A DNA stretch of 64,000 nucleotides, taken from positions 35,781-99,780 of the forward strand of contig CAKOQQ010000001.1 of the NCBI GenBank assembly GCA_934101425.1, read 5' to 3'. This document shows positions 1 through 64,000 of the stretch, in pieces; position 1 is the stretch's first letter, and every line of letters starts with the position of its first letter. This DNA is from an uncultured Bacilli bacterium (GTDB lineage: Bacteria > Bacillota_I > Bacilli_A > RF39 > UBA660). The notes below the pieces were generated by a model that saw nothing but the letters and a program-made list of their open reading frames with translations, was not told the DNA's origin and did not search any database. The translations under genes were made by a program, and so were the position numbers.

Positions 1-25
1 TTTTCTTTTTTCCATAATTTCCTCC

Positions 26-382
26 TTAGAATTCTAATCCGTTTTCACGTGCAGCATCAGCTAATGCTTTTACACGTCCATGATAAAGATATCCACCTCT
101 ATCAAATTTTACTTTTGAAATTTTTGCTTTTTTAGCTCTTTTAGCTAATAATTCTCCAACTTTTTTAGCAGCTTCTACATTGCCTCCATTTTCAAGTTTT
201 AACTCTTTGTCGATTGAAGAAGCACTAACTAAAGTTACTTTCTTTTCATCATCAATGATTTGTGCAAAGATATTACTATTTGATCTGAAAACATTTAATC
301 TTGGTTCGTTACCAACTAATTTAGCTTTTACACGATCATGTCTAACTTTACGCATTTCATTACGAGATACTTTGTTTATCAT
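26..382 (-). CDS. rplR: 50S ribosomal protein L18
   Basis: 118 aa with a typical L18 sequence ([18 protein letters not shown]...[18 protein letters not shown]). It sits downstream of rplF in spc-cluster order. Confidence 0.9.
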
Positions 383-405
383 AAGTATAATCTCCTTTAC
401 TCTAA

Positions 406-939
406 TTATTTAGAAGCTTTCTTTCCTTCTTTTCTTCTTACAACTTCATCCTTATAACGAATACCTTTTCCTTTATATGGTTCTGGTTGTCTTATTTTTC
501 TTACATTTGCAGCAAATTCACCTAATAATTGTTTATCAGCACTTGTAAGTACTAATTCAGTATTACTTGGGCATTCTGCTTTAATTCCATCTGGAATAAC
601 AACTTCAACTGGATGAGAATATCCAGCAGTTACAACTAATGTGTTACCTTTTAAATTGAAACGATAACCTACACCAATTGATTCTAATCCTTTTGTGAAA
701 CCTTCTGTAACACCAGTAATCATATTTGTGATGTTAGCATTTGCAGTTCCATGGAAGTTTTTGAATTCATCATTACTTCTAGTTAATGTTAATTCATTAT
801 CTTTAATTGTTACAGTTATATTTTGGTTAATTTCAGTTGAAAGAGTTCCTTTAGGTCCACTTACAGTAACTGTAGTACCTTCTACTTTTACAGTTACTCC
901 TTGTGGAATAGTAATTATTCTATTACCTATTCTACTCAT
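406..939 (-). CDS. rplF: 50S ribosomal protein L6
   Basis: 177 aa that starts [12 protein letters not shown] and has the tandem L6 domains. Its position in the spc cluster fits. Confidence 0.9.
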
Positions 940-940
940 A

Positions 941-1339
941 TTACCAAATGTATGCTAATACTTCTCCACCTAAAGATTCTTTTCTAGCTTCTTTATCAGT
1001 CATTATACCTTTAGATGTAGATATAATAGCGATTCCTAAACCATTTAATACTCTAGGTAGTTCTTCTACTTTAGCATAAACTCTAAGTCCTGGTTTACTA
1101 ATTCTCTTTAAACCAGTAATAACTCTTTCTTTCTTTTCACCATATTTTAAATTTAAAACCATAACATCTTGTACTTTATCTTTTTTAATTTTAACGTCAG
1201 AAATATATCCTTCTTCTTTTAAAATTCTTGCAATTTCTAATTTTATTCTTGAAGCGGGTACTTCAACTTCTTTATATCTCATTGCATTTGCATTACGAAT
1301 TCTTGTAAGCATATCTGCAATTGGATCTGTTACAACCAT
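941..1339 (-). CDS. rpsH: 30S ribosomal protein S8
   Basis: 132 aa with the S8 signature ([13 protein letters not shown]...GGEVLAYIW). Confidence 0.9.
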
Positions 1340-1356
1340 AATTATCCTCCCTTCAA

Positions 1357-1542
1357 TTACCAGCTAGATTTTCTAACACCTGGTATTTGTCCTTTGTAAG
1401 CTAATTCTCTAAAACAAATACGACATATTCCATATTTTTGTAATACTGCGTGAGGTCTACCACATCTGTTGCAGCGAGTATATTCACGGACTTTAAATTT
1501 TTGTTTACGATTAGCTTTATTAATCATACTTTTTTTAGCCAT
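1357..1542 (-). CDS. rpsN: 30S ribosomal protein S14, type Z (zinc-binding)
   Basis: 61 aa with a CxxC...CxxC zinc ribbon (CNRCGRP...CRICFREL). It lies between rplE and rpsH. Confidence 0.9.
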
Positions 1543-1556
1543 AATTTCCTCCTTAG

Positions 1557-2096
1557 CTACTTCTTAAATGGCATACCGAAGCCTTTTAATAAGTCGTACG
1601 CTTCTTCATTTGTCTTTGCTGTAGTTACAAAAACTATATCCATACCGCGTACTTTAACAACGTCATCATATACTATTTCTGAAAAAATTAATTGTTCAGT
1701 TAACCCTAAAGTGTAGTTTCCTCTTCCATCAAAAGCTTTATTAGAAATTCCTCTAAAGTCTCTAACACGAGGTAATGTAATACTAATTAATTTATCTAAG
1801 AAGTTATACATTTTTTCACCTCTTAAAGTTACTTTACATCCGATTGCTTGACCTTCTCTTAATTTAAATCCAGCGATTGCTTTCTTAGATTTAGTAGCAA
1901 CTGGTTTTTGATCTGTGATAGCTTCTAAGTCTTTCATAGCAGCTTCTATGAATTTTGCATTACTTGTAGCATCACCACATCCAATATTGATAACAATTTT
2001 ATCTAATTTTGGAGTTTCCATTTTATTTTTATAATTATATTTTTCAATTAAACTAGGTACGATTTCGTTTACATATTTTTCTTTTAGGCGGTTCAT
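1557..2096 (-). CDS. rplE: 50S ribosomal protein L5
   Basis: 179 aa that starts MNRLKEKY and carries the L5 motifs. Confidence 0.9.
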
Positions 2097-2114
2097 TTAA
2101 TGTCCTCCTTCCAA

Positions 2115-2423
2115 TTAATCAATACTTTCATTTGATTTTTTTGCAATTCTAATTTTTTTACCTTTTTTATCAGTAGAATGTCCTATTCTGGTAGGTTTCT
2201 TAGTTTTAGGATCTATTATCATTACATTAGAAGCGTGTATAGGAGCTTCCATTTCAGTAATAGTTCCACCATCGGCACCATTAGGTTTATTATGTTTTTT
2301 AACGATATTTACGCCTTCAACAATTACCTTATTATCTTTAGATAATGTTTTAGTAATTAAACCTTCTTTACCTTTATCTTTACCAGCGATAACAACTACT
2401 TTATCTCCAGTTTTTAATTTCAT
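2115..2423 (-). CDS. rplX: 50S ribosomal protein L24
   Basis: 102 aa with a KOW-type motif ([19 protein letters not shown]). Confidence 0.9.
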
Positions 2424-2432
2424 AATTTCCTC

Positions 2433-2801
2433 CTATAATACTTCTTTAGCAAGAGAAACAATCTTCATAAAATCTTTATCTCTTAATTCTCTTGCAACTG
2501 GTCCAAACACACGAGTTCCAATAGGGCTCTTATCATCTTTGATAATTACACAAGCATTATCATCGAATTTGATGTAGCTTCCATCTTCTCTTCTTAGACC
2601 GAATTTACTTCTAACTATTACAGCTTTAACAACTTTTCCTTTTTCAACCGTTCCATTAGGAGTTGCCTTTTTTACAGTTCCAACAACTATATCACCAATA
2701 TTACCAGTCTTAACTTTGCTTCCACCTAGAACTCTAATAACAAGTAGTTCACGAGCTCCAGAGTTATCAGCAACTTTTAAACGAGTTTCTTGTTGAATCA
2801 T
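2433..2801 (-). CDS. rplN: 50S ribosomal protein L14
   Basis: 122 aa that starts [16 protein letters not shown], a conserved L14 N-terminus. Confidence 0.9.
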
Positions 2802-2826
2802 ACGTTTTTCCTCCTTTTACTAACAG

Positions 2827-3081
2827 TTATAGAATAACTGCTTTTTCTACTATCTCAACTAATCTAAAATATTTAGTTTTTGATAATGGTCTTGTTTCAA
2901 CGATACGAACTGTATCGCCAACTTTAGCTTCATTCTTTTCATCATGAACACTATATTTTTTAGAAGATTTAATTCTTTTTTTATACAAGCTATCTTTTTT
3001 GTAAGTTTCAACTAAAACAGTAATAGTTTTATCTCTTTTGTCACTTACAACTTTACCAACTAATTCATGTCTTTCTTTCAT
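2827..3081 (-). CDS. rpsQ: 30S ribosomal protein S17
   Basis: 84 aa with S17-like sequence ([12 protein letters not shown]-like; KTITVLVE). Confidence 0.9.
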
Positions 3082-3089
3082 AATTCCTC

Positions 3090-3284
3090 CTATTTATTTA
3101 ATTCTCTTTCTCTAAGAACTGTTTTCATACGAGCAACTTGTTTTCTTAGTTCTCTCAATCTTGATGGTTTTTCAAGATTTCCTGTAGCTTGATTAAATCT
3201 TAAATTAAATAATTCTTCTTTAGATTCTTCGATCTTTTTAAGTAGTTCTTCGCTTGTCAAATCTCTTATTTCTTTGTTTGTCAT
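3090..3284 (-). CDS. rpmC: 50S ribosomal protein L29
   Basis: 64 aa with L29-like sequence ([19 protein letters not shown]). It overlaps the end of rplP by 4 nt. Confidence 0.85.
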
Positions 3285-3706
3285 GCTACATCACCACTTT
3301 CTTTTTTAACAAATTTGCACTTTATAGGTAATTTATGCATAGCTAATCTTAAAGCTTCTCTTGCTACTGCTTCATCAACACCAGCGATTTCAAACATAAT
3401 TTTACCTTTTTTAACTACTGCAACCCATGCTTCTGGTTGCCCTTTACCTTTACCCATACGAGTTTCTAAAGGAATTTTAGTTAATGATAAGTGTGGGAAA
3501 ATGTTTATCCAAACTTTTCCTCCTCTTTTCATATAACGAGTCATAGCTACACGAGCTGCTTCGATTTGTTGTTGAGTTATCCAAGCACCTTCTTGAGCCA
3601 TTAGGCCATATTCACCGAAATGTAAGCTTGTATTACCTCTACTTACACCATCATATTTTAAACGGTGAGGTCTACGATATTTAGTTCTTTTTGGTATGAC
3701 TGCCAT
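3281..3706 (-). CDS. rplP: 50S ribosomal protein L16
   Basis: 141 aa that starts [12 protein letters not shown] and contains [15 protein letters not shown], closely matching Bacillus L16. Confidence 0.9.
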
Positions 3707-4361
3707 TTTTACTACCTCCCTCAGTTTTCTTTTCAGGAAGGATTTCTCCTTTATAAATCCATACTTTTACACCGATTTTACCATAAGTAGTATCAGCTTC
3801 TTTATGAGCATAATCAACATCAGCTCTTAAAGTATGAAGTGGAATATTACCTTCAGTATAACCTTCTGTTCTAGCCATATCAGCTCCACCTAAACGGCCT
3901 GATACTGCAGTTTTAATTCCTTTTGCTCCTGCTTTCATTGTATTTCTAATTGCTCTTTTTTGAGCGATTCTAAATGATACACGATTTTCAATTTGATGTG
4001 CGATATTTTCTGCAACTAATGCAGCTACAAGATCTGGATTCTTAACTTCCATAATAGAAATTTGAATATTTTCTTTTACTAATTTAGTTAATTCCTTTTT
4101 AATCTTTTCGATTTCTTCTCCACCGTGACCCATAATAACACCAGGTTTAGCTGTATTAATTGTTATTTCTGTCTTAGCGTCTGTTCTATCGATAAGAATA
4201 CTTGAAACTGCTGCGTCTTTTACTTTTCCTGCTAAATATTTACGAATTTTATTATCGTTGTCTAAATATTTAGAAAAATTCTTATTATCTGCAAACCACT
4301 TAGATTCCCAAGTTTTATTAATTCCAATTCTCATTCCTATTGGACTAACTTTTTGACCCAT
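3681..4361 (-). CDS. rpsC: 30S ribosomal protein S3
   Basis: S3 KH-domain sequence ([18 protein letters not shown]...). I trimmed the start from the six-frame ORF to the internal ATG at 4361, which is preceded by a GGAGGT RBS. Confidence 0.9.
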
Positions 4362-4377
4362 CAGTTTACCTCCTTCA

Positions 4378-4713
4378 TTAATTTCTTTCACTTACTACTA
4401 CTGTTATATGACTTGTTCTTTTCATAATTGGATCTACATGTCCACGAGAACCCATTCTAGCTCTCTTCATAGTAGCGCCTTCATCTACAAAGGCTTCTTT
4501 TACATATAATTTATTTTTATCTAAACCTAAATTGTTTTCTGCATTTGCAGTAGCAGATACAAGAACTTTTTTTATAATTCTTGCTCCTTCTTTATTTAGG
4601 TTTTCTAATATATCTAAAGCTTCTTTAACATCTTTGTTACGAATTAAATCTATAACTAAACGAGCTTTACGAGGTGCAATTCTTACTGTCTTTGCAATCG
4701 CTTTTGCTTCCAT
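4378..4713 (-). CDS. rplV: 50S ribosomal protein L22
   Basis: 111 aa with L22-like sequence ([20 protein letters not shown]). Confidence 0.9.
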
Positions 4714-4733
4714 TTTAGTCCTCCCTTCGTTTA

Positions 4734-5006
4734 TTACTTACCAACTTTGTTTTCGCCATGTCCACCAAACTTACGAGTTGGAACAAATTCACCTAACTTA
4801 TGTCCAACCATATCTTCTGTTACATAAACTGGAATAAATTCTTTTCCATTATGAACAGCGAATGTGTGTCCGATAAATTCAGGATAAATAGTTGAACGGC
4901 GAGACCAAGTTTTAATTACTTCTTTTTTACCTGATTCGTTAACTTTTGAAATTTTAGCCATTAAATGGCCATCTACAAAAGGTCCTTTTTTTAAACTTCT
5001 TGCCAT
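4734..5006 (-). CDS. rpsS: 30S ribosomal protein S19
   Basis: 90 aa that starts [15 protein letters not shown], the S19 N-terminus. Confidence 0.9.
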
Positions 5007-5022
5007 TTAAACCATCCTTTCA

Positions 5023-5853
5023 CTATTTTTTACGACGACGTACAATTAAACTATTTGAAGCTTTTTTCTTGTTACGTGTCTTATATCCTAATGCTGGTTT
5101 ACCCCATGGAGTAACTGGTCCTTTACGTCCAATTGGAGCACGACCTTCTCCACCACCATGTGGGTGGTCATTAGGGTTCATAACAGAACCACGAACTGTT
5201 GGTTTGATACCCATATGTCTTTTTCTTCCTGCTTTACCAACATTTACTAATTCATGATCTGCATTTCCTACTTCACCGATAGTAGCTCTACAAGTTCCTA
5301 ATACTTTACGAACTTCACCACTAGTTAAGCGAAGTAAAACATATTTTCCTTCTTTACCTAAAATTTGTACTGAAGCACCAGCAGTTCTTGCCATTTGTGC
5401 TCCCTTACCAGCTTTAAGTTCAACATTGTGAACCATTGTTCCTTCAGGAATTTGTTCAAGTGGTAATGTATTACCAACTTTAATATCAACATTATTTCCG
5501 CTAACGATTCTATCATTAACTTTTAAACCTTTAGGTGCAATAATGTATCTTTTTTCACCATCAACATAATTAATTAAAGCTATGTTTGCTGTTCTATTTG
5601 GATCGTATTCGATTGAAGCTACAACACCTTCGATATTATCTTTATTTCTTAAGAAATCAATAACACGGTATTTTCTTTTAGCTCCACCACCACGATGCCT
5701 TAAAGTTATTTTTCCTTGATTATTTCTTCCGCCACTTTTTTTAGCAGTAACTAATAAACTTTTTTCTGGAGTTGTTTTAGTTATTTCGTCATTTATTAAA
5801 GTTGACATGCCACGTCTAGCGTTAGTTGTAGGTTTATAATTCTTTATTGCCAT
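5023..5853 (-). CDS. rplB: 50S ribosomal protein L2
   Basis: 276 aa containing the L2 signature [24 protein letters not shown]. Confidence 0.95.
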
Positions 5854-5867
5854 AATTTCACCCCACT

Positions 5868-6149
5868 TTAGTTAAGTTCAATAGAACTTCCTTCTTGTAA
5901 TTTTACGTATGCTTTTTTAACTTTGTTAGTATATCCAGTGTATTTACCAACTCTCTTTTTTCTTGGTCTTACATTAACTGTATTTACACTTTCTACTTTA
6001 ACATTAAATAACTTTTCAATAGCTTCTTTAATTTCTGTTTTATTAGCTTTAACTGAAACACTAAATACATAAGTGTTTTCTTTTTGTGCTAAGTCACTAC
6101 TTTTTTCTGTAATGATTGGTGCTTTAATAATATCTCTATAGTTATTCAT
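5868..6149 (-). CDS. rplW: 50S ribosomal protein L23
   Basis: 93 aa with L23-like sequence, lying between rplD and rplB. Confidence 0.85.
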
Positions 6150-6772
6150 TAACTAAGCACCTCCTCAATATTTTTAACAGCTTTTTCTGTAATTATTAAT
6201 TTATCAGCTGAAACTAAATCTAATACATTGATTTCATTATCTTGTAATAAAATAACTTCATCATTATTTCTTGTTGATAAAATAACATTTTCATCTAATT
6301 CATCTGTAACAACTAAGATATTTTTTGAAGCATTTAATGCTTTAAACATATTAGCTGATTCTTTATATTTGTTAGTTTCAAATTTTAAGTCATCAATAAC
6401 AACTAATTCACTATTGATAAATTTATATGATAATGCAGATAGAAGAGCTAATCTTCTTTCTTTCTTATTCATTTTCTTAGAGTATGATCTTGGATGTGGT
6501 CCAAATACTACTCCTCCACCTGGCCAGTGTGGAGCTCTTGTACTACCTTGTCTTGCTCTACCTGTACCTTTTTGTCTCCAAGGTTTTCTTCCTCCACCAG
6601 AAACTTCACTTCTAGTTTTTGTTGATGAAGTACCTTGTCTTTGATTGTTTTGTGCTAATACTATAGCATCATATAAAACTGCATCATTTGGTTCAATTCC
6701 CCAAACATTTTCATTTAAGTTAATATCTTTTACTTTTTCACCTTTAATATTTAAGACAGCAATTTTCTTCAT
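6149..6772 (-). CDS. rplD: 50S ribosomal protein L4
   Basis: 207 aa containing the L4 motif [16 protein letters not shown]. Confidence 0.9.
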
Positions 6773-6783
6773 ATTTGTCCTCC

Positions 6784-7512
6784 TTATTCAGTAACTTCAG
6801 TAGTTTCAGTTTCAACTACTTCTGCATTTTCAACTATAGGTGTTTCTTCATAAGATATTAATGCTGGGCGTTCATTAACTTTTCCTTCGTTTTTAGTTGC
6901 AGTTTTAATAATTACTAATGAATTTTTAGCTCCTGGAACATTTCCTTTTACTAAAATTACATTATTTTCAACATCTACAGAAACGATTTCAAGATTTTGA
7001 ATAGTTACTGTTAATGTTCCCATGTGTCCTGGTAATTTTTTACCTTTGAAAACACGCATTGGTCTCATAGTTCCCATTGAACCTGGTCTTCTATGATAAT
7101 GAGATCCATGTCCCATAGGTCCTCTACTTTGACCATGTCTTTTAATAACACCTTGGAACCCTTTACCTTTAGTAGTTCCAGTTACATCAACGATTTCTCC
7201 TTCAGCAAAAATATCAGCTTTGATTTCTTGTCCTAAAGAATATTCGTTAATATCTACATCCCTAATTTCTTTGAAGAAGCGCTTAGGTGTAGTCTTAGCT
7301 TTGTTAGTAATACCAACAGAAGCTTTAGTCGCTAACTTTTCTCTCTTTGTACTAAAACCTAATTGAATAGCTTCATAACCATCGTTATCTTTAGTTTTGA
7401 TTTGTGTAACAACATTTGGTTCAACTTCGATAACAGTTACAGGAACTACTTCACCATTAGTTCTGAATACTTGAGTCATTCCAATTTTACGACCTAAGAT
7501 TCCTTTTTTCAT
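6784..7512 (-). CDS. rplC: 50S ribosomal protein L3, with a roughly 30-aa acidic C-terminal extension
   Basis: 242 aa that starts [16 protein letters not shown]. The C-terminal tail ...[20 protein letters not shown] is longer than a typical L3. Confidence 0.9.
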
Positions 7513-7524
7513 ATTTTCCTCCTA

Positions 7525-7833
7525 TTATAATTTAATTTGAATATCAACACCACTTGGAATGTCAAGGTGAGTTAAAGCCTCAACTGTTTCCTTTGTAGGG
7601 TTTGTGATATCAATTAGTCTTTTGTGTGTTCTTTTTTCAAATTGTTCACGAGAATCTTTATATTTGTGAACAGCTCTTAAAATTGTAATTTTTTCAACTT
7701 CAGTTGGTAATGGAATTGGTCCACTTACTTCACCGCCAGTTCTTTTAACTGTTTCAACAATTTTAGCGCAAGCAGTATCAAGACTCTTGTGTTCAAATGC
7801 TTTTAATTTAATACGAACTTTGCTCTTAGACAT
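7525..7833 (-). CDS. rpsJ: 30S ribosomal protein S10
   Basis: 102 aa that starts [19 protein letters not shown]. It is the first gene of the S10 operon. Confidence 0.9.
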
Positions 7834-7966
7834 TTGGTATCCTCCTTTCGCCTATATCAAGTATAGACTTGCTCCGTGTAAAAACCTGATTTATAGTTTG
7901 ATTTTTGTAACAACTCAACCTGGTGTATCAGCAACCTCACACATCCACGCACGCTACACATACAAA
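7834..7966 (-). promoter_or_regulatory. 5' leader of the S10 operon, about 130 nt, comparatively GC-rich and structured. Possibly an L4-type autoregulatory leader.
   Basis: An untranslated stretch between a consensus promoter and rpsJ. It has locally higher GC (ccacgcacgctacac, cctggtgtatcagc) than its AT-rich surroundings. Confidence 0.35.
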
Positions 7967-7995
7967 ATTATATCTAATTATTATAAGAAAATCAA
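7967..7995 (-). promoter_or_regulatory. Sigma-A type promoter for the S10 operon, TTGATT-17-TATAAT
   Basis: On the minus strand there is a -35 TTGATT (plus 7990..7995), a 17-nt spacer and a -10 TATAAT (plus 7967..7972). Confidence 0.55.
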
Positions 7996-8003
7996 GTGTT
8001 TTT

Positions 8004-8031
8004 AGAAAAAAAATGAACTTTTATGTTCATT
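8004..8031 (-). terminator. Rho-independent terminator after pilin gene 8027..8950
   Basis: Hairpin AATGAAC-ataaaa-GTTCATT followed by a run of 9 T on the minus strand. It overlaps the stop codon. Confidence 0.6.
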
Positions 8032-8950
8032 TTAATTCTATTCTTTTTCCATGATTTTTAAACCATTTAATTACAACTGCATTTTTAACATCGTCGCCGC
8101 CAGTAATAGTTAATATTTTATATTTACTATTATACCAATTATTTTCTTCATAATAAGGGACATAAAACCCATTTTCTTTATCTATTGCATATAATATAAC
8201 ACCTTTATTAGCTTTTATGGTACTACCAAAAGGAAAATCTATTTTGTCAAAAGCTCCTGAAGTAAATCCGGCAGTAATACCAAAGGCACTAATTTGTAAA
8301 TCCATTGGTAATGGGGCATCAAACGGCAAATAAAGTGATGTAATACCTATATACTTTTTGCCATTAGAAGTAAATGTCAAGTTAGCATCTGATAAATCTA
8401 TTAGTTTATTAGCTTGTGAAGTAAAACCATCATTATAAGTAGAAACAGTACTAAATTTGTATCCTGTATCATCTAAAAGCCAAGTTGTATTAGTTAAATC
8501 TGTAACATCTTTATTTAATTCAATATAATTATCGGGTGTTTCTTCTTTTCCGTCTTCTTTCACTTCTTCAAATGTGCAATTCTTTTCACTTTCTTTATTA
8601 CTGTTTATAGTACCGTTAGCACTTATTTCTATGCAATAACCCGAAATGTACATTTTTCCATATGCATTACCTTCTTTATCATACTTTAAATATCCTTTGC
8701 TAGCCTTATCACCATCATAAGTAAATGGGCTATTCGATAAATCAATTTTATCTGTGTTTATATTATCCATTATATTTTGCAAATAATATGCTTTTGCTGC
8801 ACTCACTACATTTCTTGCGCTTGCTTCTGCCGCTGCTTTTTTAGAGTCTTCTATAATATTTAATACTGCTGGAGTTGCTATTAGTGCTATTACTGCTAGT
8901 ATCACTATTACGGCTAGTAACTCTATTAGTGTAAACCCTTTCTTTTTCAT
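8027..8950 (-). CDS. Type IV pilin-like protein with a class III signal peptide. One of three paralogs of about 300 aa.
   Basis: The N-terminus MKKKGFTLIELLAVIVILAVIALIATPAVLNIIEDSKK is a prepilin motif (G|FTLIE with Glu at +5). The first ~125 aa are near-identical to 38575..39474 and 44825..45733 (shared GYC(I/V)E...NGT motif), and the C-terminus is divergent. I trimmed the start to the internal ATG. Confidence 0.8.
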   Translation of the reverse strand: MKKKGFTLIELLAVIVILAVIALIATPAVLNIIEDSKKAAAEASARNVVSAAKAYYLQNIMDNINTDKIDLSNSPFTYDGDKASKGYLKYDKEGNAYGKMYISGYCIEISANGTINSNKESEKNCTFEEVKEDGKEETPDNYIELNKDVTDLTNTTWLLDDTGYKFSTVSTYNDGFTSQANKLIDLSDANLTFTSNGKKYIGITSLYLPFDAPLPMDLQISAFGITAGFTSGAFDKIDFPFGSTIKANKGVILYAIDKENGFYVPYYEENNWYNSKYKILTITGGDDVKNAVVIKWFKNHGKRIELK

Positions 8951-8971
8951 ATATCCTCCTCTATTTATAAG

Positions 8972-9007
8972 AAAACAAAAAAACAAAAAAACTAGGAATT
9001 TCCTAGG
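8972..9007 (-). terminator. Terminator-like or attenuator hairpin plus U-tract in the pilin leader (copy A)
   Basis: Minus-strand stem CTAGG-AAATT-CCTAG followed by TTTTTTTGTTTTTTTG. It lies between an upstream small ORF and the pilin RBS. Copy B at 45758..45792 has the same arrangement with a G.U-compensated stem. Confidence 0.45.
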
Positions 9008-9039
9008 TTTTATGTTTTATATATATGACTAATTACTAT

Positions 9040-9099
9040 TTAGTTAGTAAATAATATCGCCCAAGAAATATAAGAAGTATTATTTTTTGTATTAGCCAT
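9040..9099 (-). CDS. Conserved 19-aa upstream small ORF (MANTKNNTSYISWAILFTN), a possible leader peptide, preceding the pilin gene
   Basis: An ATG with an AAGGAAGT RBS 7 nt upstream. Its paralog at 45815..45880 encodes MANTNYNASHICVRVYLITIY. The first ~11 codons are conserved and the rest diverges. The six-frame track misses it because it is under 60 aa. Confidence 0.4.
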   Translation of the reverse strand: MANTKNNTSYISWAILFTN

Positions 9100-9122
9100 A
9101 CATTTACTTCCTTACTATATTA

Positions 9123-9151
9123 AGTATATATCTTTTCTATTAAGTTGTAAA
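9123..9151 (-). promoter_or_regulatory. Promoter TTTACA-17-TATACT driving the small ORF and the pilin gene (copy A)
   Basis: -35 TTTACA at plus 9146..9151, a 17-nt spacer, and -10 TATACT at plus 9123..9128. The identical architecture recurs at 45904..45932. Confidence 0.45.
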
Positions 9152-9165
9152 GAAGAATATATTAT

Positions 9166-9810
9166 TTAAAATGAATTCGATATTTTTCTTTTTATTAATA
9201 CATATAGTATTATTACTAAAAATGATGATCCACCAATGAGCATATAAGTTTTAATTGATACTTTTTGCTTTTCGCCTAATTTTATATATATTGTATGATC
9301 AACGCCTTCATCTAAATCACCACTTTCAAAACGCCATGTATATGTGTTTTGTTTTTTACTATGAGCATTAGTCTCTATTAATTTTCTATTTGTTTTTATA
9401 TTAATAACTACATCATCCAATTTGGTTCCATAATCACCATTTCTAATTGCATCAGAAGTTTTTATAGTTATTATATTATTTTCCTCTTTTATACTTACTT
9501 CATCATAAAATAAATTAACAATTGAATTTGATTCTAAATTTTTAATTTTTCCACTAGATGTATATTCATATCCAGTTACATCTATGCTTTTTTCTATAAT
9601 TTTTTCTTTATAGTTTGGCTTTTCTTGCCTAATAGTAGCTATCATAACATCAATGTTATTATCTTCTTCTTCAAGTTGTTCTTTCAATAAATTTTGATTT
9701 CCATATAAAAGCAAAGAATCTTTATAACTGTTATCTTTAATAATTAGATTATATTCAGCACTACATCCAGTTATGAATATAGCACATATTAAGATTAAAT
9801 ATTTTTTCAT
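9166..9810 (-). CDS. Lipoprotein with a C-terminal transmembrane anchor. An architectural paralog of 12529..13149.
   Basis: Signal peptide with a lipobox (LILICAIFITGC). A C-terminal hydrophobic helix (LIGGSSFLVIILYVLI) is followed by the basic tail KRKISNSF. Confidence 0.6.
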   Translation of the reverse strand: MKKYLILICAIFITGCSAEYNLIIKDNSYKDSLLLYGNQNLLKEQLEEEDNNIDVMIATIRQEKPNYKEKIIEKSIDVTGYEYTSSGKIKNLESNSIVNLFYDEVSIKEENNIITIKTSDAIRNGDYGTKLDDVVINIKTNRKLIETNAHSKKQNTYTWRFESGDLDEGVDHTIYIKLGEKQKVSIKTYMLIGGSSFLVIILYVLIKRKISNSF

Positions 9811-9818
9811 ATATACTC

Positions 9819-10841
9819 CTATGCGTATGGTCTAGTTACCATAATATACCATGGATTACCATTAGAAGGTGAAAATTTATATGACGGGCTATTTTTTATT
9901 TGAACTCCACCATTAGCTGAATGAATAATAGAAGTTATTCTTCCATTGGATACAGATAAAACGATTCCTACATGCAATATACAATTATATCTGTCGCATC
10001 TATCTCCGTGAGTAGTACCAACACAATTTGTACATTTACCACTTTTATTATACCTACTTGTAAAGAAAACATCGCCTGGTTTGATATCTGATTGTTTTAC
10101 ACATTTATTTCTTGTGTTTTTTGCTAATCTTGCAGCTGTTAAATCTGGAACATAATTTTTGTAAACCCAACTAACAAAATCAGAGCAATCCATCTTTTTA
10201 TATGGCGTTCCAATCTTAGTTTTTGCATTTGCTATTGCACTTTTAGCTATTCTTTCATTATATGTATTAGAACTAACAAAATTAGTACATCCTTTCCCAT
10301 ATGATGTTCCACCACTATAACCAGGTTCTTTATCATTATTGTTATTATTGTTACTATTGTTATTGTTGTTATTTTTATTATTGTTATTATTGTTATTTTT
10401 ATTTTCTTTCTCTTCTTTTATTTTTGCTTCTTCTCTTTTTATTTTTTCTTCTAGTTTCTTTTGAAGTTCCATTTCTTCTCTTAATTTTCTCTTTGCTTCT
10501 GCTTCTAAAATCTCTTTTTCTCTTAATGCTTTAATATTTTCATTTGTAGCATTAATCCAACAACTATTATTTTCTAATTTTTTTTCTCCAATTGACTCCA
10601 TTACAACATTATGTATTGGAATTATCAAAAATACCATTACACATGCTATTATTTTTTTTATAAATAGCATAGTGTATTCTCTCGAAACCTCTTTTGATAT
10701 AATTTGTTTAAGTAAAGTTATTGAAGAAGAAATAACTGTTATTATTGGTATAAAAACTAGTATAACCATCAAAATTGTTTTTATAATATAAATAACTCTT
10801 AAACTACTAGATGTGTTACATATTATTTGTAATATATTCAA
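9819..10841 (-). CDS. Membrane-anchored NlpC/P60 peptidoglycan endopeptidase with a poly-Asn linker
   Basis: Two N-terminal transmembrane helices, then a charged coiled region (KREEAKIKEEKENK), then an N-rich low-complexity linker. The C-terminal NlpC/P60 catalytic residues are present: DCSDFVSWVY (Cys), ILHVGIV (His) and IIHSANGG. Confidence 0.7.
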   Translation of the reverse strand: MNILQIICNTSSSLRVIYIIKTILMVILVFIPIITVISSSITLLKQIISKEVSREYTMLFIKKIIACVMVFLIIPIHNVVMESIGEKKLENNSCWINATNENIKALREKEILEAEAKRKLREEMELQKKLEEKIKREEAKIKEEKENKNNNNNNNKNNNNNNSNNNNNNDKEPGYSGGTSYGKGCTNFVSSNTYNERIAKSAIANAKTKIGTPYKKMDCSDFVSWVYKNYVPDLTAARLAKNTRNKCVKQSDIKPGDVFFTSRYNKSGKCTNCVGTTHGDRCDRYNCILHVGIVLSVSNGRITSIIHSANGGVQIKNSPSYKFSPSNGNPWYIMVTRPYA

Positions 10842-10842
10842 A

Positions 10843-11394
10843 TTAACCTCCTATTCTAAAGTCACATTTATCAATAAATTTATCTTTACTTTTTATACTA
10901 TATATTAATATAGTTGCCGCCAAAATGAAATTTACTATTAAAAATATTATTTTTATATTAGATTGTAAATTAGACCATAAATTCTTGAGAGCTTCAGTAT
11001 TTACAAATATCTTTTCATCATCAAATGTTTTTAAACTACTAACCATCTTATTAAACATTGAGTAATAGTTATACACTAATAACAAAATAAGTCCTACAAG
11101 TGAATACTTAAATACTTTTTCCCCATCATCTTTATAACAAACAAAATATTTAAAAGTATATTTTACACCATAAATTGTGGAAAAAAATACTATTAAGTAA
11201 TTTATAATACTTTTTGTACCAAAATAAATGTAATAATAACTACTACTTGTATTAGACATATTTTTAGCTAAAAAAGCAAATACTTTATTACTTACAAATC
11301 CGCCAATTAAAGTAAAAACAACAAAACATATTATAAAGACTATTATTAAATTAATAGTCATAACAATACTATTCATTAAAGGTCTTCTTCTCAT
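10843..11394 (-). CDS. Polytopic membrane protein, hypothetical
   Basis: 183 aa with about five hydrophobic segments. It sits immediately upstream of, and is co-oriented with, the NlpC/P60 gene (2-nt gap). Confidence 0.4.
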   Translation of the reverse strand: MRRRPLMNSIVMTINLIIVFIICFVVFTLIGGFVSNKVFAFLAKNMSNTSSSYYYIYFGTKSIINYLIVFFSTIYGVKYTFKYFVCYKDDGEKVFKYSLVGLILLLVYNYYSMFNKMVSSLKTFDDEKIFVNTEALKNLWSNLQSNIKIIFLIVNFILAATILIYSIKSKDKFIDKCDFRIGG

Positions 11395-11441
11395 ATTATC
11401 ACATCTTAATTATATCATAACTAAAAATAAAAAACCACTCA

Positions 11442-11660
11442 CTATTTAGTGAATGGTAAAATTGCCATAAATCTAGCTTTTTTAACTTCTTGAGCAATAT
11501 GTCTTTGATGTTTTGCACATGCACCAGTGATTCTTCTTGGTAAGATTTTACCTTTATCACCACTTACATATTTTTTTATAATATCAGCATCTTTGTAATC
11601 AACGCTTTTTCCTGCACACATTTGACATATTTTTTTCTTTTTTCTATAAAATTCTGCCAT
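11442..11660 (-). CDS. rpsR: 30S ribosomal protein S18
   Basis: 72 aa ending [10 protein letters not shown], an S18 signature. It follows ssb. Confidence 0.9.
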
Positions 11661-11673
11661 GTTTTCCTCCTTA

Positions 11674-12132
11674 TTAATCTAGGAAGTTGTCATCGATAGA
11701 AACGCTATCACCAAATTCAGCGAATGGATCATCATTAACATCTACATCATTATGTGGTGTATCTGCATAATCATATGGAGTAGGAGCACTACTACTTGTA
11801 CTAGGACTAGAGTCTTTCTTTCCTCCAACAAAATGAATTGTATCTACAACTACATCAAAACTTGATCTTCTATTTCCATCTTTATCATCGTAACTTCCAG
11901 TTTGTATTCTTCCTTCAAGAGCAATAAGACTTCCTTTATCAAAATATTGACATATAAGTTCTGCTTGTTTTCTCCAAGCTACAATATTTATAAAGTCAGC
12001 TTCTCTTTGACCTTGACTATTAGTAAAATTTCTATTTACTGCTATTGAAAATCTAGTTGTTGGAATATTAGTACTTGTGTATCTTAATTCAGGTTTAGCA
12101 GTAAGTCTTCCTAGTAAACAAACTCTATTCAT
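11674..12132 (-). CDS. ssb: Single-stranded DNA-binding protein
   Basis: An OB-fold N-terminus ([19 protein letters not shown]...), a Gly/Ser/Pro-rich linker and an acidic C-terminal tail (DDNFLD). It sits in the rpsF-ssb-rpsR arrangement. Confidence 0.85.
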
Positions 12133-12142
12133 TTTATACCTC

Positions 12143-12433
12143 TTAGTCTTCTTTCTTTGTAATTAAATGTCTTACGATGTCTGAACTGATTAATGCTAAT
12201 CTATCAAATTCTTTAATTGCTTTGTCATCATCAGCACTTACTTCTAGAACAAAATAATATCCACTTTTGAAATCTTTAATTTCATAAGCTAATTCTCTTT
12301 GTCCCATTTCAGTAAATTCGTTTACTTTTCCACCATTTGTAGTAATTACATTCTTAAAACTTTCAGTAACTTTTTTAAGATCGTCTTCACCTACTGTAGG
12401 TCTAACTATAAACATAATTTCATAATTTTTCAT
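12143..12433 (-). CDS. rpsF: 30S ribosomal protein S6
   Basis: 96 aa that starts MKNYEIMFIVRP, the S6 N-terminus. Confidence 0.9.
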   Translation of the reverse strand: MKNYEIMFIVRPTVGEDDLKKVTESFKNVITTNGGKVNEFTEMGQRELAYEIKDFKSGYYFVLEVSADDDKAIKEFDRLALISSDIVRHLITKKED

Positions 12434-12528
12434 TTCTACACCTCCTTATGGACTTTTGGCCTGTTTAGGCAAGGAGTAATTTAATACTCGTAATGATTAT
12501 AGCAAACTTAAATTATTTTGTAAAGCAT

Positions 12529-13149
12529 TTATATACTATTTGCTTTTCTTATCTTTTTAAGTACTATAAATAATATAACTACTGCTATTCCTAATATTAT
12601 ATATATAGTATATGAACTAGCAGATACTTTATCATATTCGTTAGAAAAAGTAATATTTATAGGTTTATCCATATAATTATCTTTATTTATAACCCATACA
12701 TAATATTTTCCTTCTCTTTTATCAGAATTATTATTTTTAGCTTTATACATTGACTTAATTCTTATTTTTACTTCTTCTAAATCAGGATACATATCAAAGC
12801 ACTTAAATTCTTCTGTTGTACTAACTACTATTTCTTGTCTTCTTACAACACTTACATTATCATAACACTTAGTTAAAAAAGTCATTAGTTCATAATTATC
12901 ATAGTCATTAGTATAAGTATATTCTTTTGAAATAGCACTATTAGAAGTATATATTAAATTTTTACTATAATTTTCAAAACCTTTTTCAAAGTTAGCAAAT
13001 TCACTAGTTAAATCTTTATCCTTCAAATACTCTTTTGTACCAGTTATTAGTAATGTTTCTTTTACTTCATCTCTTGAAAATTCTATTTCTATATTAGCAG
13101 TACAACCTGTTATTAATAGTAATAGTATTATTAAGTATAATTTTTTCAT
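12529..13149 (-). CDS. Lipoprotein with a C-terminal transmembrane anchor (paralog of 9166..9810)
   Basis: Lipobox LLLLITGC. C-terminal hydrophobic helix (IYIILGIAVVILFIVL) followed by KKIRKANSI. Its start overlaps the end of the upstream gene by 4 nt. Confidence 0.6.
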   Translation of the reverse strand: MKKLYLIILLLLITGCTANIEIEFSRDEVKETLLITGTKEYLKDKDLTSEFANFEKGFENYSKNLIYTSNSAISKEYTYTNDYDNYELMTFLTKCYDNVSVVRRQEIVVSTTEEFKCFDMYPDLEEVKIRIKSMYKAKNNNSDKREGKYYVWVINKDNYMDKPINITFSNEYDKVSASSYTIYIILGIAVVILFIVLKKIRKANSI

Positions 13150-14069
13150 TTTTCCACCTCACATAATTTCTTACATGTAGGATAGCTTTTATAAACTACT
13201 TTAGCAGGTTCAATTCTATCATCGCTTTTAAAGTATAGGCCATACTTATAAGCATTATTGTGTGCCCACTCTTTAGTCTTTTCATCGGCAAAATATAGAT
13301 TAGCACTTATTCCATAACTATATAATTCACTATCCGGATTTATAATATAATCACATTTAGTATTACAGTCATCATCACTACTATTCCATACTTCTAAAAA
13401 CTTATCATAACTTCTATAACCAATACTTATTTTTATTTTATTTTCAGAATCAGTTATCATTTTACTTAATCTATCATAAAATATTGGATTAAGACCATAA
13501 TTATTATCTCTTCTATTCATATCTTTTGCTGATCCTAATATATAAAATATACCATTTTTATATTCTAGATTTCCCCATTTATTATCATTAAATTTAGTTA
13601 TTATAGTAGATGTTCTTGTTTCATTATTATTTTTATTTTCAGAATTTATCTTTGATATTTCTTTTTTATTATATTCTTTAATACTATTTTCTAGTTTTAA
13701 GTATTCTTCTTCTACTACGTTTTTATTTTCTTCTACTTCTTTTTTATTCTTTTCTAAAATATTTATATTTTCTAAATTAGCGTATTTAAGGCAATAATTA
13801 ATATTTGATTTATATTCATCTAAGCCTTTAAATGAATATATAATTAAATACATTACTGATACAATAACTAGTGAAAGCAAAAATGATTTAAAAAAAGATT
13901 TCTTTGTTTTACTACTTCTAATACCAGTAATAAGATTATATATGATTTTTATTAAAAATATAAATGGTATTAAAGCACAAATAAATAATACTACATACTT
14001 AGTATATTTAATTATGTTAAATATTAGTTTCAAATCTTCTAACTTAGTACAATCTAAGAGTATATACAT
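13146..14069 (-). CDS. Membrane-anchored VanY/M15B-like D,D-carboxypeptidase domain protein with degenerate zinc ligands (probable pseudo-peptidase)
   Basis: N-terminal transmembrane helices and a charged coiled region. The C-terminus has the SIGYRSYD motif typical of M15B. In the expected SxHxxGxAxD block it reads SELYSYGISANL (His to Leu, Asp to Asn). In the expected EPWH block it reads IEPAKVVY (His to Lys). The neighbouring motif EWAHNNAYKYGLYF is conserved. Confidence 0.55.
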   Translation of the reverse strand: MYILLDCTKLEDLKLIFNIIKYTKYVVLFICALIPFIFLIKIIYNLITGIRSSKTKKSFFKSFLLSLVIVSVMYLIIYSFKGLDEYKSNINYCLKYANLENINILEKNKKEVEENKNVVEEEYLKLENSIKEYNKKEISKINSENKNNNETRTSTIITKFNDNKWGNLEYKNGIFYILGSAKDMNRRDNNYGLNPIFYDRLSKMITDSENKIKISIGYRSYDKFLEVWNSSDDDCNTKCDYIINPDSELYSYGISANLYFADEKTKEWAHNNAYKYGLYFKSDDRIEPAKVVYKSYPTCKKLCEVEK

Positions 14070-14104
14070 AAATCCTCCTCTAAAGAAAAAATGTGAAAAT
14101 AAAT

Positions 14105-15205
14105 TTACACATTAAATCTGAAATGACAAATATCCCCATCTTGCATAATGTAATCTTTTCCTTCAAGTCTCATAAGACCATTTGCTCTTACATTAGCTTC
14201 ATTACCACATTTTTCTAAAGCTTCATAGCTCATTACTTCTGCTCTTATAAATCCTCTTTCAAAATCACTATGAATAATACCAGCACATTCTGGAGCTTTC
14301 ATACCTTTAGTAAATGTCCAAGCTTTTACTTCATCAGATCCTACAGTAAAATATGTTGCAAGTCCAAGTAAATCATAAGTAGCTTTAATTAATTTATCAA
14401 GGCCACTTTCTTTAATGCCTAAATCTTCTAAGAATGTTTTTTTATCTTCATCAGATAATTCACTTAATTCTGATTCTATTTTAGCACAAACAGTTATAAC
14501 TTTACTATTTTCTTCTTTGGCATAATTACGAACTTTTTCTACATAATCATTTGTATCTGTAAGTAAATCACTTTCTTCTACATTTGCCATATATATAATT
14601 GGTTTTAAAGTTAAGAAATTAAAAGCTTTTATCATAGCTAATTCTTCACTAGTAAAATCTAGACTTCTTATCGGTTTATTTTGTATTAGCGCTTCTCTTA
14701 TCTTATTTAAAAGCTCAACTTCTTTAATAGTTTCTTTATCTTTACTCATAGAAGCTTTTTTACCAATTTTAGAAAGTCTCGTTTCTACAACTTCTAAATC
14801 TGCAAGTATAAGCTCTATATTTATTATTTCTATATCACGTATAGGATCAACACTAGATTCAACGTGAATAATGTTATTATCATCAAAACATCTAACAACT
14901 TCTACTATAGCATCTACTTCTCTTATATGTGATAAAAATTTATTTCCAAGTCCTTCACCTTTACTAGCTCCTTTTACAAGTCCTGCTATATCTGTGAATT
15001 CAAATGACGTAGGGATAACTCTTTCTGGAACATATAAGTTTTCTAAAAATTCCATTCTTTTATCTGGCACAATAACCATTCCTACATTTGGATCAATAGT
15101 TGCAAATGGATAATTTGCAGCTAATATATTTTTCTTTGTAATTGCATTAAATAATGTGGACTTTCCTACATTTGGAAGTCCTACAATTCCTGCTGTTAAA
15201 GCCAT
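14105..15205 (-). CDS. ychF: Ribosome-binding ATPase YchF (Obg-family GTPase)
   Basis: G1 motif GIVGLPNVGKSTLFNAIT and a C-terminal TGS domain. 366 aa, the usual YchF length. Confidence 0.9.
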   Translation of the reverse strand: MALTAGIVGLPNVGKSTLFNAITKKNILAANYPFATIDPNVGMVIVPDKRMEFLENLYVPERVIPTSFEFTDIAGLVKGASKGEGLGNKFLSHIREVDAIVEVVRCFDDNNIIHVESSVDPIRDIEIINIELILADLEVVETRLSKIGKKASMSKDKETIKEVELLNKIREALIQNKPIRSLDFTSEELAMIKAFNFLTLKPIIYMANVEESDLLTDTNDYVEKVRNYAKEENSKVITVCAKIESELSELSDEDKKTFLEDLGIKESGLDKLIKATYDLLGLATYFTVGSDEVKAWTFTKGMKAPECAGIIHSDFERGFIRAEVMSYEALEKCGNEANVRANGLMRLEGKDYIMQDGDICHFRFNV

Positions 15206-15217
15206 TTTATCCCCCCC

Positions 15218-16738
15218 CTATAAAATTACATGTGTACTAGGTCCAAGTGGTAAATTAGCTACATACCAACCTAATATAATTACTAACCAAGTACAAGCCA
15301 TAATAACTATAACTGGCATCATTAATTTTAATGTACCAAATATTGTAATTTTCTTTTTTTCATTTGTATTATATTTTTCTAGGAATGCTAATAAAATTAT
15401 AAAATATACAAATAATGGTGTAATACATTTTCCTATAGAATCTGCAGCTTTAAATACCATTTGTGCATAATCGGGACTAGTACTAGCTTTCATAAATAAT
15501 GGTACCATTATAGGTGATATAAGTGTCCATTTTTCTGTAGTACCAGGTATAAATATACTCATTATTATAATTGCAAAGAACATAACAACTACTAATATAA
15601 ATGCTGGTACATCAAGTCTACTAACTAAATTTACAAGACCAGAACTTATTACTTCTGGTATATTAGTCCAATTTAATAAGCCTAATAATTGAGCTGTAAA
15701 GAATAATAATACAAATAAATAACCTAATTCTTCAAAATTAACTGATAATCCTACACTATAATCATTTGTATCCTTAAAGTTTTTAGAAACAAAACCATAT
15801 ATAAAACTACAAATCATAAGTGTAATTAAAAATATAAATAATATGCCATAATTAAATGGTGATTCACTACCTAATAGTTTTTCAATATAAGTGTTACCAG
15901 GCCCTAATAATAATCCAGATTTATAGGCTCCTGGAACAATTTCATATATAACAGCTACTAAAATAAGTAAAAAAGCAATTAAACTATAAAATAAACCTTT
16001 TCCAGATTCTTTCTTTTCTTCTGTTATTATTTCATTTTTACCTATCTTAGGGTATAAAAATTTCTTTATAGCACTAGTACCAACAATACATAAAAGTATT
16101 GTAGCAGTAATCATTATATATAAATTTGATAATGGATTAAATACATATGTAGAATCAACTGTTGCTGTTGCTGCTGCACTTGTACTTATTCCCATAGTTA
16201 TATCATCCATATTATAGAATAATCCTGCACCATAACCAAGTGTAATACCTAAGAATATTGTATATATACCCAGTAATGGTTTTTTACCAGCTTGTTCATA
16301 TATAACAGCCACTAAAGGAATAAGTATTATATAACTATATTCTCCTATAATAGATGATACAACACCTACTAATAATGTTAAAAAGATAAGAAAATCAATA
16401 TTTATTTTTTTTACTTTTTTAAACATTACTTGGAATAATCCACTAGCTTCTCCTATACCAATAGCCATAAGAGACATTATAAGTAAAAATAATGGTCTTA
16501 ATAATTCTAAATTAGTAATAGAATTCTTAATTATAGAAATAATACCATTAAAACTAAGCGCATTATTAACAGTTATAATAGGTGATGATTCTAAAGTATT
16601 ATTGTTTATAACAGACTTTGAAACACCAACTTCCATCATAGATAAGACTGTGCTTGCAATCATAGTTATAAGTATTAATACTATAATAGTTATAACAGGC
16701 CCTACTGATAGTCTCTCTTTAATTGATTTTTTAGCCAT
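15218..16738 (-). CDS. AbgT-family transporter (p-aminobenzoyl-glutamate transporter family)
   Basis: 506-aa polytopic protein. Its C-terminal region (SPIMVPLFM...AQMVFKAADS...WLVIILGWYVANLPLGPS) parallels the E. coli AbgT C-terminus. Confidence 0.6.
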   Translation of the reverse strand: MAKKSIKERLSVGPVITIIVLILITMIASTVLSMMEVGVSKSVINNNTLESSPIITVNNALSFNGIISIIKNSITNLELLRPLFLLIMSLMAIGIGEASGLFQVMFKKVKKINIDFLIFLTLLVGVVSSIIGEYSYIILIPLVAVIYEQAGKKPLLGIYTIFLGITLGYGAGLFYNMDDITMGISTSAAATATVDSTYVFNPLSNLYIMITATILLCIVGTSAIKKFLYPKIGKNEIITEEKKESGKGLFYSLIAFLLILVAVIYEIVPGAYKSGLLLGPGNTYIEKLLGSESPFNYGILFIFLITLMICSFIYGFVSKNFKDTNDYSVGLSVNFEELGYLFVLLFFTAQLLGLLNWTNIPEVISSGLVNLVSRLDVPAFILVVVMFFAIIIMSIFIPGTTEKWTLISPIMVPLFMKASTSPDYAQMVFKAADSIGKCITPLFVYFIILLAFLEKYNTNEKKKITIFGTLKLMMPVIVIMACTWLVIILGWYVANLPLGPSTHVIL

Positions 16739-16746
16739 ATATCCTC

Positions 16747-16932
16747 CTAAAACTTAACTACTTTTTTTAGTTTCTTATTAAATTCTATTCTACTCATCAT
16801 TATAGCTCTTCCACAATTAAGACATTTAATCTTAATATCAGCACCTACTCTTGTTACTTCCCATTCATTAGTACCACAAGGATGAGCTTTTTTCATAATA
16901 ACAATACTTCCAACTTGATACATCTTATCCAT
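16747..16932 (-). CDS. DUF951 family small protein (YyzM-like)
   Basis: 61 aa containing CGTNEW...CLNCG. It lies in the ychF-parB neighbourhood, as it does in Bacillus. Confidence 0.55.
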   Translation of the reverse strand: MDKMYQVGSIVIMKKAHPCGTNEWEVTRVGADIKIKCLNCGRAIMMSRIEFNKKLKKVVKF

Positions 16933-17725
16933 TTCTTACCACCAATTGATCATATGGAATCGAAATATCATGTTTCTTTAATTCTTCAAATATTTCTTTT
17001 CTTAAAGTTCTTTGAACTGCAAAATGTGCTCCTGGTTTAGTTGTAACTGTAACTCTATAAGCTAGGCTAGAAGCATCATATGAGTTTATTCCAAGTATTG
17101 TTATATCGCCTTTTAAATCTTTCATAGTTTTAGATAATCTACTAAATAGATTATTTAAAACTTTTTCTAATTTATCTAAATCTTCTTCATAAGCTATAGG
17201 AATATCTATAATAGCTAAATCATTTGATACTGTATGATTTACTACTTCAGTAATATTTCTATTAGCTATCATAAATACTTCACCTTCATATGATTTTATT
17301 TTAGTAGTTTTAAGTCCCATATAAATAACATCGCCTCTAAAACCACTAATAGTAACATTATCACCAACTTCAAATTGATTTTCAAGTATTATAGTTATAC
17401 CAGATATAAAATCTTTTAAAGTATCTTGAACTGCAAGTCCAACTACTAAACTAAATACTCCAAGTGAAGCAATTAGTGATTTAGTATCAACATTATATAC
17501 CTCTAAAATCATAAGTAAAGCAATTATATATAAGAAATACTTAACTATATTAGTAGTTAATTGTCTTAATGTATTATGCTTTTTTTCATCCATAATTTTA
17601 GATTTACGACTAAATACGTTTAAAATTATTTTCTTTATTATCTTATATAAAATAGTAGTTACTATAAATATAATAATAGGGGCATAAAATCTCTTATCGA
17701 GAATTATACTTAATATATGTTTCAT
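16925..17725 (-). CDS. MscS-family mechanosensitive ion channel
   Basis: N-terminal transmembrane helices plus the MscS beta domain (GITIILENQFEVGDNVTISGFRGDVIYMGLKTTKIKSYEGEVFMIANRNI). Confidence 0.75.
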   Translation of the reverse strand: MKHILSIILDKRFYAPIIIFIVTTILYKIIKKIILNVFSRKSKIMDEKKHNTLRQLTTNIVKYFLYIIALLMILEVYNVDTKSLIASLGVFSLVVGLAVQDTLKDFISGITIILENQFEVGDNVTISGFRGDVIYMGLKTTKIKSYEGEVFMIANRNITEVVNHTVSNDLAIIDIPIAYEEDLDKLEKVLNNLFSRLSKTMKDLKGDITILGINSYDASSLAYRVTVTTKPGAHFAVQRTLRKEIFEELKKHDISIPYDQLVVRNG

Positions 17726-17728
17726 ATA

Positions 17729-18598
17729 TTACTCCTTTACATTTAATATTTCTAAAATTCTATTTAAATCTGCAACATTAGTAAAAGATATTTCAATTTT
17801 TTTATCTTTTATTTTAATTTTAGTATCAAGTTTATCTCTTAATAAATCTTCTACATACTTATAATCATTATTATCAACTTTTTTAGTAATTTTAACTTTC
17901 TTTTCTTCTTTTGAAGAAATATCTTCTACATCACGTACTGTAATATTTTCTTCATCTATTTTATGAGCTAACCTAATAATTTCTTCATCACTTTCAAGCT
18001 TACTTAATGCTCTAGCATGCCCCATACTTATTTTACCTTTAGAAACTAATTCTTGAACTTCACTAGGTAATCTAAGCAAACCAATTACATTAGTTATATA
18101 ACTTCTACTTTTACCAACTTTAGTACTTAAATTTTCATGAGTCATATGACTCTTTTCTAATAATTGTTTATAAGCTAAAGCTTCTTCAATTGGATTTAAA
18201 TTTTCTCTTTGAATATTTTCTAGTAATGAAATTTCTGCCATTTGTTCATCAGTAAATGGTCTTACTATTGCAGGAACTTTATCTAAACCAGCTAATTTAG
18301 AAGCTCTATATCTTCTTTCACCAGCAATAATTTCATAACCTTTAACACTCTTTTTAACAATAATAGGTTGAATAATACCATGTTCTTTAATTGATACTGC
18401 AAGTTCAGTTAACTTTTCAGGATCAAATTCTTTTCTAGGTTGATAAGGATTAGGTCTTAATTCAGATACATCAATTTCTACTATTTCTTCTTTAGGAGTA
18501 GATTCATAAATCTTTTTTTCGATACCCTCTAAATCTAAATTTTCATTATTGAATAATTGTTCTAACCCCATACCTAAAGCTCTTTTTCTATTTTCCAT
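17729..18598 (-). CDS. parB: Chromosome partitioning protein ParB/Spo0J
   Basis: ParB box (IQPIIVKK...YEIIAGERRYRAS) and an HTH. Its start overlaps the end of parA. Confidence 0.85.
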   Translation of the reverse strand: MENRKRALGMGLEQLFNNENLDLEGIEKKIYESTPKEEIVEIDVSELRPNPYQPRKEFDPEKLTELAVSIKEHGIIQPIIVKKSVKGYEIIAGERRYRASKLAGLDKVPAIVRPFTDEQMAEISLLENIQRENLNPIEEALAYKQLLEKSHMTHENLSTKVGKSRSYITNVIGLLRLPSEVQELVSKGKISMGHARALSKLESDEEIIRLAHKIDEENITVRDVEDISSKEEKKVKITKKVDNNDYKYVEDLLRDKLDTKIKIKDKKIEISFTNVADLNRILEILNVKE

Positions 18599-19373
18599 TT
18601 CTTAAAATAACCTCCTTTGCTAAATTAAGATATGCATCAGTACCTTTATTTCTTGGATCATAAGCAATAATTGGTTTACCATGTGATGGTGCTTCTGATA
18701 ATCTAACTAATCTAGGAATTATAGTATCATATACTTTTTCCTTAAAATAACTTCTTACATCTTCAGCTACTTCAAGTCCTAGTAATGTTCTACTATCTAA
18801 CATAGTTAGTAAAACACCTTCTATACTTAAAGTAGGATTTAAGTTCTTTTGTGCAAACATAATAGTATTTATAAGTTGCATAACACCTTCTAGTGCAAAA
18901 AATTCACATTGAATAGGTATTAATACTGAATCTGCTGCAGTTAATGCATTAGTAGTTAAAATACCTAAACTAGGTGGACAATCAATTATTATGTAATCAA
19001 ATACTTCTTTAGCTGCTTCAATATGTTTTTTTAGTTGCATACTTCTATTAAAAGTATTATCCACACTGCCCATTTGAATAAATTCAACATCTATACCAGC
19101 TAAGTTAACAGTAGCAGGTATTATATATAAATTTTTAAACTTTGTTTTAATAATAACTTCTTTTAAATTAGCTTTATTAGTTAATAATTCATATACGCTT
19201 TTATTATAATCTTTTTTAGATACGCCAAGTCCTGTAGTGCTATTACCTTGAGGATCTAGGTCTATTAAAAGGGCTTTTTTACCTAAAACACCTAATGATG
19301 CTGATAAATTTATACTAGTAGTAGTCTTACCTACACCGCCTTTTTGATTAACTAACGCTATAATTTTGCCCAT
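18588..19373 (-). CDS. parA: Chromosome partitioning ATPase ParA/Soj
   Basis: Deviant Walker A motif KGGVGKTTTSINL. 261 aa. Confidence 0.85.
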   Translation of the reverse strand: MGKIIALVNQKGGVGKTTTSINLSASLGVLGKKALLIDLDPQGNSTTGLGVSKKDYNKSVYELLTNKANLKEVIIKTKFKNLYIIPATVNLAGIDVEFIQMGSVDNTFNRSMQLKKHIEAAKEVFDYIIIDCPPSLGILTTNALTAADSVLIPIQCEFFALEGVMQLINTIMFAQKNLNPTLSIEGVLLTMLDSRTLLGLEVAEDVRSYFKEKVYDTIIPRLVRLSEAPSHGKPIIAYDPRNKGTDAYLNLAKEVILRNGK

Positions 19374-19493
19374 ATTATCACCATTTCTAATACTCTTTTA
19401 ACATATATTATTTTATCATAAATAGTCTAAAAAAAAAAGTAAATATATAATAAGTTAAAGTATTTTAATATTTTATTACACATAAATTTTATT

Positions 19494-19823
19494 ATGAAAG
19501 AATTTCCGCCAAATATAAATCCCGAGTATTTTTCTTTATTAGCAGTTATAAGTGCTTATGTATATGAAAATGATTATAATGCAAATGAATTAAATTCAAT
19601 AGGTAACTGGTTAATATTATTAGGTCAATTTTTACTTACAACAGCCGCACAACAGCAACTTATAAACGCTAGATACTCAAATAATACAGGTAGTAATATT
19701 AAAAGTGATAGCGATAACCATTATACTAAAAATAAAGAAAAAGCTAATAAAGAAGACTTAGATAATTTAAAGAAAATAGTAGATGAAATTTTAGTTGAAC
19801 TAAAAAGAATAAATGATAAATAA
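19494..19823 (+). CDS. Hypothetical small protein. The only plus-strand gene in this region.
   Basis: 109 aa with a hydrophobic or amphipathic central segment (NWLILLGQFLLTTAAQQQL) and a K/E/D-rich C-terminus. I do not recognise a family. Confidence 0.35.
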   Translation: MKEFPPNINPEYFSLLAVISAYVYENDYNANELNSIGNWLILLGQFLLTTAAQQQLINARYSNNTGSNIKSDSDNHYTKNKEKANKEDLDNLKKIVDEILVELKRINDK

Positions 19824-19827
19824 TCAT

Positions 19828-21441
19828 TTATTCACTTAATTCTTTTTCTAATTTACCTTGTTTATCACCAAGTATACTTCTTTGTTCATTTACTTTATTT
19901 ATAGCAGAATTTATAGTATCTATATAAGTTACAAAGTTTGGTGTACCATTTGTTCTTACCCCAAGAGCTGATGATGTAAATGTATATTTTAGAAGTCCTA
20001 ATTCTTTATCAATCGAATTACCTATTTTTAATACTTGGATACTATTAAAAGTAGTTTCATTATATATTCTATCTATTTCATCTTGTAAAGCTACCATTTC
20101 CTCCATGATAGAATTTATATCAGAATTACTATTACCATTAGCAGCTTTAACTGATAATTCATTCATTCTTTGTAATATACTATGAGTTTCTGTTAGTGCT
20201 CTTTCCATTATCTTTATCGCACTAATTAGATTTCGTTTATATGAATCCATATCATCAGGGTTTAATTCTTTGCCTACTAATTTATCTAATATAACCTTAT
20301 TAGCAGTTATTTTATCATCAGTTATATTATTTATATCAATAATAGTTAAGCCTGTTGCACTAAATTTCAAACTAGAATCATTTACTGAATTAGCTATTTC
20401 ATCTAAATTTCTTTTAAATAAAGTATTTGCTTCTATAATAAGTGCTTTTTTATCTATTTCAGTATTAGTAGCCATTAAAGCTTGTACATGTAACTCTTGA
20501 GCTCTAGATAATACTTTAGTATATAAAGCTCTTTTACAAGCCTCATCTGCACATGATTCTAAAGATTTACTATATTCTAATGAATTTTGATATGCTCCAA
20601 ATATACTTCTTTGTTCACTTACTTTATTTATAGCAGATTCTATTCTTTTCATATAATCTTTAAAATCAGGAGTTGTTCTTTGCTTTACATCTAATCCTTC
20701 TGAATTAATAGTATATTTTAATAAATCTACTATTTCATTAAACATATTATCTTCTTGTAAAACTTTTTCATTTTGAAAAGATGTTTCATTATATATTCTA
20801 TCTATTCCATCTTGTAGCTCTATTAGTTCATCCATAATAGAAGCTATATCAGAACTTGTATTAGTATCATTTGCAGCTTTAACTGATAATTCATTCATTT
20901 TTTGTAATATGCCATGAGTTTCTGTTAGTGCTCCTTCAGCAACTATAATTTCACGTAATAATAAATCATTAAAATTGGCACTTGACTTACTAACACAACT
21001 AGCACTAGTAGTAAACTCTTCTATTAAAAATTTATCTTCTTCTATACTATAATAATTACAATATTTATCATTATAAAATACTGCTGACACTAGTAATCTA
21101 TTAGTCTTACGAATATATCCTGTAGTATCATTCAAAGCTTTATCCATACTTACCGTTTCATTTTCTACTGTTACACCTTTAAGTTCTAAAACATTAATTT
21201 TACCTTCTGTTAATGAATAATAACTATCTTTCTCATCACCATTTAAAAAATCATAATTATTTACACTTCTCATTACACTTTGTACAGAAGCTTTAAAAGC
21301 TTCTCTTTTTGAGTCTTCTACAATATTTAATACAGCAGGTACCGCTATTGCTGCAATTATTGCTAGTATTACTATTACTGCGAGTAACTCTATTAGTGTA
21401 AATCCTTTCTTACTTTTATAATTACCTTTTACTTTCTTCAT
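19828..21441 (-). CDS. Type IV pilin-like protein fused to two tandem flagellin D1-like units (pilin-flagellin chimera)
   Basis: The N-terminus MKKVKGNYKSKKGFTLIELLAVIVILAIIAAIAVPAVLNIVEDSKRE is a prepilin signal. The body contains AEGALTETHGILQKMNELSVKAANDTNTSSDIASIMDELIELQDGIDRIYNETSFQNEKVL. This is near-identical to the B. subtilis Hag D1 N-helix (AEGALTETHAILQRVRELVVQAGN...EIDGISNRTEFNGKKLL). It also contains IESAINKVSEQRSIFGAYQNSLEYS, matching the Hag D1 C-helix (AINQVSSQRAKLGAVQNRLEHT). A second unit follows (ALTETHSILQRMNELSVKAANGNSNSDINSIMEEMVALQDEIDRIYNETTFN; INSAINKVNEQRSILGDKQ). The flagellin D0 termini are absent. Confidence 0.85.
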   Translation of the reverse strand: MKKVKGNYKSKKGFTLIELLAVIVILAIIAAIAVPAVLNIVEDSKREAFKASVQSVMRSVNNYDFLNGDEKDSYYSLTEGKINVLELKGVTVENETVSMDKALNDTTGYIRKTNRLLVSAVFYNDKYCNYYSIEEDKFLIEEFTTSASCVSKSSANFNDLLLREIIVAEGALTETHGILQKMNELSVKAANDTNTSSDIASIMDELIELQDGIDRIYNETSFQNEKVLQEDNMFNEIVDLLKYTINSEGLDVKQRTTPDFKDYMKRIESAINKVSEQRSIFGAYQNSLEYSKSLESCADEACKRALYTKVLSRAQELHVQALMATNTEIDKKALIIEANTLFKRNLDEIANSVNDSSLKFSATGLTIIDINNITDDKITANKVILDKLVGKELNPDDMDSYKRNLISAIKIMERALTETHSILQRMNELSVKAANGNSNSDINSIMEEMVALQDEIDRIYNETTFNSIQVLKIGNSIDKELGLLKYTFTSSALGVRTNGTPNFVTYIDTINSAINKVNEQRSILGDKQGKLEKELSE

Positions 21442-21502
21442 AATATCCCTTACTCTCTACTATAACAAATATAGCATATTTTAAACAAAAAAGGAAGACC
21501 AA

Positions 21503-21751
21503 TTAGTCTTCCATAAGTCCTACATATTCAAATATGGTTTGTGCTAAATCTAAGTCTGTAACTGCTTCTACAACTTTTACACCATCATTTAAGAATTCAT
21601 GTAATAGTTCGTATGAATCTGTTACTTCTTTTGCATCATCAGTTGTTTTTACACATACATAATAATTTTCATCTTCATATATAGCTTGTCTTAATATTAA
21701 ATATTTTTCACCATTGCCTAGTGTCATTACTTGATTAATTCTATTTTCCAT
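21503..21751 (-). CDS. Small acidic protein, possibly DUF1292 (YrzB-like)
   Basis: 82 aa. The pattern VMTLGNGEKYLILRQAIYEDENYYVCVKT, followed by an acidic C-terminus, resembles YrzB family proteins. Confidence 0.35.
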   Translation of the reverse strand: MENRINQVMTLGNGEKYLILRQAIYEDENYYVCVKTTDDAKEVTDSYELLHEFLNDGVKVVEAVTDLDLAQTIFEYVGLMED

Positions 21752-21759
21752 AAACTCTC

Positions 21760-24666
21760 CTATCTAGTTCTTCCACCAGTAGTATTTTCATTTACTTCTT
21801 CTGGAGGAGTTAATCCTAATGCTGCATAGAAGTTATTAGCATCATCTAATGAAATACTACTATCCATACTATTTTCTGATTGTACTTCTACAGGTGCTGG
21901 TGGTTCTACTGGCAATTCATAAATAGGTTCACTGCCAGCATGCCCAACTGGAACAAATTCTTCTTTTATAAGTTCATCATTTTCATTAACTTTTGAATCT
22001 TTTGATTCTTCAGGAGTTTTATTTACGTCATCATATGAAATTCCTAATGATTCATAGAAATCTTTAACATCATCTTCTGAAATTCCACTATCTAATTTAT
22101 TTTCACTTGAACTTGGATTTCCATTTGGATTATTTTTATCAACTGTAACATTTACTTGATTTCCATTTTTTTCTGCATCAATTATAGAATCTCCATAATT
22201 TGCATCTATATTACCATTATCATTATATACATATTCTCCACTACCATTTATTATAGATTCACCTGGATTTAATATAATTTCACTTAAATCTGGTGTAACT
22301 GGAGTTGGATCCGGAGTTACAGGTGTTGGATCTGGTGTAACTGGAGTTGGGTCCGGAGTTACAGGCGTTGGATCCGGTGTAACTGGAGTTGGATCTGGTG
22401 TAACTGGAGTTGGATCTGGTGTAACTGGAGTTGGATCCGGAGTTACAGGTGTTGGATCTGGTGTAACTGGAGTTGGGTCCGGAGTTACAGGCGTTGGATC
22501 CGGTGTAACTGGAGTTGGGTCTGGAGTTACAGGTGTTGGATCAGTATTTGATGGTGTAGAAGGTGTAGTTGGAGTCTTATCAGGAGTTGTTTTATCTGTC
22601 TTTGTTGGTGTTTCAGTATTAGTATTATTTTTTTCTTCTTCTAAATCATCAAAGTTAAATGTAGGCATTTCTACTTCATCTACTATGCCAGTAGTTGGAG
22701 CATCACTTATATTTCTAGTATTTGCATCACAACCTTTTAATCCTACTAAAAGCCCTGCTACTACTAATCCTCCAGCAGCAATTTGTTTCTTATGTTTTTT
22801 AACCCATTCTAATGCTTCTTTACCTTTTTCTCTCATTTTTTTACCAAGGTCTTTTAAAGCAACTATTACGCCTTTCTTTTCAGCGTCATTTTTTAATTCG
22901 TTAGATGCTGGTTCAAAAGCAACAACTGGAACTACTGTTTTACCTTTATCTTTTTCAGGTTCTACTACTGGAGCAACTGGTACTACTGTAGTTTTTTCTT
23001 CCTTTTCTTCTTCTTTAGTTTCTTCAGCAGCTGGAACAAGAATATTTTTAGGAATTTCAACCTTAAGTAATTCTTTACCATCTGGTCCAAAAATTACTAT
23101 AAAGTTTCTTCCATCTTTATCTTGGTTAACAACACCATTTAATGGTGTTGCACCTGTACCAAGTACAAATGGAACTGCTGTTTTATCTTTTTCTTCAGGT
23201 TCTACTACTGGAGCAACTGGTGTCACTGGAGTTTCTTCTTTAGCTTTTTCTTCAGCTTCTTTCTTTTCTGCTTCTTTTTTAGCTTTTATAGAAGCATCTA
23301 AATCACCAACTATATGATCTATAGTTTCAGAAACATTGAATTCAATAAATGCTAATCTTGATTTAGTAGCTGCTATACCTGCAACTAATTCATCTCTTTC
23401 AATTCTATCTAATCTTTGTTGTGATTTATTTATTTTCTTAGCATCTTCAGCTATTTCTTTATTTATTTTTTCTATTTCTGTTTTTAATGGTTTTGTTAAT
23501 TCTCTTAATCTATCAATATTACCACTTAACATGCCTTTTTCACTTCTTAAAGTATGCATTGTAGTCATATTTCTAGTAATTTCTTGATTTTTTCTTTCAA
23601 TTTCAGCTCTTAGGTGTTTTCTCATTGGATGGTTTTGACTAGGTAGACCATCCATTTCTTTTTGTCTTTGTTCAATTATTCTTTGAGCTGATATATTTGC
23701 AGCTTCTAACTTACGAACTTCATTATTAATTTCTGCAATTCTAGCTCCATTAGCTTTAATTTCATCAGTATAACTATCTAAGTCATTTTGTTTAGATTCT
23801 TTTATTTCAGTTAATCTAGCACCTAAAACACCACGATAATTATCTTCATTTGATAATTTTTCTTCTAATTCAGCTAATCTGGGTTCATATTTAGCTAATG
23901 CATCTTCTAGTTGTATTCTTTCTTCACTTCTAGCTGCTGCATCTCTAAGTAAGAATTGTTTAGGTAATCTATCTCTATATTCTTCTAACTTAGCCATTAC
24001 AACTTCTTCACTAATGTTACCTCTTTCAACATCAGTAATTAAATCATTTAATGAAGTTGCAAAATTATATTCAGCTAACATAGATTCAGTACTAGCATTC
24101 TTAATTTCAGTATTTAATCTAGTTATTTCAGCTCTATCAGCATCTTTTAATGCTTCAATATCAACTGTTGCACTACCTGTAGTAGCTTCTTCTTGTTCTT
24201 TTATTGCTTCTTCAAGTTCATGTATGTTAGCATTTAATTCTTCTAAGTCGCTATTTCTTTTAGCAGCTCTTCTTTCTAATCTTTGAATATTAGAATCTAA
24301 AGTAGTAAGTAAAGCTTGATCATTATATTGTTCAGCTAATTCTCTATTTTTTCTTTCTTGTTCTAATCTTCTATCGATACCAATAATATCAGCTGCAAGT
24401 CTATCACTTCTAGCAATCATATCTTCTAAGTCTACTTTATTTTGTTCAACACTATTGTCATATAAAGCAACTCTACCAGTTCTATAATTTTCATCATTTT
24501 TTAATTTTTCTTCTAATTCGCTAATTCTTCTTTCAGCACGTTCAGTAACTCTTCTTGCTTGATCAAATCTTTTAGCTTGTTCACTAATAGTTACTTCATC
24601 TAATCCGTCAATAGGTAATTGACTTTTTAAATCTCTTAGACTTTTTAATATTTCTTCTCTTTCCAT
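21760..24666 (-). CDS. Large membrane protein with four parts. There is an N-terminal coiled coil of about 470 aa, then a single transmembrane segment, then a PT-rich linker of 14 tandem DPTPVTP repeats, and a C-terminal region.
   Basis: 968 aa with no signal peptide. The first ~470 aa is a heptad-rich R/E/L/A/D-rich sequence. The hydrophobic segment is IAAGGLVVAGLLVGL. The tandem repeat is (DPTPVTP)x14. Two C-terminal motifs have the pattern DDxxxFYxxLG(I/L). Confidence 0.6.
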   Translation of the reverse strand: MEREEILKSLRDLKSQLPIDGLDEVTISEQAKRFDQARRVTERAERRISELEEKLKNDENYRTGRVALYDNSVEQNKVDLEDMIARSDRLAADIIGIDRRLEQERKNRELAEQYNDQALLTTLDSNIQRLERRAAKRNSDLEELNANIHELEEAIKEQEEATTGSATVDIEALKDADRAEITRLNTEIKNASTESMLAEYNFATSLNDLITDVERGNISEEVVMAKLEEYRDRLPKQFLLRDAAARSEERIQLEDALAKYEPRLAELEEKLSNEDNYRGVLGARLTEIKESKQNDLDSYTDEIKANGARIAEINNEVRKLEAANISAQRIIEQRQKEMDGLPSQNHPMRKHLRAEIERKNQEITRNMTTMHTLRSEKGMLSGNIDRLRELTKPLKTEIEKINKEIAEDAKKINKSQQRLDRIERDELVAGIAATKSRLAFIEFNVSETIDHIVGDLDASIKAKKEAEKKEAEEKAKEETPVTPVAPVVEPEEKDKTAVPFVLGTGATPLNGVVNQDKDGRNFIVIFGPDGKELLKVEIPKNILVPAAEETKEEEKEEKTTVVPVAPVVEPEKDKGKTVVPVVAFEPASNELKNDAEKKGVIVALKDLGKKMREKGKEALEWVKKHKKQIAAGGLVVAGLLVGLKGCDANTRNISDAPTTGIVDEVEMPTFNFDDLEEEKNNTNTETPTKTDKTTPDKTPTTPSTPSNTDPTPVTPDPTPVTPDPTPVTPDPTPVTPDPTPVTPDPTPVTPDPTPVTPDPTPVTPDPTPVTPDPTPVTPDPTPVTPDPTPVTPDLSEIILNPGESIINGSGEYVYNDNGNIDANYGDSIIDAEKNGNQVNVTVDKNNPNGNPSSSENKLDSGISEDDVKDFYESLGISYDDVNKTPEESKDSKVNENDELIKEEFVPVGHAGSEPIYELPVEPPAPVEVQSENSMDSSISLDDANNFYAALGLTPPEEVNENTTGGRTR
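22292..22542. repeat. Coding tandem repeat with a 21-nt unit (42-nt super-unit), about 12 copies, encoding DPTPVTP
   Basis: ggtgtaactggagttggatcc / ggagttacaggtgttggatct alternate on the plus strand within CDS 21760..24666. Confidence 0.85.
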
Positions 24667-24680
24667 TCTTTACCTCCTCT

Positions 24681-26048
24681 TTATTTTCTATTACAGTATT
24701 TGAATATTACTTCAACCTTTAATTCTTCATTATCTTCAATATCTTTTAAAGATTTAACATCATATTCAAGTTCTTCTAAACTTTTTAACATTTCATTTTT
24801 CTTTAATGCTTCTTTATTTACTTTAACCCATTCACTTGAAGTAGAAGGCATTTTGTCGTCTTTTTCTAACTTATAGAATCTATATACTGTAGCTTTAGTA
24901 GATTCATCTTTAATATATCCACTTGCTGGTGCAGATAAATAATATGTATTTTCATCACTAGCACTTGTTTTATTTGATGGATAATATGATCTATATGATT
25001 TAGTATTCTTATACCATTGATATGCAGTTACTGTTTTACTTTGACATCTAATGCCATTAAATCTATAATCTGCGCTATTCTTTTCTGATTCTTTACATAC
25101 TGTTGTAGTCCAATTACTCCAGTTTTCACATACTGTTCCGTCTTGTACTACTGTGTGCCCATCACAAGTTGCCACTATACCATTTGTTCCTTGTGAAGTA
25201 TCTACTTCTAAGAATGAACCTGTAGTTCTATTTGGACAATATACTGTAGATAAAACATTTTGTCCTGGTAGTCTAGAATCTTTACATACAAATCTCCATT
25301 TTGCTACTACTTGTTTTCTATAATAAGTAATATTTTTAGAATTTCCTTTATTTGGATAACCACTTGGTGCAGTTGCACTATAAGCGCCATTATTCCAGTA
25401 TGAAGTTCCACCAGCTACTTCTTTATAATATTTGTAACCAGTAGATCCTTTGTCATCTGTTAAATTATATTCACTATTTGGAGCAGTTTTATAATATTCC
25501 TTAACTTTGTTAATATCAGTTTCTTTGTTAGGATAATATACTTTAGTTCCTTTTTCTAATCTAGAAGCTATGAAACTAAATTCTACATTTGATGAATCAA
25601 CTTCTAAATCTGATTCTTTGCCTGTAACACATCCGCCAAAAGTAGTTTCTTCGCTAGTACAATTTAAAACTGGTGTATATTGATAATTTCCACTTTCTAA
25701 TTTACTAACTTTTACATAAGTACTTGCATCAGCACAATCACTAAATGAATCTGGATACTTAAGTAAATTTTCACTCTTTAAATCTTTTAAAGTAACAGTT
25801 ACTTGATCACCATAAGATTCAGGTAACTTATCTGCATAATTCTTATAGTATTCTTTAGCAGCTTTTACTAAATCATCGTATCTATCTACATTAGATTTTC
25901 CACAACCTTTTAGTAAAAGTAATATAATAATAACTGCAACAATTACTAGTATACCAAAAAAGATTCCCTTTACTATTTTCTTTCTATTCTCTTCTTTTTC
26001 TTCGTCTAATTCTTCACTTTCGTATTCATACGAATCGTTTTTAAACAT
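24681..26048 (-). CDS. Type II membrane protein with an acidic cytoplasmic tail and a Cys-rich extracellular domain, hypothetical
   Basis: 455 aa. An N-terminal E/D-rich segment (ESEELDEEKEENRKK) is followed by one transmembrane helix (IFFGILVIVAVIIILLLL). The ectodomain has about 16 Cys and many Tyr, Asn and Thr. A 14-nt gap separates it from the upstream large gene. Confidence 0.45.
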   Translation of the reverse strand: MFKNDSYEYESEELDEEKEENRKKIVKGIFFGILVIVAVIIILLLLKGCGKSNVDRYDDLVKAAKEYYKNYADKLPESYGDQVTVTLKDLKSENLLKYPDSFSDCADASTYVKVSKLESGNYQYTPVLNCTSEETTFGGCVTGKESDLEVDSSNVEFSFIASRLEKGTKVYYPNKETDINKVKEYYKTAPNSEYNLTDDKGSTGYKYYKEVAGGTSYWNNGAYSATAPSGYPNKGNSKNITYYRKQVVAKWRFVCKDSRLPGQNVLSTVYCPNRTTGSFLEVDTSQGTNGIVATCDGHTVVQDGTVCENWSNWTTTVCKESEKNSADYRFNGIRCQSKTVTAYQWYKNTKSYRSYYPSNKTSASDENTYYLSAPASGYIKDESTKATVYRFYKLEKDDKMPSTSSEWVKVNKEALKKNEMLKSLEELEYDVKSLKDIEDNEELKVEVIFKYCNRK

Positions 26049-26122
26049 AAAATCACCATTCCCTCAAGTATAATATACCATTTTTATTATAATTTATCAA
26101 GAAAAAAGAAGATTTTATCTTC

Positions 26123-27370
26123 TTATTTTACATAATTTACAAATTCAGCAAATGTTGTTGTAGAAGCTATTGTATATCTTGGTATTCTGTATAAATCCGT
26201 TCGCTTTTGGTATGCAACACCTTTTACACCTGCAGCCCCTATAAATGCCATCCTATATCCAGCTTTAATTAATTCTTGTTTTGAATAATCATTATATTCA
26301 TAAAATGGATAGCAGAATACTTTAGAGCCGCCTAAAATTTCGCTACTTTTCTTTAAATCTTCTTGAATAGTTGCACTAGGCAAGCACTTAATTCCGCCGC
26401 CTTGACCACCAGGACAAACACCAGTAACATGCATACCATGGCTATGTGAGTGTAATTCTAAATAATCACTTTTAAAATTTTCTGGTTTATATGTATTTGT
26501 AATTAAAAACATAGTTGCATGAACTTTATACTTTTCAAGAATTGGAATTGCTCTAAGTCCTAAATATCCATCATCAATAGTTATAACGGCACTTTTTTCT
26601 GGAATTCTAATTTTACCAGTTAAAAATAATTCTAAATCATTCATTTTTAAAGTAAAATATCCGTTTTCACTTAGATAACCCATATGAGATGAGAACTGGC
26701 TTTCAGTATGACAAATGATATTTGTACATACTTCTGTTTTAGGATCATAAATCGCATGATAAACTAAAGTTCTAATCCACGTTCTTGTCTTAGCTTCAGT
26801 ATTGATTTTATCGACTATAGTAGCATCATCTTTTAAGATATACATTAGTTTATTATTATATTCAACATAATACTTATCATCATCAAGAATAATAATCGGT
26901 AAACTAACTCCTTCATTTATACTATATGTTAACTTTCCATCAATATATAAATTCGTAGTATCTTTAGTAACTGCATTTACGTTAAATACAACATAATTTT
27001 TATACCAGTCATCAACTTCAGTAAGACTATCTATTTTCTTTATATCTTTATAATCTATATACCAATCCTTATTTTTAATTTTAAAATATTTAGTGTTTTC
27101 ATCTATTTCAGTTTCATCTAATTCTAATTCATCATTTACTTTACCTATTATATTACCATTAGCGTCATATAAATTAACCAAATCATTAGTTTTAACATAT
27201 TTACTATAACAATTTTGTATTTCTGCTTTTTTAGCTAATCTTTCATTTTCATTATATATTTTTTCTTTTTTTAGTTTTTCTCTACTATAAAACGAATACC
27301 CAAATATTCCTGCTATAATAATAACCAATATTATAAACATAGCTCTTATCTGTTTCATAAAATCACCCAT
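26123..27370 (-). CDS. Membrane-anchored polysaccharide deacetylase (CE4/NodB family)
   Basis: An N-terminal transmembrane helix and CE4 motifs: ITIDDGY, HATMFLI, LELHSHSHGMH, YRIPRY. Confidence 0.75.
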   Translation of the reverse strand: MGDFMKQIRAMFIILVIIIAGIFGYSFYSREKLKKEKIYNENERLAKKAEIQNCYSKYVKTNDLVNLYDANGNIIGKVNDELELDETEIDENTKYFKIKNKDWYIDYKDIKKIDSLTEVDDWYKNYVVFNVNAVTKDTTNLYIDGKLTYSINEGVSLPIIILDDDKYYVEYNNKLMYILKDDATIVDKINTEAKTRTWIRTLVYHAIYDPKTEVCTNIICHTESQFSSHMGYLSENGYFTLKMNDLELFLTGKIRIPEKSAVITIDDGYLGLRAIPILEKYKVHATMFLITNTYKPENFKSDYLELHSHSHGMHVTGVCPGGQGGGIKCLPSATIQEDLKKSSEILGGSKVFCYPFYEYNDYSKQELIKAGYRMAFIGAAGVKGVAYQKRTDLYRIPRYTIASTTTFAEFVNYVK

Positions 27371-27407
27371 TTTATTATACCATAAGTATACAAAAAAGAA
27401 GCACTAT

Positions 27408-28505
27408 TTATGCTTCATTTAAACTTTTTGTTAATTTAATTTTAATTTCTTTAAATTTAGAATCTCTATAACATTTAACAGTAATAGTGTCTCCTACATC
27501 GTATTTATATAATAAATATCTAAAATGAGCACTACTTTTTACTTTAACATTATCAACAGATGCTATAACATCTCCTTTTTTAAGTCCTGCAATATCTGCT
27601 GGGCTACCATCTTCTACTGATGTTATAACCACTCCATTTTCTACTTCATCATCTATTTTTATGCCTTCTCTATATAAATTCCATTCATCAGTAATTTCAG
27701 TCATAGTTACGCCTAAGTATGGTCTTACTATAGCTTCTCCCTTTTCAAGCCTATCAGTTAATCCCATAACTATTTCAATAGGAATAGCAAAACCCATACC
27801 TTCTACATTTTCATCCACTATTTTTAGAGAATTAACACCAATTACCTCTCCATTTATATTACATAAAGGTCCTCCACTATTTCCTGGAGAAATAGCTGCA
27901 TCAGTTTGAATTACTTCCATAATAACACTGGTATTATTTGATTTAACAGAAACTTCTCTTGCAGTACCTGATAAAATACCTTTTGTAACAGTACCAATAT
28001 ATTCTATGCCAAGTGGTGATCCTACTGTAAATAATGTATCACCAAGTTTAAGAGAAGTACTATCTCCAATACTTGCAACACCTTCTACACCATCAACATC
28101 TATTGCTAAAACAGCTATATCAGCATATTCATCACTACCTAAAACTTTAGCTTCTAAAGTAGCACCTGATGTACTAGTTACCATAACACTAGTTGCACCA
28201 TTTATTACATGATGATTAGTTATAATATAACCATATTTAGAATCTTTTTTATATACAAAACCTGTTCCGCTTGATGATAAAGTTTTATTTTTATATGAAG
28301 CTATATAATATACAGCATCATATATTTTTTCAATACCAGGTTGTATAGTATCATTTTCAGTAACAGAAACTGTTTTTACTTCTTCCTTTTTTACTATTTC
28401 AGTGTTTTCACCTTTCAAATAATTTTTATATATGAAAGCGCCACCGAAAAAACCTATAAATAAAGTTACTAAGACAGTAACAATATATACTATCTTTTGT
28501 CTCAT
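27408..28505 (-). CDS. htrA: HtrA/DegP-family serine protease with a PDZ domain
   Basis: Transmembrane anchor, then a trypsin-like domain with catalytic His (ITNHHVI), Asp and Ser (GNSGGPL), then a C-terminal PDZ (GVVITSVEDGSPADIAGLKKGDVI). Confidence 0.85.
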   Translation of the reverse strand: MRQKIVYIVTVLVTLFIGFFGGAFIYKNYLKGENTEIVKKEEVKTVSVTENDTIQPGIEKIYDAVYYIASYKNKTLSSSGTGFVYKKDSKYGYIITNHHVINGATSVMVTSTSGATLEAKVLGSDEYADIAVLAIDVDGVEGVASIGDSTSLKLGDTLFTVGSPLGIEYIGTVTKGILSGTAREVSVKSNNTSVIMEVIQTDAAISPGNSGGPLCNINGEVIGVNSLKIVDENVEGMGFAIPIEIVMGLTDRLEKGEAIVRPYLGVTMTEITDEWNLYREGIKIDDEVENGVVITSVEDGSPADIAGLKKGDVIASVDNVKVKSSAHFRYLLYKYDVGDTITVKCYRDSKFKEIKIKLTKSLNEA

Positions 28506-28513
28506 AAAGCCTC

Positions 28514-29443
28514 CTATATTTCTTTTATATCTTCGAAGTTATTAGGGAAACCTAATTTCATAAGTAAAGTTTCTTTAGATAAAGTAAGTATTTTACTTTC
28601 AAGTATCTTCATTTCGTAATTAAACTCATTAAAAAAATCATTAAAATCTGATTTAGTTAATAATTCCTTTAACATTATAATAACTGAGAATAAATCATTT
28701 TTACCATATATATACTCATCATCTATTTTATTTATCTTTAATATTTCATGAATTTTATTATCAGGAATAGACTTTTGAGTTCTATTAGAATATAACATAT
28801 CTTCATGAGCACATAAATTTCTATAGTTTGCAAGTATACTTAAATATATTTTCATAGTATCAACTGAGACACCAAAATAAGCAGCTATTTCAGTTTGATC
28901 TTCTATTGTTAATATGCTATAAAATTCAGATACAATACCTAAAGAAAGTACTTTTACTAAGATCCATAAAGGTATATAACCGTAATTATTTATATAGTGC
29001 AAAGTAGCTGAATGTTTAGTTCCATTAACTCTTATTTGTCTTTTCATTTTATTTAATACATCTTTTACTTGTCTACTCTTTAATGGATCTTGATTAAAAT
29101 TCTTAGGATTTAAATAATCTCTATCTTTAAACCCATACTTTTTAGAAAGTTGATAACTCATAATAGACTTAATATTGTTTTCAATAACTAAAATGTTTTT
29201 AAAAAATATATTTCTTATTCTTCTATCAAAAGTAAAAACTCCATAAAGTTCATCAAAAGTAGTACCATCTATATATTTATCTTCTCTAGTATTTTGCATA
29301 AATAAATGTCTATATCCATTTAAGAAAAAATAATTTTCACGAAGTAAAATTTCTTTTGCTCTATCATAATCTTCTACGATTAACCCTCTTGACTCTAAAA
29401 TATCAATTTGTTCATTAATTGTCTTAAATATTTTGCTCTTCAT
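28514..29443 (-). CDS. Abi_2 family abortive-infection protein (AbiD/AbiF-like)
   Basis: The N-terminus (FKTINEQIDILESRGLIVEDYDRAKEILLRENYFFLNGY) matches the Abi_2 N-terminal region, which has the form IDEQIELLKSRGL...YYRLSGY. 309 aa. Confidence 0.65.
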   Translation of the reverse strand: MKSKIFKTINEQIDILESRGLIVEDYDRAKEILLRENYFFLNGYRHLFMQNTREDKYIDGTTFDELYGVFTFDRRIRNIFFKNILVIENNIKSIMSYQLSKKYGFKDRDYLNPKNFNQDPLKSRQVKDVLNKMKRQIRVNGTKHSATLHYINNYGYIPLWILVKVLSLGIVSEFYSILTIEDQTEIAAYFGVSVDTMKIYLSILANYRNLCAHEDMLYSNRTQKSIPDNKIHEILKINKIDDEYIYGKNDLFSVIIMLKELLTKSDFNDFFNEFNYEMKILESKILTLSKETLLMKLGFPNNFEDIKEI

Positions 29444-29467
29444 ATTATCACCACTCTTATTATATCA

Positions 29468-30106
29468 TTATTTTAAATATTCTTTTATACCATTACATAA
29501 GCTTTTACTAACTTTTTCTTGATATTTACTATTTGTAAGCAAATATCTTTCATTTTCATTAGATAAAAACCCAACCTCTACAAGTATTCCTGGTATTTTT
29601 ATATTTTTTAGCAAATATAAATTATTTTTCTTTTTATAAGTTCTATTGCCATTTAAATTTTTAATGTTTTTATCCATTATAGAAGCTAAAACTTCATTAG
29701 TAGAATTATTATCATCATAAAATATTTGTACTCCATGCCAAGAAGTACCATATGAATTTAAATGAATAGAAATAAATAAATCAGCATTTGAATTATTTAT
29801 AGCTCGCACACGATTATTTAAATCACTCTTTTTGTGATTATTAGTACTAATAGATAAATCTATATCATCATATCTAGTTAAATAAACAATCGCCCCATTA
29901 TTTTCTAATTCTTTTTTTAACTTTAAGGCTATAGATAAATTAATATCTTTTTCATATATATCTTTATAAGTTGCACCAGGATCTATTCCACCATGCCCTG
30001 GATCAATATATATTACTTTACCTATTAAATCTAAATTTTCTCCTTTCACATAACTAATAATAGATATATTTAGTATGAGCAATACTAAAGCAAATAATTT
30101 TTTCAT
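29468..30106 (-). CDS. cwlD: N-acetylmuramoyl-L-alanine amidase (Amidase_3 family, CwlD-like)
   Basis: Signal peptide, then the motif IYIDPGHGGIDPGA, and a 212-aa size typical of CwlD. Confidence 0.7.
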   Translation of the reverse strand: MKKLFALVLLILNISIISYVKGENLDLIGKVIYIDPGHGGIDPGATYKDIYEKDINLSIALKLKKELENNGAIVYLTRYDDIDLSISTNNHKKSDLNNRVRAINNSNADLFISIHLNSYGTSWHGVQIFYDDNNSTNEVLASIMDKNIKNLNGNRTYKKKNNLYLLKNIKIPGILVEVGFLSNENERYLLTNSKYQEKVSKSLCNGIKEYLK

Positions 30107-30174
30107 AAGATCACCAATTAATCTTATGCAATAATTTTAAAACTTAATTATGTGAAATTTATGTATAAAATATG

Positions 30175-30822
30175 TTAATTTTTAAAACCTATAGCAGCAT
30201 CTACCGGTATAGAAAAGCATATTCCTTTTCCATCAGTATTTAATCCTACTTTTTTATTGATTGCTTCCATTACTTTAATCTTTATATCATTATCTACAAT
30301 AATCATAACAATTTCTTTTTCTGGATCAATACTAATACCTAGTATTTTAGTCGCTTCTTTAGCTTGAAGGCCACGGCCTCTAATTAGAGTTCCCCCTGTT
30401 GCACCAGATTTTTTTGCAGCATTCATAACTTCTTCAAAATATCCTTCAGTCACAATAGTAAATATAAGTGATTTGTTAGATTTATCCATATGAATAACCT
30501 CCTTATTATTTTTAAATTTATCTTGTAAGAATTTATTAGAAGCAGTTATAGGAATACTATAAGCAACTCCAGCACCTGGATACTTTAATAATTCTTTTAA
30601 TACAGTACATATATCATACTCTAAATATTCAGGAATAATACACATTACTATCTGTTTTTTTACTTCATTTAATCCAAAATAATCCATTAAACTAGGTGAA
30701 GCTGTACCTAAAGCTCTAGTTAAAGTAAATGAATTTATTTCAAAACCTTTAAGCACATTTATAAACTTATCTTCACTACCCATTTCAGTTACGATAGTAA
30801 GTAACTTAATTCTAGTTAGCAT
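30175..30822 (-). CDS. Tandem P-II-like domain protein that partners the DUF1538 membrane protein
   Basis: Two GlnB-like repeats (KLLTIVTE...G and LIFTIVTEGYFEEVMNAAKKSGATGGT). Its start overlaps the upstream DUF1538 gene. I trimmed the start to MLTRIKL, which has a GGAGTG RBS. Confidence 0.5.
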   Translation of the reverse strand: MLTRIKLLTIVTEMGSEDKFINVLKGFEINSFTLTRALGTASPSLMDYFGLNEVKKQIVMCIIPEYLEYDICTVLKELLKYPGAGVAYSIPITASNKFLQDKFKNNKEVIHMDKSNKSLIFTIVTEGYFEEVMNAAKKSGATGGTLIRGRGLQAKEATKILGISIDPEKEIVMIIVDNDIKIKVMEAINKKVGLNTDGKGICFSIPVDAAIGFKN

Positions 30823-32323
30823 AAGTATCACTCCAATCATATTCAACAATTTCTGTATGATATCTATGTTTATCCTTGTATTTTTCTTTAACTTTATATA
30901 CTAATCCTAATATTTGAATCATAATAAGTGGAGTCATAGCAACAAGTGCAACTAATCCAAAAGCATCAGTTAAGGGATTACCACAAACTCCTACACTAGC
31001 ACCTATACTAATAGGTAGTAAGAATGTAGCAGTCATAGGTCCAGATGCAGCTCCACCAGAATCAAAGGCAATAGATGTAAACAAGCTTGGAGTAAATAAA
31101 GTTAGTAATAAAGTAACTAAATACCCTGGAACTATTATATATAAAATAGATATACCAGTTAAACTTCTTAACATAGCTAATCCAACAGATGCACTTACTC
31201 CAATAGATAAGAAGATACTTATCATATTTTTCTTTATAGCACCTTCAGTAATTTCTTCTATTTGACTAGTTAATACTTTAACAGCCGGTTCCGCTTTAAC
31301 AGTAACAAAACCAATTACAAATCCAAGGGGTATAAGCATCCACTTATAAGCAGTTTTAGAAATACTATTACCAATAAAAGAACCTACAGGCATAAGTCCC
31401 ATATTAGCACCTAATAAAAACACACTTAAACCAATTATAGTTATTATCATACCTAAAAAAACTTTTCTAGTATCTTTTTTATTAGTAATTTTATACTTAA
31501 ACAAGAAATATAAGTATACAACTAATATAGGTATAATAGCTTCTAATACTTCTATAAAATAAGATAAAATACCAGTTGAATATACATTTATTACCTCAAA
31601 TAAACTTTCATATTGCTTTACTACACTAGGTACATATGAAGTATTTAAATTAAAAATAATTCCCAATAATAATACAACTAATATAGGTCCAACAGAACAT
31701 AAACCAACTAAGCCAAAACTACTTTCTTTTTCTTTCTTACTTACATTAACACTAGCAAGACCTACACCAAGAGCAACAATAAAAGGTACACTAATAGGAC
31801 CAGTTGTAACTCCACCAGAATCAAACGCTAATGGAATAAATTCATTTGGTGTAATAAATAGTATTAAGAATATAATTATATAAGCAAAAATAAGCACTTT
31901 AGTTAAATTAATATTATATTTGGTCTTAAGCACAGCAAAAACTAAAAACATACCAACACCTATACCTACAGATAATATAAGAATAATATTAGGTATAGAT
32001 GTCATTTGTTCCGCTAAAACCTTTAAATCAGGTTCAGCAACAGTTATTACAATACCAATTATAAAAATAAGTATACAAGATATAAATAATCTACTCTTTT
32101 TAACTAAAATATTACCAACCTTTTCACCAATAAGTTCCATAGAAACTTCAGAGCCAAAAGTAAATAAACTAATGCCAACTATAATAAGCACCATAGAAAT
32201 ACTAAAAGAAAGTAATGTAGATCTAGTAAAATCTATAAAAAAACTAAGCATCACTACAATTAGTATTATTGGTAAAACAGATGTAATTGAATCTTTAAAA
32301 ATATTTTTTAATTTTTTTATCAT
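30812..32323 (-). CDS. DUF1538 family membrane protein (internally duplicated)
   Basis: About 500 aa and polytopic. It has duplicated motifs (FDSGGVTTGPISVPFIVALGVG and FDSGGAASGPMTATFLLPISIG). I trimmed the start to MIKKLK, which follows a GGAGAG RBS. Confidence 0.5.
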   Translation of the reverse strand: MIKKLKNIFKDSITSVLPIILIVVMLSFFIDFTRSTLLSFSISMVLIIVGISLFTFGSEVSMELIGEKVGNILVKKSRLFISCILIFIIGIVITVAEPDLKVLAEQMTSIPNIILILSVGIGVGMFLVFAVLKTKYNINLTKVLIFAYIIIFLILFITPNEFIPLAFDSGGVTTGPISVPFIVALGVGLASVNVSKKEKESSFGLVGLCSVGPILVVLLLGIIFNLNTSYVPSVVKQYESLFEVINVYSTGILSYFIEVLEAIIPILVVYLYFLFKYKITNKKDTRKVFLGMIITIIGLSVFLLGANMGLMPVGSFIGNSISKTAYKWMLIPLGFVIGFVTVKAEPAVKVLTSQIEEITEGAIKKNMISIFLSIGVSASVGLAMLRSLTGISILYIIVPGYLVTLLLTLFTPSLFTSIAFDSGGAASGPMTATFLLPISIGASVGVCGNPLTDAFGLVALVAMTPLIMIQILGLVYKVKEKYKDKHRYHTEIVEYDWSDTYAN

Positions 32324-32382
32324 AGTACTCTCCATTATAATTATAACACGATATTATTATTTTTTTATTATTTAGACACTAT

Positions 32383-32412
32383 TTTACAAAAAAAGATAGA
32401 ATAATCTATCTT
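32383..32412 (-). terminator. Rho-independent terminator of pilin paralog A
   Basis: AAGATAGA-ataa-TCTATCTT followed by TTTTTTTG on the minus strand. It overlaps the stop codon. Confidence 0.6.
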
Positions 32413-33647
32413 AATTTATCTCTACTTACTTCTATAACTGGGCGCACACCGGGGCCGCTTGCATTAGCCACGTTGTTGTCGTGGCTCAAGATGCCAATGT
32501 AGTAAACGGTAAAAGCGGTGTTAAAATTGCCGGAATATGCAGTATTTGTCCAGTATGCACCGGCACTAGAATCAGCTACATTACATCCATATGTTGTACA
32601 TTCTCTTGTATTATCAAATAGCCATGCATATCTGTTTGTTCCTGCTGCTCCTTTGTATTCTGTATTTGAATTTGTATGGAAGTAATAACGGTTATTATTC
32701 CAATTTGGATATCCTGTTATTTTTGCTATTTCACTTGCTTCTATTAGTCTAGCTGTACTTTTAACAGCACCATTCCAAGAAGCTATATCATTTTCTAATT
32801 GTGTTTTTACTTCAACTGGACCATTGGCATTTTTTCCACTTGATGCCCATGCAACTTTTGCTGTTGTATTATGATCTAGTAGTAAATTAACTGTATTATT
32901 TCCTTCATCATTAAATGCATACCATTTCATACATCCATTACTTTTACTAGTATTTGATGTAGCTTCTTCTTTAGAACAAACACTATTACTATTTGGATTA
33001 AAATATATAGCTGTTCCATTTGCATATTTATTATTTGATACATATACATTTCTATATACTGTCGAGCTTATTCCTTTTGTATCTGTAGCTGTATATTTTA
33101 CTTGATATATTCCTTCAGCACTCATCACTAAATTACTTTTATCTATAACTATATTTGATATGGCATTACCATCAGAATCAGTTGCAGAGGCACCAAGTTC
33201 AGTATAAGTAGCATTTAAATTATAAGTAACCATTGGTGATCCATTAAAATTTATTATAGGAGACTTTTCTCCATCTCTAGTAGTAATAGTACTTTCTACT
33301 ATATCATAAGTATAAGTTTCACCTTTTTTCTTTATTTCAATTGTAAGAGCATCATCAAAATATTTATCATCATTAGGATTTTTTACTTCTTTTTTTATTA
33401 GTCCTGAACTTTTTAATTGACCTAATGTTATTTTAACAACAAATTCTTCTTTTCTTGGAAGTAAGCCTGAATTAGCACTTGCATAAGCCTGAACTGCTTC
33501 TATTATTGTACTTATTTGTGTATTATAAGCTTTTTCTTTTGATTGCTTTATATATTTATTTACTGATGGTACTGCAATTACTAGTATTAGCGACAATATA
33601 ACTATTACTGCTAGTAATTCTACTAATGTAAAACCTTTCTTTTTCAT
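32406..33647 (-). CDS. Pilin-like protein (class III signal) with a DUF5011 Ig-like domain and a C-terminal DUF1566/lectin-like domain. Tandem paralog A.
   Basis: The N-terminus is MKKKGFTLVELLAVIVILSLILVIAVPSVNKYIKQSKEKAY. The Ig-like segment is GSPMVTYNLNATYTELGASATDSDGNAI...YQVKYTATDTKGISSTVYRNVYV. The C-terminal domain (MKWYAF...ARLIEASEIAKITGYPNW...YWTNTAY...GVRPVIEVS) resembles DUF1566. Confidence 0.7.
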   Translation of the reverse strand: MKKKGFTLVELLAVIVILSLILVIAVPSVNKYIKQSKEKAYNTQISTIIEAVQAYASANSGLLPRKEEFVVKITLGQLKSSGLIKKEVKNPNDDKYFDDALTIEIKKKGETYTYDIVESTITTRDGEKSPIINFNGSPMVTYNLNATYTELGASATDSDGNAISNIVIDKSNLVMSAEGIYQVKYTATDTKGISSTVYRNVYVSNNKYANGTAIYFNPNSNSVCSKEEATSNTSKSNGCMKWYAFNDEGNNTVNLLLDHNTTAKVAWASSGKNANGPVEVKTQLENDIASWNGAVKSTARLIEASEIAKITGYPNWNNNRYYFHTNSNTEYKGAAGTNRYAWLFDNTRECTTYGCNVADSSAGAYWTNTAYSGNFNTAFTVYYIGILSHDNNVANASGPGVRPVIEVSRDKLR

Positions 33648-33669
33648 ATTATTCCTACTTTCTACATTA

Positions 33670-33698
33670 ATTATATTTATTTATCTTTTATAAGTCAA
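33670..33698 (-). promoter_or_regulatory. Perfect consensus sigma-A promoter TTGACT-17-TATAAT for paralog A
   Basis: Minus strand: -35 TTGACT (plus 33693..33698), a 17-nt spacer, and -10 TATAAT (plus 33670..33675). It lies directly downstream of paralog B's terminator. Confidence 0.6.
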
Positions 33699-33708
33699 GA
33701 AATAAAAA

Positions 33709-33728
33709 AAGATAGAATATTCTATCTT
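33709..33728 (-). terminator. Rho-independent terminator of pilin paralog B
   Basis: Perfect 20-bp palindrome AAGATAGAATATTCTATCTT followed by a run of 7 T. Confidence 0.6.
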
Positions 33729-35002
33729 AATTTACTTTTTAATACGGTAATAACTGGGCGAACACCGAGGAAGTCTGAATCAGCCACGTCGGTGCTGTAG
33801 AAGGAGCCCTCGTTGGACACGAACCAAGCGAAGCCAGAACTGCCGGAATATGCAGTATTTGTCCAGTATCCATAAGTACTAGAATCTGCTACATTACATC
33901 CATATGTTGTACATTTATATGTATTATCAAATAGCCATGCATATTTGTTTGTTCCTGCTGCTCCTTTATATTCTGTTTGTGTATTATCATGAAAATAATA
34001 CCCGTTATTATTCCAATTTGGATATCCTGTTATAGTAGCTATTTCACTTGCTTCTATTAGTCTAGGGTTTAAACTACTTTTCCAAGCTTTTGTATCGCTT
34101 TTTAGTTGTTTTAATGCTGTAATTGGGCCTTTACTATTATTTCCATAACTCCCATACTCCGCTTCTGTTCCACCAGCTTCAATATAATCTTCTTTTGATG
34201 CCCACGCAACTTCATCTGTCGTATTATGGTCTAGTATTAACTTTATATAAAGACTTCCATCATCTAAAAAACTATACCATTTCATACACCCATTACTTTT
34301 ACTTGTATTTATACTAGCTTCTTCTTTAGAACAAACACTATTACTGTTAGGATTAAAATATATAGTTGTTCCATTTGCATATTTATCTTTTATTACATAT
34401 ACATTTCTATATACTGTTGAGCTTATTCCTTTTGTATCTGTTACTGTATACTTTACTTGATATATTCCTTCAGTACTCATAACTAAATTACTTTTATTTA
34501 TAACTATATTTGTTAAAGCTTTTCCATCAGAATCAGTTGCTGAGGCACCTAAATCATTATATGTATCATTTAAATTATAAATAACCATTGGTGATCCATT
34601 TAAAGTTATCTTAGGAGCTTCTTCTCCATCTCTAGTAGTAATAGTGTTTTCTACTACTTCATATATATAATTTTCTTTATTTTTCTTTATTTTAATTGTA
34701 AGTGCATCATCAAAGTATTTATCATCATTAGGATTTTTTACTTCTTCTTTTATTAACCCTGCACTTTTTAATTGACCTAATGTTATTTTAACAGATATAT
34801 TTTCTCTATTTGGAAGTAACTCAAGATTTGTGCTTGCATAAGCCTGTGCTGCTTCTATTATTGTACTTATTTGTGCATCATATGCTTTTTCTTTTGATTG
34901 CTTTATATATTTATTTACTGATGGTACTGCAATTACTAGTACTAGTGATAATATAATTATTACTGCTAATAATTCTACTAATGTGAAACCTTTCTTTTTC
35001 AT
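33722..35002 (-). CDS. Pilin-like protein with DUF5011 Ig-like and DUF1566-like domains. Tandem paralog B.
   Basis: 426 aa. It has the same N-terminal prepilin sequence and the same C-terminal GVRPVITV...KLR ending as paralogs A and C. Confidence 0.7.
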   Translation of the reverse strand: MKKKGFTLVELLAVIIILSLVLVIAVPSVNKYIKQSKEKAYDAQISTIIEAAQAYASTNLELLPNRENISVKITLGQLKSAGLIKEEVKNPNDDKYFDDALTIKIKKNKENYIYEVVENTITTRDGEEAPKITLNGSPMVIYNLNDTYNDLGASATDSDGKALTNIVINKSNLVMSTEGIYQVKYTVTDTKGISSTVYRNVYVIKDKYANGTTIYFNPNSNSVCSKEEASINTSKSNGCMKWYSFLDDGSLYIKLILDHNTTDEVAWASKEDYIEAGGTEAEYGSYGNNSKGPITALKQLKSDTKAWKSSLNPRLIEASEIATITGYPNWNNNGYYFHDNTQTEYKGAAGTNKYAWLFDNTYKCTTYGCNVADSSTYGYWTNTAYSGSSGFAWFVSNEGSFYSTDVADSDFLGVRPVITVLKSKLR

Positions 35003-35021
35003 ATTATTCCTACTTTCTACA

Positions 35022-35050
35022 TTAATTATATTTATTTATCTTTTATAAGT
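35022..35050 (-). promoter_or_regulatory. Perfect consensus sigma-A promoter TTGACT-17-TATAAT for paralog B
   Basis: -35 at plus 35045..35050, a 17-nt spacer, and -10 at plus 35022..35027. Confidence 0.6.
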
Positions 35051-35062
35051 CAAGAAATAAAA

Positions 35063-35082
35063 AAGATAGAATATTCTATCTT
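35063..35082 (-). terminator. Rho-independent terminator of pilin paralog C
   Basis: The same AAGATAGAATATTCTATCTT palindrome followed by a T-run. Confidence 0.6.
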
Positions 35083-36332
35083 AATATACTTCTTGATACA
35101 GTGATAACTGGGCGCACACCGTAATTTGAACGGACAACTTGATAATAACGTAATACTCCATCAGAATCAATTATCCAAGCATAATCATTAAATCTAGTAT
35201 ATGCAGTGTTTGTCCAATATCCAAAAGTACTAGAATCAGCTACATTACATCCATATGTTGTACAAGAGCTTGTATTATCAAATAGCCATGCATATTTGTT
35301 TGTTCCAACACTTCCTGTATATTCTGTTGTACTATTATTATGCAAATAATAATAATCTGCACCAGCTGTCCAACTAGGATTATCAGTTATTGTAGCTATT
35401 TCACTTGCTTCTATTAGTCTAGCTGTACTTTTAATAGCACTATTCCAAGAAGCTATATCACTATTTAATTGTGTTAATACTTCTTGTGGGCCATCTTCAT
35501 TAGTACCACTAGATGCCCATGCAACTGTTGCTGTCGTATTATGATCTAATAATAAAGTCATTTTTTCACTAGTTCCATTATCTAATATACTATACCATTT
35601 CATACAACCTGTTTTAGTGCCTGTTGTGCTTACTGCTTCAGCACTAGTACATTTAGCATTTGTAACTGGGTTATAATAGTATACTCGACCACTTACTAAA
35701 TTAGATACTGCACCATCTCTTACTACTACATTTCTATATATTGTTGTAGTAGTTCCATATGAATCAGTTGCTGTATATTTAATATAATATACACCTTTTA
35801 CACTCATATCTAGTGATGATGAATCAACATTAACATCACTTATTACTTTTCCATTATAGTCATAGGCACTAGAGCCTTCTTCTTGATAAGAAGAATTTAT
35901 ACTATAATAAACTACTGTATTTCCTGTCAATTTTATTGAAGGACTATTATTAGTAGTTTCTCTTACCTTTATAGTATCCTCATCTATTTCATATGTATAT
36001 CTATTACCTTTTTTCTTTATAATAAAAGTTAATGCATCATCAAAGTATTTATCATTATAAGGATTTTTTGTATCATTTTTTACAATACCTTCTATCTTTA
36101 ATTGACCTAATGTTATTTTTATTATTTCATCATCGTTTTCTGGCAATATTTCATTATTCATGTTGGCATATGATTCTACAGCATCTAATAATTCACTTAT
36201 TTGAACTTTATATGCTTTTTCTTTTGATTGTTTTATATATCTATTTACTGATGGGACAGCAATTACTAATATTATTGATAATATTACTATTACAGCGAGT
36301 AACTCTACTAACGTAAATCCCTTTTTATTCAT
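35076..36332 (-). CDS. Pilin-like protein with DUF5011 Ig-like and DUF1566-like domains. Tandem paralog C.
   Basis: 418 aa. The N-terminus is MNKKGFTLVELLAVIVILSIILVIAVPSVNRYIKQSKEKAY. It shares the C-terminal domain and ends GVRPVITVSRSILR. Confidence 0.7.
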   Translation of the reverse strand: MNKKGFTLVELLAVIVILSIILVIAVPSVNRYIKQSKEKAYKVQISELLDAVESYANMNNEILPENDDEIIKITLGQLKIEGIVKNDTKNPYNDKYFDDALTFIIKKKGNRYTYEIDEDTIKVRETTNNSPSIKLTGNTVVYYSINSSYQEEGSSAYDYNGKVISDVNVDSSSLDMSVKGVYYIKYTATDSYGTTTTIYRNVVVRDGAVSNLVSGRVYYYNPVTNAKCTSAEAVSTTGTKTGCMKWYSILDNGTSEKMTLLLDHNTTATVAWASSGTNEDGPQEVLTQLNSDIASWNSAIKSTARLIEASEIATITDNPSWTAGADYYYLHNNSTTEYTGSVGTNKYAWLFDNTSSCTTYGCNVADSSTFGYWTNTAYTRFNDYAWIIDSDGVLRYYQVVRSNYGVRPVITVSRSILR

Positions 36333-36357
36333 ATTTTTCCTACTTTCTACTATATTA

Positions 36358-36386
36358 ATTATATTTATTTATTTTTTATAAGTCAA
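36358..36386 (-). promoter_or_regulatory. Consensus sigma-A promoter TTGACT-17-TATAAT for paralog C
   Basis: -35 at plus 36381..36386 and -10 at plus 36358..36363. Confidence 0.55.
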
Positions 36387-36495
36387 GATTTGATTTATAT
36401 ATCATATAAATTAGTAATAATAGGTTTTTTATTCACACCCTTTTTAAGTAAGTGAATATCCTATTAATGAAAATAAATGAAGGGGTGGATTATAT

Positions 36496-36930
36496 ATGTG
36501 TAATAATAATGAGACAAATAATACTTCATGCATATCTGAAATTTTAGCTGTTATATGTCTTTTACAACAAAACGCTAGTTGCTGTGGTGACACTTGCCTA
36601 GATACTTGTGATAGAGGTTTCTTAGGTTGTGGAACTACTAGTTTAGGTTGTAATACAAGACCTATAATTCTATATACGACTGCAGGAAACGGAACACCAT
36701 TTTCTATGCCAACCACTAAAACAGCATTAACTTGTGATGGTGCTACTTGCTCCAGTGTATGCAGAATTGAAAAAATAGATGGAAATTGTGCAACATTTAG
36801 AGTATTACAAGAAAATACAGATCAAACATCAGCTTATCCTTATGAAGCTACAAACTCATTTTTTACAATGAATTTAAATTGCTTATGTGCAATTAGATGC
36901 TTAAATGATACTTACGTAGAATGCATATAA
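36496..36930 (+). CDS. cotZ: CotY/CotZ-family spore coat or exosporium protein (Cys-rich)
   Basis: 144 aa. DGNCATFRVL and LNCLCAIRCLND parallel B. subtilis CotZ (HGSCATLSLL and LDCFCAINCLNP). Confidence 0.7.
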   Translation: MCNNNETNNTSCISEILAVICLLQQNASCCGDTCLDTCDRGFLGCGTTSLGCNTRPIILYTTAGNGTPFSMPTTKTALTCDGATCSSVCRIEKIDGNCATFRVLQENTDQTSAYPYEATNSFFTMNLNCLCAIRCLNDTYVECI

Positions 36931-36957
36931 AAACTTCACATTGTGAAGTTTTTTTAT
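36931..36957. terminator. Bidirectional terminator between cotZ-like (+) and 36954..37256 (-)
   Basis: AAACTTCACA-tt-GTGAAGTTT flanked by A and T runs. Confidence 0.55.
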
Positions 36958-37256
36958 TTGGCATAATTTATATCTATAATATCATTTATATTAATTCTTT
37001 CATTTTGCATAGTAAGAATATAGTCAGGACCTCTACCAATAATTCTTTTTGTTATAGTTTTATCTTCTAAAGTTATTTCTACATCAGCTTTATATATATA
37101 GTTTTTAGCATTAAAAATAGCATCTATTTTATCTCTAACACTTTTACCTATTAGACTAGGTCTTTTATTTTTTTCATCTAATTTAGAATAATATACAGAA
37201 TTATTATTAGCATTCCTTATATTCTTATTAGCAAATACTTTAGGAAGTTTATCCAT
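36954..37256 (-). CDS. Hypothetical 100-aa protein, possibly YabP/YqfC-like and sporulation-associated
   Basis: Weak resemblance only: C-terminal ...ININDIIDINYAK, size, and a neighbouring cotZ. Confidence 0.2.
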   Translation of the reverse strand: MDKLPKVFANKNIRNANNNSVYYSKLDEKNKRPSLIGKSVRDKIDAIFNAKNYIYKADVEITLEDKTITKRIIGRGPDYILTMQNERININDIIDINYAK

Positions 37257-37289
37257 ATTTCACCTCACTAAAGTTTATTCTTATATATT

Positions 37290-38519
37290 TTATTTTATAC
37301 CATGAGTACGAATATAATTATGTATTACTTTTGAGCCTTCCTTACCAATGTGATTTATATCACCACTTTTTTCATATCCACTTTTTAAATGTCCTTCGCT
37401 ATTTTTTAATGATTCAGCCACATTTAAGAAATATACATTTTCTTCTTCGCACATTTCAGCTAAATAGTAGTTATATTTGTTTATTTTTTCATTAGTTAAA
37501 TTACCTTTTAAACTAGTAGCTTTTGGTACTGGAAGTATTGATTGAATAACTACTACTGTATTTGGACTAGATTCTTTTATTTCTTTTATTAATTCTCTAT
37601 AGTTAGATATAAAGAAATCTTTTTCTTCTGTTGCAACAGAATTTTCACCAAGAGCGATAATTATTTTTTTTGGCTTCTTTTCTTTTACCATTTCTACTAA
37701 TGTTTTACCGGTTTCTTGATAATTTACATCTATTTTAGCCGTTAACATTTGTTCTGAAGTAGCTCCATTTTTCTTCCATAAAGCTACTGGATAATAACTT
37801 TTATAATATATGAAAGTAGAATCTCCAGCAAATACGAAACTATTCGCATAATTTTCTCCCATATCACTTGTTTCTTTTAATATAGCTTTAGTAAAATATC
37901 CATCTAAACTAAAATCAGTTAAAGATTGTTCAGTAGGACTATTGGTAACTACTTTTACTACTCTAGTTTCTTTAGCTTCATTACCACTATTATCTCTTAC
38001 AGTATATGATACTTCATATGTACCTTCTTTAGTACTATCTATATTATTAGTAATTTTTACATTTTTAGTAATATCTTTATCTAAATTATCTGATGCTGTA
38101 TAACCCGGTTCATTATATTTTTCGTTTTTCTTAAGTACTACAGTGCCACCTTTTAATATAATAGTTGGTTTTATACTATCTTTTATTCTAACTAATTTTT
38201 TAGTACTAACACTTTTTTTACCTTCCCTATAAGTAAAAGTTACTTCATATTTGCCACTTTTATAACTAATATCAGTTACTTCTACATTACTAGTTACATC
38301 TTTCTTCTTATAAGTAGCTTTAAAACTAATGTCTACACCACTTTCATTAGAAATAAAGTATTCTTCACTTATATTTATTTTTAAATTACTTTTAAATATT
38401 AATTTTATTAGTCCTATAAATAAGTATATTATTAAAAATAATACTACTAATGCTGTAAAAACTCTTTTATAATTTAATCTTCTTTTCTTTTTCTTAGCCA
38501 TTTTTATCCTCCATATCAT
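37290..38519 (-). CDS. Membrane-anchored protein with a DUF5011 Ig-like domain and a C-terminal SGNH/GDSL hydrolase domain
   Basis: N-terminal transmembrane helix. The Ig-like segment (IKPTIILKGG...YNEPGYTASDNLDKDIT...GTYEVSYTVRDNSGNEAKETRVVKV) is the same type of domain as in the tandem pilins. SGNH blocks present: VFAGDST, ALGEN, DINH. Confidence 0.6.
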   Translation of the reverse strand: MIWRIKMAKKKKRRLNYKRVFTALVVLFLIIYLFIGLIKLIFKSNLKINISEEYFISNESGVDISFKATYKKKDVTSNVEVTDISYKSGKYEVTFTYREGKKSVSTKKLVRIKDSIKPTIILKGGTVVLKKNEKYNEPGYTASDNLDKDITKNVKITNNIDSTKEGTYEVSYTVRDNSGNEAKETRVVKVVTNSPTEQSLTDFSLDGYFTKAILKETSDMGENYANSFVFAGDSTFIYYKSYYPVALWKKNGATSEQMLTAKIDVNYQETGKTLVEMVKEKKPKKIIIALGENSVATEEKDFFISNYRELIKEIKESSPNTVVVIQSILPVPKATSLKGNLTNEKINKYNYYLAEMCEEENVYFLNVAESLKNSEGHLKSGYEKSGDINHIGKEGSKVIHNYIRTHGIK

Positions 38520-38574
38520 AATAACGATTATAACACAAAATTAATATAATAAAAAGGATAGTTTAACTATCCTT

Positions 38575-39474
38575 CTATATTTTAGATAATACTGTTACTA
38601 ATCCTAAACTTGGTAAGTCAAGTGTCATATACCCATACTCACTATCAAACTCAGTTAATTCAATTAATGATACTTCTTCAGTATTAGGATTTATTAGCAT
38701 AACTAATAAATTATTCATTTCTTCTACTTTAGCGGCTTCACATGTAAATGTTAAAGTTATATTTTTATCATGAGTAAATGATAAAGTATTGCCTTCTTTT
38801 ATAGCTATATCATAAATAGGTGTTAAAGCATCATAATCTTCTACATTTACTTTTACTCCTGTAGTAGTTACTAAATTAGTTGTGTTTTTATTTAAAGCAT
38901 TAAGTAATTCTTCAAATGTAACTATTTCATCATCACTATTAAATCTTTCTACAGCCTTACTTACTAAAGTACTAGAATATCTTTTAGGATTAGATATATA
39001 TACTTTAATATTACTATTTCCAACTAAAATATTTTCTATGATAAAGCCTGCTCTACCATCTGTAAGTACTGGATTATCTTCTATTACTGGTGTTTCTATA
39101 GTGCATTCACTTTCATCTGTTTTAGTGCTTGTAATAGTTCCATTAGATGATACTTCAATGCAGTATCCTGATATATACATTTTACCACTTGCATTACCGT
39201 TAGTATCATAACTAAGTAATCCTTTTTTAGCTTGTTCTCCATCATATTTTAATGTGTTAGTGCTTAAATCAACATTAGAATTTGGCTTATTATCCATTTT
39301 ATTTTGCATATAATGTTTTTTTGCAGTGTCTACTATATTTCTTGCACTTGCTTCTGCTGCACTTTTCTTTGAGTCTTCTATAATATTTAATACTGCAGGG
39401 GTTGCAATTAGTGCTATTACTGCTAATATTACTATAACCGCTAATAGCTCTATTAATGTAAATCCTTTTTTCAT
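38575..39474 (-). CDS. Type IV pilin-like protein, paralog of 8027 and 44825
   Basis: MKKGFTLIELLAVIVILAVIALIATPAVLNIIEDSKK plus the shared ~125-aa N-terminal domain. I trimmed the start to the ATG that follows a GGAAG RBS. It appears co-transcribed with the upstream DUF368-like gene. Confidence 0.8.
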   Translation of the reverse strand: MKKGFTLIELLAVIVILAVIALIATPAVLNIIEDSKKSAAEASARNIVDTAKKHYMQNKMDNKPNSNVDLSTNTLKYDGEQAKKGLLSYDTNGNASGKMYISGYCIEVSSNGTITSTKTDESECTIETPVIEDNPVLTDGRAGFIIENILVGNSNIKVYISNPKRYSSTLVSKAVERFNSDDEIVTFEELLNALNKNTTNLVTTTGVKVNVEDYDALTPIYDIAIKEGNTLSFTHDKNITLTFTCEAAKVEEMNNLLVMLINPNTEEVSLIELTEFDSEYGYMTLDLPSLGLVTVLSKI

Positions 39475-39529
39475 ATAATCTTCCTTTTCACAAAAATAAT
39501 TATAACATACTATCAAATATTTTTAAATT

Positions 39530-40303
39530 CTATTTATTTAATTTATAACCAAAATATATACCAGTAATAAACAAGATTATTCCTATAATGTATTCATGTA
39601 TTAAATAAGTACTTATAATCATTTTTAATAAAACTAAAATAGATGATAATGAAAAACCTAATATAACAAAATAAAAGTCTATTTTATAATTATCGAGTAA
39701 ATACTTTATTAACTTTGTTAGCAAAAAAAGAAATATTGCCATACCTAATAAAAAAGGCACTAGATCTATTATTAATAATTTACTAAACATCGTCATTATG
39801 TAATTATAACTACCTAACATTAAATGGATACTAGTTCCACTTACTCCTGGTACTATCATGCTTATTAGTTCTATACCACCTAGCATAATAAGCGTTATAA
39901 AACTATAATTAGTTATTTTTATATTTACATTATTAATTAATATCATTAAAAGTATGGGAATAATACTAAGTAAGATGTTTTTTATAGTAATTTTTGATTT
40001 AATTTCTACTAATATTTCTTTTAATCCGCCAATAATTAGTCCTATAAAAAGTAACATAGTCCAAAAATAATAGTTATTTACAAAATATAGCACAACATTA
40101 CTAAAAAAAACTATAGAAATACCCATTCCAATACTTAATAATGTCAAATATTGTATACTTTTTTTGTTAAATAAATTATTTAAAGCTCTAATACTTTCTT
40201 CGTATACTCCTAAGCTAATTGCAAGTACAGCTCCACTTACTCCTGGTAGTATTTTACCTATGCCAATTATAAAACCATATAGTATTAATTTAAACATATT
40301 CAC
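39530..40303 (-). CDS. Polytopic membrane protein with a duplicated PGVSG motif (DUF368-like)
   Basis: 257 aa, about 8 transmembrane segments, with internal repeats ILPGVSGAVLAISLG and IVPGVSGTSIHLMLG. Confidence 0.4.
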   Translation of the reverse strand: MNMFKLILYGFIIGIGKILPGVSGAVLAISLGVYEESIRALNNLFNKKSIQYLTLLSIGMGISIVFFSNVVLYFVNNYYFWTMLLFIGLIIGGLKEILVEIKSKITIKNILLSIIPILLMILINNVNIKITNYSFITLIMLGGIELISMIVPGVSGTSIHLMLGSYNYIMTMFSKLLIIDLVPFLLGMAIFLFLLTKLIKYLLDNYKIDFYFVILGFSLSSILVLLKMIISTYLIHEYIIGIILFITGIYFGYKLNK

Positions 40304-40351
40304 CTCTATACATTGTATTTATTTATATGGTAAAATATTATTGGTGATGAT

Positions 40352-41734
40352 ATGTATGATGTAGCGGTAGTAGGAGCTGGTCCTGCTGGATTATTTGCTT
40401 GTTATGAACTTATAGAAAATAATCCCAAATTAAAAGTAATATTAATAGACAAAGGTAAAAAAGCAGAAAATAGAGTATGCCCTATGACTAAAAATGGTGG
40501 CAAATGTTTAAATTGTAATCCATGTGCAATTTTATCAGGTTATGGCGGAGCTGGAACTTTTTCTGATGGCAAATTAAATTTTATTCCTAAACTTGGTAAA
40601 TCTGATTTATTTAAATATATGAGTATAACAGAAGCTAATAAACTAATTGACGATACTGAAGTTATATTTAATAAATTTCATATGGATGCCGAAGTATATC
40701 CATCAAATATTGATGAAGCAAATGAAATAAAAAAAGAAGTAGCTAAAACAGGAGCTAGACTTTTACTTATTCGTCAAAAACACTTAGGTAGTGATAAGTT
40801 ACCTCACTATATTAAAGAATTTAGTGATTATTTAGAAAACAAAGGTGTAACTTTAAAAGAAAACTTAGATGTACTTGATATTAAAAGTATTAAAAAAGAT
40901 GAACATGAAATAATAACTAATAAAGAAATTATAAAAGCTAAAAAAGTTATAGTAGCACCTGGTAGAACCGGCGCTAAATGGATACAAAGTCTAGCAGACA
41001 AATATAATATTTCTTATGTATCACAAAGTATAGAAATCGGTGTTAGGGTAGAAGTTAGAAAAGAAATATTAGAAGATATAACTAATGTAATATATGATCC
41101 TACAATATTTATTAAGACTGATACATATTCAGATGAAATAAGAACATTTTGTACTAATCCTGGTGGATTTGTTGCAAAAGAAAACTACTATGGATATATT
41201 TGTGTAAATGGACATTCGCTAAAAGACATTAAATCGGATAATTCTAATTTTGCTTTTATAAGTAAAGTTGGACTTACTCATCCTGTTACTAACACTAGAG
41301 AATATGGAGAATCTATAGCTCATATCGCTAATGTTCTTGGAGATTCTAAACCTATAATTCAAACACTTAGAGATTTGAAAAAAGGCAGAAGAAGTGAATG
41401 GAAAAGAATAAATAAAGGATTTATAGAACCTACACTAAAAGATTGTGTAGCAGGTGATTTAGCTTTAGTATTACCTCATAGAATAATTACTAATATAATA
41501 GAAGGGCTTGAAAAATTAGATAAAATTATTCCTGGTGTAAATAATGATGAAACACTTTTATATGGTCCTGAAATTAAATTCTTTAGTAATGAAATAACTA
41601 CTAATAATAATTTCAAATTAGAAGATTATGATATATATTTTGTAGGTGATGGAGCTGGCAAAGCAGGAAATATAGTTACAGCCGCTGCAACTGGTTTAGT
41701 AGCCGCTAGAGACATAATAAAGAACGCTAAATAG
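40352..41734 (+). CDS. FAD-dependent oxidoreductase (COG2509-type NAD(FAD)-utilising dehydrogenase)
   Basis: N-terminal Rossmann motif DVAVVGAGPAGLFA and C-terminal FVGDGAGKAGNIVTAAATG. 460 aa. Confidence 0.65.
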   Translation: MYDVAVVGAGPAGLFACYELIENNPKLKVILIDKGKKAENRVCPMTKNGGKCLNCNPCAILSGYGGAGTFSDGKLNFIPKLGKSDLFKYMSITEANKLIDDTEVIFNKFHMDAEVYPSNIDEANEIKKEVAKTGARLLLIRQKHLGSDKLPHYIKEFSDYLENKGVTLKENLDVLDIKSIKKDEHEIITNKEIIKAKKVIVAPGRTGAKWIQSLADKYNISYVSQSIEIGVRVEVRKEILEDITNVIYDPTIFIKTDTYSDEIRTFCTNPGGFVAKENYYGYICVNGHSLKDIKSDNSNFAFISKVGLTHPVTNTREYGESIAHIANVLGDSKPIIQTLRDLKKGRRSEWKRINKGFIEPTLKDCVAGDLALVLPHRIITNIIEGLEKLDKIIPGVNNDETLLYGPEIKFFSNEITTNNNFKLEDYDIYFVGDGAGKAGNIVTAAATGLVAARDIIKNAK

Positions 41735-41745
41735 CGTTCTTTTTC
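41722..41745. terminator. Bidirectional terminator between the FAD gene (+) and the P-type ATPase (-)
   Basis: GAACGCTA-aa-TAGCGTTC followed by TTTTTC. Confidence 0.5.
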
Positions 41746-44356
41746 ATACACCAGTATTTATACCTTTCTTCTTTAATATATATTTTCTTATAAAATCTAC
41801 AGGAATTACAGTACTAGATATAAGAATCATAATAAATAATTCTTTTAAAGTAAGACCAGAAGTTCTAAATATAGTACCACCATAATATATAAGTAAAAGT
41901 TGTATAACAAGTATTAAACTTATTATAAATATAAATACTCTATTTTTTATTAAATTAGATAATATATTAAGTCTATTAGTACGAGCATTAAAACTATTAA
42001 ATATAGATATAAATATAAATAAACCAAAAAAAGCAGTCATTAAGTATATATTATTTGGACTAGGTCTAAATAAACTATTTATAAATTTACTCTTTAAAAA
42101 GAATATACATAATAAAGATGAATATATACCAGTAAATAATATTTCATTTAGCATATAACTATTTATTATATGTTCATTTTTATTTTTAGGCTTTTCATGC
42201 ATATACTCAGTAAGAGCTGGTTCATAAGAAAAAGCAAGTCCAGCAAGAGTATCCATTACCATATTTATCCATAACATTTGAATAACTGTAACTGGTACTC
42301 CAACTCCTATGAATGGTCCTATTATTGATAAAGATACAGCACACAAATTTACAGTAAGCTGAAATATTATAAATTTTCTAATACTTTTAAATATTGTTCT
42401 ACCATACAAAATAGCAGATGTAATAGATTTAAAATTATCATCTAATATAACAATATCAGCAGCTTCCTTAGCAACTTCAGTCCCACTTCCCATAGCAAAT
42501 CCTATATCAGCTTTTTTTAAAGCAGGAGCATCGTTTACTCCATCTCCAGTCATACCTACTACTAAATCCATTTCTTGAGATAATCTAACTAATCTACTTT
42601 TATCAATAGGTAAAGCTCTAGCAACTACTCTTATTTTACTTAATTTTTGTTTTACTTCTTCATCAGTCATCTTATCTAACTCATCACTAGTTAAAACTAA
42701 ACTATCTTTTTCAATTAAACCTATTTCATTAGCAATATTATAAGCAGTATCTTTATTATCTCCTGTAATCATAACAGTTTGTATGCCAGAAGATTTAACT
42801 AATTGAATGCTTTCTTTAATATTTTTTCTTATTTCATCTTTTATAAGAATAATACCTACTAAAGTTATACTTCTTGTAGTAGCAGAAAAAGTACCTACTA
42901 ATATTACTCTAATACCTCTTTTAGTATAACTATCAATTAAACTATTAATTTTACTTTTACTATATATTTTCTTTATATTACCTAAATTATCATAATAATT
43001 AGTTACATAAGGTAATATTTTTTCTGGTGCCCCTTTAATTAAATTTATATTATCAGTATAAGTAATTGAATACTTATTTTTGCTATCAAAAGGTACCACT
43101 TTATTTTTATTTATTTTTACTTCTTCCATAAAAAAACCTAGTAAAGCTCTATCAGTAATATTACTACCAGTAATTACATTATTTTCAATAAAACTATCAT
43201 TGTTACCAACCATACTAAGTTTTAATATGTCATAATACTTTCTATTTTTTATTTCATTCTTATTGTAATAGTGATTTAAATCTCCATCTATTACATCAAT
43301 TACTTCTAATTTACCATTTGTAAGAGTCCCTGTTTTATCAGTAAATAAAATATTTATATTTCCAGAAGTTTCTATACCTACTAATTTTCTTACTAAAACA
43401 TTATTTTTAAGCATACGCTTCATATTTGATGATAATACTAAAGTAATCATCATAGGAAGTCCTTCTGGTACAGCTACTACTATAACAGTTACAGTAAGAG
43501 TTAGTGCATATAAAATATAGCCAAACATTAATCTAAAGTTAGTTATAGTATTTATAATATTATTTATATTATAACCATTATCAATTACTATAACTTTAAA
43601 TAAATAAGAAAAACTAACTAAAAATGAGGCTATATATCCTAATTTGCTAATAATAGATGCTAACTTACGTAATCTTATTTTTAAAGGACTATCTATTTTC
43701 TTTTCTTGTAGTTCTAATGATAACTTACCATAAAAAGTATTATTACCAACACTAGTAACTTTCATTTTACCTCTTTTACTATATACAGTAGTTCCTCTAT
43801 ATAAAGTGTTTTCATAAATAGTTTTAACAGCTTCTTTAGTTTCACCATTTATAGATGATTCATTTACTTCAATAGTTCCTTCAATTAAAATTCCATCGGC
43901 AGGTATCATATCACCAGACTCTAATAAAACAATATCACCTACTACAATATCATCTATATTTACAGTTACTAATTTATTATCTCTATATACTTTTGCTTTT
44001 AATTTAGAAGATTCTTCTTGCAACTTTATAAAAGCTTTTTCACTACCATATTCAGATATAGTAGATATAAAAGATGCTAAAAATATAGCTATTACTATAC
44101 CAATAGTTTCATACCAATCAAAATTTTTCATAAAGAATACTAATTTAATTGCAAGAGCTATTAAAAGAATTCTAATTATAGGATCTCCAAAAGATTCTAA
44201 TAATAAACTTAAAAAACTATTCTTTTTGCTAGTTGTTATACTATTATTTCCATATTTATTTCTACTAATTTCTACCTCTTTGAAATCAAGTCCCATATTG
44301 CCTCCTAATAAAGTATATAAACTACTTTCTTTATTAGAAGAAAATTTATTCGACAA
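41744..44356 (-). CDS. Cation-transporting P-type ATPase (type IIA, Ca2+-ATPase-like)
   Basis: DKTGTLT phosphorylation site, MITGDN, GDGVNDAPALKKADIGFAMG, and 10 transmembrane segments. 870 aa. Confidence 0.85.
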   Translation of the reverse strand: MSNKFSSNKESSLYTLLGGNMGLDFKEVEISRNKYGNNSITTSKKNSFLSLLLESFGDPIIRILLIALAIKLVFFMKNFDWYETIGIVIAIFLASFISTISEYGSEKAFIKLQEESSKLKAKVYRDNKLVTVNIDDIVVGDIVLLESGDMIPADGILIEGTIEVNESSINGETKEAVKTIYENTLYRGTTVYSKRGKMKVTSVGNNTFYGKLSLELQEKKIDSPLKIRLRKLASIISKLGYIASFLVSFSYLFKVIVIDNGYNINNIINTITNFRLMFGYILYALTLTVTVIVVAVPEGLPMMITLVLSSNMKRMLKNNVLVRKLVGIETSGNINILFTDKTGTLTNGKLEVIDVIDGDLNHYYNKNEIKNRKYYDILKLSMVGNNDSFIENNVITGSNITDRALLGFFMEEVKINKNKVVPFDSKNKYSITYTDNINLIKGAPEKILPYVTNYYDNLGNIKKIYSKSKINSLIDSYTKRGIRVILVGTFSATTRSITLVGIILIKDEIRKNIKESIQLVKSSGIQTVMITGDNKDTAYNIANEIGLIEKDSLVLTSDELDKMTDEEVKQKLSKIRVVARALPIDKSRLVRLSQEMDLVVGMTGDGVNDAPALKKADIGFAMGSGTEVAKEAADIVILDDNFKSITSAILYGRTIFKSIRKFIIFQLTVNLCAVSLSIIGPFIGVGVPVTVIQMLWINMVMDTLAGLAFSYEPALTEYMHEKPKNKNEHIINSYMLNEILFTGIYSSLLCIFFLKSKFINSLFRPSPNNIYLMTAFFGLFIFISIFNSFNARTNRLNILSNLIKNRVFIFIISLILVIQLLLIYYGGTIFRTSGLTLKELFIMILISSTVIPVDFIRKYILKKKGINTGV

Positions 44357-44367
44357 AAAAAGTAGAA

Positions 44368-44763
44368 TTATCTTTCTACTTTTCTTTTTACTAATTCTTT
44401 AGCTTTCATAACAGCTAATTCTTTTTTAGCTACTTCATCACCATAAGAAGCAAGAACAGAAACCATTATCTTATCATATTTAACAGAAACACCAGCATAT
44501 CTAGAATTAGACATTACATAATGATCTACATCACTTGGTAATACTTTACCACTTAAAATTCTATTTTTTAATTCATGGCATTTAACAAGTGACATCTTTT
44601 TTGTATCTATATCTACAAAAATAGGTGTTACACTAATTCCAGCATCTTTCATTAATGTTTCAAATATTTGATAAGAAACTTCTCCTCTTTCAAATTTAGA
44701 TAATCTAAAACCAATTTGCATAACTTCAGGTGAAGTTAAAACATCTCTATAATTTTTTTCCAT
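44368..44763 (-). CDS. Hypothetical cytoplasmic protein
   Basis: I trimmed the start to MEKNYRDV, which follows a GGGGGT RBS. A candidate TTGACA-17-TATTAT promoter lies upstream. I do not recognise a family. Confidence 0.35.
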   Translation of the reverse strand: MEKNYRDVLTSPEVMQIGFRLSKFERGEVSYQIFETLMKDAGISVTPIFVDIDTKKMSLVKCHELKNRILSGKVLPSDVDHYVMSNSRYAGVSVKYDKIMVSVLASYGDEVAKKELAVMKAKELVKRKVER

Positions 44764-44824
44764 ATTAAAACCCCCATTTGTGTTATATATAATAACACCA
44801 AAATAGGAGTTTGTCAAAATTTAA

Positions 44825-45733
44825 CTATACCTTCATTGCAAACATCGTAGGGCCAAGGATTGGTAATGTTACAGTTGCATATCCATTTTTTTCGTCATAA
44901 TCACTTAAAGAAACAAAATATACTTTTCCAGTTTCAGAATCTACTTGTATAACTATTAAATCTTCTTTTGTTAGATTTTTAATACCTTCTGATTCTATAA
45001 TAAGTTCTATTTCTGAACTTGTTTCAAAAGATAATGTATTATTTTCTAAGATAGCGATATCATAAAAACTAGTAAATATTTCATAATTATTTAAATTAAT
45101 AACTTCGCCACTAGTATTTTTAATATTTTCTGTTGTATCAACAGACAAGTTAGTTAACATATCTTGTAAGTTCATTGTAGAATTTTCTTTATTGCGATTT
45201 TTTACTACTTCTCCAACAGTTTTGTTAAGATAAGCATCTGGCCTTGCTACATATGCGCCAATATTTGAGTTTCCTGATATAACTTTATTAACAGCAATAC
45301 CATTAAAAGCATCTGAAGCTACTGGATTATCAGTAGTTGTTGAATCATTTTCTATACTACATTCACTTTCTTTTACTTTGTCACTACTTACTGTTCCATC
45401 GCTTTTAATTTCTACACAGTAACCTGATACATACATTTTTCCATATGCATTACCATTCTTATCATAGCTTATAGATCCTTTAGTAGCTTGTTCACCATCA
45501 TATGCTAAAGTCTTTTTGGATAAGTCTATTGTTCCTATGCTTATGTTATCCATTAAATTTTGCATATAATATGATTTTGCTGCACTCACTATATTTCTTG
45601 CACTTGCTTCTGCTGCTGCTTTTTTAGAGTCTTCTATAATATTTAATACTGCAGGAGTTGCAATTAGTGCTATTACTGCTAGTATCACTATTACGGCTAA
45701 GAGCTCTATTAATGTAAATCCTTTCTTTTTCAT
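44825..45733 (-). CDS. Type IV pilin-like protein, paralog of 8027 and 38575
   Basis: MKKKGFTLIELLAVIVILAVIALIATPAVLNIIEDSKKAAAEASARNIVSAAK... Its N-terminal ~125 aa are near-identical to the other two. The C-terminal region is related to that of 38575. Confidence 0.8.
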   Translation of the reverse strand: MKKKGFTLIELLAVIVILAVIALIATPAVLNIIEDSKKAAAEASARNIVSAAKSYYMQNLMDNISIGTIDLSKKTLAYDGEQATKGSISYDKNGNAYGKMYVSGYCVEIKSDGTVSSDKVKESECSIENDSTTTDNPVASDAFNGIAVNKVISGNSNIGAYVARPDAYLNKTVGEVVKNRNKENSTMNLQDMLTNLSVDTTENIKNTSGEVINLNNYEIFTSFYDIAILENNTLSFETSSEIELIIESEGIKNLTKEDLIVIQVDSETGKVYFVSLSDYDEKNGYATVTLPILGPTMFAMKV

Positions 45734-45757
45734 ATTCCCTCCTTCTATTTATAAGAA

Positions 45758-45792
45758 AACAAAAAAAACACAAAAATCCAGGAATTTCCTAG
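45758..45792 (-). terminator. Attenuator-like hairpin plus U-tract in the pilin leader (copy B)
   Basis: Minus-strand CTAGG-AAATT-CCTGG (one G.U wobble relative to copy A) followed by ATTTTTGTGTTTTTTTTG. Confidence 0.4.
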
Positions 45793-45814
45793 TTTTTATG
45801 TTTTATATACATGA

Positions 45815-45880
45815 CTAATAGATGGTTATTAAATATACCCTCACGCAAATGTGAGAAGCATTATAATTTGTATTAGCCAT
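45815..45880 (-). CDS. Conserved 21-aa upstream small ORF (MANTNYNASHICVRVYLITIY), paralog of 9040..9099
   Basis: AAGGAAGTG RBS followed by an ATG. The N-terminus MANT.N.S.I is shared with copy A. It contains an internal inverted repeat CTCACatttgcGTGAG. Confidence 0.4.
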   Translation of the reverse strand: MANTNYNASHICVRVYLITIY

Positions 45881-45903
45881 ATACTTCACTTCCTTATTGT
45901 ATA

Positions 45904-45932
45904 AGTATAATACTTTTTATTTTGTTTGTAAA
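45904..45932 (-). promoter_or_regulatory. Promoter TTTACA-17-TATACT (copy B), identical in architecture to 9123..9151
   Basis: -35 at plus 45927..45932 and -10 at plus 45904..45909. Confidence 0.45.
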
Positions 45933-45934
45933 TA

Positions 45935-47650
45935 TTATTTTAACTTACTATAGTAATCCTTTTCTAATATTAATCTTGAATATCTATATTCTTTAAATAT
46001 ACTATCTCTTATTTCTTCTACTTCTGTTTTACTAAGTAGACCACTAGTTACTTTTTCATAATTAGCGTTATACTTATTACCATTGTAAATAAAACTTCCT
46101 GTTTGAAATACTATTGTACTTATATCATCACTAAAAATATCTTTTCCCATAAGTAATTTATTGTCATAAGTTATACCAAACAAATTTAATACTGTTGGAA
46201 GTACATCTATAGTACTGCAATATTTATCTACTACAGTATTTTTTATTTCACTATTATAGATTATTAAATTAGTATGATATCTATCAAAATAATCATTTAT
46301 TTTTTTTCTTTCTTTTAATTCACTTTCACTTAGTGTATATGGTGGGTGATCACCCGCTAATACTATTACAGTATCTTCTAATTTATTTTTTTCTTTTAAA
46401 GCATTTATCAAATATTCTAGTGCTTTATCTAGTTCTATTTGTGATGCCATATAATTTTTTACTATTTCACTATATGGTAAATCTTCTACTAAATATTTAT
46501 TTTTCTTAATTGAATATCTAGTGTCATCATAATTAGCATGTCCACTCATAGTTGTGTAATATACTAAAAAGTTATCTAAATCTATATAATCACTAACTGT
46601 AGATGAAATCATATCATAATCGCTTTGTCTTGAACAATCAATTCGTTTTTCTAAACCATTTCCGCAAGCTAAATAAGTTTGATATCCCATATTTTTCATG
46701 TATTTATCTCTATCATAATAATTATATTCATAATTATGATAAGAAAAACTTTTATAATTTAATACATGTGGATACGAATATATAAAGTAGTTATTTACAC
46801 TATCTTTCATACTAGTAGTGTTATTTGCAGGAAGTAGTGAAGTATCAAGTACATACTGACTATCTGCAGTAGATACTGGATATAATGGTGTATAATAATT
46901 TGTAAAATTAAATCCACTATTTATCATTTCATAAAGTGTTGGGGTAGTTTCTTTTGATACTCCTATTGGATAAAATGATTCTGCTAATATAACTATTAAA
47001 TTCTTACCTTTAAATATACCAGTATAAGCATTATTAGAGTGATTATCTTTGCTAGATAAATATTCACTTATTTCACATATCTCATCATTATCACATATGC
47101 TATTTAAATTATATATATCGTGATCTTTAAATTTAAATATTGTTTTAAATAAATCTAATTTCAAACTTGTAATAAGACCAAATTCTTTAACATTTTCATC
47201 ATTATTTTGAATTTTAAAATATAAATTATATTTACTATATAAAGATTTATTATCTGCTAATATAATTATCATTGATATTAAGTATAGTAATACTACTATT
47301 ATTAATTTTATTTTTATACTTATCTTTATTTTTTTGAAGTTAATATTAACTAAAATAAGTGGTATAAAAAATAATAATAATTTTAAACTTAATTTACCAA
47401 TTACTACTGAAGTAAATTTTACTGCTTTAACATTATTAAATATATTTGATATTGTTAAATTACATTCAAACATACTAAAATACATATAATAGCCTATAAA
47501 TATTATTGTAAATAAGCTATATATTATATTTTTTATCCATTTTTTATTTATTAAACTCATAAGTATGTCACATATAGTTGCTACTAAAATAGCTACTATA
47601 GATATAGTCCTTTTACATAAAATGGCATACAATATTTCTAAATACAACAT
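45935..47650 (-). CDS. LtaS-family lipoteichoic acid synthase-like protein (sulfatase/alkaline phosphatase superfamily)
   Basis: An N-terminal 5-transmembrane domain plus an extracellular domain containing NLIVILAESF and the Thr-nucleophile motif VSTADSQY (as in LtaS GKTADSE). 571 aa. Confidence 0.65.
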   Translation of the reverse strand: MLYLEILYAILCKRTISIVAILVATICDILMSLINKKWIKNIIYSLFTIIFIGYYMYFSMFECNLTISNIFNNVKAVKFTSVVIGKLSLKLLLFFIPLILVNINFKKIKISIKIKLIIVVLLYLISMIIILADNKSLYSKYNLYFKIQNNDENVKEFGLITSLKLDLFKTIFKFKDHDIYNLNSICDNDEICEISEYLSSKDNHSNNAYTGIFKGKNLIVILAESFYPIGVSKETTPTLYEMINSGFNFTNYYTPLYPVSTADSQYVLDTSLLPANNTTSMKDSVNNYFIYSYPHVLNYKSFSYHNYEYNYYDRDKYMKNMGYQTYLACGNGLEKRIDCSRQSDYDMISSTVSDYIDLDNFLVYYTTMSGHANYDDTRYSIKKNKYLVEDLPYSEIVKNYMASQIELDKALEYLINALKEKNKLEDTVIVLAGDHPPYTLSESELKERKKINDYFDRYHTNLIIYNSEIKNTVVDKYCSTIDVLPTVLNLFGITYDNKLLMGKDIFSDDISTIVFQTGSFIYNGNKYNANYEKVTSGLLSKTEVEEIRDSIFKEYRYSRLILEKDYYSKLK

Positions 47651-47678
47651 ATTATCACCATATCAATTATATCATGTA

Positions 47679-48470
47679 TTATTTTTTTATTTTATTAAAA
47701 TTACAATGTTTGCACAATTTTTCACATTTTTTATTATTTTTAAAGCCATTTAACATATCAGTATATCGTTTACTATTTATAACATCACTAATATTATCTT
47801 TATAGATATTACCTAAAGTAATTATTCCATTACTATCTAGACAACAGGGTACTATAGAACCGTCTACTAATATACCTATATGATCTCTTAATGCGTAACA
47901 AGTTCCTTCATTGTATATATTGTTATTTACATCAGGCCAAATAAATTCTTCATCTATATCCAAAAAGATATTTTCTTTTATCTTACATTTTTTTAATTCT
48001 TCTATATTTGTATTAAAATACTTATTTATATATTTGAGTATATCTTTACTATATTTGTTTTCAGTCCAAAATCTTAATGAAATATAAGTGTATTTAGATA
48101 ATATATCTATACTATCTAAAATATTAGATATATATTTTTCTAAAGGAATATTACCACTATAGCTATGTAGTGATATATTTATTTGTCTTATGTTTTTATT
48201 ATTTTTAATCTTATCTATTAAATAGCCATTTGTAGTTATATTTATTTTATATCTTTTAGAAGCTACATCAATTATTTCATTTATATTAGGGTGCAATAAA
48301 GGTTCACCTAACACATGTAAATATAAATATTTAGTATAATTTTCTAACTTATCTAATATTAAATTAAAATTATCCAATGTTATAAATTCATTTTTTCTTT
48401 TATTATGTGGACAAAAATCACATGATAAATTACAATTGTTAGTTATTTCTATATAAACTTTTTTATACAT
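47679..48470 (-). CDS. Radical SAM protein with a C-terminal SPASM/twitch Cys cluster
   Basis: CNLSCDFC (CxxxCxxC) near the N-terminus, a GEPLL motif, and C-terminal Cys motifs (CYALRDH...VPCCLD...CEKLCKHC). 263 aa. Confidence 0.6.
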   Translation of the reverse strand: MYKKVYIEITNNCNLSCDFCPHNKRKNEFITLDNFNLILDKLENYTKYLYLHVLGEPLLHPNINEIIDVASKRYKINITTNGYLIDKIKNNKNIRQINISLHSYSGNIPLEKYISNILDSIDILSKYTYISLRFWTENKYSKDILKYINKYFNTNIEELKKCKIKENIFLDIDEEFIWPDVNNNIYNEGTCYALRDHIGILVDGSIVPCCLDSNGIITLGNIYKDNISDVINSKRYTDMLNGFKNNKKCEKLCKHCNFNKIKK

Positions 48471-48506
48471 ATTTACCTCTCTTAAACAAAAAAATAAACC
48501 ATAAGT

Positions 48507-48833
48507 TTATTTTTCATCTTTCTTTATTGCATTATATATACATGAATAACTTCTAGTGTTATAAAATTTACAAAATTTTCTAATACTAACAGTTGATTTT
48601 GAATATAATTTTCTTATTTTGTCTTTTTCTTCTTCTGATAAAGCGTTTATGGGTTTCCTATCTTTATTTCCATGAACCAAACTAATAGTATTATTTTCTA
48701 TTTGTTTTTTTAGTTTAAATATATATTTTGGATGGTAACCACATATTTCAGCTATTTCATTATAAGTTAAATAACTTTCTTTATTTAACTTCTTTTTTAT
48801 TAATTTAATAGCTTCTTCTTTATCATTTTTCAT
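48507..48833 (-). CDS. HTH-domain protein that resembles the N-terminal (OrfA-like) part of an IS-family transposase. A possible remnant.
   Basis: Its sequence (YLTYNEIAEICGYHPKYIFKLKKQ...HGNKDRKPINALSEEEKDKIRKLY) is HTH-like and resembles the DNA-binding part of an IS630/IS3-type transposase. A second short ORF of about 56 aa (MIEKILFDKDL...) lies just upstream at roughly 48840..49010. No catalytic domain follows either of them. Confidence 0.3.
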   Translation of the reverse strand: MKNDKEEAIKLIKKKLNKESYLTYNEIAEICGYHPKYIFKLKKQIENNTISLVHGNKDRKPINALSEEEKDKIRKLYSKSTVSIRKFCKFYNTRSYSCIYNAIKKDEK

Positions 48834-49048
48834 TTTATCACCTATATATTAATAACTTTATCATAACTAATCATTTTATATGTATCATTCATATCAGTTC
48901 TATAAAAAGCTTTTCTTTCTTTAGGATTATATTTTAAGAATAATATATTTATATTTTTTCTACCTATTACTTTTTCTATTAAGTCTTTATCAAATAATAT
49001 TTTTTCTATCATAACTTTCCCTTCTCGGGTAGTTATTATATATTATTT

Positions 49049-50353
49049 TTAATTTTTGTCAAATTCAAAGAAAACAATATAACTATTATTTGTAAGATAT
49101 TCATATACTTTATCATTAGTATCTAATATATTTTTCTTATCACTCACCATTAGTATATCATAACTACTAGTTTTTTTTAACTTATAATCGTATTTATCTA
49201 ATTTATAAGATTTATTATTAGTAGTTACTACAGAAAAATTATTAGAATTAGTATATAAATTTACTTTACCATCATAATTAAGAGTATCTATATATCTACC
49301 AAATATATCTACTACTATTATCTTACCATTTTCATAATTAAAGAATAATTTATTATCATAAATATTTAATGTATTTAAATAAGCATCATTTTCTAAATTA
49401 TTAGTATATAATTTATCAGCTAATCCGGATGTATTAAATATAGCAAAAGAGGCTACTCCCTTTATATTATATACATAGTAATTATTATTATAATATACTA
49501 GTTTTCCCGCTTTAAATCCATTTAATTTGTTATCGGCAACATCTAATTCAATTGTTTCTACTTCATCATCTATTACATTTATTTCTTTACCATCTATTAT
49601 TACTAATTTATTATCTATTATAAAGGCATTTGATACTATCATATCAGCACTTACCTTTTTTTGCCATACTTTAATTCCATTATTTAGTTTAAGAGTAAAA
49701 ACAGTTGCTGCATCATCATTTAAATAACCGATTACATAAATATCATCATTATTCTTAACAATATTAGTTACATCTATCCCTTTATCTTTTTCTAATCCAA
49801 AATCAGCGTATGAAATATCATATGACCATTCTAAATCCAAATCTTTATTAAATTTTAAAATAGAAGATGTTTTAGTACCATTACTAATATATGATGCACC
49901 AATATATCCATCGTCCACTTCTTCTAGTTTATATAAATTACCATTGCCATTTAAATTACCTATAACCTTTAATTTAAAATAAACTCCAGAATCATCTTTA
50001 CATGTACTATCTATAGAAATAGTATATACTCCATTATCTAATTTTTTATAAATCGATTTACCTTTACAATCATTACTTTTAACAATATCATTATTATTAA
50101 ATTCTTTTTCTTCTTCTACTTCTTCTTTTATAAAACTTTCAATATTATTTAATACTTCAATATTATAAGTAGTTGCTAGTGACTTTTTAACTTTTTCATC
50201 GTCATCTACTTTTATATTTATAGTTCCTATATTTACTTTTCTTTCTTCTTCTACTTTTTCTTTTTTATTACCATATTTATCTACCGCTACATAAATAGTT
50301 AATCCTACTATAAATATAAATATTATTCCTAATATTATTGTTCCTTTTTTCAC
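49049..50353 (-). CDS. Membrane-anchored hypothetical protein with a repeat-rich extracytoplasmic domain that may be a beta-propeller
   Basis: N-terminal transmembrane helix (IILGIIFIFIVGLTIYVAV) plus an N/Y/D-rich repetitive body. 434 aa. Confidence 0.35.
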   Translation of the reverse strand: MKKGTIILGIIFIFIVGLTIYVAVDKYGNKKEKVEEERKVNIGTINIKVDDDEKVKKSLATTYNIEVLNNIESFIKEEVEEEKEFNNNDIVKSNDCKGKSIYKKLDNGVYTISIDSTCKDDSGVYFKLKVIGNLNGNGNLYKLEEVDDGYIGASYISNGTKTSSILKFNKDLDLEWSYDISYADFGLEKDKGIDVTNIVKNNDDIYVIGYLNDDAATVFTLKLNNGIKVWQKKVSADMIVSNAFIIDNKLVIIDGKEINVIDDEVETIELDVADNKLNGFKAGKLVYYNNNYYVYNIKGVASFAIFNTSGLADKLYTNNLENDAYLNTLNIYDNKLFFNYENGKIIVVDIFGRYIDTLNYDGKVNLYTNSNNFSVVTTNNKSYKLDKYDYKLKKTSSYDILMVSDKKNILDTNDKVYEYLTNNSYIVFFEFDKN

Positions 50354-50393
50354 GTTATCACCTAATTAATTATATCATAAAAAAGCTAGAGAA

Positions 50394-52190
50394 TTAACTT
50401 TTCTTTTCTAGCATTTTTATTTTAACTCTTTCAGATATTAATCTAGATGTTTCTTTGTCATAACCTAATCTAATTTTTAATTCATCTATAGTTTCTTTAT
50501 TAAGATTACCACTTATTTTTAATACTTCAAATATTTCATCTATTAAAGCATCATATTTATCATCTATAGTTTTTAATTCTCTATCTATTTCTTTAACTCT
50601 TTTTTTATGCATACCTTTTACTACGCTGGCACTATTTAAATCAAGTGCACTAGTCATTTCACTATATACATCATCTACATGAGTTCTTGGTATACCATCT
50701 ATTTTTCCTTCTTTTTCTTCTTCGATTAAAGTAATATTTCTTTTACCTACATAACCTCTTTTTTTATCTATTAAATATACTGAATGACCTTGTCTTTGTC
50801 CCAAATAACAATTACCATAATGCCATGAATCAATACCTGTTAATGAAGCTGTTCTAAGTACTGTTACTTTATCAAATTTAGTTTCACTATCTTGATGTAA
50901 ATGTCCTACAAATACATATACATTTTTAGCTTTATTATATTCATTAGGATATTGATATTTTACTGCTTCTGCAATAACTTTATCAGAAAGATTTTTGCCT
51001 TCTGGATTCTTACCATGACTAAATACTATTAGATTATCACCAAAAGAATAACAAGTAGTATATCTTAAATCTTGATAACCAAAACTAACTTCAACTTTAG
51101 GATCATCTGTTAAATTATATAAATCATATAAATTTGTAAACAAACTAAAGCTTGATTTTTCATCATGATTACCTGGATTACCTTTAAGTATTACTTTATC
51201 AAATTCTCGCTTTAAAGTTTCAATCATTCTAATATATCCAACTTTACCCCATAAATAAACTTCTTTAAATCTTGTATCATTATTTTGAGGAGTACCTGCA
51301 GTAGTTTTATCATCTACAGTATCACTATTAAAGAAATCATTACCAACACCTAGTATTAAGTTAGATGCTTTTATTCTTCTTTGATAATCTACTATTTCTT
51401 CTACTACTTTTTTTATTCTATACATAGCTTGTTTTGTAGAATAATCTTCACTATCTACTATAGATGCTAATTTACCTAAATGAAGTTCAAGACCAGGGGA
51501 TACCATTAATAAATCTTTATCTAAATCTAAAGGAGTCATTTCTTCTTTATTAAATAAATCAAAAGGAGTTAACTTTCTTTGTTTTAAAAAATCACTTAAA
51601 AATTTATCACATTCTTCTTTACTATAAAATAGAATTGGATTTTTTCTTCTTCCTATTACTACAGTAAATTTATCATTTAATACTTTATTTAATTGATCTG
51701 TGCCATCACTATTTTTAGTTTTAACAGGGGTATTCCAACCACCCATTACTACTTTTTTTACTTCAAAATTACTAGGATCAAATCCTAAATAATTAAGTAG
51801 AAATGCTTCATTATTTATTTTTTCAAGTACTTTTCTTCTTATTTCTTCAGGACTATCTGTTAAATCAACATTAAATATATCCTTATAATCACTTTTAGGA
51901 ATTGATAATGTTCTAGTTAGTGGTGTATCACTATCAATAACTTCTTCATGTATTTCTTCTTTTTTCTTTAATTTTGGTGTGTACTTACAATATTCAAAAA
52001 ATAATTGTGGATTTACTGATGTTGTAAAATTAATTGATTTAAATCTCGATGATAATAAACTAGGTGTTATCTCTTTTTTCTCTATATCAAAATATATTTT
52101 AGCTCCTTCACTCCAAGTAGTAATTATTCCTTCATTTTTTAATGTACCTATATAAAAGATAAGTGTTTCATTTAATTCTATTTTCCCCAT
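50394..52190 (-). CDS. Calcineurin-like metallophosphoesterase domain protein, with N- and C-terminal extensions
   Basis: The central region has the GNDFF (GDxxD-like), GNHD and GHLH motifs of the metallophosphatase fold. 598 aa. Confidence 0.5.
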   Translation of the reverse strand: MGKIELNETLIFYIGTLKNEGIITTWSEGAKIYFDIEKKEITPSLLSSRFKSINFTTSVNPQLFFEYCKYTPKLKKKEEIHEEVIDSDTPLTRTLSIPKSDYKDIFNVDLTDSPEEIRRKVLEKINNEAFLLNYLGFDPSNFEVKKVVMGGWNTPVKTKNSDGTDQLNKVLNDKFTVVIGRRKNPILFYSKEECDKFLSDFLKQRKLTPFDLFNKEEMTPLDLDKDLLMVSPGLELHLGKLASIVDSEDYSTKQAMYRIKKVVEEIVDYQRRIKASNLILGVGNDFFNSDTVDDKTTAGTPQNNDTRFKEVYLWGKVGYIRMIETLKREFDKVILKGNPGNHDEKSSFSLFTNLYDLYNLTDDPKVEVSFGYQDLRYTTCYSFGDNLIVFSHGKNPEGKNLSDKVIAEAVKYQYPNEYNKAKNVYVFVGHLHQDSETKFDKVTVLRTASLTGIDSWHYGNCYLGQRQGHSVYLIDKKRGYVGKRNITLIEEEKEGKIDGIPRTHVDDVYSEMTSALDLNSASVVKGMHKKRVKEIDRELKTIDDKYDALIDEIFEVLKISGNLNKETIDELKIRLGYDKETSRLISERVKIKMLEKKS

Positions 52191-52206
52191 TTTTCCTCCT
52201 AAAAAA

Positions 52207-52232
52207 AAGACTACAAAAAAGTAGTCTTATAA
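52207..52232. terminator. Bidirectional terminator hairpin AAGACTAC-aaaaaa-GTAGTCTT
   Basis: Perfect 8-bp stem flanked by A and T runs, downstream of 50394..52190. Confidence 0.5.
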
Positions 52233-52483
52233 ACTAATAACTAAATCGCAATGTAATCTTCTTATTCCCATATCAATCACTCGCTTACTATATTAATAAT
52301 AACACTATATATTATTTTATGCAATAAAAAAAGAGATATTTCTCTTTTTATGTGTTTTGTACTAGTTAGTTATAAAAGCCAACCCCTTTATAATACAAAA
52401 CACATGAGTACTCTAATTTAAGTATAATATATTTATATATTTTTGCAATACTAAATTAAAAAACTTTACATGTGTTTTGTAAA

Positions 52484-52849
52484 CTATTTTTTAGTACAAT
52501 CTACTGTAGTTAAAGAACCAGAGCATACATAGCCGTCTATCTCAACATCTCTAATTACTATATCTTCCAATTCTTCATCATAATTCCACATACCTACATA
52601 AACTTTATCAATAGGTAAATCGCCAACTCTACCATATGCTTCATATGTTTTATTTAATATATTTGTTTCATATTGAGTCTTAGCCGCTGTAAGTACTGCT
52701 TTAGCACTAATAATTGCAGCATCTTTAGTAACCTCTAAAGTATCATCCTTCTTAGGTGGAGTATTTTTATTTTCTTCATTATCATCTTTATTATTACAAC
52801 CTGATAATAATAACATTCCACATAAAAGTACTAAATATAATTTTTTCAT
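52484..52849 (-). CDS. Small lipoprotein
   Basis: Signal peptide with a lipobox (LLLSGC). 121 aa. Confidence 0.5.
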   Translation of the reverse strand: MKKLYLVLLCGMLLLSGCNNKDDNEENKNTPPKKDDTLEVTKDAAIISAKAVLTAAKTQYETNILNKTYEAYGRVGDLPIDKVYVGMWNYDEELEDIVIRDVEIDGYVCSGSLTTVDCTKK

Positions 52850-52865
52850 ATCATCACCAATTATA

Positions 52866-53957
52866 TTATATCATACTTTTTATTAAATCTACTTTATTTA
52901 ATTTTTCATAACTTAAATTATTTTTACCAAAATGTCCAAAACAAGTAGTTTTAGTATAATCTAAATGTTTTAGATCTAACTCACTAATTATATTTTTAAC
53001 ACTAAAATCAAATACTTTATTTATTATACCTAGTATTTTTTCTTCAGATATTTTATTTGTATTAAATGTATTTATACTTATAGATATAGGATTTTTAACA
53101 CCTATTAAGTATGATACTTGTATTTCTATTTTATCAGTTATACCAGCAGCTACTACATTTTTAGCTACATATCTTGCATAATAAGCAGCACTTCTATCTA
53201 CTTTTGATGGATCTTTTCCTGAAAAGGCTCCACCACCAACTTTAGCAAAAGAATGATAACTATCTACTACTATTTTTCTACCAGTTAATCCTGCATCACC
53301 ACTAAATCCCCCTATATTAAATCTACCTGTTGGATTAGTTATAAATTCATCTACAGATACATTATACTTATTACATATTTCTTTTGCTAATTTAATAATA
53401 ATTTTATCAGTTTCTTCTCTTTCTAACTCAGTATTTTGATAACAAATTGTAAAATTAGTTATTTTAATTAACTTATCATTATCATATAAACCAGTTATTT
53501 CAGCTTTACCATCAGGTAAAAATCTATTATCTTCTTTAACTAAATTAGCATATGCTTCACTAAATAATTGTAGTATTACCATAGAAACTGGTAAATAATA
53601 TTCGGTATCATTAGTAGCATAGCCAAACATCATACCATTATCACCAGCACCATTTACTTCTTCATTAGTACCAAGAGCTATATCAGTACTTTGAACTCCT
53701 AAATTATTTATTATTTCATAATTAGTATCATATCCAACAGAATCAAGTACAGCCTTAACTATTTTTTCTACGTTGATACTTGCTTTTGTTGTGACTTCTC
53801 CAGTTACAAATATTTTACCTTTACCACCACATACTTCTATACCACATCTTGAATTTTCATCAGACTTTAAACACACCTCTAAAATGGCATCACTTATTTG
53901 ATCACATACTTTATCTGGGTGTCCCCTAAATACTATTTCATTACTATATAACTTCAT
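52866..53957 (-). CDS. metK: S-adenosylmethionine synthase
   Basis: GHPDKVCDQISDA near the N-terminus and GGGAFSGKDPSKVDRSAAYYARYVAKNVVAAG near the C-terminus, both matching conserved MetK blocks. Confidence 0.9.
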   Translation of the reverse strand: MKLYSNEIVFRGHPDKVCDQISDAILEVCLKSDENSRCGIEVCGGKGKIFVTGEVTTKASINVEKIVKAVLDSVGYDTNYEIINNLGVQSTDIALGTNEEVNGAGDNGMMFGYATNDTEYYLPVSMVILQLFSEAYANLVKEDNRFLPDGKAEITGLYDNDKLIKITNFTICYQNTELEREETDKIIIKLAKEICNKYNVSVDEFITNPTGRFNIGGFSGDAGLTGRKIVVDSYHSFAKVGGGAFSGKDPSKVDRSAAYYARYVAKNVVAAGITDKIEIQVSYLIGVKNPISISINTFNTNKISEEKILGIINKVFDFSVKNIISELDLKHLDYTKTTCFGHFGKNNLSYEKLNKVDLIKSMI

Positions 53958-53989
53958 AAATCCTCCTTACAAATGAAATAAATCATCCT

Positions 53990-54115
53990 ATAAAGAAAAA
54001 ACACACTCAAAGATAACCATGAGTGTGTTATCTTATAGACTCTAGCATTACCACCTAACTAAATAGGTTGGTGTGATTTCATAGGGCTAGTCCCTCCATC
54101 ACTCTTTATAAGATG
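53990..54115 (-). ncRNA. SAM-I (S-box) riboswitch with an intrinsic terminator, in the metK leader
   Basis: Minus strand: CUUAUAAAGAGUGAUGGAGGGACUAGCCCUAUGAAAUCACACCAACC...GGUGGUAAUGCUAGAG...UAUAAGAUAAC, with P1 CUUAUA/UAUAAG and the GGAGGGAC-GCCC-AUGAA core. It is followed by the hairpin AACACACUCA...UGAGUGUGUU plus UUUUUU. Confidence 0.85.
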
Positions 54116-54137
54116 TATCTTAATTTTATATCATAAA

Positions 54138-54449
54138 TTATTTGTTGTCAATAACACTTTCTAAATAAATTTTATTTTTAAAAGCCCCTCTTTTTTCTAC
54201 CTTCATTTTCCTTATAATATCAAATTCTATTAAAGACATTTTTTTATAATCTAATATAGCTAACATAACTTCATATAAATCTGCTAGTTCTTCTATATCA
54301 TTTCCATCTAAATATTCATTTAATTCTTCTTTTAATTTCCTATTAAGTTCTTTAAAATATTCCTCATCATCTAATATTCTAACTATTGGAGTAGCTCCAT
54401 TTTTTTTAATAATATCAGGAATATTATCTCTTACTAACTTATTATACAT
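54138..54449 (-). CDS. MazG-like nucleoside triphosphate pyrophosphohydrolase (small all-alpha NTP-PPase)
   Basis: 103 aa that starts MYNKLVRDNIPDII, the pattern typical of the MazG/HisE-like family. Confidence 0.55.
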   Translation of the reverse strand: MYNKLVRDNIPDIIKKNGATPIVRILDDEEYFKELNRKLKEELNEYLDGNDIEELADLYEVMLAILDYKKMSLIEFDIIRKMKVEKRGAFKNKIYLESVIDNK

Positions 54450-55092
54450 GAAACATCCTCATAAATTCAGATGGAACTTTACTTTCAAATGTCATAACTT
54501 CATTAGTAATTGGATGTCTTATAACCAATTTATTGGCATGAAGTCCTAGTCTTCTTAAAGGATTAGTTTTAGCATTATACTTTTTATCGCCTATAATAGG
54601 TGAACCTATATTACTTAATTGAGCTCTTATTTGATTTTTTCTACCAGTAGTTATTACTATGTCAAGTAAACTATAACTTTTACTTTCTTTTAAAACTTTA
54701 TATTTAGTTATTGCTAATTTACCATTATCACTTACATATACATGATGAATGCTATTTTCCATTAAGTGATTTTTTAAAGTATCTTCTTTTTTCTTTAATT
54801 TTCCTTCTACTACAGCTACATATTTTCTTTCAATAGCATATATATCCCAATTATTTTGTAAGATATCTTTTATTTCTTCTCTTTTGGCAAATAATACTAA
54901 ACCACTAGTTTCCTTATCTAATCTATGAACAATAAAAATTTTGTTACTTTTTCTTTTCGTTTTTTCATACATAAGAACTTTATGATATAAAGTATTATCT
55001 CGTTCTTTTTCTGTACCTATTGTAAGTAAATGAGCATCTTTATTTACTACAATTATATCTTTATCTTGATAAACAATATCTAACTTCTTCAT
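54442..55092 (-). CDS. RluA-family pseudouridine synthase
   Basis: The catalytic motif HRLDKETSGLVLFAK is present. 216 aa. Confidence 0.8.
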   Translation of the reverse strand: MKKLDIVYQDKDIIVVNKDAHLLTIGTEKERDNTLYHKVLMYEKTKRKSNKIFIVHRLDKETSGLVLFAKREEIKDILQNNWDIYAIERKYVAVVEGKLKKKEDTLKNHLMENSIHHVYVSDNGKLAITKYKVLKESKSYSLLDIVITTGRKNQIRAQLSNIGSPIIGDKKYNAKTNPLRRLGLHANKLVIRHPITNEVMTFESKVPSEFMRMFHV

Positions 55093-55099
55093 AACCCTC

Positions 55100-55675
55100 C
55101 TATAAATTATCTTTTATTTCACTAAATAAATCATATACATTATATCCAAGTAGTGAATCTATATACTCTTTTAATTTATATACTTCTTTAATATGATACT
55201 GTGTACTTTCTGTTACCCCTCTTCTTAAAATAATATCAATAAGTCTTTTATCTACTGTATTTACTACATTCGTACACATCAAATCACACAAATTTATAAT
55301 TTTTTCATAAATAGTATACTCATGATTTTTAATAAATTGTGTTCTAAATGGTATATCTTCTGGAAGACTTCCAGCTGTGCATAAATAATCATTATTTAAG
55401 TATGAATGAGTTAAACAAATATTGGCATATTCATCACTATATCCTAACTCTTTAATATAATTAAATCCATTTAAATCATGAAGTGGAAAACTACCAAATC
55501 TTTTACCAATATCATGAATATAACCTAATACTCTAGCTTTTTCTTTATCTAAATTTAATTTTTCTGCAATAACACTTGCAGTATCTCCAACACATATACT
55601 ATGGCTAATCCATCTATTATCAGGAGCTAAACTACCTTCTTCATTTAACAATTTTAAAGCTTCTTCTTTATTCAT
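55100..55675 (-). CDS. HD-domain phosphohydrolase (YqeK-like)
   Basis: HSICVGDTASVIAEKL...GYIHDIGK. 191 aa. Confidence 0.6.
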   Translation of the reverse strand: MNKEEALKLLNEEGSLAPDNRWISHSICVGDTASVIAEKLNLDKEKARVLGYIHDIGKRFGSFPLHDLNGFNYIKELGYSDEYANICLTHSYLNNDYLCTAGSLPEDIPFRTQFIKNHEYTIYEKIINLCDLMCTNVVNTVDKRLIDIILRRGVTESTQYHIKEVYKLKEYIDSLLGYNVYDLFSEIKDNL

Positions 55676-55774
55676 ACTATCACCTATTTAATTATATCAT
55701 ATTTTTTTACAAAAATATACAAACATTTGTTTGCTTTTAAACAAAATATATTGTATACTTAAATAGGTGGTAAT

Positions 55775-56980
55775 ATGGACATAAAAGAAAAATTAAAAAT
55801 ACTTGCAGATAGCGCTAAATATGATGCTTCTTGTTCATCAAGCGGTAGCAATAGAAAAGGAAGCTATGGAAATGCTAATATATCTGGTATATGCCATTCA
55901 TTCTCTAGTGATGGTAGATGTATTTCTCTTTTAAAAATTCTTATGACTAATATTTGTATATATGATTGCAAATATTGTATAAATAGAAGATCAAATAATA
56001 ATGTAAGAACTATATTTACTCCTTATGAAATATGTAATATTACTATGAATTTCTATAAAAGAAATTATATAGAGGGATTATTTTTAAGTTCTGGTATTAT
56101 TAAAAGTCCTGATTATACAATGGAAAAAATGATAGAAACGATAACACTACTTAGAAGAAAATACAAATTTAGTGGGTATATACATGCTAAAGCAATACCA
56201 GGTTGTAGTGAGGCACTCTTAAAAAAATTAGGATACTTAGTTGATAGGTTAAGTGCCAATATAGAATTACCAACTGATAATGGATTAAAATTACTAGCAC
56301 CAAATAAAGATTTAAATAAAGTAAGTAAAATTATGAAATATGTAAATACTAATAAAAATAAAAGTTTTGTTAGAGCTGGTCAAAGCACACAAATGATTAT
56401 AGGCGCCACAAATGAAAGCGATTTGGATATAATTAGTAAAAGTGAAAACTTATATAATACTTATAATTTAAAAAGAGTATTTTATTCAGCTTATATACCA
56501 GTTAATAAAGATAAAAATTTACCAGCACTTATAGTTCCACCATTAAAAAGAGAACATAGACTTTATCAAGCAGACTTCTTGCTTAGATATTATAATTTTA
56601 CTGTGGAAAACTTACTTGATAAAAATAATCCAAATTTTAATATACTTTTAGATCCAAAATGTGATTGGGCAGTAAAACATTTAGATGAGTTTCCAAAAGA
56701 AATAAATACATGCTCATATAATGACCTACTTAAAATACCAGGAATAGGAGTTTTAAGCGCTAAAAGAATAATATCATCTAGAAAATACTTTAATTTGGAT
56801 TTTAAAGACTTAAAGAAAATGGGTGTTGTTCTTAAACGAGCTATATATTTTATAACATGTAATAATAAATACTATATAAGTCATAAATATTTTAAAAAAA
56901 GTTTTATTGTGGAAAACTTATTATTAGAAGATAAAACTACTAAAATAGAAACTAATAATACACAACTTACATTATTTTAA
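55775..56980 (+). CDS. Putative DNA modification/repair radical SAM protein (TIGR03916-like)
   Basis: The Cys cluster CIYDCKYC, a size of about 400 aa, and a conserved operon partner (DUF4130) immediately downstream with an ATGA overlap. Confidence 0.6.
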   Translation: MDIKEKLKILADSAKYDASCSSSGSNRKGSYGNANISGICHSFSSDGRCISLLKILMTNICIYDCKYCINRRSNNNVRTIFTPYEICNITMNFYKRNYIEGLFLSSGIIKSPDYTMEKMIETITLLRRKYKFSGYIHAKAIPGCSEALLKKLGYLVDRLSANIELPTDNGLKLLAPNKDLNKVSKIMKYVNTNKNKSFVRAGQSTQMIIGATNESDLDIISKSENLYNTYNLKRVFYSAYIPVNKDKNLPALIVPPLKREHRLYQADFLLRYYNFTVENLLDKNNPNFNILLDPKCDWAVKHLDEFPKEINTCSYNDLLKIPGIGVLSAKRIISSRKYFNLDFKDLKKMGVVLKRAIYFITCNNKYYISHKYFKKSFIVENLLLEDKTTKIETNNTQLTLF

Positions 56981-57735
56981 TGAATAAATTATATACATAT
57001 AAAGATACTTTTAGTAGTTTACTAAGTTTAATAAAATATTTATCCACATTTAATATAAAAAATATAAATATTAAAAATGACTTATACACACCTAATTTAT
57101 TAGAAAGAGAGATATTTTTAGATATAAATACTCTAAATATAGAGGCAGTAATCATAAATGATATAGGCATAATTAACTTTAATGTACTATTTTACCTTTA
57201 TTTATCTAATGAAAAAAATAAAGAAAATATAATGTATTACTTTTATTTAAATGCATTAAGATATAAAGATACTATATTAAAAAGAAGAAATTTAAATTGT
57301 GTTACTGAAGCAAATAGAATTATCAAATATGTAAAAGGTGAAAATCATAAGTTTAAAGGATTTGTTAGATTTAAAGAACTTAATAGTAAAATACTTTATT
57401 CAGAAATAAATCCAACCAATAATATATTACCAATACTCTCTATTCATTTTAAAAATAGACTTAAAGAAGAATGTTGGATTATTAAAGATGTTAATAGAAA
57501 TATATATGCGTTATATGATAAAAAAGCTATACAAATAGTGAATGTGGAAAAAATCCCCTTAAATGTGGAAAACTTGAGTAATACCGAAATAGAAATGGAA
57601 ACCATGTGGAAAACTTTTTATAATACTATTGGTATAGAAGAAAGAAAAAATAATAGATGTAGAATGAACTTTATGCCTAAAAAATATTGGAAATACATTT
57701 TAGAAGTGAGGGATATAAATGAAGAAAGTAATTAG
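56980..57735 (+). CDS. DUF4130 domain protein (TIGR03915-like partner of the radical SAM protein)
   Basis: KGFVRFKEL...ILPILSIHFKNRL...CWIIKDVNRNIYALYD and a C-terminal ...MPKKYWKYI, the pattern typical of DUF4130. Confidence 0.55.
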   Translation: MNKLYTYKDTFSSLLSLIKYLSTFNIKNINIKNDLYTPNLLEREIFLDINTLNIEAVIINDIGIINFNVLFYLYLSNEKNKENIMYYFYLNALRYKDTILKRRNLNCVTEANRIIKYVKGENHKFKGFVRFKELNSKILYSEINPTNNILPILSIHFKNRLKEECWIIKDVNRNIYALYDKKAIQIVNVEKIPLNVENLSNTEIEMETMWKTFYNTIGIEERKNNRCRMNFMPKKYWKYILEVRDINEESN

Positions 57736-59206
57736 TGGAAATGAATTATATGACAATATGACAAAAGCAACAAGCTTAATTTGTAGTACTGTTAAAACTA
57801 CATTAGGGCCTAAAGGATGTAATGTTATAATTGATGAATCAAACTTATCACCATATATTACAAATGATGGTGTCACAATTGCTAATAATATTTGTAGTGA
57901 CGATGAAGTAATAAACGCTATACTAACTATTACTAAAGAAGCTAGTATAAAAACTAATAATGATGTTGGTGATGGTACTACTTCCACATTAGTACTTTTA
58001 GAAAAAATATTTAATGAAGGACTAAAAGAAATAAAATGTGGAAAAAATCCTATGATACTAAAAAAAGAGCTTTATGAAGATTTAGAAGATATAATATTAG
58101 AAATAAATAAATATAATAAGAAACCTTCTAATGATGATTTACTTAAAATAGCAACTATATCAGGTGGTAATAATAAAATAGGAGAAAATGTTACTAAGTC
58201 TTATTTAAAAAGTAATGAAATAGAAATTATAGAAGACACTGAAACTTATATAGAAGAAATAAATGGTTATACATTTGATACCATAATCGCAAGTCCATAT
58301 TTCTTCAAATATAATAAAGAACTATCATATAATAATTCTTACATTATACTTTTTGATAATGATATATGTAGTACCGAAGAAATCGCTAATATATTAAACT
58401 ATACAATAAATAATGATAGATCACTAATTATAGTAGCAAATGATTACAGTGAAAATTTTATAAATGAAACAATTAATTTATATTTAGATAGTGATATAAA
58501 AATATGTCTACTTAAAAATCCCGAATATGGCATAAGAAGATATCAACTATATGAAGATTTAAAAGCTATAACAAAAGCAAATATAACTAATGATATTATT
58601 ACAATAAACGATATTGGTACTATAAACACTATAAAAATAAATAATGAAAATACAAATATAATGTTTACATATGATAATGATATAAAAAATAGAATAAAAG
58701 AAATAACAAAAAGTGGATTTGATGAATACTATATAAGTCAAAAATTAGCAATGTTTACATCATCTCTTATAAAAATACATATTAGTGCAAATACAGATAC
58801 TGAAAGAAAAGAGATGAAAATGCGTTATGATGATGCCTTATGTGCTATAAGAGAAGCTAAAAATGGTATTATTCCTGGTAGTGGACTTATTTTATATCAA
58901 ATAAGTAACAAATGTAAAAATAAAATATTTAAAAACTCTCTTTCAGCTATTTTAGATCAAATACTATATAATGCCGGATTAGATGAAAATAAAATAAAAG
59001 ATTACATAAAAAGTAACAATTTCCAAAAAATATACAATATTATTAATGACATGTATGAAAGTGTAGATGATACTAGTGTACTAGATCCTACATCTGTGGT
59101 AATAAATAGCTTAGTAAATGCAACTTCCATAGCTAGTATGTTACTTACTACTACATCAATTATAGTAAATGAGCATATAGAAACTCACTATACAAATGAA
59201 ATTTGA
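57719..59206 (+). CDS. Divergent, truncated GroEL/Cpn60-like chaperonin paralog
   Basis: TLGPKGCNVIIDES (GroEL has TLGPKGRNVVLDKS). NDVGDGTTSTLVLLEKIFNEGLKEI (GroEL has NDAAGDGTTTATVLAQAI..EGLKAV). GKNPMILKKEL, ATISGGNNKIGENV, SPYFFKYNKE, and RYDDALCAIREAKNGIIPGSGLIL (GroEL has [25 protein letters not shown]). It is 495 aa, with no GGM tail. Its start overlaps the DUF4130 gene by 17 nt. Confidence 0.75.
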   Translation: MKKVISGNELYDNMTKATSLICSTVKTTLGPKGCNVIIDESNLSPYITNDGVTIANNICSDDEVINAILTITKEASIKTNNDVGDGTTSTLVLLEKIFNEGLKEIKCGKNPMILKKELYEDLEDIILEINKYNKKPSNDDLLKIATISGGNNKIGENVTKSYLKSNEIEIIEDTETYIEEINGYTFDTIIASPYFFKYNKELSYNNSYIILFDNDICSTEEIANILNYTINNDRSLIIVANDYSENFINETINLYLDSDIKICLLKNPEYGIRRYQLYEDLKAITKANITNDIITINDIGTINTIKINNENTNIMFTYDNDIKNRIKEITKSGFDEYYISQKLAMFTSSLIKIHISANTDTERKEMKMRYDDALCAIREAKNGIIPGSGLILYQISNKCKNKIFKNSLSAILDQILYNAGLDENKIKDYIKSNNFQKIYNIINDMYESVDDTSVLDPTSVVINSLVNATSIASMLLTTTSIIVNEHIETHYTNEI

Positions 59207-59252
59207 TTTTTTTAATTAAACATGCTAAAATACATAACTCGTAGGTGATTAT

Positions 59253-59900
59253 ATGGAATATGAAAATAAAGAGTTATGTTCTTCTTGTAAAGGTATGTGC
59301 TGTAAGAAAAGTGGTTGTGACTACTTTGTTAGTGATTTTGAAAGAATTACAAAAGATGAAATATTAAAAGCTCTTTTACCTGGTAAAATATCAATTGTTT
59401 CAGCATTTAAAAAAAGTGTTATAAATGGTAAAGTTATACTTACACCATTCTTATATTTACGAGCTAGAAATAAAGATAGAGATATAGTAGACTTATTCTC
59501 TATGAAAAAAACTTGTTCAATGCTTACTGATACTGGATGCTCATATAGTTTAGAAGATAGACCTGGTGGAGGCGTAAACCTTATACCTAAGAAAAACGGT
59601 TGTAAACCTCTTAAAGATCCTATTGAAGAAATGAGAAAATGGGAACCATATCAAGGAGTACTAGCAAAAATTGTAAAAAGAATAACAGGCAAAAGTGTTG
59701 ATAAAGTTTTAAGAGAAGATGTTGAAGAAGTATTGTATCAAATATTAACAGAACAATTTGATGGAATAAGTAAAAGAGAAATAGCTGATATAGTAAGTGG
59801 ATTACAAGATTTAATATTAGCATTTCCTAATGAATATGAAAACGCTAAAATAAGAGCAAAGAAATATATTAAAATATACGAAAAAAAGACTACTGAGTAG
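59253..59900 (+). CDS. YkgJ-type CxxCxxCC zinc/iron-chelating domain protein (FliB/UPF0153-like family)
   Basis: N-terminal CSSCKGMCCKKSGCDY. 215 aa. It is the last gene of the radical SAM / DUF4130 / GroEL-like operon. Confidence 0.5.
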   Translation: MEYENKELCSSCKGMCCKKSGCDYFVSDFERITKDEILKALLPGKISIVSAFKKSVINGKVILTPFLYLRARNKDRDIVDLFSMKKTCSMLTDTGCSYSLEDRPGGGVNLIPKKNGCKPLKDPIEEMRKWEPYQGVLAKIVKRITGKSVDKVLREDVEEVLYQILTEQFDGISKREIADIVSGLQDLILAFPNEYENAKIRAKKYIKIYEKKTTE

Positions 59901-59910
59901 TCTTTTTATT
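59884..59910. terminator. Bidirectional terminator AGACTAC-tga-GTAGTCT plus a T-run
   Basis: It overlaps the stop of 59253..59900 and shares its stem sequence with the hairpin at 52207..52232. Confidence 0.5.
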
Positions 59911-59916
59911 ATCTAA

Positions 59917-59993
59917 TGGGGCGACATAAGGGAATCGAACCCTTGCATAACGGAACCACAATCCGCCGTGTTAACCCCTTCACCAATGTCGCC
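59917..59993 (-). tRNA. tRNA-His (anticodon GTG) with an encoded G-1 and CCA
   Basis: Minus strand: G-GCGACAT-TG-GTGA-AGGGGTTA-ACAC-G-GCGGA-TTGTGGT-TCCGT-TATGC-AAGGG-TTCGATT-CCCTT-ATGTCGC-C-CCA. The 7-bp acceptor stem, T-loop TTCGATT, anticodon loop with GTG, G-1:C73 and discriminator C are hallmarks of tRNA-His. Confidence 0.85.
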
Positions 59994-60053
59994 ATGTCAT
60001 ATAGACATATATATAATATCAGTTTTTTATTGTTTTGGCAATACTTTTTTTTA

Positions 60054-60080
60054 ATAATTAAAACACCTATACACATAACA
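60054..60080 (+). promoter_or_regulatory. Candidate sigma-E-like sporulation promoter upstream of cotJ (ATAATT-14-CATAACA)
   Basis: -35-like ATAATT at 60054..60059, a 14-nt spacer, and -10-like CATAACA at 60074..60080. The sigma-E consensus is ATATT-14-CATACA-T. By analogy, cotJ is sigma-E dependent in Bacillus. Confidence 0.3.
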
Positions 60081-60114
60081 CCTAATTACATAAATTATGT
60101 TAGGAGGTAAGTCA

Positions 60115-60573
60115 ATGAATAATAATTATTATAATCAAAATATGTTTGATACTACAAACTTAACTAGTGACTATTATAATTATGTAAATAATAATTATAA
60201 TCAGCCATATAATCAAAATATGAAGAATATAAATATATATAACCCATATCAAGGTTATATAAGAGGTAATATGTTTCCTGATTTATATAACACATATAAA
60301 ATAAATGCACCTTTTGAAATTGAGCCATTAAATGAACAGGCTGATATGCTTACTAATATTGACGCTTATTCATTTGCATTAAAAGACTTAAATTTATATT
60401 TAGATGTTTACCCTAATGATAAAACTATGATTGATTTATATAATAGATATTTAATGCAAAAAAAGCAAATTGTTAGAGATTACGAAAATAAATATGGGCC
60501 TTTAACATTAGATAGTGAATCATTAAATAAATATCCTTGGGCGTGGGATGGTAAACTCCCATGGGATAGATAG
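60115..60573 (+). CDS. cotJB: Spore coat protein CotJA-CotJB fusion with an N/Y-rich low-complexity N-terminus
   Basis: The N-terminal part has the CotJA motif PYQGYIRGNMFPDLYNTY. The C-terminal part, AYSFALKDLNLYLDVYPNDKTMIDLYNRYLMQKKQIVRDYENKYGPLT...PWAWD, matches CotJB. I trimmed the start to the ATG after the AGGAGGT RBS. Confidence 0.75.
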   Translation: MNNNYYNQNMFDTTNLTSDYYNYVNNNYNQPYNQNMKNINIYNPYQGYIRGNMFPDLYNTYKINAPFEIEPLNEQADMLTNIDAYSFALKDLNLYLDVYPNDKTMIDLYNRYLMQKKQIVRDYENKYGPLTLDSESLNKYPWAWDGKLPWDR

Positions 60574-60582
60574 GAGGTTAAT

Positions 60583-61143
60583 ATGTGGGCATATGAAAAA
60601 AAATTACAATATCCTGTTAACATAAACAAAAAGGATTTGAAATTAGCTAAATATTTACTAAGTCAATATGGTGGTCCTGATTCAGAACTTGCTGCTGCTA
60701 CTAGATATCTAAATCAAAGATATACTATGCCAGATGATAAGGGGAAAACACTTCTTACTGATATTGGTACTGAAGAATTAGGTCACTGGGAAATGATCGC
60801 CGCTATGATATATCAACTTATGAAAGGTGCAACTATAGAAGAATTAAAAGAAGCTGGATTAGGTGCAAATTTTGCACAACACGATCATGCTCTTTTCATA
60901 ACAGATGCTAATGGAGTACCTTTTACTACTTCTTATATAGAAGCTAGTGGAGATTTTATAGCTGATTTAGAAAGTGATATGGCAGCTGAACAAAGAGCTA
61001 GAGCTACTTATGAACATTTAATGGATTTAACTACTGATCCAGAAGTAATAGCACCACTAGCATTTTTAAGACAAAGAGAAATTGTTCATTATCAAAGATT
61101 TAAAGAACTAAGAAATTACTATTTAGAAAATAATACTAAATAG
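60583..61143 (+). CDS. cotJC: Spore coat protein CotJC (manganese catalase family)
   Basis: MWAYEKKLQYPVNI...ELAAATRYLNQRY...EELGHWEMIAAMIYQL. 186 aa, directly downstream of cotJB. Confidence 0.85.
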   Translation: MWAYEKKLQYPVNINKKDLKLAKYLLSQYGGPDSELAAATRYLNQRYTMPDDKGKTLLTDIGTEELGHWEMIAAMIYQLMKGATIEELKEAGLGANFAQHDHALFITDANGVPFTTSYIEASGDFIADLESDMAAEQRARATYEHLMDLTTDPEVIAPLAFLRQREIVHYQRFKELRNYYLENNTK

Positions 61144-61185
61144 TATTTTTTTTTATTTTTTTTACATAATAATATTGGTGACTTT

Positions 61186-61812
61186 ATGAAATATATTATG
61201 ATGCTATTATTATTATTTACTGTAGGGTGTACAAAAAATATAAATATAGATAATATACAAAATATAAATTATAAAAATGTAGCATTTTTAGATTATGATT
61301 ATAAAAATATAATTGATAATGTTAATGGGAAATATAGTAAAACTAATAAAATTGATGATAACAATAGTACTATAACAATTGTAGATAAATATAATATAAA
61401 TACTTTTTATATTACTAAAAATAAAATATATACAGTTTATGATAATGATATATACTATAAAGAAAATAAGGACTTATTATCAATCTTAGATAGTAAATAT
61501 CTAGAATATACTAATACTAATTTCTTTACTATTACATATAATACTACCTACACTAAAAGTGATTCTTTAAATATTAAACTTGATAATACTGATAATAATT
61601 ATAATTTGGAATTAAAAGATACAATATATAATTTAAATATATATGATAACAGTAATGATGAACTTTTATATAGCATTGATAATATAGATAATAACTCTAT
61701 AAATATAAGAACTAATAAAGATATTAAAATAACTTTTGAAAATAAATATAACTTTATATTTTCTATAACAAGAGATAATGATGAATTTATTACAAAAATA
61801 AAACAAAAGTAA
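61186..61812 (+). CDS. Asn/Tyr-rich lipoprotein, hypothetical
   Basis: Signal peptide with a lipobox (LLLFTVGC). Low-complexity body rich in N, Y, I, D and K. Confidence 0.45.
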   Translation: MKYIMMLLLLFTVGCTKNINIDNIQNINYKNVAFLDYDYKNIIDNVNGKYSKTNKIDDNNSTITIVDKYNINTFYITKNKIYTVYDNDIYYKENKDLLSILDSKYLEYTNTNFFTITYNTTYTKSDSLNIKLDNTDNNYNLELKDTIYNLNIYDNSNDELLYSIDNIDNNSINIRTNKDIKITFENKYNFIFSITRDNDEFITKIKQK

Positions 61813-61980
61813 TTACTTTTGTTTTTCATTCATACGAGCTTTTTTAGCTTCACGGCATTCTTTACATCTAACAGGTTCATTAGTAAAACCTTTTTCTTGA
61901 TAAAATTCTTGTTCACCAACAGTGAAAATGAATTCTTTACCGCAGTCTTTACAAATAATCTTCTTATCTTGTTTTTCCAT
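61813..61980 (-). CDS. Small zinc-ribbon protein of 55 aa
   Basis: MEKQDKKIICKDCGKEFIFTVGEQEFYQEKGFTNEPVRCKECREAKKARMNEKQK. This follows the CxxC...GEQEFY.EKGF.NEP.RC..CR pattern of a conserved small zinc-ribbon family. The six-frame track misses it because it is under 60 aa. Confidence 0.5.
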   Translation of the reverse strand: MEKQDKKIICKDCGKEFIFTVGEQEFYQEKGFTNEPVRCKECREAKKARMNEKQK

Positions 61981-62111
61981 ATTATCCCTCCTTCATTAGA
62001 TTGATTTAAAGTTATAGTTCCTAAAGGAAGTGATAATTTTTAAACCTTTATAAATATATCATATTCATTAAAAATAATCAATAAATTGAATATAATTTAT
62101 TAGAGGTGAAT

Positions 62112-63035
62112 ATGAAAAAAGTATTATTACTTTATGGTGGAATGTCAACTGAACATGATGTTTCCTTGTCTTCCGCTAAAAGTATATTAGATAATTATGA
62201 TACAAACTTATTTGAAATAACACCAGTTTATGTAGATAAAAATAATAACTGGTGTTTAAATAATAGTAAAATTGATAATATCATATCATTTTTAAAAGAA
62301 TTTGATATAGTATTTCCCATAATTCATGGTTATGGTGGAGAAGATGGAAAATTAGCTGGATTACTTGATATGTTTGATATTAAGTATGTTGGATCTGGAG
62401 TATTATCTAGTGCAATAGGTATGGATAAGGAAATAGCTAAAATAATATTTAATTATTTAAATATACCTACAGTTCCTTCCTATACTATTAGAAATCTAAA
62501 AGATATTAAAAAAATGCCATTTTCTTATCCTGTTATAGTTAAACCAGCTAATGGTGGTTCATCAGTAGGTATTAGTAAAGTAAATAATAAAAATGAATTA
62601 AAAGAAAAAGTAATGGAAGCATTTAAATATGATAATAAGGTACTAATAGAAAAATATATTAAAGCTAGAGAATTAGAATGTGCAATATTAAAATATAAGA
62701 AACTTATAGTATCTGATATTGGTGAAATTAAAAGTGAAAATGAATTATATGATTATGAAGCTAAATATATTAAAAAATCAAATACTATAGTACCTGCAAA
62801 TATCCCTAAAAATATTAAAAAAATAATTCAAGAATATTCTAGACGAGTATTTGATTTCTTAGATTGTAAAAATTTATGTAGAATTGATTTTTTCTACAAT
62901 GAAGAAAATGATAAAATATATTTAAATGAAATAAATACTTTGCCAGGATTTACCGAAATAAGTATGTACCCTAAATTAATGATAAATGAAAAAATAAGTT
63001 ATAAAAATCTTATAACTTATTTACTTCAAGAATAA
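62112..63035 (+). CDS. ddl: D-alanine--D-alanine ligase
   Basis: MKKVLLLYGGMSTEHDVSLSSA, the ATP-grasp motif VIVKPANGGSSVGISKV, and a C-terminal EINTLPGFTEISMYPKL. It is unusually short at about 307 aa. Confidence 0.8.
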   Translation: MKKVLLLYGGMSTEHDVSLSSAKSILDNYDTNLFEITPVYVDKNNNWCLNNSKIDNIISFLKEFDIVFPIIHGYGGEDGKLAGLLDMFDIKYVGSGVLSSAIGMDKEIAKIIFNYLNIPTVPSYTIRNLKDIKKMPFSYPVIVKPANGGSSVGISKVNNKNELKEKVMEAFKYDNKVLIEKYIKARELECAILKYKKLIVSDIGEIKSENELYDYEAKYIKKSNTIVPANIPKNIKKIIQEYSRRVFDFLDCKNLCRIDFFYNEENDKIYLNEINTLPGFTEISMYPKLMINEKISYKNLITYLLQE

Positions 63036-63215
63036 ATCATCAGGGTGCATATTAAAATATTTAGATATTTTAATCGCTTCATCATAATGTAATTTTCTTT
63101 TTCTTGTTTCTAACATATGATAATAAGCTACACTAGTATTTAAAACTTTAGCCATCTCTTTTAATGTAATTTTATTTTCTTTTCGCATTTTTATTAGTTT
63201 ATTAGTATTATACAT
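63021..63215 (-). CDS. XRE-family HTH transcriptional regulator (small, Cro/CI-like)
   Basis: ITLKEMAKVLNTSVAYYHMLE is an HTH. 64 aa. It overlaps the 3' end of ddl convergently. The true start may be an internal Met. Confidence 0.55.
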   Translation of the reverse strand: MYNTNKLIKMRKENKITLKEMAKVLNTSVAYYHMLETRKRKLHYDEAIKISKYFNMHPDDLFLK

Positions 63216-63295
63216 ATTTTTATTGTAACATAACCTAGACTATTAGTCTATATTTAATATTGGTATTTTATTATAAAATTAATTTAGGTGATATT

Positions 63296-63508
63296 GTGAC
63301 TAATATATATAATACAATTGGTAAAAACATTAAAAAGTATCGGAAGTTAAAAGGTTGGACACAACGTGAACTAGCTGAAAAGTTATATGTTAGTGAAAGT
63401 TTTATATCAAAATTAGAATCAGTCACATATCAAACTATAGCAATAGATACCTTAGAACAAATTGCTAAATTATTAGATACAAGTATTAAAAATTTCTTTG
63501 ATGAATAA
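63296..63508 (+). CDS. XRE-family HTH transcriptional regulator, divergent from 63021..63215
   Basis: KNIKKYRKLKGWTQRELAEKLYVSESFISKLE. I placed the start at the GTG that follows an AGGTGA RBS. Confidence 0.55.
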   Translation: MTNIYNTIGKNIKKYRKLKGWTQRELAEKLYVSESFISKLESVTYQTIAIDTLEQIAKLLDTSIKNFFDE

Positions 63509-63513
63509 TAAAA

Positions 63514-63542
63514 AAGCTATGATCTTAACATAGCTTTTTTTC
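63514..63542. terminator. Bidirectional terminator AAGCTATG-atcttaa-CATAGCTT plus a T-run
   Basis: It lies between the plus-strand XRE gene and the minus-strand typA. Confidence 0.5.
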
Positions 63543-64000
63543 TATCGTTTGCATTTAATATCTTTTTTCTTAATCTTATACTATTTGGTGTAACTTCTAC
63601 AAGTTCATCAAAATTTATATAATCAAGAGCATATTCTAGACTAATTGGTCTTGGTCTTTTTAAGACTACTGTATGATCTGAACCAGCAGCTCTTGTATTA
63701 GTTAATTGTTTACCTTTTACTGGGTTAACAGCTAAATCATTATCTCTAGAACATTCTCCAACTATTTCTCCTTCATATACATCTACACCAGGTCCTACAA
63801 ACATGGTTCCTCTATCTTCTAATAATCCTAATGCATATGCAGTTGTTTTACCATTTTCCATAGAAACTAATACCCCTTCTTTTCTTTCTACAGTAATATT
63901 ATTTTCGTATGGAAGATATTCTTTAAAGCTATGATTCATAATTCCATAACCTTTAGTAATATTCATAAATTCAGTTGCAAATCCAATTAAGCTTCTAGAT
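63517..64000 (-). CDS. typA: Translational GTPase TypA/BipA, C-terminal portion (the gene continues beyond the window)
   Basis: ...KQLTNTRAAGSDHTVVLKRPRPISLEYALDYINFDELVEVTPNSIRLRKKIL matches the BipA C-terminus. The 5' end lies off the window edge. Confidence 0.75.
   Translation of the reverse strand, partial: SRSLIGFATEFMNITKGYGIMNHSFKEYLPYENNITVERKEGVLVSMENGKTTAYALGLLEDRGTMFVGPGVDVYEGEIVGECSRDNDLAVNPVKGKQLTNTRAAGSDHTVVLKRPRPISLEYALDYINFDELVEVTPNSIRLRKKILNANDRKKAMLRS

What the first reader, a model, noticed from the sequence alone, without database searches (positions are those of the whole stretch)
8027..45733. Seven type-IV-pilin-like genes but no pilus machinery in 64 kb. A conserved 125-aa N-terminal cassette carries variable C-termini.
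The pilin-like genes are at 8027, 19828, 32406, 33722, 35076, 38575 and 44825. All carry the G|FTL(I/V)ELLAVIVIL prepilin motif. No PilB/PilT ATPase, PilC platform, PilD prepilin peptidase or PilMNO is encoded here. Three of the genes (8027, 38575, 44825) have near-identical DNA over the first ~375 nt and then diverge completely. The C-termini of 38575 and 44825 are related to each other, and 8027 is unrelated. Dispersed identical 5' cassettes joined to different 3' ends are the substrate for recombinational switching of pilin C-terminal domains. Alternatively, they may encode a family of minor pilins or tip proteins. All of these proteins are also much larger than major pilins.
Basis: partly seen in the sequence, partly recalled or inferred. 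Interest (0 to 1): 0.6.

Follow-up and report, generated by a model that had tools for sequence, protein, structure and literature searches.

The report
Variable family of modular type IV pilins
An uncultured human-gut bacterium carries at least eight dispersed genes in which a type IV pilin "carrier" is fused to different surface modules (lectin-like, Ig-like, flagellin-like, unknown). Strains of the species differ at these genes through recombination, and the design principle itself is already known.

Summary
Exactly seven minus-strand ORFs carry a class III (prepilin) signal peptide, and the 64 kb encode no PilB, PilC or PilD. One detail is overstated: the three "cassette" genes are 85-95% identical in DNA only over about 180 nt, then 58-78%. 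Synonymous divergence (dS 0.28-0.93) shows that selection on the protein explains the similarity, not identical DNA.

These are modular type IV pilins, a kind described by Raynaud et al. 2021. Each has a pilin module, a linker and a grafted module: a C-type-lectin-like domain with or without an Ig-like domain, two flagellin D1 domains, or an unknown fold. Every gene is full length with its own start codon. There are no silent copies.

Related gut Bacilli MAGs encode a compact T2SSF / A24 peptidase / T2SSE cluster elsewhere. I could not locate it in this genome.

The recombination idea is partly right. In conspecific strains whose flanks are 99-100% identical, the ortholog of 44825 carries a ~270-bp tract copied from a 38575-type paralog. 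A third strain has yet another allele, and an eighth pilin gene next to rplQ is replaced. The breakpoint sits at the boundary between pilin module and C-terminal module.

The pilin-flagellin fusion is rare: three clusters among the listed hits of 5.8 billion proteins. Interest is moderate.

The parts
8027..8950 (-). Modular pilin, 307 aa. Type-A pilin module (aa 1-~128) plus an unknown C-terminal module. It lies directly upstream of the S10 ribosomal leader.
   Evidence: N_methyl 32.7 bits. 73% aa identity to 44825 over 128 aa, with an unrelated C-terminus. C-terminal family of 14 among the top hits. S10 leader RF03136 at 7848-7955.
8951..9158 (-). Promoter plus structured ~165-nt leader with a small uORF and a terminator-like hairpin. 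It is a copy of the element upstream of 44825.
   Evidence: 533 bp aligned at 83% to the 44825 upstream region and 5' coding sequence. nhmmer hit. RNA fold z = -4.2. No Rfam family at gathering score in the whole-window scan.
19828..21441 (-). Modular pilin, 537 aa. Diverged type-A pilin module with a 13-residue leader peptide, plus two tandem flagellin D1-like domains (aa ~139-299 and ~351-535) that lack D0.
   Evidence: PF07963 34.6 bits and PF00669 E = 7.7e-26. PDB flagellins 5gy2_C and 9hpz_A align to flagellin residues ~48-220 only. Only 3 of the 120 listed clusters have this architecture.
32406..33647 (-). Modular pilin, 413 aa. Type-B pilin module, Ig-like domain and C-type-lectin-like 'domain X'. 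Third gene of the tandem trio.
   Evidence: PF07963, PF16403 and weak DUF6273. 70% and 57% aa identity to the other two trio genes. Own TTGACT-17-TATAAT promoter at 33670-33698.
33722..35002 (-). Modular pilin, 426 aa, same architecture. Second gene of the tandem trio.
   Evidence: PF07963 and PF16403. Promoter at 35025-35053.
35076..36332 (-). Modular pilin, 418 aa, same architecture. First gene of the tandem trio, and the one modelled.
38575..39474 (-). Modular pilin, 299 aa. Type-A pilin module plus a C-terminal module of the 44825 type. A 38575-type gene is the source of the conversion tract seen in strain L088.
44825..45733 (-). Modular pilin, 302 aa. Type-A pilin module (alpha1 at 8-61 and a 4-stranded sheet at 85-119; Cys106 and Cys125 invariant), disordered linker 130-143, and a C-terminal module 147-301 of unknown fold.
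45059..45328 (-). Hypervariable central part of the 44825 C-terminal module (gene nt ~406-675). Replaced by 38575-like sequence in strain L088 and by a third allele in L089.
   Evidence: Sliding-window identities. Protein mosaics P0003, P0004 and P0005.
45734..45939 (-). Promoter (TTTACA-17-TATACT, 45904-45932) plus a structured leader. The leader has a uORF (MANTNYNASHICVRVYLITIY) and the terminator-like hairpin CTAGGAAATTCCTGG followed by a T-run (45778-45792).
   Evidence: RNA fold z = -5.7. No Rfam family.

Best explanation
The seven genes, plus an eighth just outside the window, are a paralogous family of modular type IV pilins in an uncultured, spore-forming gut Bacilli species.

Each protein has a class III signal peptide and a small pilin 'carrier' module: a long hydrophobic alpha1 helix with Glu5 and Pro22, plus a 4-stranded sheet. 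A short flexible linker follows, and then a grafted surface module.

Inferred mechanism. A prepilin peptidase cuts after Gly-1. A PilB/PilC-type machine encoded at a separate locus then inserts the carrier module into a type IV filament, at the tip or along the body. The filament thereby presents the C-terminal modules (C-type-lectin-like, Ig-like, flagellin-D1-like, unknown) to ligands outside the cell. The N-terminal 'cassette' stays similar because it must fit one filament and one machine.

The C-terminal modules, in contrast, diversify. This happens by domain shuffling over long times and by homologous recombination or gene conversion between paralogs and alleles over short times, so conspecific strains display different repertoires.

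Shown here: the signal peptides, the pilin fold, the modular architecture, the independent promoter-like sites, the clade-wide expansion, the mosaic alleles between strains, and the presence of the machinery in relatives.

Inferred, not shown: processing, filament incorporation, ligand binding, and presence of the machinery in this very genome.
For: 1. Class III signal peptide with invariant G-1, F+1 and E+5 in all seven genes. In alignments of 15 and 40 homologs, G5 (invariant in one, >=90% in the other), F6, T7, L8, E10 and P27 are conserved.
3. Modular design. The linker is disordered. Domain X matches the Lcl C-terminal domain and C-type lectins. The flagellin parts are D1 domains. The same type-A pilin module is joined to at least 9 unrelated C-terminal families among 124 proteins. 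Domain X occurs on both type-A and type-B modules.
4. 98 of 149 domain-X representatives begin with a prepilin motif.
5. Purifying selection. In the first 40 codons dN is 0.01-0.07 and dS is 0.28-0.93.
6. Machinery in relatives. A T2SSF / A24 peptidase / T2SSE cluster with two small pilins occurs in L019, L063, L086 and L090. In L019 a 412-aa modular pilin lies about 3.3 kb from the cluster. The 120 listed PilB clusters are 76-93% identical to the L019 query.
7. Expansion. 113 prepilin ORFs were found in 79 loci of related MAGs, median 368 aa, 77 of them at least 250 aa.
8. Strain mosaics.
9. The published concept: Raynaud et al. 2021, PMC8179133.
Against: 1. I did not find a PilB, PilC or PilD gene for this genome.
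2. No small 'major pilin' is present in the window, so it is unclear what forms the body of the filament.
3. Eight or more large modular pilins per genome is far more than in characterised T4P systems, where they are one or two minor subunits. This leaves room for a different mode of display.
5. The mosaic alleles come from metagenome assemblies. The tract is 80-100% identical to the window's 38575, not 100%, and both flanks return to the 44825 context, which argues against a simple chimera. It was not checked with reads.
Confidence: 0.7

Rival explanations
1. Programmed antigenic or phase variation of the Neisseria pilE/pilS type. The dispersed conserved 5' segments and shared junction motifs would serve as recombination anchors. 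Cells would then frequently swap C-terminal modules between loci within one clone.
For: A ~270-bp conversion tract from a 38575-type paralog sits in the 44825 locus of another strain. At least three alleles of the same segment exist among strains with ~99% identical flanks. The gene next to rplQ is replaced between strains. The breakpoints coincide with conserved islands: the DNPV junction and the YDIAI region.
Against: All copies are complete. Six of the seven have their own promoter-like sites, and there is no 5'-truncated silent cassette. There is no G4 motif, no convincing inverted repeats and no recombinase gene in the window. Three other samples carry the 44825 locus collinear at 98.9-99.97% identity. 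The 5' regions have diverged at synonymous sites, so they are not being homogenised often. The rate is unknown, and the data fit ordinary population-level recombination under diversifying selection.
Confidence: 0.1
2. The prepilin-type N-terminus is used mainly as a cleavable membrane anchor or export signal for cell-surface display, as with the archaeal class III signal-peptide sugar-binding proteins. The proteins would not be built into a pilus.
For: The number and size of the paralogs are unusual, and the window has no small major pilin. The same domain X also occurs behind lipoprotein signals and plain transmembrane anchors in other proteins, which suggests that the anchors are interchangeable. 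The machinery in relatives is minimal: no PilM, PilN, PilO or PilT was seen next to it.
Against: Glu+5 and Pro22 are invariant, and the whole alpha1-N is nearly identical among paralogs. By established pilin biology, Glu5 is needed for filament assembly and not for cleavage. The globular pilin head is conserved under purifying selection, which a mere anchor would not require. A conserved assembly ATPase and platform protein exist in the clade.
Confidence: 0.15
3. They are subunits of a competence (Com) pseudopilus or a type II secretion-like pseudopilus, and not of an adhesive type IV pilus.
For: The leader peptides are short. There are weak matches to ComGC and GspG models. comEC lies about 10 kb from the machinery cluster in L086.
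Against: All ComG and Gsp equivalog scores are far below their cut-offs, for example ComGC 31-37 bits against 75. The clade ATPase and platform protein score better as PilB/GspE and PilC/GspF than as ComGA and ComGB. Lectin-like, Ig-like and flagellin-like modules fit ligand binding better than DNA uptake.
Confidence: 0.05

Closest known systems
Modular type IV pilins, e.g. Streptococcus sanguinis PilB (pilin + vWA) and PilC (pilin + lectin) (Raynaud et al. 2021, PMC8179133; Shahin et al. 2023, PMC9934059)
   Same: [quoted passage not shown] Both are monoderm (Bacillota) hosts. The best PDB sequence hit of the pilin module is the S. sanguinis pilin PilE1. The architecture IPR012902-IPR032179 is listed in their Dataset S1; equating it with pilin + Ig-like is from my memory of the InterPro number.
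   Different: Here there are at least 8 copies in ~75 kb, dispersed and away from any machinery, instead of one or two inside the pil locus. The modules differ: an Lcl/C-type-lectin-like domain X, flagellin D1 x2, and two unknown folds. There is clear allelic mosaicism between strains. No flagellin entry (IPR001029, IPR001492, PF00669) appears in their list of 264 architectures.
Neisseria pilE/pilS pilin antigenic variation
   Same: Pilin genes have a conserved 5' part and variable 3' parts. Non-reciprocal transfer of a short tract from one copy to another takes place.
   Different: Neisseria has one expressed gene plus promoterless, 5'-truncated silent copies, a G4-forming element and a high programmed frequency. 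Here all copies are complete and six of seven show promoter-like sites. There are no silent copies and no G4. The variable part is a separate grafted module and not the pilin head. The frequency is unknown.
Large tip-located minor pilins (ETEC CofB, T2SS GspK)
   Different: Those are single-copy genes within their operons. There is no sequence relationship beyond the pilin N-terminus.
Legionella pneumophila Lcl C-terminal domain / DUF1566-type C-type-lectin-like domains, and the homologous domain in Thomasclavelia ramosa IgA peptidase
   Different: The similarity is of fold only, at 15-17% identity. The Pfam match is below the gathering score. Ligand specificity is unknown. Here the domain is carried on a pilin.
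Bacterial flagellin (e.g. Bacillus subtilis Hag, PDB 5gy2/5wjx)
   Same: The two segments of 19828 align to the D1 domain (ND1 + CD1), including the conserved motif AEGALTETHxILQ(R/K)MNEL.
   Different: The D0 helices at both ends are absent, the domain is duplicated, and it is fused behind a pilin. It cannot be a flagellar filament subunit.

Membership tests
Type IV pilins (type 4 filament subunits) | Class III signal peptide: a short basic leader ending in Gly, then ~20 hydrophobic residues with Glu at +5 | tested here: met
   All seven genes have it. PF07963 scores 27.9-34.6 bits (cut-off 21.2) and TIGR02532 27-34 bits (cut-off 16.3). The motif scan finds exactly these seven pilin ORFs.
Type IV pilins (type 4 filament subunits) | Pilin fold: an extended N-terminal alpha1 helix packed on an antiparallel beta-sheet | tested here: met
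Type IV pilins (type 4 filament subunits) | Cleavage and N-methylation by a dedicated A24 prepilin peptidase encoded in the same genome | not testable with these tools
   None is in the window. Only ~74 kb of the source contig was readable. Related MAGs do encode an A24 peptidase.
Type IV pilins (type 4 filament subunits) | Polymerisation by an assembly ATPase (PilB/T2SSE) and a platform protein (PilC/T2SSF) | not testable with these tools
   The machinery was found in relatives L019, L063, L086 and L090. The 120 listed clade PilB clusters are 76-93% identical to the L019 query. It was not located in this genome.
Modular pilins (sensu Raynaud et al. 2021) | An N-terminal pilin module fused through a linker to an extra domain that is not specific to T4P biology | tested here: met
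   Ig-like PF16403, flagellin PF00669/PF00700 and the C-type-lectin-like fold. The linker 130-143 has pLDDT < 50. One pilin module is joined to at least 9 C-terminal families.
Modular pilins (sensu Raynaud et al. 2021) | The grafted module has a direct role in a pilus-mediated function such as adhesion | not testable with these tools
   This is inferred only from fold similarity to lectins and adhesin domains.
pilE/pilS-type antigenic variation system | One expression locus plus several promoterless, 5'-truncated silent cassettes | tested here: not met
   All seven are complete ORFs with ATG and RBS. Six of them have promoter-like sites, including TTGACT-17-TATAAT before each gene of the trio; 19828 lay outside the scan. 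tblastn finds no partial copies.
pilE/pilS-type antigenic variation system | Non-reciprocal gene conversion of the variable part from another copy | tested here: inconclusive
   One ~270-bp tract of 38575 type sits in the 44825 locus of strain L088, and further alleles exist in L089 and L085. The events are seen between strains only, with no rate and no read-level check.
pilE/pilS-type antigenic variation system | A cis element that drives recombination (a G4-forming sequence) | tested here: not met
   The 64 kb contain no G3+N1-7 x4 motif on either strand.
Flagellin | N- and C-terminal D0 helices required for export and filament assembly | tested here: not met
   Alignments to solved flagellins start at residue ~20-48 and end at ~220 of 270. 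The two copies sit behind a pilin module. All NCBIfam flagellin scores are at most 127 bits against cut-offs of 282 or more.
Com pilus pilins (ComGC-GG) / T2SS pseudopilins | A match to the equivalog models at the curated cut-off | tested here: not met
   ComGC scores 31-37 bits against 75, and GspG 27-35 bits against 88.85. Only the N-terminal ~60 residues match.

The most novel reading that the evidence does not exclude
An uncultured lineage of gut Bacilli may use the type IV pilin as a general, interchangeable carrier for a large and fast-evolving repertoire of surface modules, with ten or more per genome. Inter-paralog gene conversion at the module boundary would generate strain-specific, or even within-clone, variation. 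That would make this a pilus-based counterpart of the variable surface-protein families of Mycoplasma or Borrelia. One member would present tandem flagellin D1 domains on a pilus. D1 is the part of flagellin that TLR5 recognises; that point is established knowledge and was not tested here. The organism shows no flagellar genes in the DNA I could read, so this member could be a new way for a commensal to engage or decoy host innate immunity.
Probability: 0.2. Interest if true: 0.75.

Novelty: new variant of a known kind. Interest (0 to 1): 0.48.

Why it matters
Modular pilins were proposed in 2021 as a general way to make type IV pili versatile, but they have been studied as one or two minor subunits in cultured pathogens. 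This window shows the principle taken much further in an abundant, uncultured human-gut lineage. There are many dispersed full-length carrier-module genes, more than 6,000 database relatives of the carrier, lectin-like modules as the main cargo, and direct evidence that conspecific strains differ by recombination exactly at the carrier/cargo boundary.

If these proteins are on pili, they are likely determinants of strain-specific adhesion to host or dietary glycans. They would also be likely targets of phages and IgA. The pilin-flagellin-D1 chimera would be a testable new host-interaction molecule.

Tried and rejected
1. Known riboswitch upstream of the pilin genes, such as the c-di-GMP control known for Clostridioides pilA1. 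Rfam at gathering score and at E <= 5 found nothing. A structured leader exists but belongs to no known family.
2. Finding the species' own genome in the GTDB representative collection. 
3. Finding the machinery on the same contig. I extended from the window ends: the ddl product is not on record, and the L18 side gave ribosomal genes plus an eighth pilin but no machinery.
4. Looking for clade PilB hits on a contig of 189,354 bp or on other contigs of this species. There were none among the 120 listed. Three look-ups of PilB clusters gave other samples.
5. Silent cassettes, G4 motifs, invertons and recombinases. None were found.
6. My by-eye impression that the lipoprotein at 52484-52849 and the membrane protein at 24681-26048 are pilin-head paralogs. 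phmmer does not support it at E <= 1.
8. The idea that the 5' 'cassette' is kept identical by gene conversion. I rejected it because dS is 0.28-0.93 in the first 40 codons.
Full report
WHAT IS IN THE SEQUENCE

The window has about 26% G+C and is chromosomal. It contains the S10-spc ribosomal protein cluster, ssb, ychF, parAB, htrA, a P-type ATPase, metK behind a SAM riboswitch, ddl and the spore-coat genes cotJB/cotJC. It is 100% identical to part of a 189,354-bp contig from a Hadza gut metagenome, ENA ERZ4560186 NODE_65. One source names a cluster 73% identical over the pilin module 'MAG... [Bacillales bacterium]'.

The two ORFs that the lister began at TTG (8986 and 39516) really start at the ATG before KKGF.

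All seven pass the Pfam N_methyl and TIGR02532 cut-offs. They keep Gly-1, Phe+1 and Glu+5. Their sizes are 299-537 aa.

NO MACHINERY IN THE WINDOW

Pfam scans of the remaining ORFs show no T2SSE, T2SSF or A24 peptidase (precomputed annotation). phmmer with PilB, PilC and PilD sequences from related MAGs finds nothing in the window, although it finds the Clostridium and Ruminococcus homologs in other loci.

THE 'CASSETTE'

8027, 38575 and 44825 share a 126-128-aa N-terminal module at 71-73% aa identity. The C-termini of 38575 and 44825 are related (33% identity, E = 9e-27). The C-terminus of 8027 is unrelated.

The DNA is not near-identical over 375 nt. Identity is 78-95% over the first ~180 nt and 58-78% over the next ~190 nt. 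In the first 40 codons dN is 0.01-0.07 while dS is 0.28-0.93. The similarity is therefore mainly purifying selection on the protein in an AT-rich genome. It is not recent homogenisation.

8027 and 44825 also share about 205 nt upstream. This stretch holds a promoter, a small uORF and a terminator-like hairpin.

32406, 33722 and 35076 form a tandem trio (52-70% aa identity) with a different pilin module. Each has its own TTGACT-17-TATAAT promoter. 19828 has a diverged version of the first module and a 13-residue leader peptide.

WHAT THE PROTEINS ARE

The AlphaFold2 model of 44825 (pLDDT 83) has the following parts:
- a helix at 8-61;
- a four-stranded sheet at 85-119;
- a disordered linker at 130-143;
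- a separate C-terminal domain at 147-301.

The model of 35076 (pLDDT 79) adds two domains behind its pilin module:
- an Ig-like domain (Pfam PF16403);

19828 carries two tandem copies of the flagellin D1 domain. Alignments to solved flagellins cover residues ~48-220 of a 270-residue flagellin. They include the conserved AEGALTETHxILQ(R/K)MNEL motif but not the D0 helices.

These are therefore modular pilins in the sense of Raynaud et al. 2021 (PMC8179133): a pilin carrier with a grafted module.

HOW WIDESPREAD THE FAMILY IS

More than 6,369 database proteins match 44825, most through the pilin module only. Among the best 120 hits plus the window genes, the same module is joined to at least nine unrelated C-terminal families: domain X in 86, the 44825 type in 15 and the 8027 type in 14.

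Domain X has 304 representatives at E <= 1e-30 and 2,203 at E <= 1e-10 in the library clustered at 50% identity. Of the best 149, 98 start with a prepilin motif. Others start with lipoprotein signals, transmembrane anchors or degenerate GFA-type N-termini.

In 79 loci from GTDB representative genomes, 113 prepilin ORFs were counted. Their median length is 368 aa and 77 are at least 250 aa. At least 10 come from the sampled loci of one MAG. Nearly all these genomes are uncultured 'Bacilli', 'Bacillales', 'Tenericutes' or 'Erysipelotrichaceae' gut MAGs.

The pilin-flagellin fusion is rare. Among the 120 best hits listed for 19828, only three clusters have N_methyl plus Flagellin_N, at 99%, 88% and 28% identity. 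The 99% cluster has 52 member sequences, so the gene is not an assembly artefact. No flagellin entry appears in the 264 architectures of Raynaud's Dataset S1. A literature search found no description of such a fusion.

WHERE THE MACHINERY IS

In related MAGs a compact cluster is present: T2SSF, A24 peptidase, a divergently transcribed T2SSE and two small pilin-like genes. It occurs in L019, L063, L086 and L090.
- In L086 it lies near trmK-sigA-dnaG.
- In L019 a 412-aa modular pilin lies about 3.3 kb from it.
- In L063 a 121-aa pilin follows it.

The ATPase and platform protein score best as PilB/GspE and PilC/GspF and less well as ComGA/ComGB. All scores are below the equivalog cut-offs. The 120 listed PilB clusters are 76-93% identical to the L019 query, which points to a conserved, functional system.

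I could not find the cluster for this genome. Presence of the machinery in this genome is therefore inferred, not shown.

STRAIN COMPARISONS

1. Three other samples carry the 44825 locus collinear at 98.9-99.97% identity.

2. In sample SUZU22-1 (L088) the flanks are 95-100% identical to the window (most 150-nt windows >=98%). The ortholog of 44825 is 93-100% identical (1.00 in eight of nine 45-nt windows) up to nt ~405 and 76-100% after nt ~676. Between them, nt ~406-675 is 80-100% identical to paralog 38575, which lies 6 kb away, and only 38-64% identical to 44825. This is a ~270-bp conversion tract. Its left end lies at the invariant DNPV junction that follows the pilin module.

3. In L089 the flanks are 99.3% identical, but nt ~400-850 are only 62-78% identical, and there is no close donor in the window.

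4. Protein P0004 has a different first ~100 residues on an otherwise 44825-type body.

5. An eighth family member (type-A pilin module + domain X, 338 aa) lies 55 nt after rplQ, just outside the window. Between two strains with 99.7-100% identical flanks it is only 69-82% identical along its whole length. The other strain's N-terminal module is 88% identical to 38575.

Recombination among paralogs and alleles at these loci is therefore real.

I found nothing that would make the variation programmed. There are no truncated silent copies, no G4 motif, no convincing inverted repeats and no recombinase gene. All copies are complete, and six of the seven have their own promoter-like sites.

VERDICT

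The best explanation (confidence 0.7) is a clade-specific, expanded family of modular type IV pilins. Their conserved carrier module is kept by the need to fit one filament and one machine. Their cargo modules diversify by domain shuffling and inter-paralog recombination.

The Neisseria-like switching model fails its defining structural tests, but a slower version of its core process is seen. The anchor-only model cannot be excluded without the genome's peptidase and ATPase and without experiments.

The kind of system is known. What is new is the scale, the cargo modules (an Lcl/C-type-lectin-like domain and tandem flagellin D1) and the documented strain mosaics.

Noticed in passing
window 45734-45939 and 8951-9158 (minus strand): A shared ~205-nt element lies upstream of two of the pilin genes. 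It has a promoter, a conserved small uORF (MANT(N/K)xN...) with its own RBS, a long stem, and a terminator-like hairpin plus T-run ~45 nt before the pilin ATG. The RNA fold z-scores are -5.7 and -4.2. No Rfam family matches. It is conserved in all strains of the species and could be a transcription attenuator.
   Followed up: partly
window 19828-21441: This pilin is fused to two flagellin D1 domains without D0. Only three protein clusters with this architecture appeared among the listed hits of 5.8 billion sequences. The conserved LQ(R/K)MNEL stretch of D1 is retained.
   Followed up: partly
L084 16526-17542 (just beyond window position 1, after rplQ) and window 8027-8950: The S10-spc-alpha ribosomal protein cluster is bracketed by two modular pilin genes. 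One lies directly upstream of the S10 leader and one lies 55 nt downstream of rplQ. The rplQ-adjacent gene is the most strain-variable stretch of the 20 kb compared.
   Followed up: partly
window 21760-24666: A 968-aa protein with a long coiled-coil N-terminal half, a central transmembrane segment and 13 tandem DPTPVTP repeats. It has no Pfam family and is probably a surface or envelope protein.
   Followed up: no
window 37290-38519: A membrane-anchored protein with the same Ig-like domain (PF16403) as the pilin trio, plus a GDSL lipase/acylhydrolase domain. It sits between the pilin trio and 38575. Its Ig-like domain is the only tblastn match to the pilins outside the seven genes.
   Followed up: no
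L019 5637-6657; L063 15180-15911; several representatives: A second class of pilin-like N-terminus (NKKGFA..., hydrophobic stretch, no Glu5) recurs in this clade. It appears both next to the machinery and in front of domain X. These may be a distinct minor-pilin type.
   Followed up: no
window 36496-36930, 60097-61143: CotZ-like, CotJB and CotJC (Mn-catalase family) genes indicate a spore-forming organism. This is notable for MAGs that are often labelled 'Tenericutes' in public records.
   Followed up: no
window 57719-59206: A group II-like chaperonin (Cpn60/TCP-1 family, 495 aa) is encoded next to a radical-SAM/DUF4130 pair. I did not look at it further.
   Followed up: no

Follow-up and report, generated by a model that had tools for sequence, protein, structure and literature searches.

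Attenuation-like phase variation of a pilus operon has been demonstrated experimentally for pil1 of S. gallolyticus (Danne et al. 2014; PMC3894217). In the low state of this operon, the leader ORF stops 39 bp before the terminator, and the ATG* and delta-term mutants behave as predicted by the attenuator model (PMC3894217). In Clostridioides difficile, a c-di-GMP riboswitch is located upstream of the type IV pilin gene pilA1 (PMC6366702, PMC6200980). Here, we describe a leader that precedes type IV pilin-like genes of an uncultured lineage. By analogy, this leader would most likely throttle pilin expression in much the same way as the streptococcal pilus switch.

Layout of the two leader copies

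The window, i.e. the whole stretch of 64,000 nucleotides analysed here, contains two copies of the leader, copy A (9151..8951, minus strand) and copy B (45932..45734, minus strand), each located directly before a pilin gene. The original prediction had listed four elements that occur in the same order upstream of both pilins. All of them were found in place on the minus strand: a TTTACA-17-TATACT promoter, the SD-like AAGGAAGT with the ATG of a small ORF, a hairpin with U-tract, and the pilin RBS.

Copy A (all minus strand):
9151..9146 and 9128..9123, promoter with -35 TTTACA, 17-nt spacer and -10 TATACT (10/12 match)
9113..9106, SD-like sequence AAGGAAGT
9099..9040, small ORF of 19 codons plus TAA, MANTKNNTSYISWAILFTN
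9006..8992, hairpin CTAGG/CCTAG, followed by T7-G-T7-G-T4
8960..8955, pilin SD AGGAGG
8950..8027, pilin gene with ATG at 8950, 307 aa, PF07963 N_methyl

Copy B (all minus strand):
45932..45927 and 45909..45904, promoter TTTACA and TATACT
45895..45888, SD-like sequence AAGGAAGT
45880..45815, small ORF of 21 codons plus TAG, MANTNYNASHICVRVYLITIY
45792..45778, hairpin CTAGG/CCTGG with one U.G wobble
45744..45738, pilin SD AAGGAGG
45733..44825, pilin gene with ATG at 45733, 302 aa, PF07963 N_methyl

The two copies show 86% mean column identity over the aligned 300 nt, which run from the upstream flank through the leader into the pilin gene (first ~50 nt). A 40-nt leader core matched only at copies A and B within the window, with 0 matches expected by chance. 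The PF07963 prepilin motif was detected in paralogs A and B (E about 5e-8) and in a third paralog, C (E 1e-6), and the alignment contains the G|FTLIE motif and hydrophobic helix of type IV pilin-like proteins. Paralog C had been thought to be cotranscribed with a membrane gene of the PF04018 (formerly DUF368) family. This is not required, since it has an extended -10 promoter-like site of its own:

39527..39499, promoter-like site of paralog C, TTTAAA-17-TATAAT with TG extension

The promoter of copy A is the top-scoring promoter-like site of its region, and its position is kept across 17 homologues. Two of them (L099 and L087b) have unrelated upstream sequences, yet in both the leader is preceded at an unchanged distance by a TTGACA/TTTACA-17-TATAAT promoter. 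In neither copy A nor copy B was a sigma-70-like promoter with a match of at least 9/12 found in the stretch from the U-tract to the pilin start; this stretch contains just a conserved -10-like TATAAA without usable -35, in agreement with the original view that a separate promoter is missing there. Because of this, read-through of the hairpin would be the simplest route to pilin expression.

Homologues and distribution

We found 15 further copies of the leader in other gut metagenome contigs, giving 17 loci in total. The link to pilins is exclusive: all 17 leaders are located directly upstream of a type IV pilin-like gene, in differing genomic contexts and from several gut metagenomes, and nhmmer detected no free-standing copy away from a pilin start. 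A scan of GTDB species genomes with a profile of the pilin N-terminus identified 80 pilin loci (top identity 57%), but neither blastn nor an nhmmer leader profile revealed the leader in these loci or genomes. The distribution of the leader is therefore restricted to a narrow clade, and the scan yielded no distant homologues that could be used to look for covariation. The leader core gave 0 matches in the viral contigs scanned. Both leaders were also compared with Rfam 15, including c-di-GMP-I/II and other riboswitches, and nothing reached the gathering threshold; scans at permissive E values returned noise (e.g. 24 bits versus a gathering score of 134). A Phe_leader match was likewise dismissed as noise (wrong strand, 16.8 bits versus a gathering score of 55). 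A leader-like element at 52.2 kb of the window turned out by alignment to be analogous only and not a homologue of the pilin leaders.

About half of the close pilin relatives (L087a, L090, L091, L092) lack the leader, and in two of these (L091 and L092) the same kind of promoter is located directly before the pilin SD. This observation bears on the idea that promoter, structured RNA and terminator together form a gene for a ~150-nt trans-acting sRNA, acting for example on other pilin mRNAs, while the pilin itself is expressed by leak-through or from a weak start at TATAAA. A promoter, two hairpins and a terminator are indeed the standard anatomy of an sRNA gene, and every pilin ATG, also that of the terminator-less L086, has a conserved TATAAA 16-17 nt in front of it. 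We nevertheless regard this explanation as improbable. The element is pilin-linked in 17/17 cases, the promoters of the leaderless relatives indicate that the promoter is the pilin's own, and a start at TATAAA, besides having no usable -35, would leave almost no 5' UTR. In addition, one helix of the predicted fold (P0, see below) requires sequence 3' of the terminator, which argues for selection on the read-through transcript.

The terminator-like hairpin

The original prediction described a short stem-loop followed by a long U-tract. The hairpin, the U-tract and the pairing kept by the wobble in copy B are all real. The stem, however, is actually 17-18 bp long: the A-rich 5' flank pairs with a first U-tract, and a second U-tract follows. 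We refer to the complete element as T:

9018..8972, minus strand, copy A terminator-like element (terminator scan, fold)
9018..9007, minus strand, copy A lower stem AAAACAUAAAAC
9006..9002 and 8996..8992, minus strand, copy A top stem with CUAGG, loop and CCUAG
8980..8972, copy A distal U-tract, the first U-tract being the 3' arm of the lower stem
45804..45755, minus strand, copy B terminator-like element AAAACAUAAAAA-CUAGG-loop-CCUGG-A-UUUUUGUGUUUU, then UUUUGUUUUC

The hairpin energy is -11.2 kcal/mol for copy A and -15.9 kcal/mol for copy B (pair probability 0.97), and hairpin plus U-tract are present in all 16 complete copies, with energies of -10 to -18.5 kcal/mol. Both hairpins were detected by the terminator scan, compared to 0.3-0.5 expected in shuffles, and T fits the same rule as the gene-end terminators of this genome. 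At the sequence level, it has the G+C-containing hairpin followed directly by a U-tract that characterizes intrinsic terminators. The lower stem also shows a compensatory change from A-U to U-A (6 versus 7 sequences). When transcripts ending before the 3' arm of T were folded for all copies, no conserved antiterminator was found. A convincing alternative pairing, AUUUCUUGGG:CCUAGGAAAU, occurs only in the locus-A lineage (winA, L094, L102) and neither in L089 nor in any other copy; an antiterminator as a general feature of the leader was therefore rejected.

Predicted fold of the leader

The leader is predicted to fold into a closed three-way junction that consists of a helix P0, a P1-P2 rod and T:

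9115..9109, minus strand, copy A P0 5' arm GUAAGGA, overlapping AAGGAAGT at 9113..9106 (RNAalifold)
8973..8967, minus strand, copy A P0 3' arm UUCUUAU, the pyrimidine stretch just 5' of the pilin SD (RNAalifold and pair counts)
45757..45751, minus strand, copy B P0 3' arm UUCUUAU (RNAalifold)
9103..9091, minus strand, copy A P1 5' arm AUGUAUGGCUAAU, including the small-ORF AUG (fold, pair counts)
9033..9021, minus strand, copy A P1 3' arm AUUAGUCAUAUAU (fold, pair counts)
45884..45872, minus strand, copy B P1 5' arm GUAUAUGGCUAAU (pair probability 0.99)
45819..45807, minus strand, copy B P1 3' arm AUUAGUCAUGUAU (fold, pair counts)

In P0, the SD-like, 5'-terminal GUAAGGA, which in copy A lies at a distance of about 2-8 nt from the predicted 5' end of the RNA, pairs with UUCUUAU just 5' of the pilin SD. 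This 7-bp helix is paired in 98% of the cells and shows three compensatory changes (A-U to G-C, in L088 and L087b). The conserved start of the small ORF, AUGGCUAAU, pairs with AUUAGUCAU in a helix. P1 comprises 13 bp and is paired in 100% of the cells in 16 sequences, with no pair broken (mean pair probability in copy A 0.94); in the model, the base of the P1-P2 rod sequesters the small-ORF AUG. A G-rich tract, which could have arisen from GUGAGGGG by one transition, doubles as the 3' arm of the P2 hairpin, with CUUCUC/CUUUCC as partner. P0, P1, P2 and T were seen in the minimum-energy fold of nearly every homologue, while the pilin SD is unpaired in almost all of these folds.

Overall, 97.7% of the cells of the proposed structure are paired, compared to 38-59% if the partners are slid against each other, and the fold z-scores of the leaders are -2.8 and -4.4. 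Double changes were observed at three pairs, a count that was reached in 11/500 shuffles. The most conserved parts are the helices rather than loops or junctions, and the middle region is the most variable. Folding of both leaders together with a covariation check, as suggested with the original prediction, gave a shared fold that is supported by a few compensatory changes (in P0 and T). The covariation support is modest, since the sequences are closely related and segments have been exchanged by recombination. The P1 arms, T and the stretch preceding the pilin SD show an identity of 0.8-1.0, compared to 0.5-0.8 for fourfold-degenerate sites of the adjacent pilin codons, whereas the middle region is not more alike than these sites. 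This comparison, which is confounded by mosaic recombination, gives weak support for constraint on P1, T and the pre-SD region.

Such mosaicism is clearly visible. The 5' half of the leader of L089, a locus-A orthologue, is 100% identical to copy A, with just 80% identity of the pilin, and the flanks of winB and L101 are ~100% identical, with 61% in the middle region. The conservation of the leader therefore partly reflects concerted evolution. One could go further and view the leader as a functionless hitch-hiker, homogenized by duplication and gene conversion among the pilin cassettes as a conserved 5' homology arm, its features being tolerated and not selected. The mosaicism would fit this view, as would the half or so of the close pilin relatives that manage without it. 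What makes it quite improbable to us are the compensatory changes in P0 and T, the P1 pairs that are all intact, and the identity of the P1 arms, T and the pre-SD region, which exceeds that of fourfold-degenerate sites (the middle region does not); moreover, an unregulated strong terminator in front of a gene would be costly. Because SD1/ATG resembles the SD/ATG context of the pilin, a decayed duplicate of the pilin 5' end was considered as well. It was rejected: the leader has no detectable similarity to the pilin 5' coding region, and local alignment scores were no better than those of shuffles.

The small ORF in the leader

SD and ATG are present in 17/17 full leaders with a spacing of 9-10 nt, and in every copy the small ORF stays open over its first 9 codons or more. 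In one variant (L086), the ATG is gone and the terminator is gone as well. The first ~11 codons had been regarded as a conserved peptide, and a small peptide gene co-duplicated with its pilin had been considered. The ORF start is the P1 5' arm and the SD is part of the P0 5' arm, so that the conservation is better explained at the RNA level. It is very improbable that a functional peptide of 19-21 aa, duplicated along with the pilin, is encoded here, despite the conserved SD and ATG and the open start in all copies. The hallmarks of such a gene, fixed length and frame and purifying selection on the amino acids, are absent: ORF length ranges over 9-36 aa across the copies, three different frames are used, stop positions differ, and changes in codons 2-12 are almost all nonsynonymous. 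Even the orthologues of locus A differ by nonsense mutations (12 aa in L089, 19 aa in L102, 29 aa in L094, where TAA has become CAA), and the C-termini of copies A and B are non-homologous due to a 5-nt indel and stops at different places. Copy A additionally has a competing upstream ATG (AAATGTATGG, M-Y-G-stop), which is nearer to the SD than the ATG of the small ORF. Moreover, neither hydrophobic nor signal-like character is seen in the peptide. We therefore advise against annotating the conserved small ORF as a peptide gene; its conservation is at the RNA/nucleotide level.

The position of the stop codon relative to T varies. In copy A, the small ORF stops 37 nt 5' of UAGG in the CUAGG arm, which is 24 nt 5' of the foot of the long stem. 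The stop of copy B lies within the P1 3' arm, 26 nt 5' of UAGG in the CUAGG arm of the hairpin. Across the homologues, short forms end 26-61 nt upstream of UAGG of the hairpin 5' arm, and long forms have their stop in the lower stem, in the loop or in the 3' arm of T. Stops inside T were seen in 7/17 copies, a fraction in line with the random-frame expectation of about one third.

Tracts of G6-G10 occur in 7/17 homologues, while both window copies have GGG only. G/C runs of at least 6 are very rare in these genomes of 26% GC, with a single one in the 64-kb window; of nine such runs across related loci (99 kb in total), six are located at the G-tract spot of the leader. In every leader with a G-tract other than L087b, the ORF reaches T in one of the three classes of tract length. 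In L087b, a UGA stop precedes the G8 tract; the tract thus lies outside the ORF, and its length cannot set the frame. Two otherwise near-identical contigs (samples ERZ26858506 and ERZ26858450) differ in this tract, L082 with G10 and an ORF of 21 aa and L083 with G8 and an ORF of 33 aa that ends in the loop of T, a difference which could be an assembly error.

An unconstrained ORF length, frame and peptide would also be expected if the three-way junction acted as an RNA-only 5' UTR module, with the small ORF being incidental. Such a module might protect the 5' end from decay by means of the paired 5' end and the nearby SD-like element, tune pilin translation through the pyrimidine stretch, which can pair with SD1 (P0) or the pilin SD, or bind some protein or ligand that controls the terminator. 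The pairing of the extreme 5' end in P0 with its three compensatory changes in 7 bp, the AUG buried in P1, the unpaired pilin SD and the second role of the G-rich tract in P2 all point in this direction, and the small-ORF SD (AAGGAAG) is weak, so that its conservation could come from pairing alone. On the other hand, a stabilizer could do without a strong hairpin and U-tract, by which most transcripts would be lost. Conservation of helices rather than loops or junctions is unlike ligand-binding aptamers, and neither an Rfam match nor a conserved antiterminator was found. Furthermore, SD and ATG are retained at 9-10 nt in every full leader, and in L087b the SD is improved to AGGAG with compensating changes in the other arm. 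On balance, we consider this explanation rather unlikely.

A proposed leader-ORF attenuator

The layout of a leader-peptide attenuator had been suggested for both copies. The order of elements is real, is found at 17 loci and has a precedent (PMC3894217). The classical amino-acid type does not apply, as there are no codon runs and the antiterminator is limited to the locus-A lineage. We therefore favor, with a probability of roughly 45%, the view that the pilin mRNA begins with a cis-acting 5' leader of ~150 nt that attenuates transcription, read-through being determined by how far translation of the leader ORF extends. Transcription from the TTTACA-17-TATACT promoter would generate this leader, and T would act as an intrinsic terminator, so that pilin transcription would need read-through. 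The likeliest input would be translation of the leader ORF during RNA synthesis. If the ribosome stops well before T, the hairpin would form and allow basal read-through only; if the ORF runs into T, the ribosome would melt it and pilin transcription would increase. Since P0 and P1 would sequester the SD and AUG of the small ORF, its translation would be limited to a short co-transcriptional window.

Both window copies, with stops 37 and 26 nt upstream of UAGG of the T 5' arm, would represent the short, terminating state. Across relatives, point nonsense mutations and indels would reset the reach of the ORF, as would slippage in G6-G10 in some copies; the result would be a heritable, stochastic switch as in S. 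gallolyticus pil1. As both window copies lack a G-tract and have ORFs that end before T, their switch may be fixed low or otherwise driven. A more far-reaching version is unlikely in our view: each recombining type IV pilin-like paralog of uncultured low-GC gut Bacilli would have its own heritable on/off switch, in which poly-G slippage or point mutation resets the reach of the leader ORF within a hitherto undescribed three-way-junction RNA whose P0 and P1 restrict leader translation to the co-transcriptional window. If true, it would imply a stochastic choice of pilin variants, i.e. antigenic or adhesive variation, in an uncultured commensal, and the pil1 mechanism would be extended from sortase pili to type IV pilins.

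Comparison with known systems

The closest resemblance is to pil1. In both cases, a promoter is followed by a leader ORF with RBS and ATG (in 17/17 full homologues here), a stem-loop terminator with T-run (here at the sequence level) and the RBS of a pilus gene. Depending on the frame, the leader ORF stops well before the terminator or inside it: short ORFs end 39 bp (pil1, low state) or 26-55 nt (here) before the hairpin, and frameshifted long ORFs end within the hairpin, which corresponds to the high state in pil1. In pil1, a slippery repeat in the leader ORF shifts the frame, and the G-tracts of some homologues might act likewise (the tract of L087b lies outside the ORF). The downstream gene encodes a gut Firmicute's surface pilus subunit in both systems. 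In contrast to the sortase-dependent pilus and the (GCAGA)n repeat of pil1, the leader described here precedes type IV pilin-like paralogs, and its repeat, where present, is a G6-G10 homopolymer that is missing from both window copies. Long-range helices like P0 and P1, which are predicted to bury SD and AUG, have not been described for pil1. If the attenuator reading is true, a phase switch made of leader ORF and terminator would be a recurring solution for surface-filament genes of gut Firmicutes and not the peculiarity of one Streptococcus operon; here it would be attached to single type IV pilin-like paralogs of an uncultured lineage.

In pyrBI-type attenuation of E. coli, the leader ORF extends through the terminator, and the ribosome coupled to RNA polymerase suppresses termination. 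The long-ORF homologues likewise extend their leader ORF into the hairpin, with U-rich tracts around it. They differ from pyrBI in showing no sign of nucleotide-sensing pauses and in the variable end of the ORF, and a pilin gene is not a biosynthetic operon. The trp, his, leu and Phe_leader (RF01859) systems share the small leader ORF before an intrinsic terminator, but the leader described here lacks both a conserved 2:3 antiterminator and a regulatory codon run: none is shared among the leader peptides of all copies, which vary freely.

As in the case of the pilA1 riboswitch, a terminator-based leader is predicted to control a type IV pilin gene in a Firmicute. The differences are that no c-di-GMP-I/II or other riboswitch matches this leader, that helices and not junctions are conserved, and that its middle is most variable. 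The 5' stabilizers of Bacillus (STAB-SD of cryIIIA, the aprE leader hairpin) are not known to contain an intrinsic terminator or to require a start codon. Our leader resembles them in its SD-like sequence few nucleotides from the 5' end, its paired 5' terminus and the high downstream expression to be expected, but carries a terminator-like hairpin and a start codon. If it works as proposed, it would represent an unclassified leader RNA of narrow distribution and defined fold, absent from Rfam. Overall, the leader is most likely a new variant of a known control type and not a new peptide gene.

Two leaders of identical layout

The original prediction placed a promoter, a small ORF, a hairpin with a U-tract and a pilin ribosome-binding site, in this order, upstream of two pilin genes, pilin A (8027..8950) and pilin B (44825..45733). 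Exactly this order was found on the minus strand in front of both (copies A and B).

Features of the two leaders and promoter of a third pilin paralog (pilin C, 38575..39474, minus); leader promoters and hairpins were picked by consensus scans
-35 9151..9146, -10 9128..9123, minus: copy A promoter TTTACA-17-TATACT
9113..9106, minus: copy A Shine-Dalgarno (SD)-like AAGGAAGT
ATG at 9099, stop 9042..9040, minus: copy A small ORF, 19 codons
9006..8992, minus: copy A hairpin CTAGG-AAATT-CCTAG, then T7-G-T7-G-T4
8960..8955, minus: copy A pilin SD AGGAGG; pilin ATG at 8950
-35 45932..45927, -10 45909..45904, minus: copy B promoter TTTACA-17-TATACT
45895..45888, minus: copy B SD-like AAGGAAGT
45880..45815, minus: copy B small ORF, 21 codons
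45792..45778, minus: copy B hairpin CTAGG/CCTGG, then U-tract; pilin ATG at 45733
39499..39527, minus: pilin C promoter-like TTTAAA-17-TATAAT, TG-extended -10, ~20 nt before the pilin C SD

The copies share a mean column identity of 86% (two 300-nt stretches aligned), and a 40-nt leader core occurs at only two places in the window (G+C content 26.6%), with a chance expectation of zero. The proteins downstream of both leaders carry the prepilin N-methylation motif PF07963; pilins A and B have a common N-terminal domain of ~125 aa and diverged C-terminal domains. As predicted, pilin C has no leader. The gene upstream of it is PF04018 (formerly DUF368), but the proposed co-transcription with this gene is unnecessary, since pilin C has its own promoter-like site; a 9-bp terminator lies right 3' of its stop codon. 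Because it lacks the leader and has its own extended -10 promoter, pilin C could be a constitutively expressed pilin.

An exact match to the pilin A protein is encoded on a 189-kb contig from a Hadza gut metagenome, where NlpC/P60 and lipoprotein-like genes and the S10 ribosomal operon flank it. In this clade, pilin paralogs repeatedly adjoin translation genes (S10 operon at 8027..8950; L32, IF2 and L9/DnaB at the related gut metagenome loci L082, L091 and L092, respectively), and no pilus assembly genes are adjacent at these loci. Just 3' of pilin A lies a predicted S10-Clostridia ribosomal leader whose score only just passes the cut-off (7848..7955, minus; 35.7 bits, Rfam gathering score 35.1), and a SAM riboswitch (Rfam; 54030..54114, minus) precedes gene 52866..53957.

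Homologous leaders in related genomes

A pilin N-terminal profile scan of the GTDB species genomes returned 80 loci, mostly from "uncultured Bacilli" MAGs and with at most 57% identity; the leader was found at none of them by blastn or an nhmmer profile. Closer pilin relatives came from a protein collection and the corresponding contigs, and more from a single metagenome scan that used the leader core as query. Fifteen further leaders were obtained (L082, L083, L084 and L085 (partial), L087b, L088, L089, L094 to L103), each directly followed by the pilin start ATGAAAAAGAAAGGATTTAC... across many genomic contexts; at L095, this pilin is degenerate. Of the close pilin relatives, about half have no leader; at L090, L091, L092 and at the first of the L087 pilins, a similar promoter lies directly before TATAGAATAGGAGG-ATG. 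A deletion variant, L086 (1800..2001), retains the promoter and arms GACUAAU/AUUGGUC like those of helix P1 (see below), but has lost the small-ORF ATG (ATAGACTAAT) and the whole terminator hairpin; its pilin, for which a 124-aa and an overlapping 228-aa ORF are called, may be frameshifted.

In L099 and L087b (the leader-bearing locus of L087), the upstream sequence is unrelated, yet a consensus-like TTGACA/TTTACA-17-TATAAT promoter is kept at an unchanged distance from the leader, a good comparative argument for a transcription start at this site. Copy A and L089 occupy one chromosomal locus in different strains, with identical 5' leader halves and pilins that are 80% identical (N-terminal domain), and copy B and L101 have identical flanks with a swapped leader middle region (61% identical). 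The promoter-leader-pilin cassettes are thus mosaics produced by recombination, resembling pilin cassette exchange, and part of the leader conservation is due to concerted evolution. A functionless hitch-hiker has to be weighed against this background, but next to the compensatory changes described below we consider it rather improbable.

Fold of the leader RNA

In the fold of each window copy (z-scores -2.8 and -4.4), the ORF start UAUGGCUAAU pairs with a conserved downstream block AUUAGUCAUA (P1). P0, P1 and the terminator-like hairpin T were evaluated by RNAalifold and explicit pair counting on 16-sequence alignments (A4, A5). P0 is formed by GUAAGGA (the small-ORF SD, 2-8 nt from the predicted 5' end) and UUCUUAU just 5' of the pilin SD. 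P1 comprises 13 bp, paired in 100% of cells, and varies at five positions by purine-purine changes only, opposite U. T has 17-18 bp, with an A-rich/U-rich lower stem and a CUAGG/CCUAG top. Single-sequence folds of nearly all homologues contained P0, P1, T and a variable hairpin P2 (CUUCUCAC-AUUU-GUGAGGG and variants), leaving the pilin SD unpaired. The energy of T ranges from -10 to -18.5 kcal/mol; together with its U-tract, T obeys the rule of the gene-end terminators of this genome, such as the one after pilin C.

Compensatory A-U to G-C changes occur in P0 (one in L088, two in L087b), and an A-U to U-A change in T divides the sequences into groups of 6 and 7. In total, 97.7% of cells are paired versus 38-59% with partners slid, and double changes are present at three pairs, a count reached in 11 of 500 shuffles. 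The support for the fold is thus real but modest, which fits the high similarity of the sequences. An RNA-only role, as 5' stabiliser, in SD competition or through an unknown factor, would agree with such a fold and is a possible, though less likely, alternative to attenuation; a promoter followed by a terminator would also suit a trans-acting sRNA, for which we see little likelihood.

The small ORF is largely unconstrained

An ATG with an SD-like sequence 9-10 nt 5' of it is present in 17/17 full leader copies. The ORF lengths are 9, 12, 19, 21, 23, 29, 31, 32, 33 and 36 aa, the frame 3' of a G-rich spot can be any of the three, and the stops range from 61 nt 5' of UAGG (hairpin 5' arm) to within the hairpin 3' arm. 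Orthologues at locus A have 12 aa (L089, TGG to TAG), 19 aa (window and L102, CAA to TAA) or 29 aa (L094), and copy A contains an additional, better spaced upstream ATG encoding M-Y-G-stop. In codons 2-12, nearly all changes are nonsynonymous (GCT/ACT, ACA/AAA/ATA, AAA/AAT, AAT/TAT, ACT/GCT, TCT/TTC, TAT/CAC). Since the ORF start is an arm of P1, what was described as ~11 conserved opening codons reflects helix arms and not a peptide. Since all of the ORF except the ATG and SD-like sequence (length, frame, stops and codons 2-12) is unconstrained among the homologues, a functional peptide seems very unlikely, which leaves the idea of a co-duplicated small peptide gene unsupported.

An analogous layout, with no sequence homology to the pilin leaders, was observed at 52190..52300 (minus), before a 598-aa gene (50394..52190) with no Pfam hit. 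It consists of a TG-extended -10, AAUAUAGUAAGCGAG and a 14-aa ORF (MGIRRLHCDLVISL) with its UAA directly next to an 8-bp hairpin AAGACUAC/GUAGUCUU, followed by U8 and AGGAGG-ATG (fold z-score -2.7; no Rfam match). This genome may use small ORFs that end at a terminator foot more than once.

Read-through and comparison with known attenuators

In agreement with the original prediction, a promoter scan of both copies found no sigma-70-like promoter between T and the pilin start; the conserved -10-like TATAAA located there has no usable -35. Because of this, pilin transcription would most simply depend on read-through of T. Alternative pairings with the T 5' arm were found in the locus-A lineage and are confined to it, so that there is no conserved antiterminator among the homologues.

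In the pil1 operon of Streptococcus gallolyticus, the terminator is preceded by a leader ORF that contains a slippery repeat (PMC3894217). Expression is low with short ORFs, which end 39 bp upstream of this terminator, and high when a frameshift yields long ORFs that end within or beyond the hairpin, where the ribosome blocks hairpin formation; this model was confirmed with delta-term, ATG* and 3-STOP mutants (PMC3894217). Similarly, the ORF ends in T in 7/17 of our leaders, which is the number expected from random frames, and stops 26-61 nt 5' of UAGG in the others.

Poly-G tracts of 6-10 occupy one shared position in seven leaders (L082 1879, L083 1881, L099, L100, L101, L098, L087 3208). 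L082 (G10, 21 aa) and L083 (G8, 33 aa, stop in the T loop) derive from two samples and are otherwise near-identical. In all G-tract leaders but one, T is reached in one of the three tract-length classes; the exception is L087b, where a UGA precedes the G8 tract. G/C runs of at least 6 are otherwise extremely rare in these genomes: of the 9 found across 99 kb of related loci, 6 are at this spot. The sole such run in the window, a G8 at 15211..15218 (minus), overlaps the TAG stop of a gene for an AbgT-family transporter (15218..16738) and makes up the SD region of ychF, which encodes a GTPase (14105..15205); this run is possibly a contingency tract altering SD-to-ATG spacing.

The best-fitting known mechanism is that translation of the leader ORF would gate read-through of T, as in pil1. 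Copies A and B have no G-tract and are in the short-ORF configuration, and low, basal pilin expression is therefore predicted for both. We assign this translation-gated attenuator a probability of only about 0.45 because of the L087b UGA, the random-frame count, the mosaicism, the G-tract doubling as the P2 3' arm, and the predicted burial of the leader SD and AUG by P0 and P1, which would leave ribosomes only the brief time until synthesis of the 3' arms to begin translation.

The leader is outside all described RNA families: an Rfam search gave no family match, and it is not the c-di-GMP riboswitch controlling C. difficile pilA1 (PMC6366702). The leader-peptide attenuator suggested originally stands as a pil1-like layout, and the long-ORF copies also resemble pyrBI-type attenuation; the classical amino-acid type does not apply, as codon runs and a conserved antiterminator are missing. 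The new aspects are the homopolymer form of the putative slippery repeat, the predicted three-way-junction fold with P0 and P1, and the tie to type IV pilin-like paralogs in an uncultured clade of gut Bacilli.

Follow-up and report, generated by a model that had tools for sequence, protein, structure and literature searches.

Two hydrolase-lipoprotein cassettes flanking rpsF-ssb-rpsR in an uncultured Bacilli bacterium resemble detached parts of a type IV secretion system

Introduction

In the chromosome segment of an uncultured gut Bacilli bacterium analyzed here (64,000 nucleotides, referred to below as the window), the core genes rpsF-ssb-rpsR are flanked by two cassettes on the same strand, each composed of a gene for a membrane-anchored protein of the peptidoglycan (PG) hydrolase type followed by that of a lipoprotein. 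This raises the question of where such cassettes come from and what their products might do. The original prediction regarded them as duplicated modules in which an active hydrolase is paired with a degenerate, regulatory one.

Results

Organization of the locus

All open reading frames (ORFs) are located at the positions originally predicted and all are on the minus strand. Module 2, upstream of rpsF, includes a 307-aa M15-like protein (13146-14069) and a 206-aa lipoprotein (12529-13149) whose start overlaps the end of the hydrolase gene by 4 nt, a previously noted ATGA overlap which is real. The core genes (11442-12433, outside the modules) are rpsF (12143-12433; Pfam Ribosomal_S6), ssb (11674-12132; SSB) and rpsR (11442-11660; Ribosomal_S18). 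Module 1 begins with a small polytopic membrane protein of 183 aa (10843-11394), followed by a 340-aa NlpC/P60 protein (9819-10841) and a 214-aa lipoprotein (9166-9810). The modules retain their ribosome-binding sites and translational coupling. The 183-aa protein, which is 177 aa long in the gene calls of other strains, received no family assignment from Pfam. A homologue is absent from the 61 related loci described below, and the profile built for the ~183-aa protein of type IV secretion system (T4SS) clusters does not match it. The next gene after module 1 encodes a type IV pilin-like protein.

Consensus scans provided three pattern matches. A near-consensus sigma-70 promoter-like site before rpsF (12496-12524, minus strand; TTTACA-17-TATAAT with a TG preceding the -10 hexamer, 11 of 12 consensus matches) would split module 2 from the rps genes, and, where rpsR ends, a hairpin plus T-run resembling an intrinsic terminator (11434-11457, minus strand) would insulate module 1 from them. 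A further terminator-like hairpin (8992-9006, matching on both strands) is located after module 1, before the pilin-like gene. The placement around ssb near the origin had been considered peculiar; rpsF-ssb-rpsR beside ychF and parAB is, however, the ordinary origin-proximal arrangement in Firmicutes, as in B. subtilis, and the variable part of the locus is its intergenic slots rather than the position of rpsF-ssb-rpsR.

Kinship of the two modules

The likeness suspected between the two lipoproteins extends to full-length homology (BLASTP 2e-13, 26% identity) and the hydrolase N-termini are homologous over their first ~150 residues (E 6e-6). The shared architecture is therefore not due to chance and the modules are of one kind. 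The idea of duplication holds only in part: when each lipoprotein is ranked among the 199 relatives of the other, the two come no higher than 56th and 103rd. They are old paralogues or separate acquisitions rather than the product of a local duplication.

The hydrolase domains

In both hydrolases a VirB2-like hairpin is followed by a coiled coil. The 340-aa protein then continues with a poly-Asn linker that leads to an NlpC/P60 domain, and the 307-aa protein with a degenerate M15B domain of the VanY/LdcB-like type. The NlpC/P60 (CHAP-like) cysteine peptidase domain (9822-10304, minus strand) scores above the Pfam cut-off (27.3 bits vs 23), aligns with CwlO over the Cys motif and carries Cys219, His290 and His307 together with a 4-Cys insertion (C270 to C287). 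The motifs DC219S, LH290VGIV and IIH307S are kept in a 62%-identical orthologue (L150), and the domain features are also conserved in a paralogue (L144). This agrees with the intact Cys/His/His originally read, and the domain is presumably active.

Alignment of the M15B domain (13149-13577, minus strand) with M15B homologues shows that none of the three zinc ligands remains: Tyr250 takes the place of His, Asn257 of Asp and Lys290 of His. Their loss had been recognized, while the first position had been misread as Leu: the correct alignment gives Tyr250, not Leu249. A His at this position is kept in 4 of 5 aligned orthologues. The domain retains Arg219 (GYRS) and Glu287, and four Cys (235, 239, 299 and 303) are invariant. 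At 90% identity, homologues of the protein amount to just 6 clusters, with lengths of 307-311 aa, and its predicted structure is poor (pLDDT 55). Judged from the alignment, the second hydrolase is a pseudo-enzyme, a degenerate M15B homologue without a metal site.

A VirB2-like hairpin at the hydrolase N-termini

Both hydrolases begin with a hairpin resembling the pilins of conjugation-type T4SSs. In module 2 (13770-14069, minus strand; profiles and alignment A7) this is a VirB2-like, PF18895-type hairpin with two transmembrane (TM) segments, predicted at about 19-51 and 58-83, and Cys7 and Cys93 on the predicted outside; in module 1 (10542-10841, minus strand; phmmer, iterated profile and A7) the corresponding residues are Cys8 and Cys94. 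With phmmer, the N-terminus of the P60 protein matches proteins of 417 aa (L109, 7e-9; L103, 1.6e-6) and 402 aa (L091, 5.5e-7), and those of L103 and L091 exceed the Pfam PF18895 threshold within the aligned stretch. Iterated profile searches that start from the window N-termini pick up, in each T4SS cluster, 2-4 small paralogous pilins at 1e-25 to 1e-35, and the resulting profile scores the M15-like and P60 proteins at 2e-16 and 2.6e-21. In alignment A7, which combines both window N-termini with T4SS-cluster pilins, Cys93 is invariant and Cys7 and Pro35 nearly so; of 120 small pilins, 118 have the Cys pair. The A7 profile retrieved 1,853 proteins, the best matches being PF18895 proteins of 100-147 aa, one of the top ones from an NCBI 'Bacilli bacterium' MAG. 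The window hydrolases are themselves below the Pfam threshold for T4SS_pilin, and the T4SS_pilin and LppM assignments of window proteins are transitive (via intermediate proteins) or structural. By these profile links the hydrolase N-termini are VirB2-like T4SS pilin hairpins (PF18895, via intermediate proteins). The original prediction overlooked these hairpins and the lipoprotein family as a component of T4SS clusters.

The lipoproteins

Both lipoproteins carry a lipobox (Cys16), a C-terminal TM segment and a basic tail, with an LppM-like domain in module 2 and an LppM-fold domain in module 1. That of module 2 matches the family profile (A4) at 9.5e-49. The family includes 2,696 clusters at 50% identity; the lipobox Cys is invariant and a C-terminal TM is present in 149 of 150 members. 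Pfam LppM matches, weak ones, occur in 7 of 150 relatives, and the window lipoproteins are below the LppM threshold. They resemble the tuberculosis protein LppM in fold and in pairing a lipobox with a C-terminal TM, as LppM itself does (PMC5217060). The combination, already remarked upon for the window proteins, is a conserved design across the family.

Genomic context of the family

Related loci were drawn from a metagenome scan (56) and protein look-ups (5), 60 of the 61 having a called family gene. In contigs of related low-GC gut Bacilli, the lipoprotein gene lies between a PG hydrolase gene and one for a VirD4-type coupling protein (T4CP), in clusters which also hold VirB2-like arrays and VirB6-like, VirB3-sized and VirB4-like genes. 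The usual order in long loci is a VirB2-like array, VirB6-like, ~106 aa, ~183 aa, VirB4-like (594 aa), PG hydrolase, lipoprotein and T4CP, the last directly or a few genes later; a T4CP gene is found 1-4 genes downstream of the family gene in 24 of the 60 loci. The catalytic domains of the adjacent hydrolase are interchangeable between loci. A census of 44 proteins (42 upstream neighbours and the two window proteins) included SpoIID (13), NlpC/P60 (8), M23 (6), CHAP (6), Amidase_5 (4), lysozyme (3), glucosaminidase (1) and intact VanY (1) domains. The fusion design of the window recurs in L102, L103 and L109, where a pilin hairpin joined to a CHAP or GDSL domain is encoded immediately before the lipoprotein. 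The hydrolase partnership is not universal, since in the common nrdDG ... cdaA context what precedes the lipoprotein is a disordered membrane protein, not an enzyme. Other orphan copies adjoin holA, secA, or nrdDG and cdaA. Pilin-like genes adjoin family members in L140.

Loci with a full T4SS cluster (type A) have a flanking RmuC 63-74% identical to that of GTDB Bacilli MAGs and flanks that are collinear with what lies upstream of ychF in these MAGs; in L082, the 3' end of a T4CP gene is 9.7 kb upstream of ychF. These similarities indicate that type A loci belong to the same bacterial group as the window. No VirB4-, VirB6- or VirB3-like gene and no T4CP gene was found anywhere in the 64 kb, and the cassettes are therefore orphan or dispersed T4SS-derived modules.

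Conservation in relatives and strains

Module 2 is syntenic in one relative (L001; orthologue ~52% identical), where the pilin-like gene directly follows rpsR and module 1 is absent from the locus; neither module occurs at any of 80 GTDB ychF loci. Module 1 has an orthologue (62% and 50% identical) in which the catalytic motifs are retained, and all module ORFs are intact in four strains. The nonsynonymous-to-synonymous ratio is somewhat higher than that of ychF, the changes among four strains being too few to measure selection. Synteny, motif-bearing orthologues and intact ORFs together suggest that the modules are kept as functional genes.

Discussion

We consider it fairly probable that both modules derive, as orphan or dispersed cassettes, from the portion of a Gram-positive-type (MPF_FATA-like) T4SS that crosses the cell wall, a system located in the chromosomes of these uncultured low-GC gut Bacilli.

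A possible, distinctly less probable reading is that they are fully domesticated housekeeping units for wall remodelling with no remaining T4SS link, which might for example make wall room for this organism's numerous type IV pilin-like filaments or serve in cell separation. This would fit their position among core genes, the vertical conservation of module 2, the lack of T4SS core genes in the 64 kb, the pilin-like neighbours here and in L140, and the orphan copies beside other cellular genes. However, the pilin hallmarks (Cys pair, Pro35 and basic loop) are retained, which a mere anchor would not need. Nor does dispersal prove independence, because in Patescibacteria VirB2-like genes are near virB4 in only 1,135 of 1,948 assemblies with both (bioRxiv 10.1101/2024.02.15.580431).

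It is unlikely that the degenerate M15-like protein controls the active NlpC/P60 or another wall hydrolase in the manner of EnvC/NlpD, the two modules forming one functional pair for growth, division or sporulation. Loss of the metal site with Arg219, Glu287 and the four Cys invariant, and a coiled coil upstream of the domain as in EnvC, would agree with such control, and there is a precedent within a T4SS hydrolase: PrgK of pCF10 contains a LytM domain that lacks the metal and down-regulates the active muramidase domain (bioRxiv 10.1101/2024.02.15.580431). In contrast to EnvC/NlpD-like activators, however, the module 2 domain is M15 and not LytM/M23; the modules are separated by promoter-like and terminator-like pattern matches; L001 has module 2 without module 1 at the locus; each module has its own lipoprotein, the two being only distant paralogues; and no amidase is found among the examined genes adjoining the modules. 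The proposed pairing of a dead with a live enzyme is not supported; a regulatory role of the degenerate domain is conceivable within a T4SS frame.

Effector-immunity systems such as T6SS Tae/Tsi and Xanthomonas T4SS X-Tfe/X-Tfi suggest a different comparison, in which the hydrolases would be antibacterial PG-degrading effectors and the lipoproteins cognate immunity proteins. A membrane-tethered extracytoplasmic protein directly after the hydrolase, overlapping or tightly spaced genes, catalytic domains as highly interchangeable as in polymorphic toxins, and the link of the lipoprotein family to T4SS clusters are what this would lead one to expect. We nonetheless find it quite improbable: one lipoprotein family accompanies at least 10 unrelated catalytic folds, which active-site-specific immunity would not, and also a dead M15 domain and a non-enzyme, while the hydrolases, held in the membrane by a single TM or by a two-TM hairpin that is retained, are not obviously released. 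That the modules are decaying, functionless remnants of an integrated conjugative element is very improbable, since their T4SS derivation, orphan state, one dead catalytic site and slightly raised nonsynonymous-to-synonymous ratio are outweighed by intact ORFs in 4 of 4 strains, orthologues at 50-62% identity keeping length, motifs and Cys residues, preserved translation signals, and adjoining sequence in which no trace of an integrase or relaxase was noticed.

In the favoured reading, the hairpin would have both ends outside, a basic cytoplasmic loop and the conserved Cys pair flanking it on the outside, and would be joined by the coiled coil to a PG-active domain, NlpC/P60 or metal-site-less M15B. 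The lipoprotein, of LppM fold, would be held to the membrane at both ends by its N-terminal lipid and C-terminal helix. Both proteins would sit on the external side of the membrane. The pilin-like hairpin may target or hold the wall-active domain at a membrane complex, where the P60 copy would cut stem peptides locally. The M15-like copy, because Arg219 and Glu287 are kept but zinc binding is lost, would bind stem peptides without cutting them or tune a partner, and the lipoprotein would be a generic hydrolase partner or scaffold rather than a specific inhibitor. Our best guess, roughly a toss-up, is that a VirB2-type T4SS whose genes lie at another site in the genome still uses the cassettes; otherwise they would have been co-opted for ordinary wall remodelling. 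The pairs resemble parts that have come loose from a secretion machine, one which the reviews consulted do not describe for this bacterial group.

Gene organization around rpsF-ssb-rpsR

GC content is ~26% across the window, which stems from an uncultured, perhaps RF39-like gut bacterium, and YchF (14105-15205, minus strand) is at most 77% identical to its counterparts in GTDB genomes labelled 'Bacilli bacterium', 'Tenericutes' and 'Mycoplasma/Clostridium sp. CAG'. On the same strand, ychF is followed by module 2, which includes genes for a 307-aa M15-like protein (13146-14069) and a 206-aa lipoprotein (lipoprotein 2; 12529-13149), then by rpsF, ssb and rpsR (12433 down to 11442) and by module 1, composed of genes for a 183-aa membrane protein (10843-11394), a 340-aa NlpC/P60 protein (9819-10841) and a 214-aa lipoprotein (lipoprotein 1; 9166-9810). 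Immediately after module 1 come a type IV pilin-like gene (8027-8986) and then the S10 ribosomal operon behind its leader, all in the same orientation.

The 4-nt start/stop overlap predicted within module 2 is real (ATGA) and a GAGGTG ribosome-binding site is located just 5' to it. Only 35 nt, without a terminator-like site in a consensus scan, separate ychF from module 2, which sits upstream of a near-consensus promoter-like site before rpsF (12524 to 12496, minus strand). The same scan provided terminator-like pattern matches at the end of rpsR (11457 to 11434, minus strand) and after lipoprotein 1 (9006 to 8992). Judging by these pattern-matched promoter- and terminator-like sites, module 1 would be a separate transcription unit. 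Its 183-aa membrane protein has no family match, no homologue in 61 related loci and no profile match to the protein of ~183 aa found in the type IV secretion system (T4SS) clusters described below.

Several other features of the region were recorded. An S10-Clostridia ribosomal protein leader (RF03136; 7848-7955, minus strand), upstream of rpsJ, scored 35.7 bits against a gathering score of 35.1 and was the sole match in an Rfam scan of 7800-15400. A prepilin N-methylation motif marks several large type IV pilin-like genes, at 8027-8986, 19828-21441 and 44825-45733 (all minus strand); in relatives, pilin-like genes adjoin members of the lipoprotein family (L140) or lie between ychF and rpsF (L082). 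A CotJB and Mn-catalase (CotJC-like) gene pair at 60097-61143 (plus strand), annotated via the near-identical contig L089, hints at spore-coat-type genes in a reduced-genome organism. Gene orientation and GC skew both flip near 55700. This strand switch was considered as a replication origin and rejected, since it is flanked by genes for a radical-SAM protein and an HD-domain protein, not by dnaA; the origin is not visible within the window. The origin-proximal placement first regarded as peculiar is ordinary for rpsF-ssb-rpsR.

The lipoproteins belong to a large family with an LppM-like fold

Lipoproteins 1 and 2 can be aligned over their whole length (26% identity, E 2e-13), and similarity also extends to the N-termini of the two larger proteins. 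Among 199 family members ranked against each lipoprotein, its counterpart in the other module comes only 56th and 103rd, and lipoprotein 2 is nearer to a lipoprotein from a T4SS cluster (L094; 32%) than to lipoprotein 1. The two modules are, as judged from their sequences, one kind of thing but not a recent local duplication: of the 'duplicated modules' originally proposed, the homology stands, and 'duplicated' is imprecise.

The combination of a lipobox and a C-terminal transmembrane (TM) helix is shared by both lipoproteins and conserved across the family. The lipobox residue Cys16 is invariant in the family alignment, the C-terminal TM helix is found in 149 of the 150 listed members as well as in both window lipoproteins, and a motif NNAD.V.GNTYTW characterizes the family. 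The listed members range from 168 to 268 aa and nearly all are matched end to end. In a full HMMER scan, 2,696 cluster representatives had an E-value of 1e-3 or lower, and 1,914 had one of 1e-10 or lower; ten of the clusters were looked up, and all are unnamed.

An AlphaFold2 model of the lipoprotein, obtained from an alignment of 18 relatives, reached a pLDDT of 77 and a pTM of 0.69, and the protein falls within the LppM fold (PF21946; PDB 2nc8). The window lipoproteins have in common with LppM the lipobox, the beta-rich domain and the C-terminal TM composition, but their sequence identity to LppM, about 10-12%, is at the limit of noise, and LppM is actinobacterial. Neither window lipoprotein matches Pfam LppM PF21946, weak sub-threshold matches occur in 7 of the 150 relatives (best E 0.0058), and profiles of the family do not find 2nc8 among PDB sequences; the link to LppM is thus structural. 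We know of no connection of LppM with a hydrolase or a T4SS. LppM of Mycobacterium tuberculosis (Rv2171) has, besides its beta-rich domain, a lipobox signal peptide and a TM helix at the C-terminus (PMC5217060). It was reported to have a new fold, and it binds phosphatidylinositol mannosides (PMC5217060, PMC6151718) and affects phagocytosis (PMC6151718).

The hydrolase-type proteins begin with a VirB2-like pilin hairpin

The two larger proteins are homologous over their first ~150 residues (E 6e-6), which form two hydrophobic helices and then a coiled coil. Neither has a direct Pfam match to T4SS_pilin (PF18895) at E up to 1. Using the P60 protein as query, phmmer identified a 417-aa protein of L103 (1.6e-6), a 402-aa protein of L091 (5.5e-7) and a 417-aa protein of L109 closely similar to that of L103 (7e-9); the L103 and L091 proteins pass the PF18895 threshold exactly in the stretch aligned with the P60 N-terminus. 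An iterated profile built from the window N-termini retrieved the two to four small paralogues (100-160 aa) which head each T4SS cluster. In addition, a profile of alignment A7, which combines both window N-termini with pilins of the T4SS clusters, gave 1,853 matches. The top ones are proteins of ~100-147 aa, many already annotated as PF18895, and one of them is an NCBI 'Bacilli bacterium' MAG protein.

Hydropathy segments and alignment A7 both define a hairpin of two TM helices joined by a basic loop; in the alignment, helix 1 contains a Pro, and Cys residues lie before helix 1 and after helix 2. These Cys are C7/C93 and C8/C94 in the window proteins, and 118 of 120 small pilins have the pair. 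At the sequence level, the N-termini of the hydrolase-type proteins are VirB2-like T4SS pilin hairpins, with PF18895 membership reached via intermediates and a mixed profile. By the positive-inside rule, the loop would be cytoplasmic, with both ends and the enzyme domain outside. One may speculate that the Cys pair closes the hairpin through a disulfide, which recalls the head-to-tail cyclisation that VirB2 and TrbC undergo. While the two-TM hairpin and basic loop are those of VirB2/TrbC pilins, including the Patescibacteria arrays, the window hairpin is the N-terminal domain of enzyme-type proteins of 307 and 340 aa rather than a free pilin of ~100 aa. Small free-standing pilins beside the VirB4-, VirB6- and VirB3-like core genes, not seen in the window, do occur in the loci of relatives.

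One putatively active and one degenerate catalytic domain

The module 1 protein matches NlpC/P60 (PF00877) over residues 212-265 (27.3 bits against a gathering score of 23) and CHAP over residues 213-304 (Pfam, E 6e-4). Cys219 (DCSDFVSW) aligns with the catalytic Cys motif DCSSFVRW of CwlO (8wt3) and is kept in the L150 orthologue. The motifs LH290VGIV and IIH307S are kept both in this 62%-identical orthologue and in the L144 paralogue; a PDB search with a two-sequence P60 profile gave no structure-anchored alignment reaching His290 or His307. An unusual insertion with four Cys lies inside the catalytic domain (9975-10032, residues 270-287) and is likewise present in L150 and L144. The poly-Asn linker (10326-10400) differs in length between strains of one species, the protein being 340 aa in the window and L007 and 346 aa in L006 and L008, a variation typical of slippage in a simple repeat.

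The M15-like protein has only six relatives at 90% clustering, and a scan of GTDB genomes with its alignment found none. Its C-terminal domain is homologous to the M15B peptidases by both sequence profile and fold. The family profile matches Bacillus subtilis LdcB/YodJ (4ox3, E 1.3e-6), followed by pneumococcal LdcB and other M15 enzymes, and hhalign aligns it with an intact VanY domain encoded in the same cassette position in L114 (96.2% probability, E 2e-9); this domain carries SNHGFGIAAD and EPWH and aligns in turn with LdcB. The window domain itself scores under the Pfam VanY gathering threshold (12.9 bits against 25). Single-sequence PDB searches with both catalytic domains returned nothing significant; profiles were needed for PDB matches.

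In register with LdcB and the L114 VanY, the zinc ligands of the His-x6-Asp and ExxH blocks are replaced by Tyr250, Asn257 and Lys290, with H/Y, N/K/L and K/R at these positions in the orthologues. The metal site is therefore gone and the pseudo-enzyme stands as predicted, as does the replacement of all three ligands, with the correction that the first shifts by one residue. Arg219, Glu287 and four Cys (13158-13368, residues 235-303) are invariant among the orthologues. In both extracellular domains, P60 and M15-like, the Cys are arranged as CxxC or CxxxC pairs, and these quartets could be disulfides or a structural metal site.

The domain thus resembles the LD- and DD-carboxypeptidases LdcB and VanY (MEROPS M15B) in fold, in sequence across the GYRS, HxxGxAxD and EPWH blocks and in the retained Arg and Glu. 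It differs in its lost zinc ligands, in its two extra CxxxC pairs and in its fusion to a pilin-like hairpin and coiled coil. Since substrate-side residues are kept and the metal site is lost, we take it to be a stem-peptide binder, which would bind but not cut.

Conservation of the modules and their sites

Module 2 is syntenic in a relative with ~52% identity, where the order is ychF, M15-like gene, lipoprotein gene, rpsF, ssb, rpsR. In this genome a pilin-like gene directly follows rpsR, and module 1 is hence absent from that site. As to whether relatives keep both modules around rpsF-ssb-rpsR, this one relative keeps module 2. A module 1 orthologue is found elsewhere (62% identity for the P60 domain, 50% for the lipoprotein). 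All open reading frames are intact in four strains and substitutions between these are few. The 80 ychF-anchored GTDB loci contain neither module and no family member; among the loci examined, synteny was seen only in close relatives.

In the GTDB ychF loci, the gap between ychF and rpsF ranges from 60 bp to 7.8 kb and includes unrelated cargo. Compared with 54 ychF loci (L001-L088), the slot (12434-14104 in the window) is hypervariable across relatives and can house a recurrent protein of ~600 aa, a ten-gene block or a 662-aa pilin-like protein, which points to a hot spot for gene insertion.

Two genomic contexts of the lipoprotein family

Gene neighbourhoods were analyzed in 56 loci from a metagenome scan and five obtained by protein look-up, all of low GC content (0.23-0.33). 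Family members occur in two types of context. The first is the full T4SS cluster. In long loci, a VirB2-like array is followed by a 700-965-aa protein with a weak TrbL match, genes for proteins of ~106 and ~183 aa, a 594-aa ATPase (TraG P-loop, AAA_10), a peptidoglycan hydrolase, the lipoprotein and, directly or a few genes on, a VirD4-type coupling protein (T4CP; T4SS-DNA_transf, TraG-D_C). The T4CP gene is one to four genes downstream of the lipoprotein gene in 24 of 60 loci, and a VirB4-like gene is upstream in 14 of 60.

The gene directly upstream of the lipoprotein in these clusters nearly always encodes a peptidoglycan enzyme, whose catalytic domains are freely swapped. Among 44 proteins scanned (42 neighbours and the two window proteins), we counted SpoIID (13), NlpC/P60 (8), M23 (6), CHAP (6), Amidase_5 (4), lysozyme (3), glucosaminidase (1) and VanY (1). 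The window design, a pilin hairpin joined to a CHAP or GDSL domain with the lipoprotein gene directly after, recurs in L102, L103 and L109. Some clusters include two lipoprotein genes (L144:8760-11894; L106:7554-11683). Those of L144 belong to two hydrolase-lipoprotein pairs in tandem, both hydrolases being P60-like; multi-copy cassettes thus already exist inside T4SS clusters.

The second context comprises orphan copies among core genes: a lysozyme+M23 protein and lipoprotein before holA (L004), a lipoprotein copy before secA (L091) and, in many gut contigs, a lone copy between nrdD-nrdG and cdaA-cdaR-rplM-rpsI. The last were recorded in L112, L118-L124, L127-L129, L137, L139 and L140, with the lipoprotein near locus position 10000; here the preceding gene encodes not a hydrolase but a TM helix and a long acidic disordered region. 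The window, with two family members and two hairpin domains, has no VirB4-, VirB6- or VirB3-like gene and no T4CP in its 64 kb.

A lipoprotein acting as an immunity protein would be specific to one catalytic fold, and such specificity was not observed: the same family follows SpoIID, P60, CHAP, M23, lysozyme, Amidase_5, glucosaminidase, VanY and GDSL domains and a non-enzyme. Because a single family occurs with numerous unrelated catalytic folds, with a dead enzyme and even with a protein that is no enzyme, it is more likely to act as a generic partner or scaffold than as a specific inhibitor.

VirB2-type T4SS clusters in gut Bacilli

T4SS clusters were found within about 10 kb either side of the lipoprotein gene in contigs L094, L095, L106, L108, L111, L117, L131, L138, L143 and L144; L082:2-256 and L084:1508-2967 are listed with these low-GC gut clusters. 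They are chromosomal and carry two to four divergent VirB2-like (PF18895) genes together with VirB6-like, ~106-aa, VirB4-like and T4CP genes. The RmuC encoded downstream of the T4CP is 63-74% identical to that of GTDB 'Bacilli bacterium' MAGs, where it is encoded 6-8 kb upstream of ychF, and collinearity with these MAGs covers rhodanese, RmuC and then small genes. At the start of one such MAG locus, L082, is the 3' end of a T4CP gene, which lies 9.7 kb upstream of ychF. A search within 10 kb in L094 detected neither a relaxase nor an integrase domain.

T4SS pilins have been described as absent from Gram-positive systems (PMC4027160), with Patescibacteria as one recent exception to the absence of VirB2 (PMC12857230). 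The Patescibacteria T4SS is characterized by VirB2 arrays, MPF_FATA ancestry, rare relaxases and an origin-proximal location (bioRxiv 10.1101/2024.02.15.580431). The Bacilli clusters look like this type of system: they have several divergent pilin paralogues per cluster and MPF_FATA-like partners, and they are chromosomal, near origin-proximal genes, with no relaxase seen nearby. The difference is in the hosts, here Bacilli.

Comparison with known wall hydrolases and interpretation

The VirB1-like hydrolases PrgK of pCF10, TraG of pIP501 and Orf14 of Tn916, like the proteins described here, are membrane-anchored, extracellular, modular peptidoglycan hydrolases, and the two groups share CHAP/NlpC-P60, lysozyme/SLT and LytM/M23 domains. 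CwlT of ICEBs1 is another such hydrolase. As in those systems, the hydrolase gene in the loci of relatives comes right after that of the VirB4-like ATPase. The window proteins differ in being anchored by a VirB2-like hairpin instead of a single TM helix, and their genes lie outside any T4SS cluster, not between a VirB4-like ATPase and a T4CP. Moreover, pCF10 has the VirB8-like PrgL downstream, in the place of the LppM-fold lipoprotein. PrgK and the module 2 protein both carry a metal-less degenerate domain, LytM in the former and M15B in the latter. In PrgK this domain tunes the active muramidase domain and works with the product of the next gene, PrgL (bioRxiv 10.1101/2024.02.15.580431), and PrgK is by analogy the nearest precedent for the metal-less M15-like domain.

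The best-supported interpretation is that the modules are T4SS-derived wall-crossing cassettes, orphan or dispersed among core genes. Each cassette would combine a peptidoglycan enzyme or pseudo-enzyme anchored by a pilin hairpin with a doubly tethered LppM-fold lipoprotein. These cassettes may serve a T4SS encoded elsewhere or, alternatively, may have been co-opted. The original prediction, in which the degenerate module regulates the active one in the manner of EnvC/NlpD, has in its favour a dead metallopeptidase-fold domain that follows a coiled coil and would sit on the outside of the membrane, but is not upheld, as the domain is M15 and not M23 (for which the M15-like protein has no Pfam match), the genes examined beside the modules include no FtsEX or amidase partner, and the pairing of modules 1 and 2 is not conserved.

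A broader reading, which we regard as tentative and on balance doubtful, is that gut Bacilli possess a novel system: a VirB2-type chromosomal T4SS with an LppM-fold partner, pilin-hydrolase fusions, dispersed working cassettes and a role other than plasmid transfer. Among single-membrane bacteria, such a T4SS has so far been reported only in Patescibacteria; the carriers here would be reduced-genome gut Bacilli, with divergent-pilin arrays and no relaxase seen nearby. Two features would be undescribed: a doubly anchored LppM-fold lipoprotein as conserved core partner of a wall hydrolase, and pilin-hydrolase fusions, which would bring wall-cutting or wall-binding domains to the site of pilus assembly. 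The window cassettes would then be dispersed, still-working parts of a machine for a host- or partner-dependent lifestyle.

The interest lies mainly in the unannotated family of LppM-fold T4SS partners, the pilin-hydrolase fusions and the VirB2-type clusters in Bacilli. If the interpretation given here is right, ~2,700 unannotated protein clusters would gain the LppM fold, a topology and a role as partners of T4SS wall hydrolases, and the enigmatic LppM fold would acquire its first functional context outside mycobacteria. Together with the LytM domain of PrgK, the metal-less M15B domain would make two examples of dead wall-enzyme domains retained in T4SS-type hydrolases, and it is a tractable one for asking what role these have. 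VirB2-like pilins would be present in uncultured gut Bacilli both as arrays and as enzyme fusions, and would bear on the origin of the Patescibacteria system and on whether conjugative-type pili are made by single-membrane bacteria.
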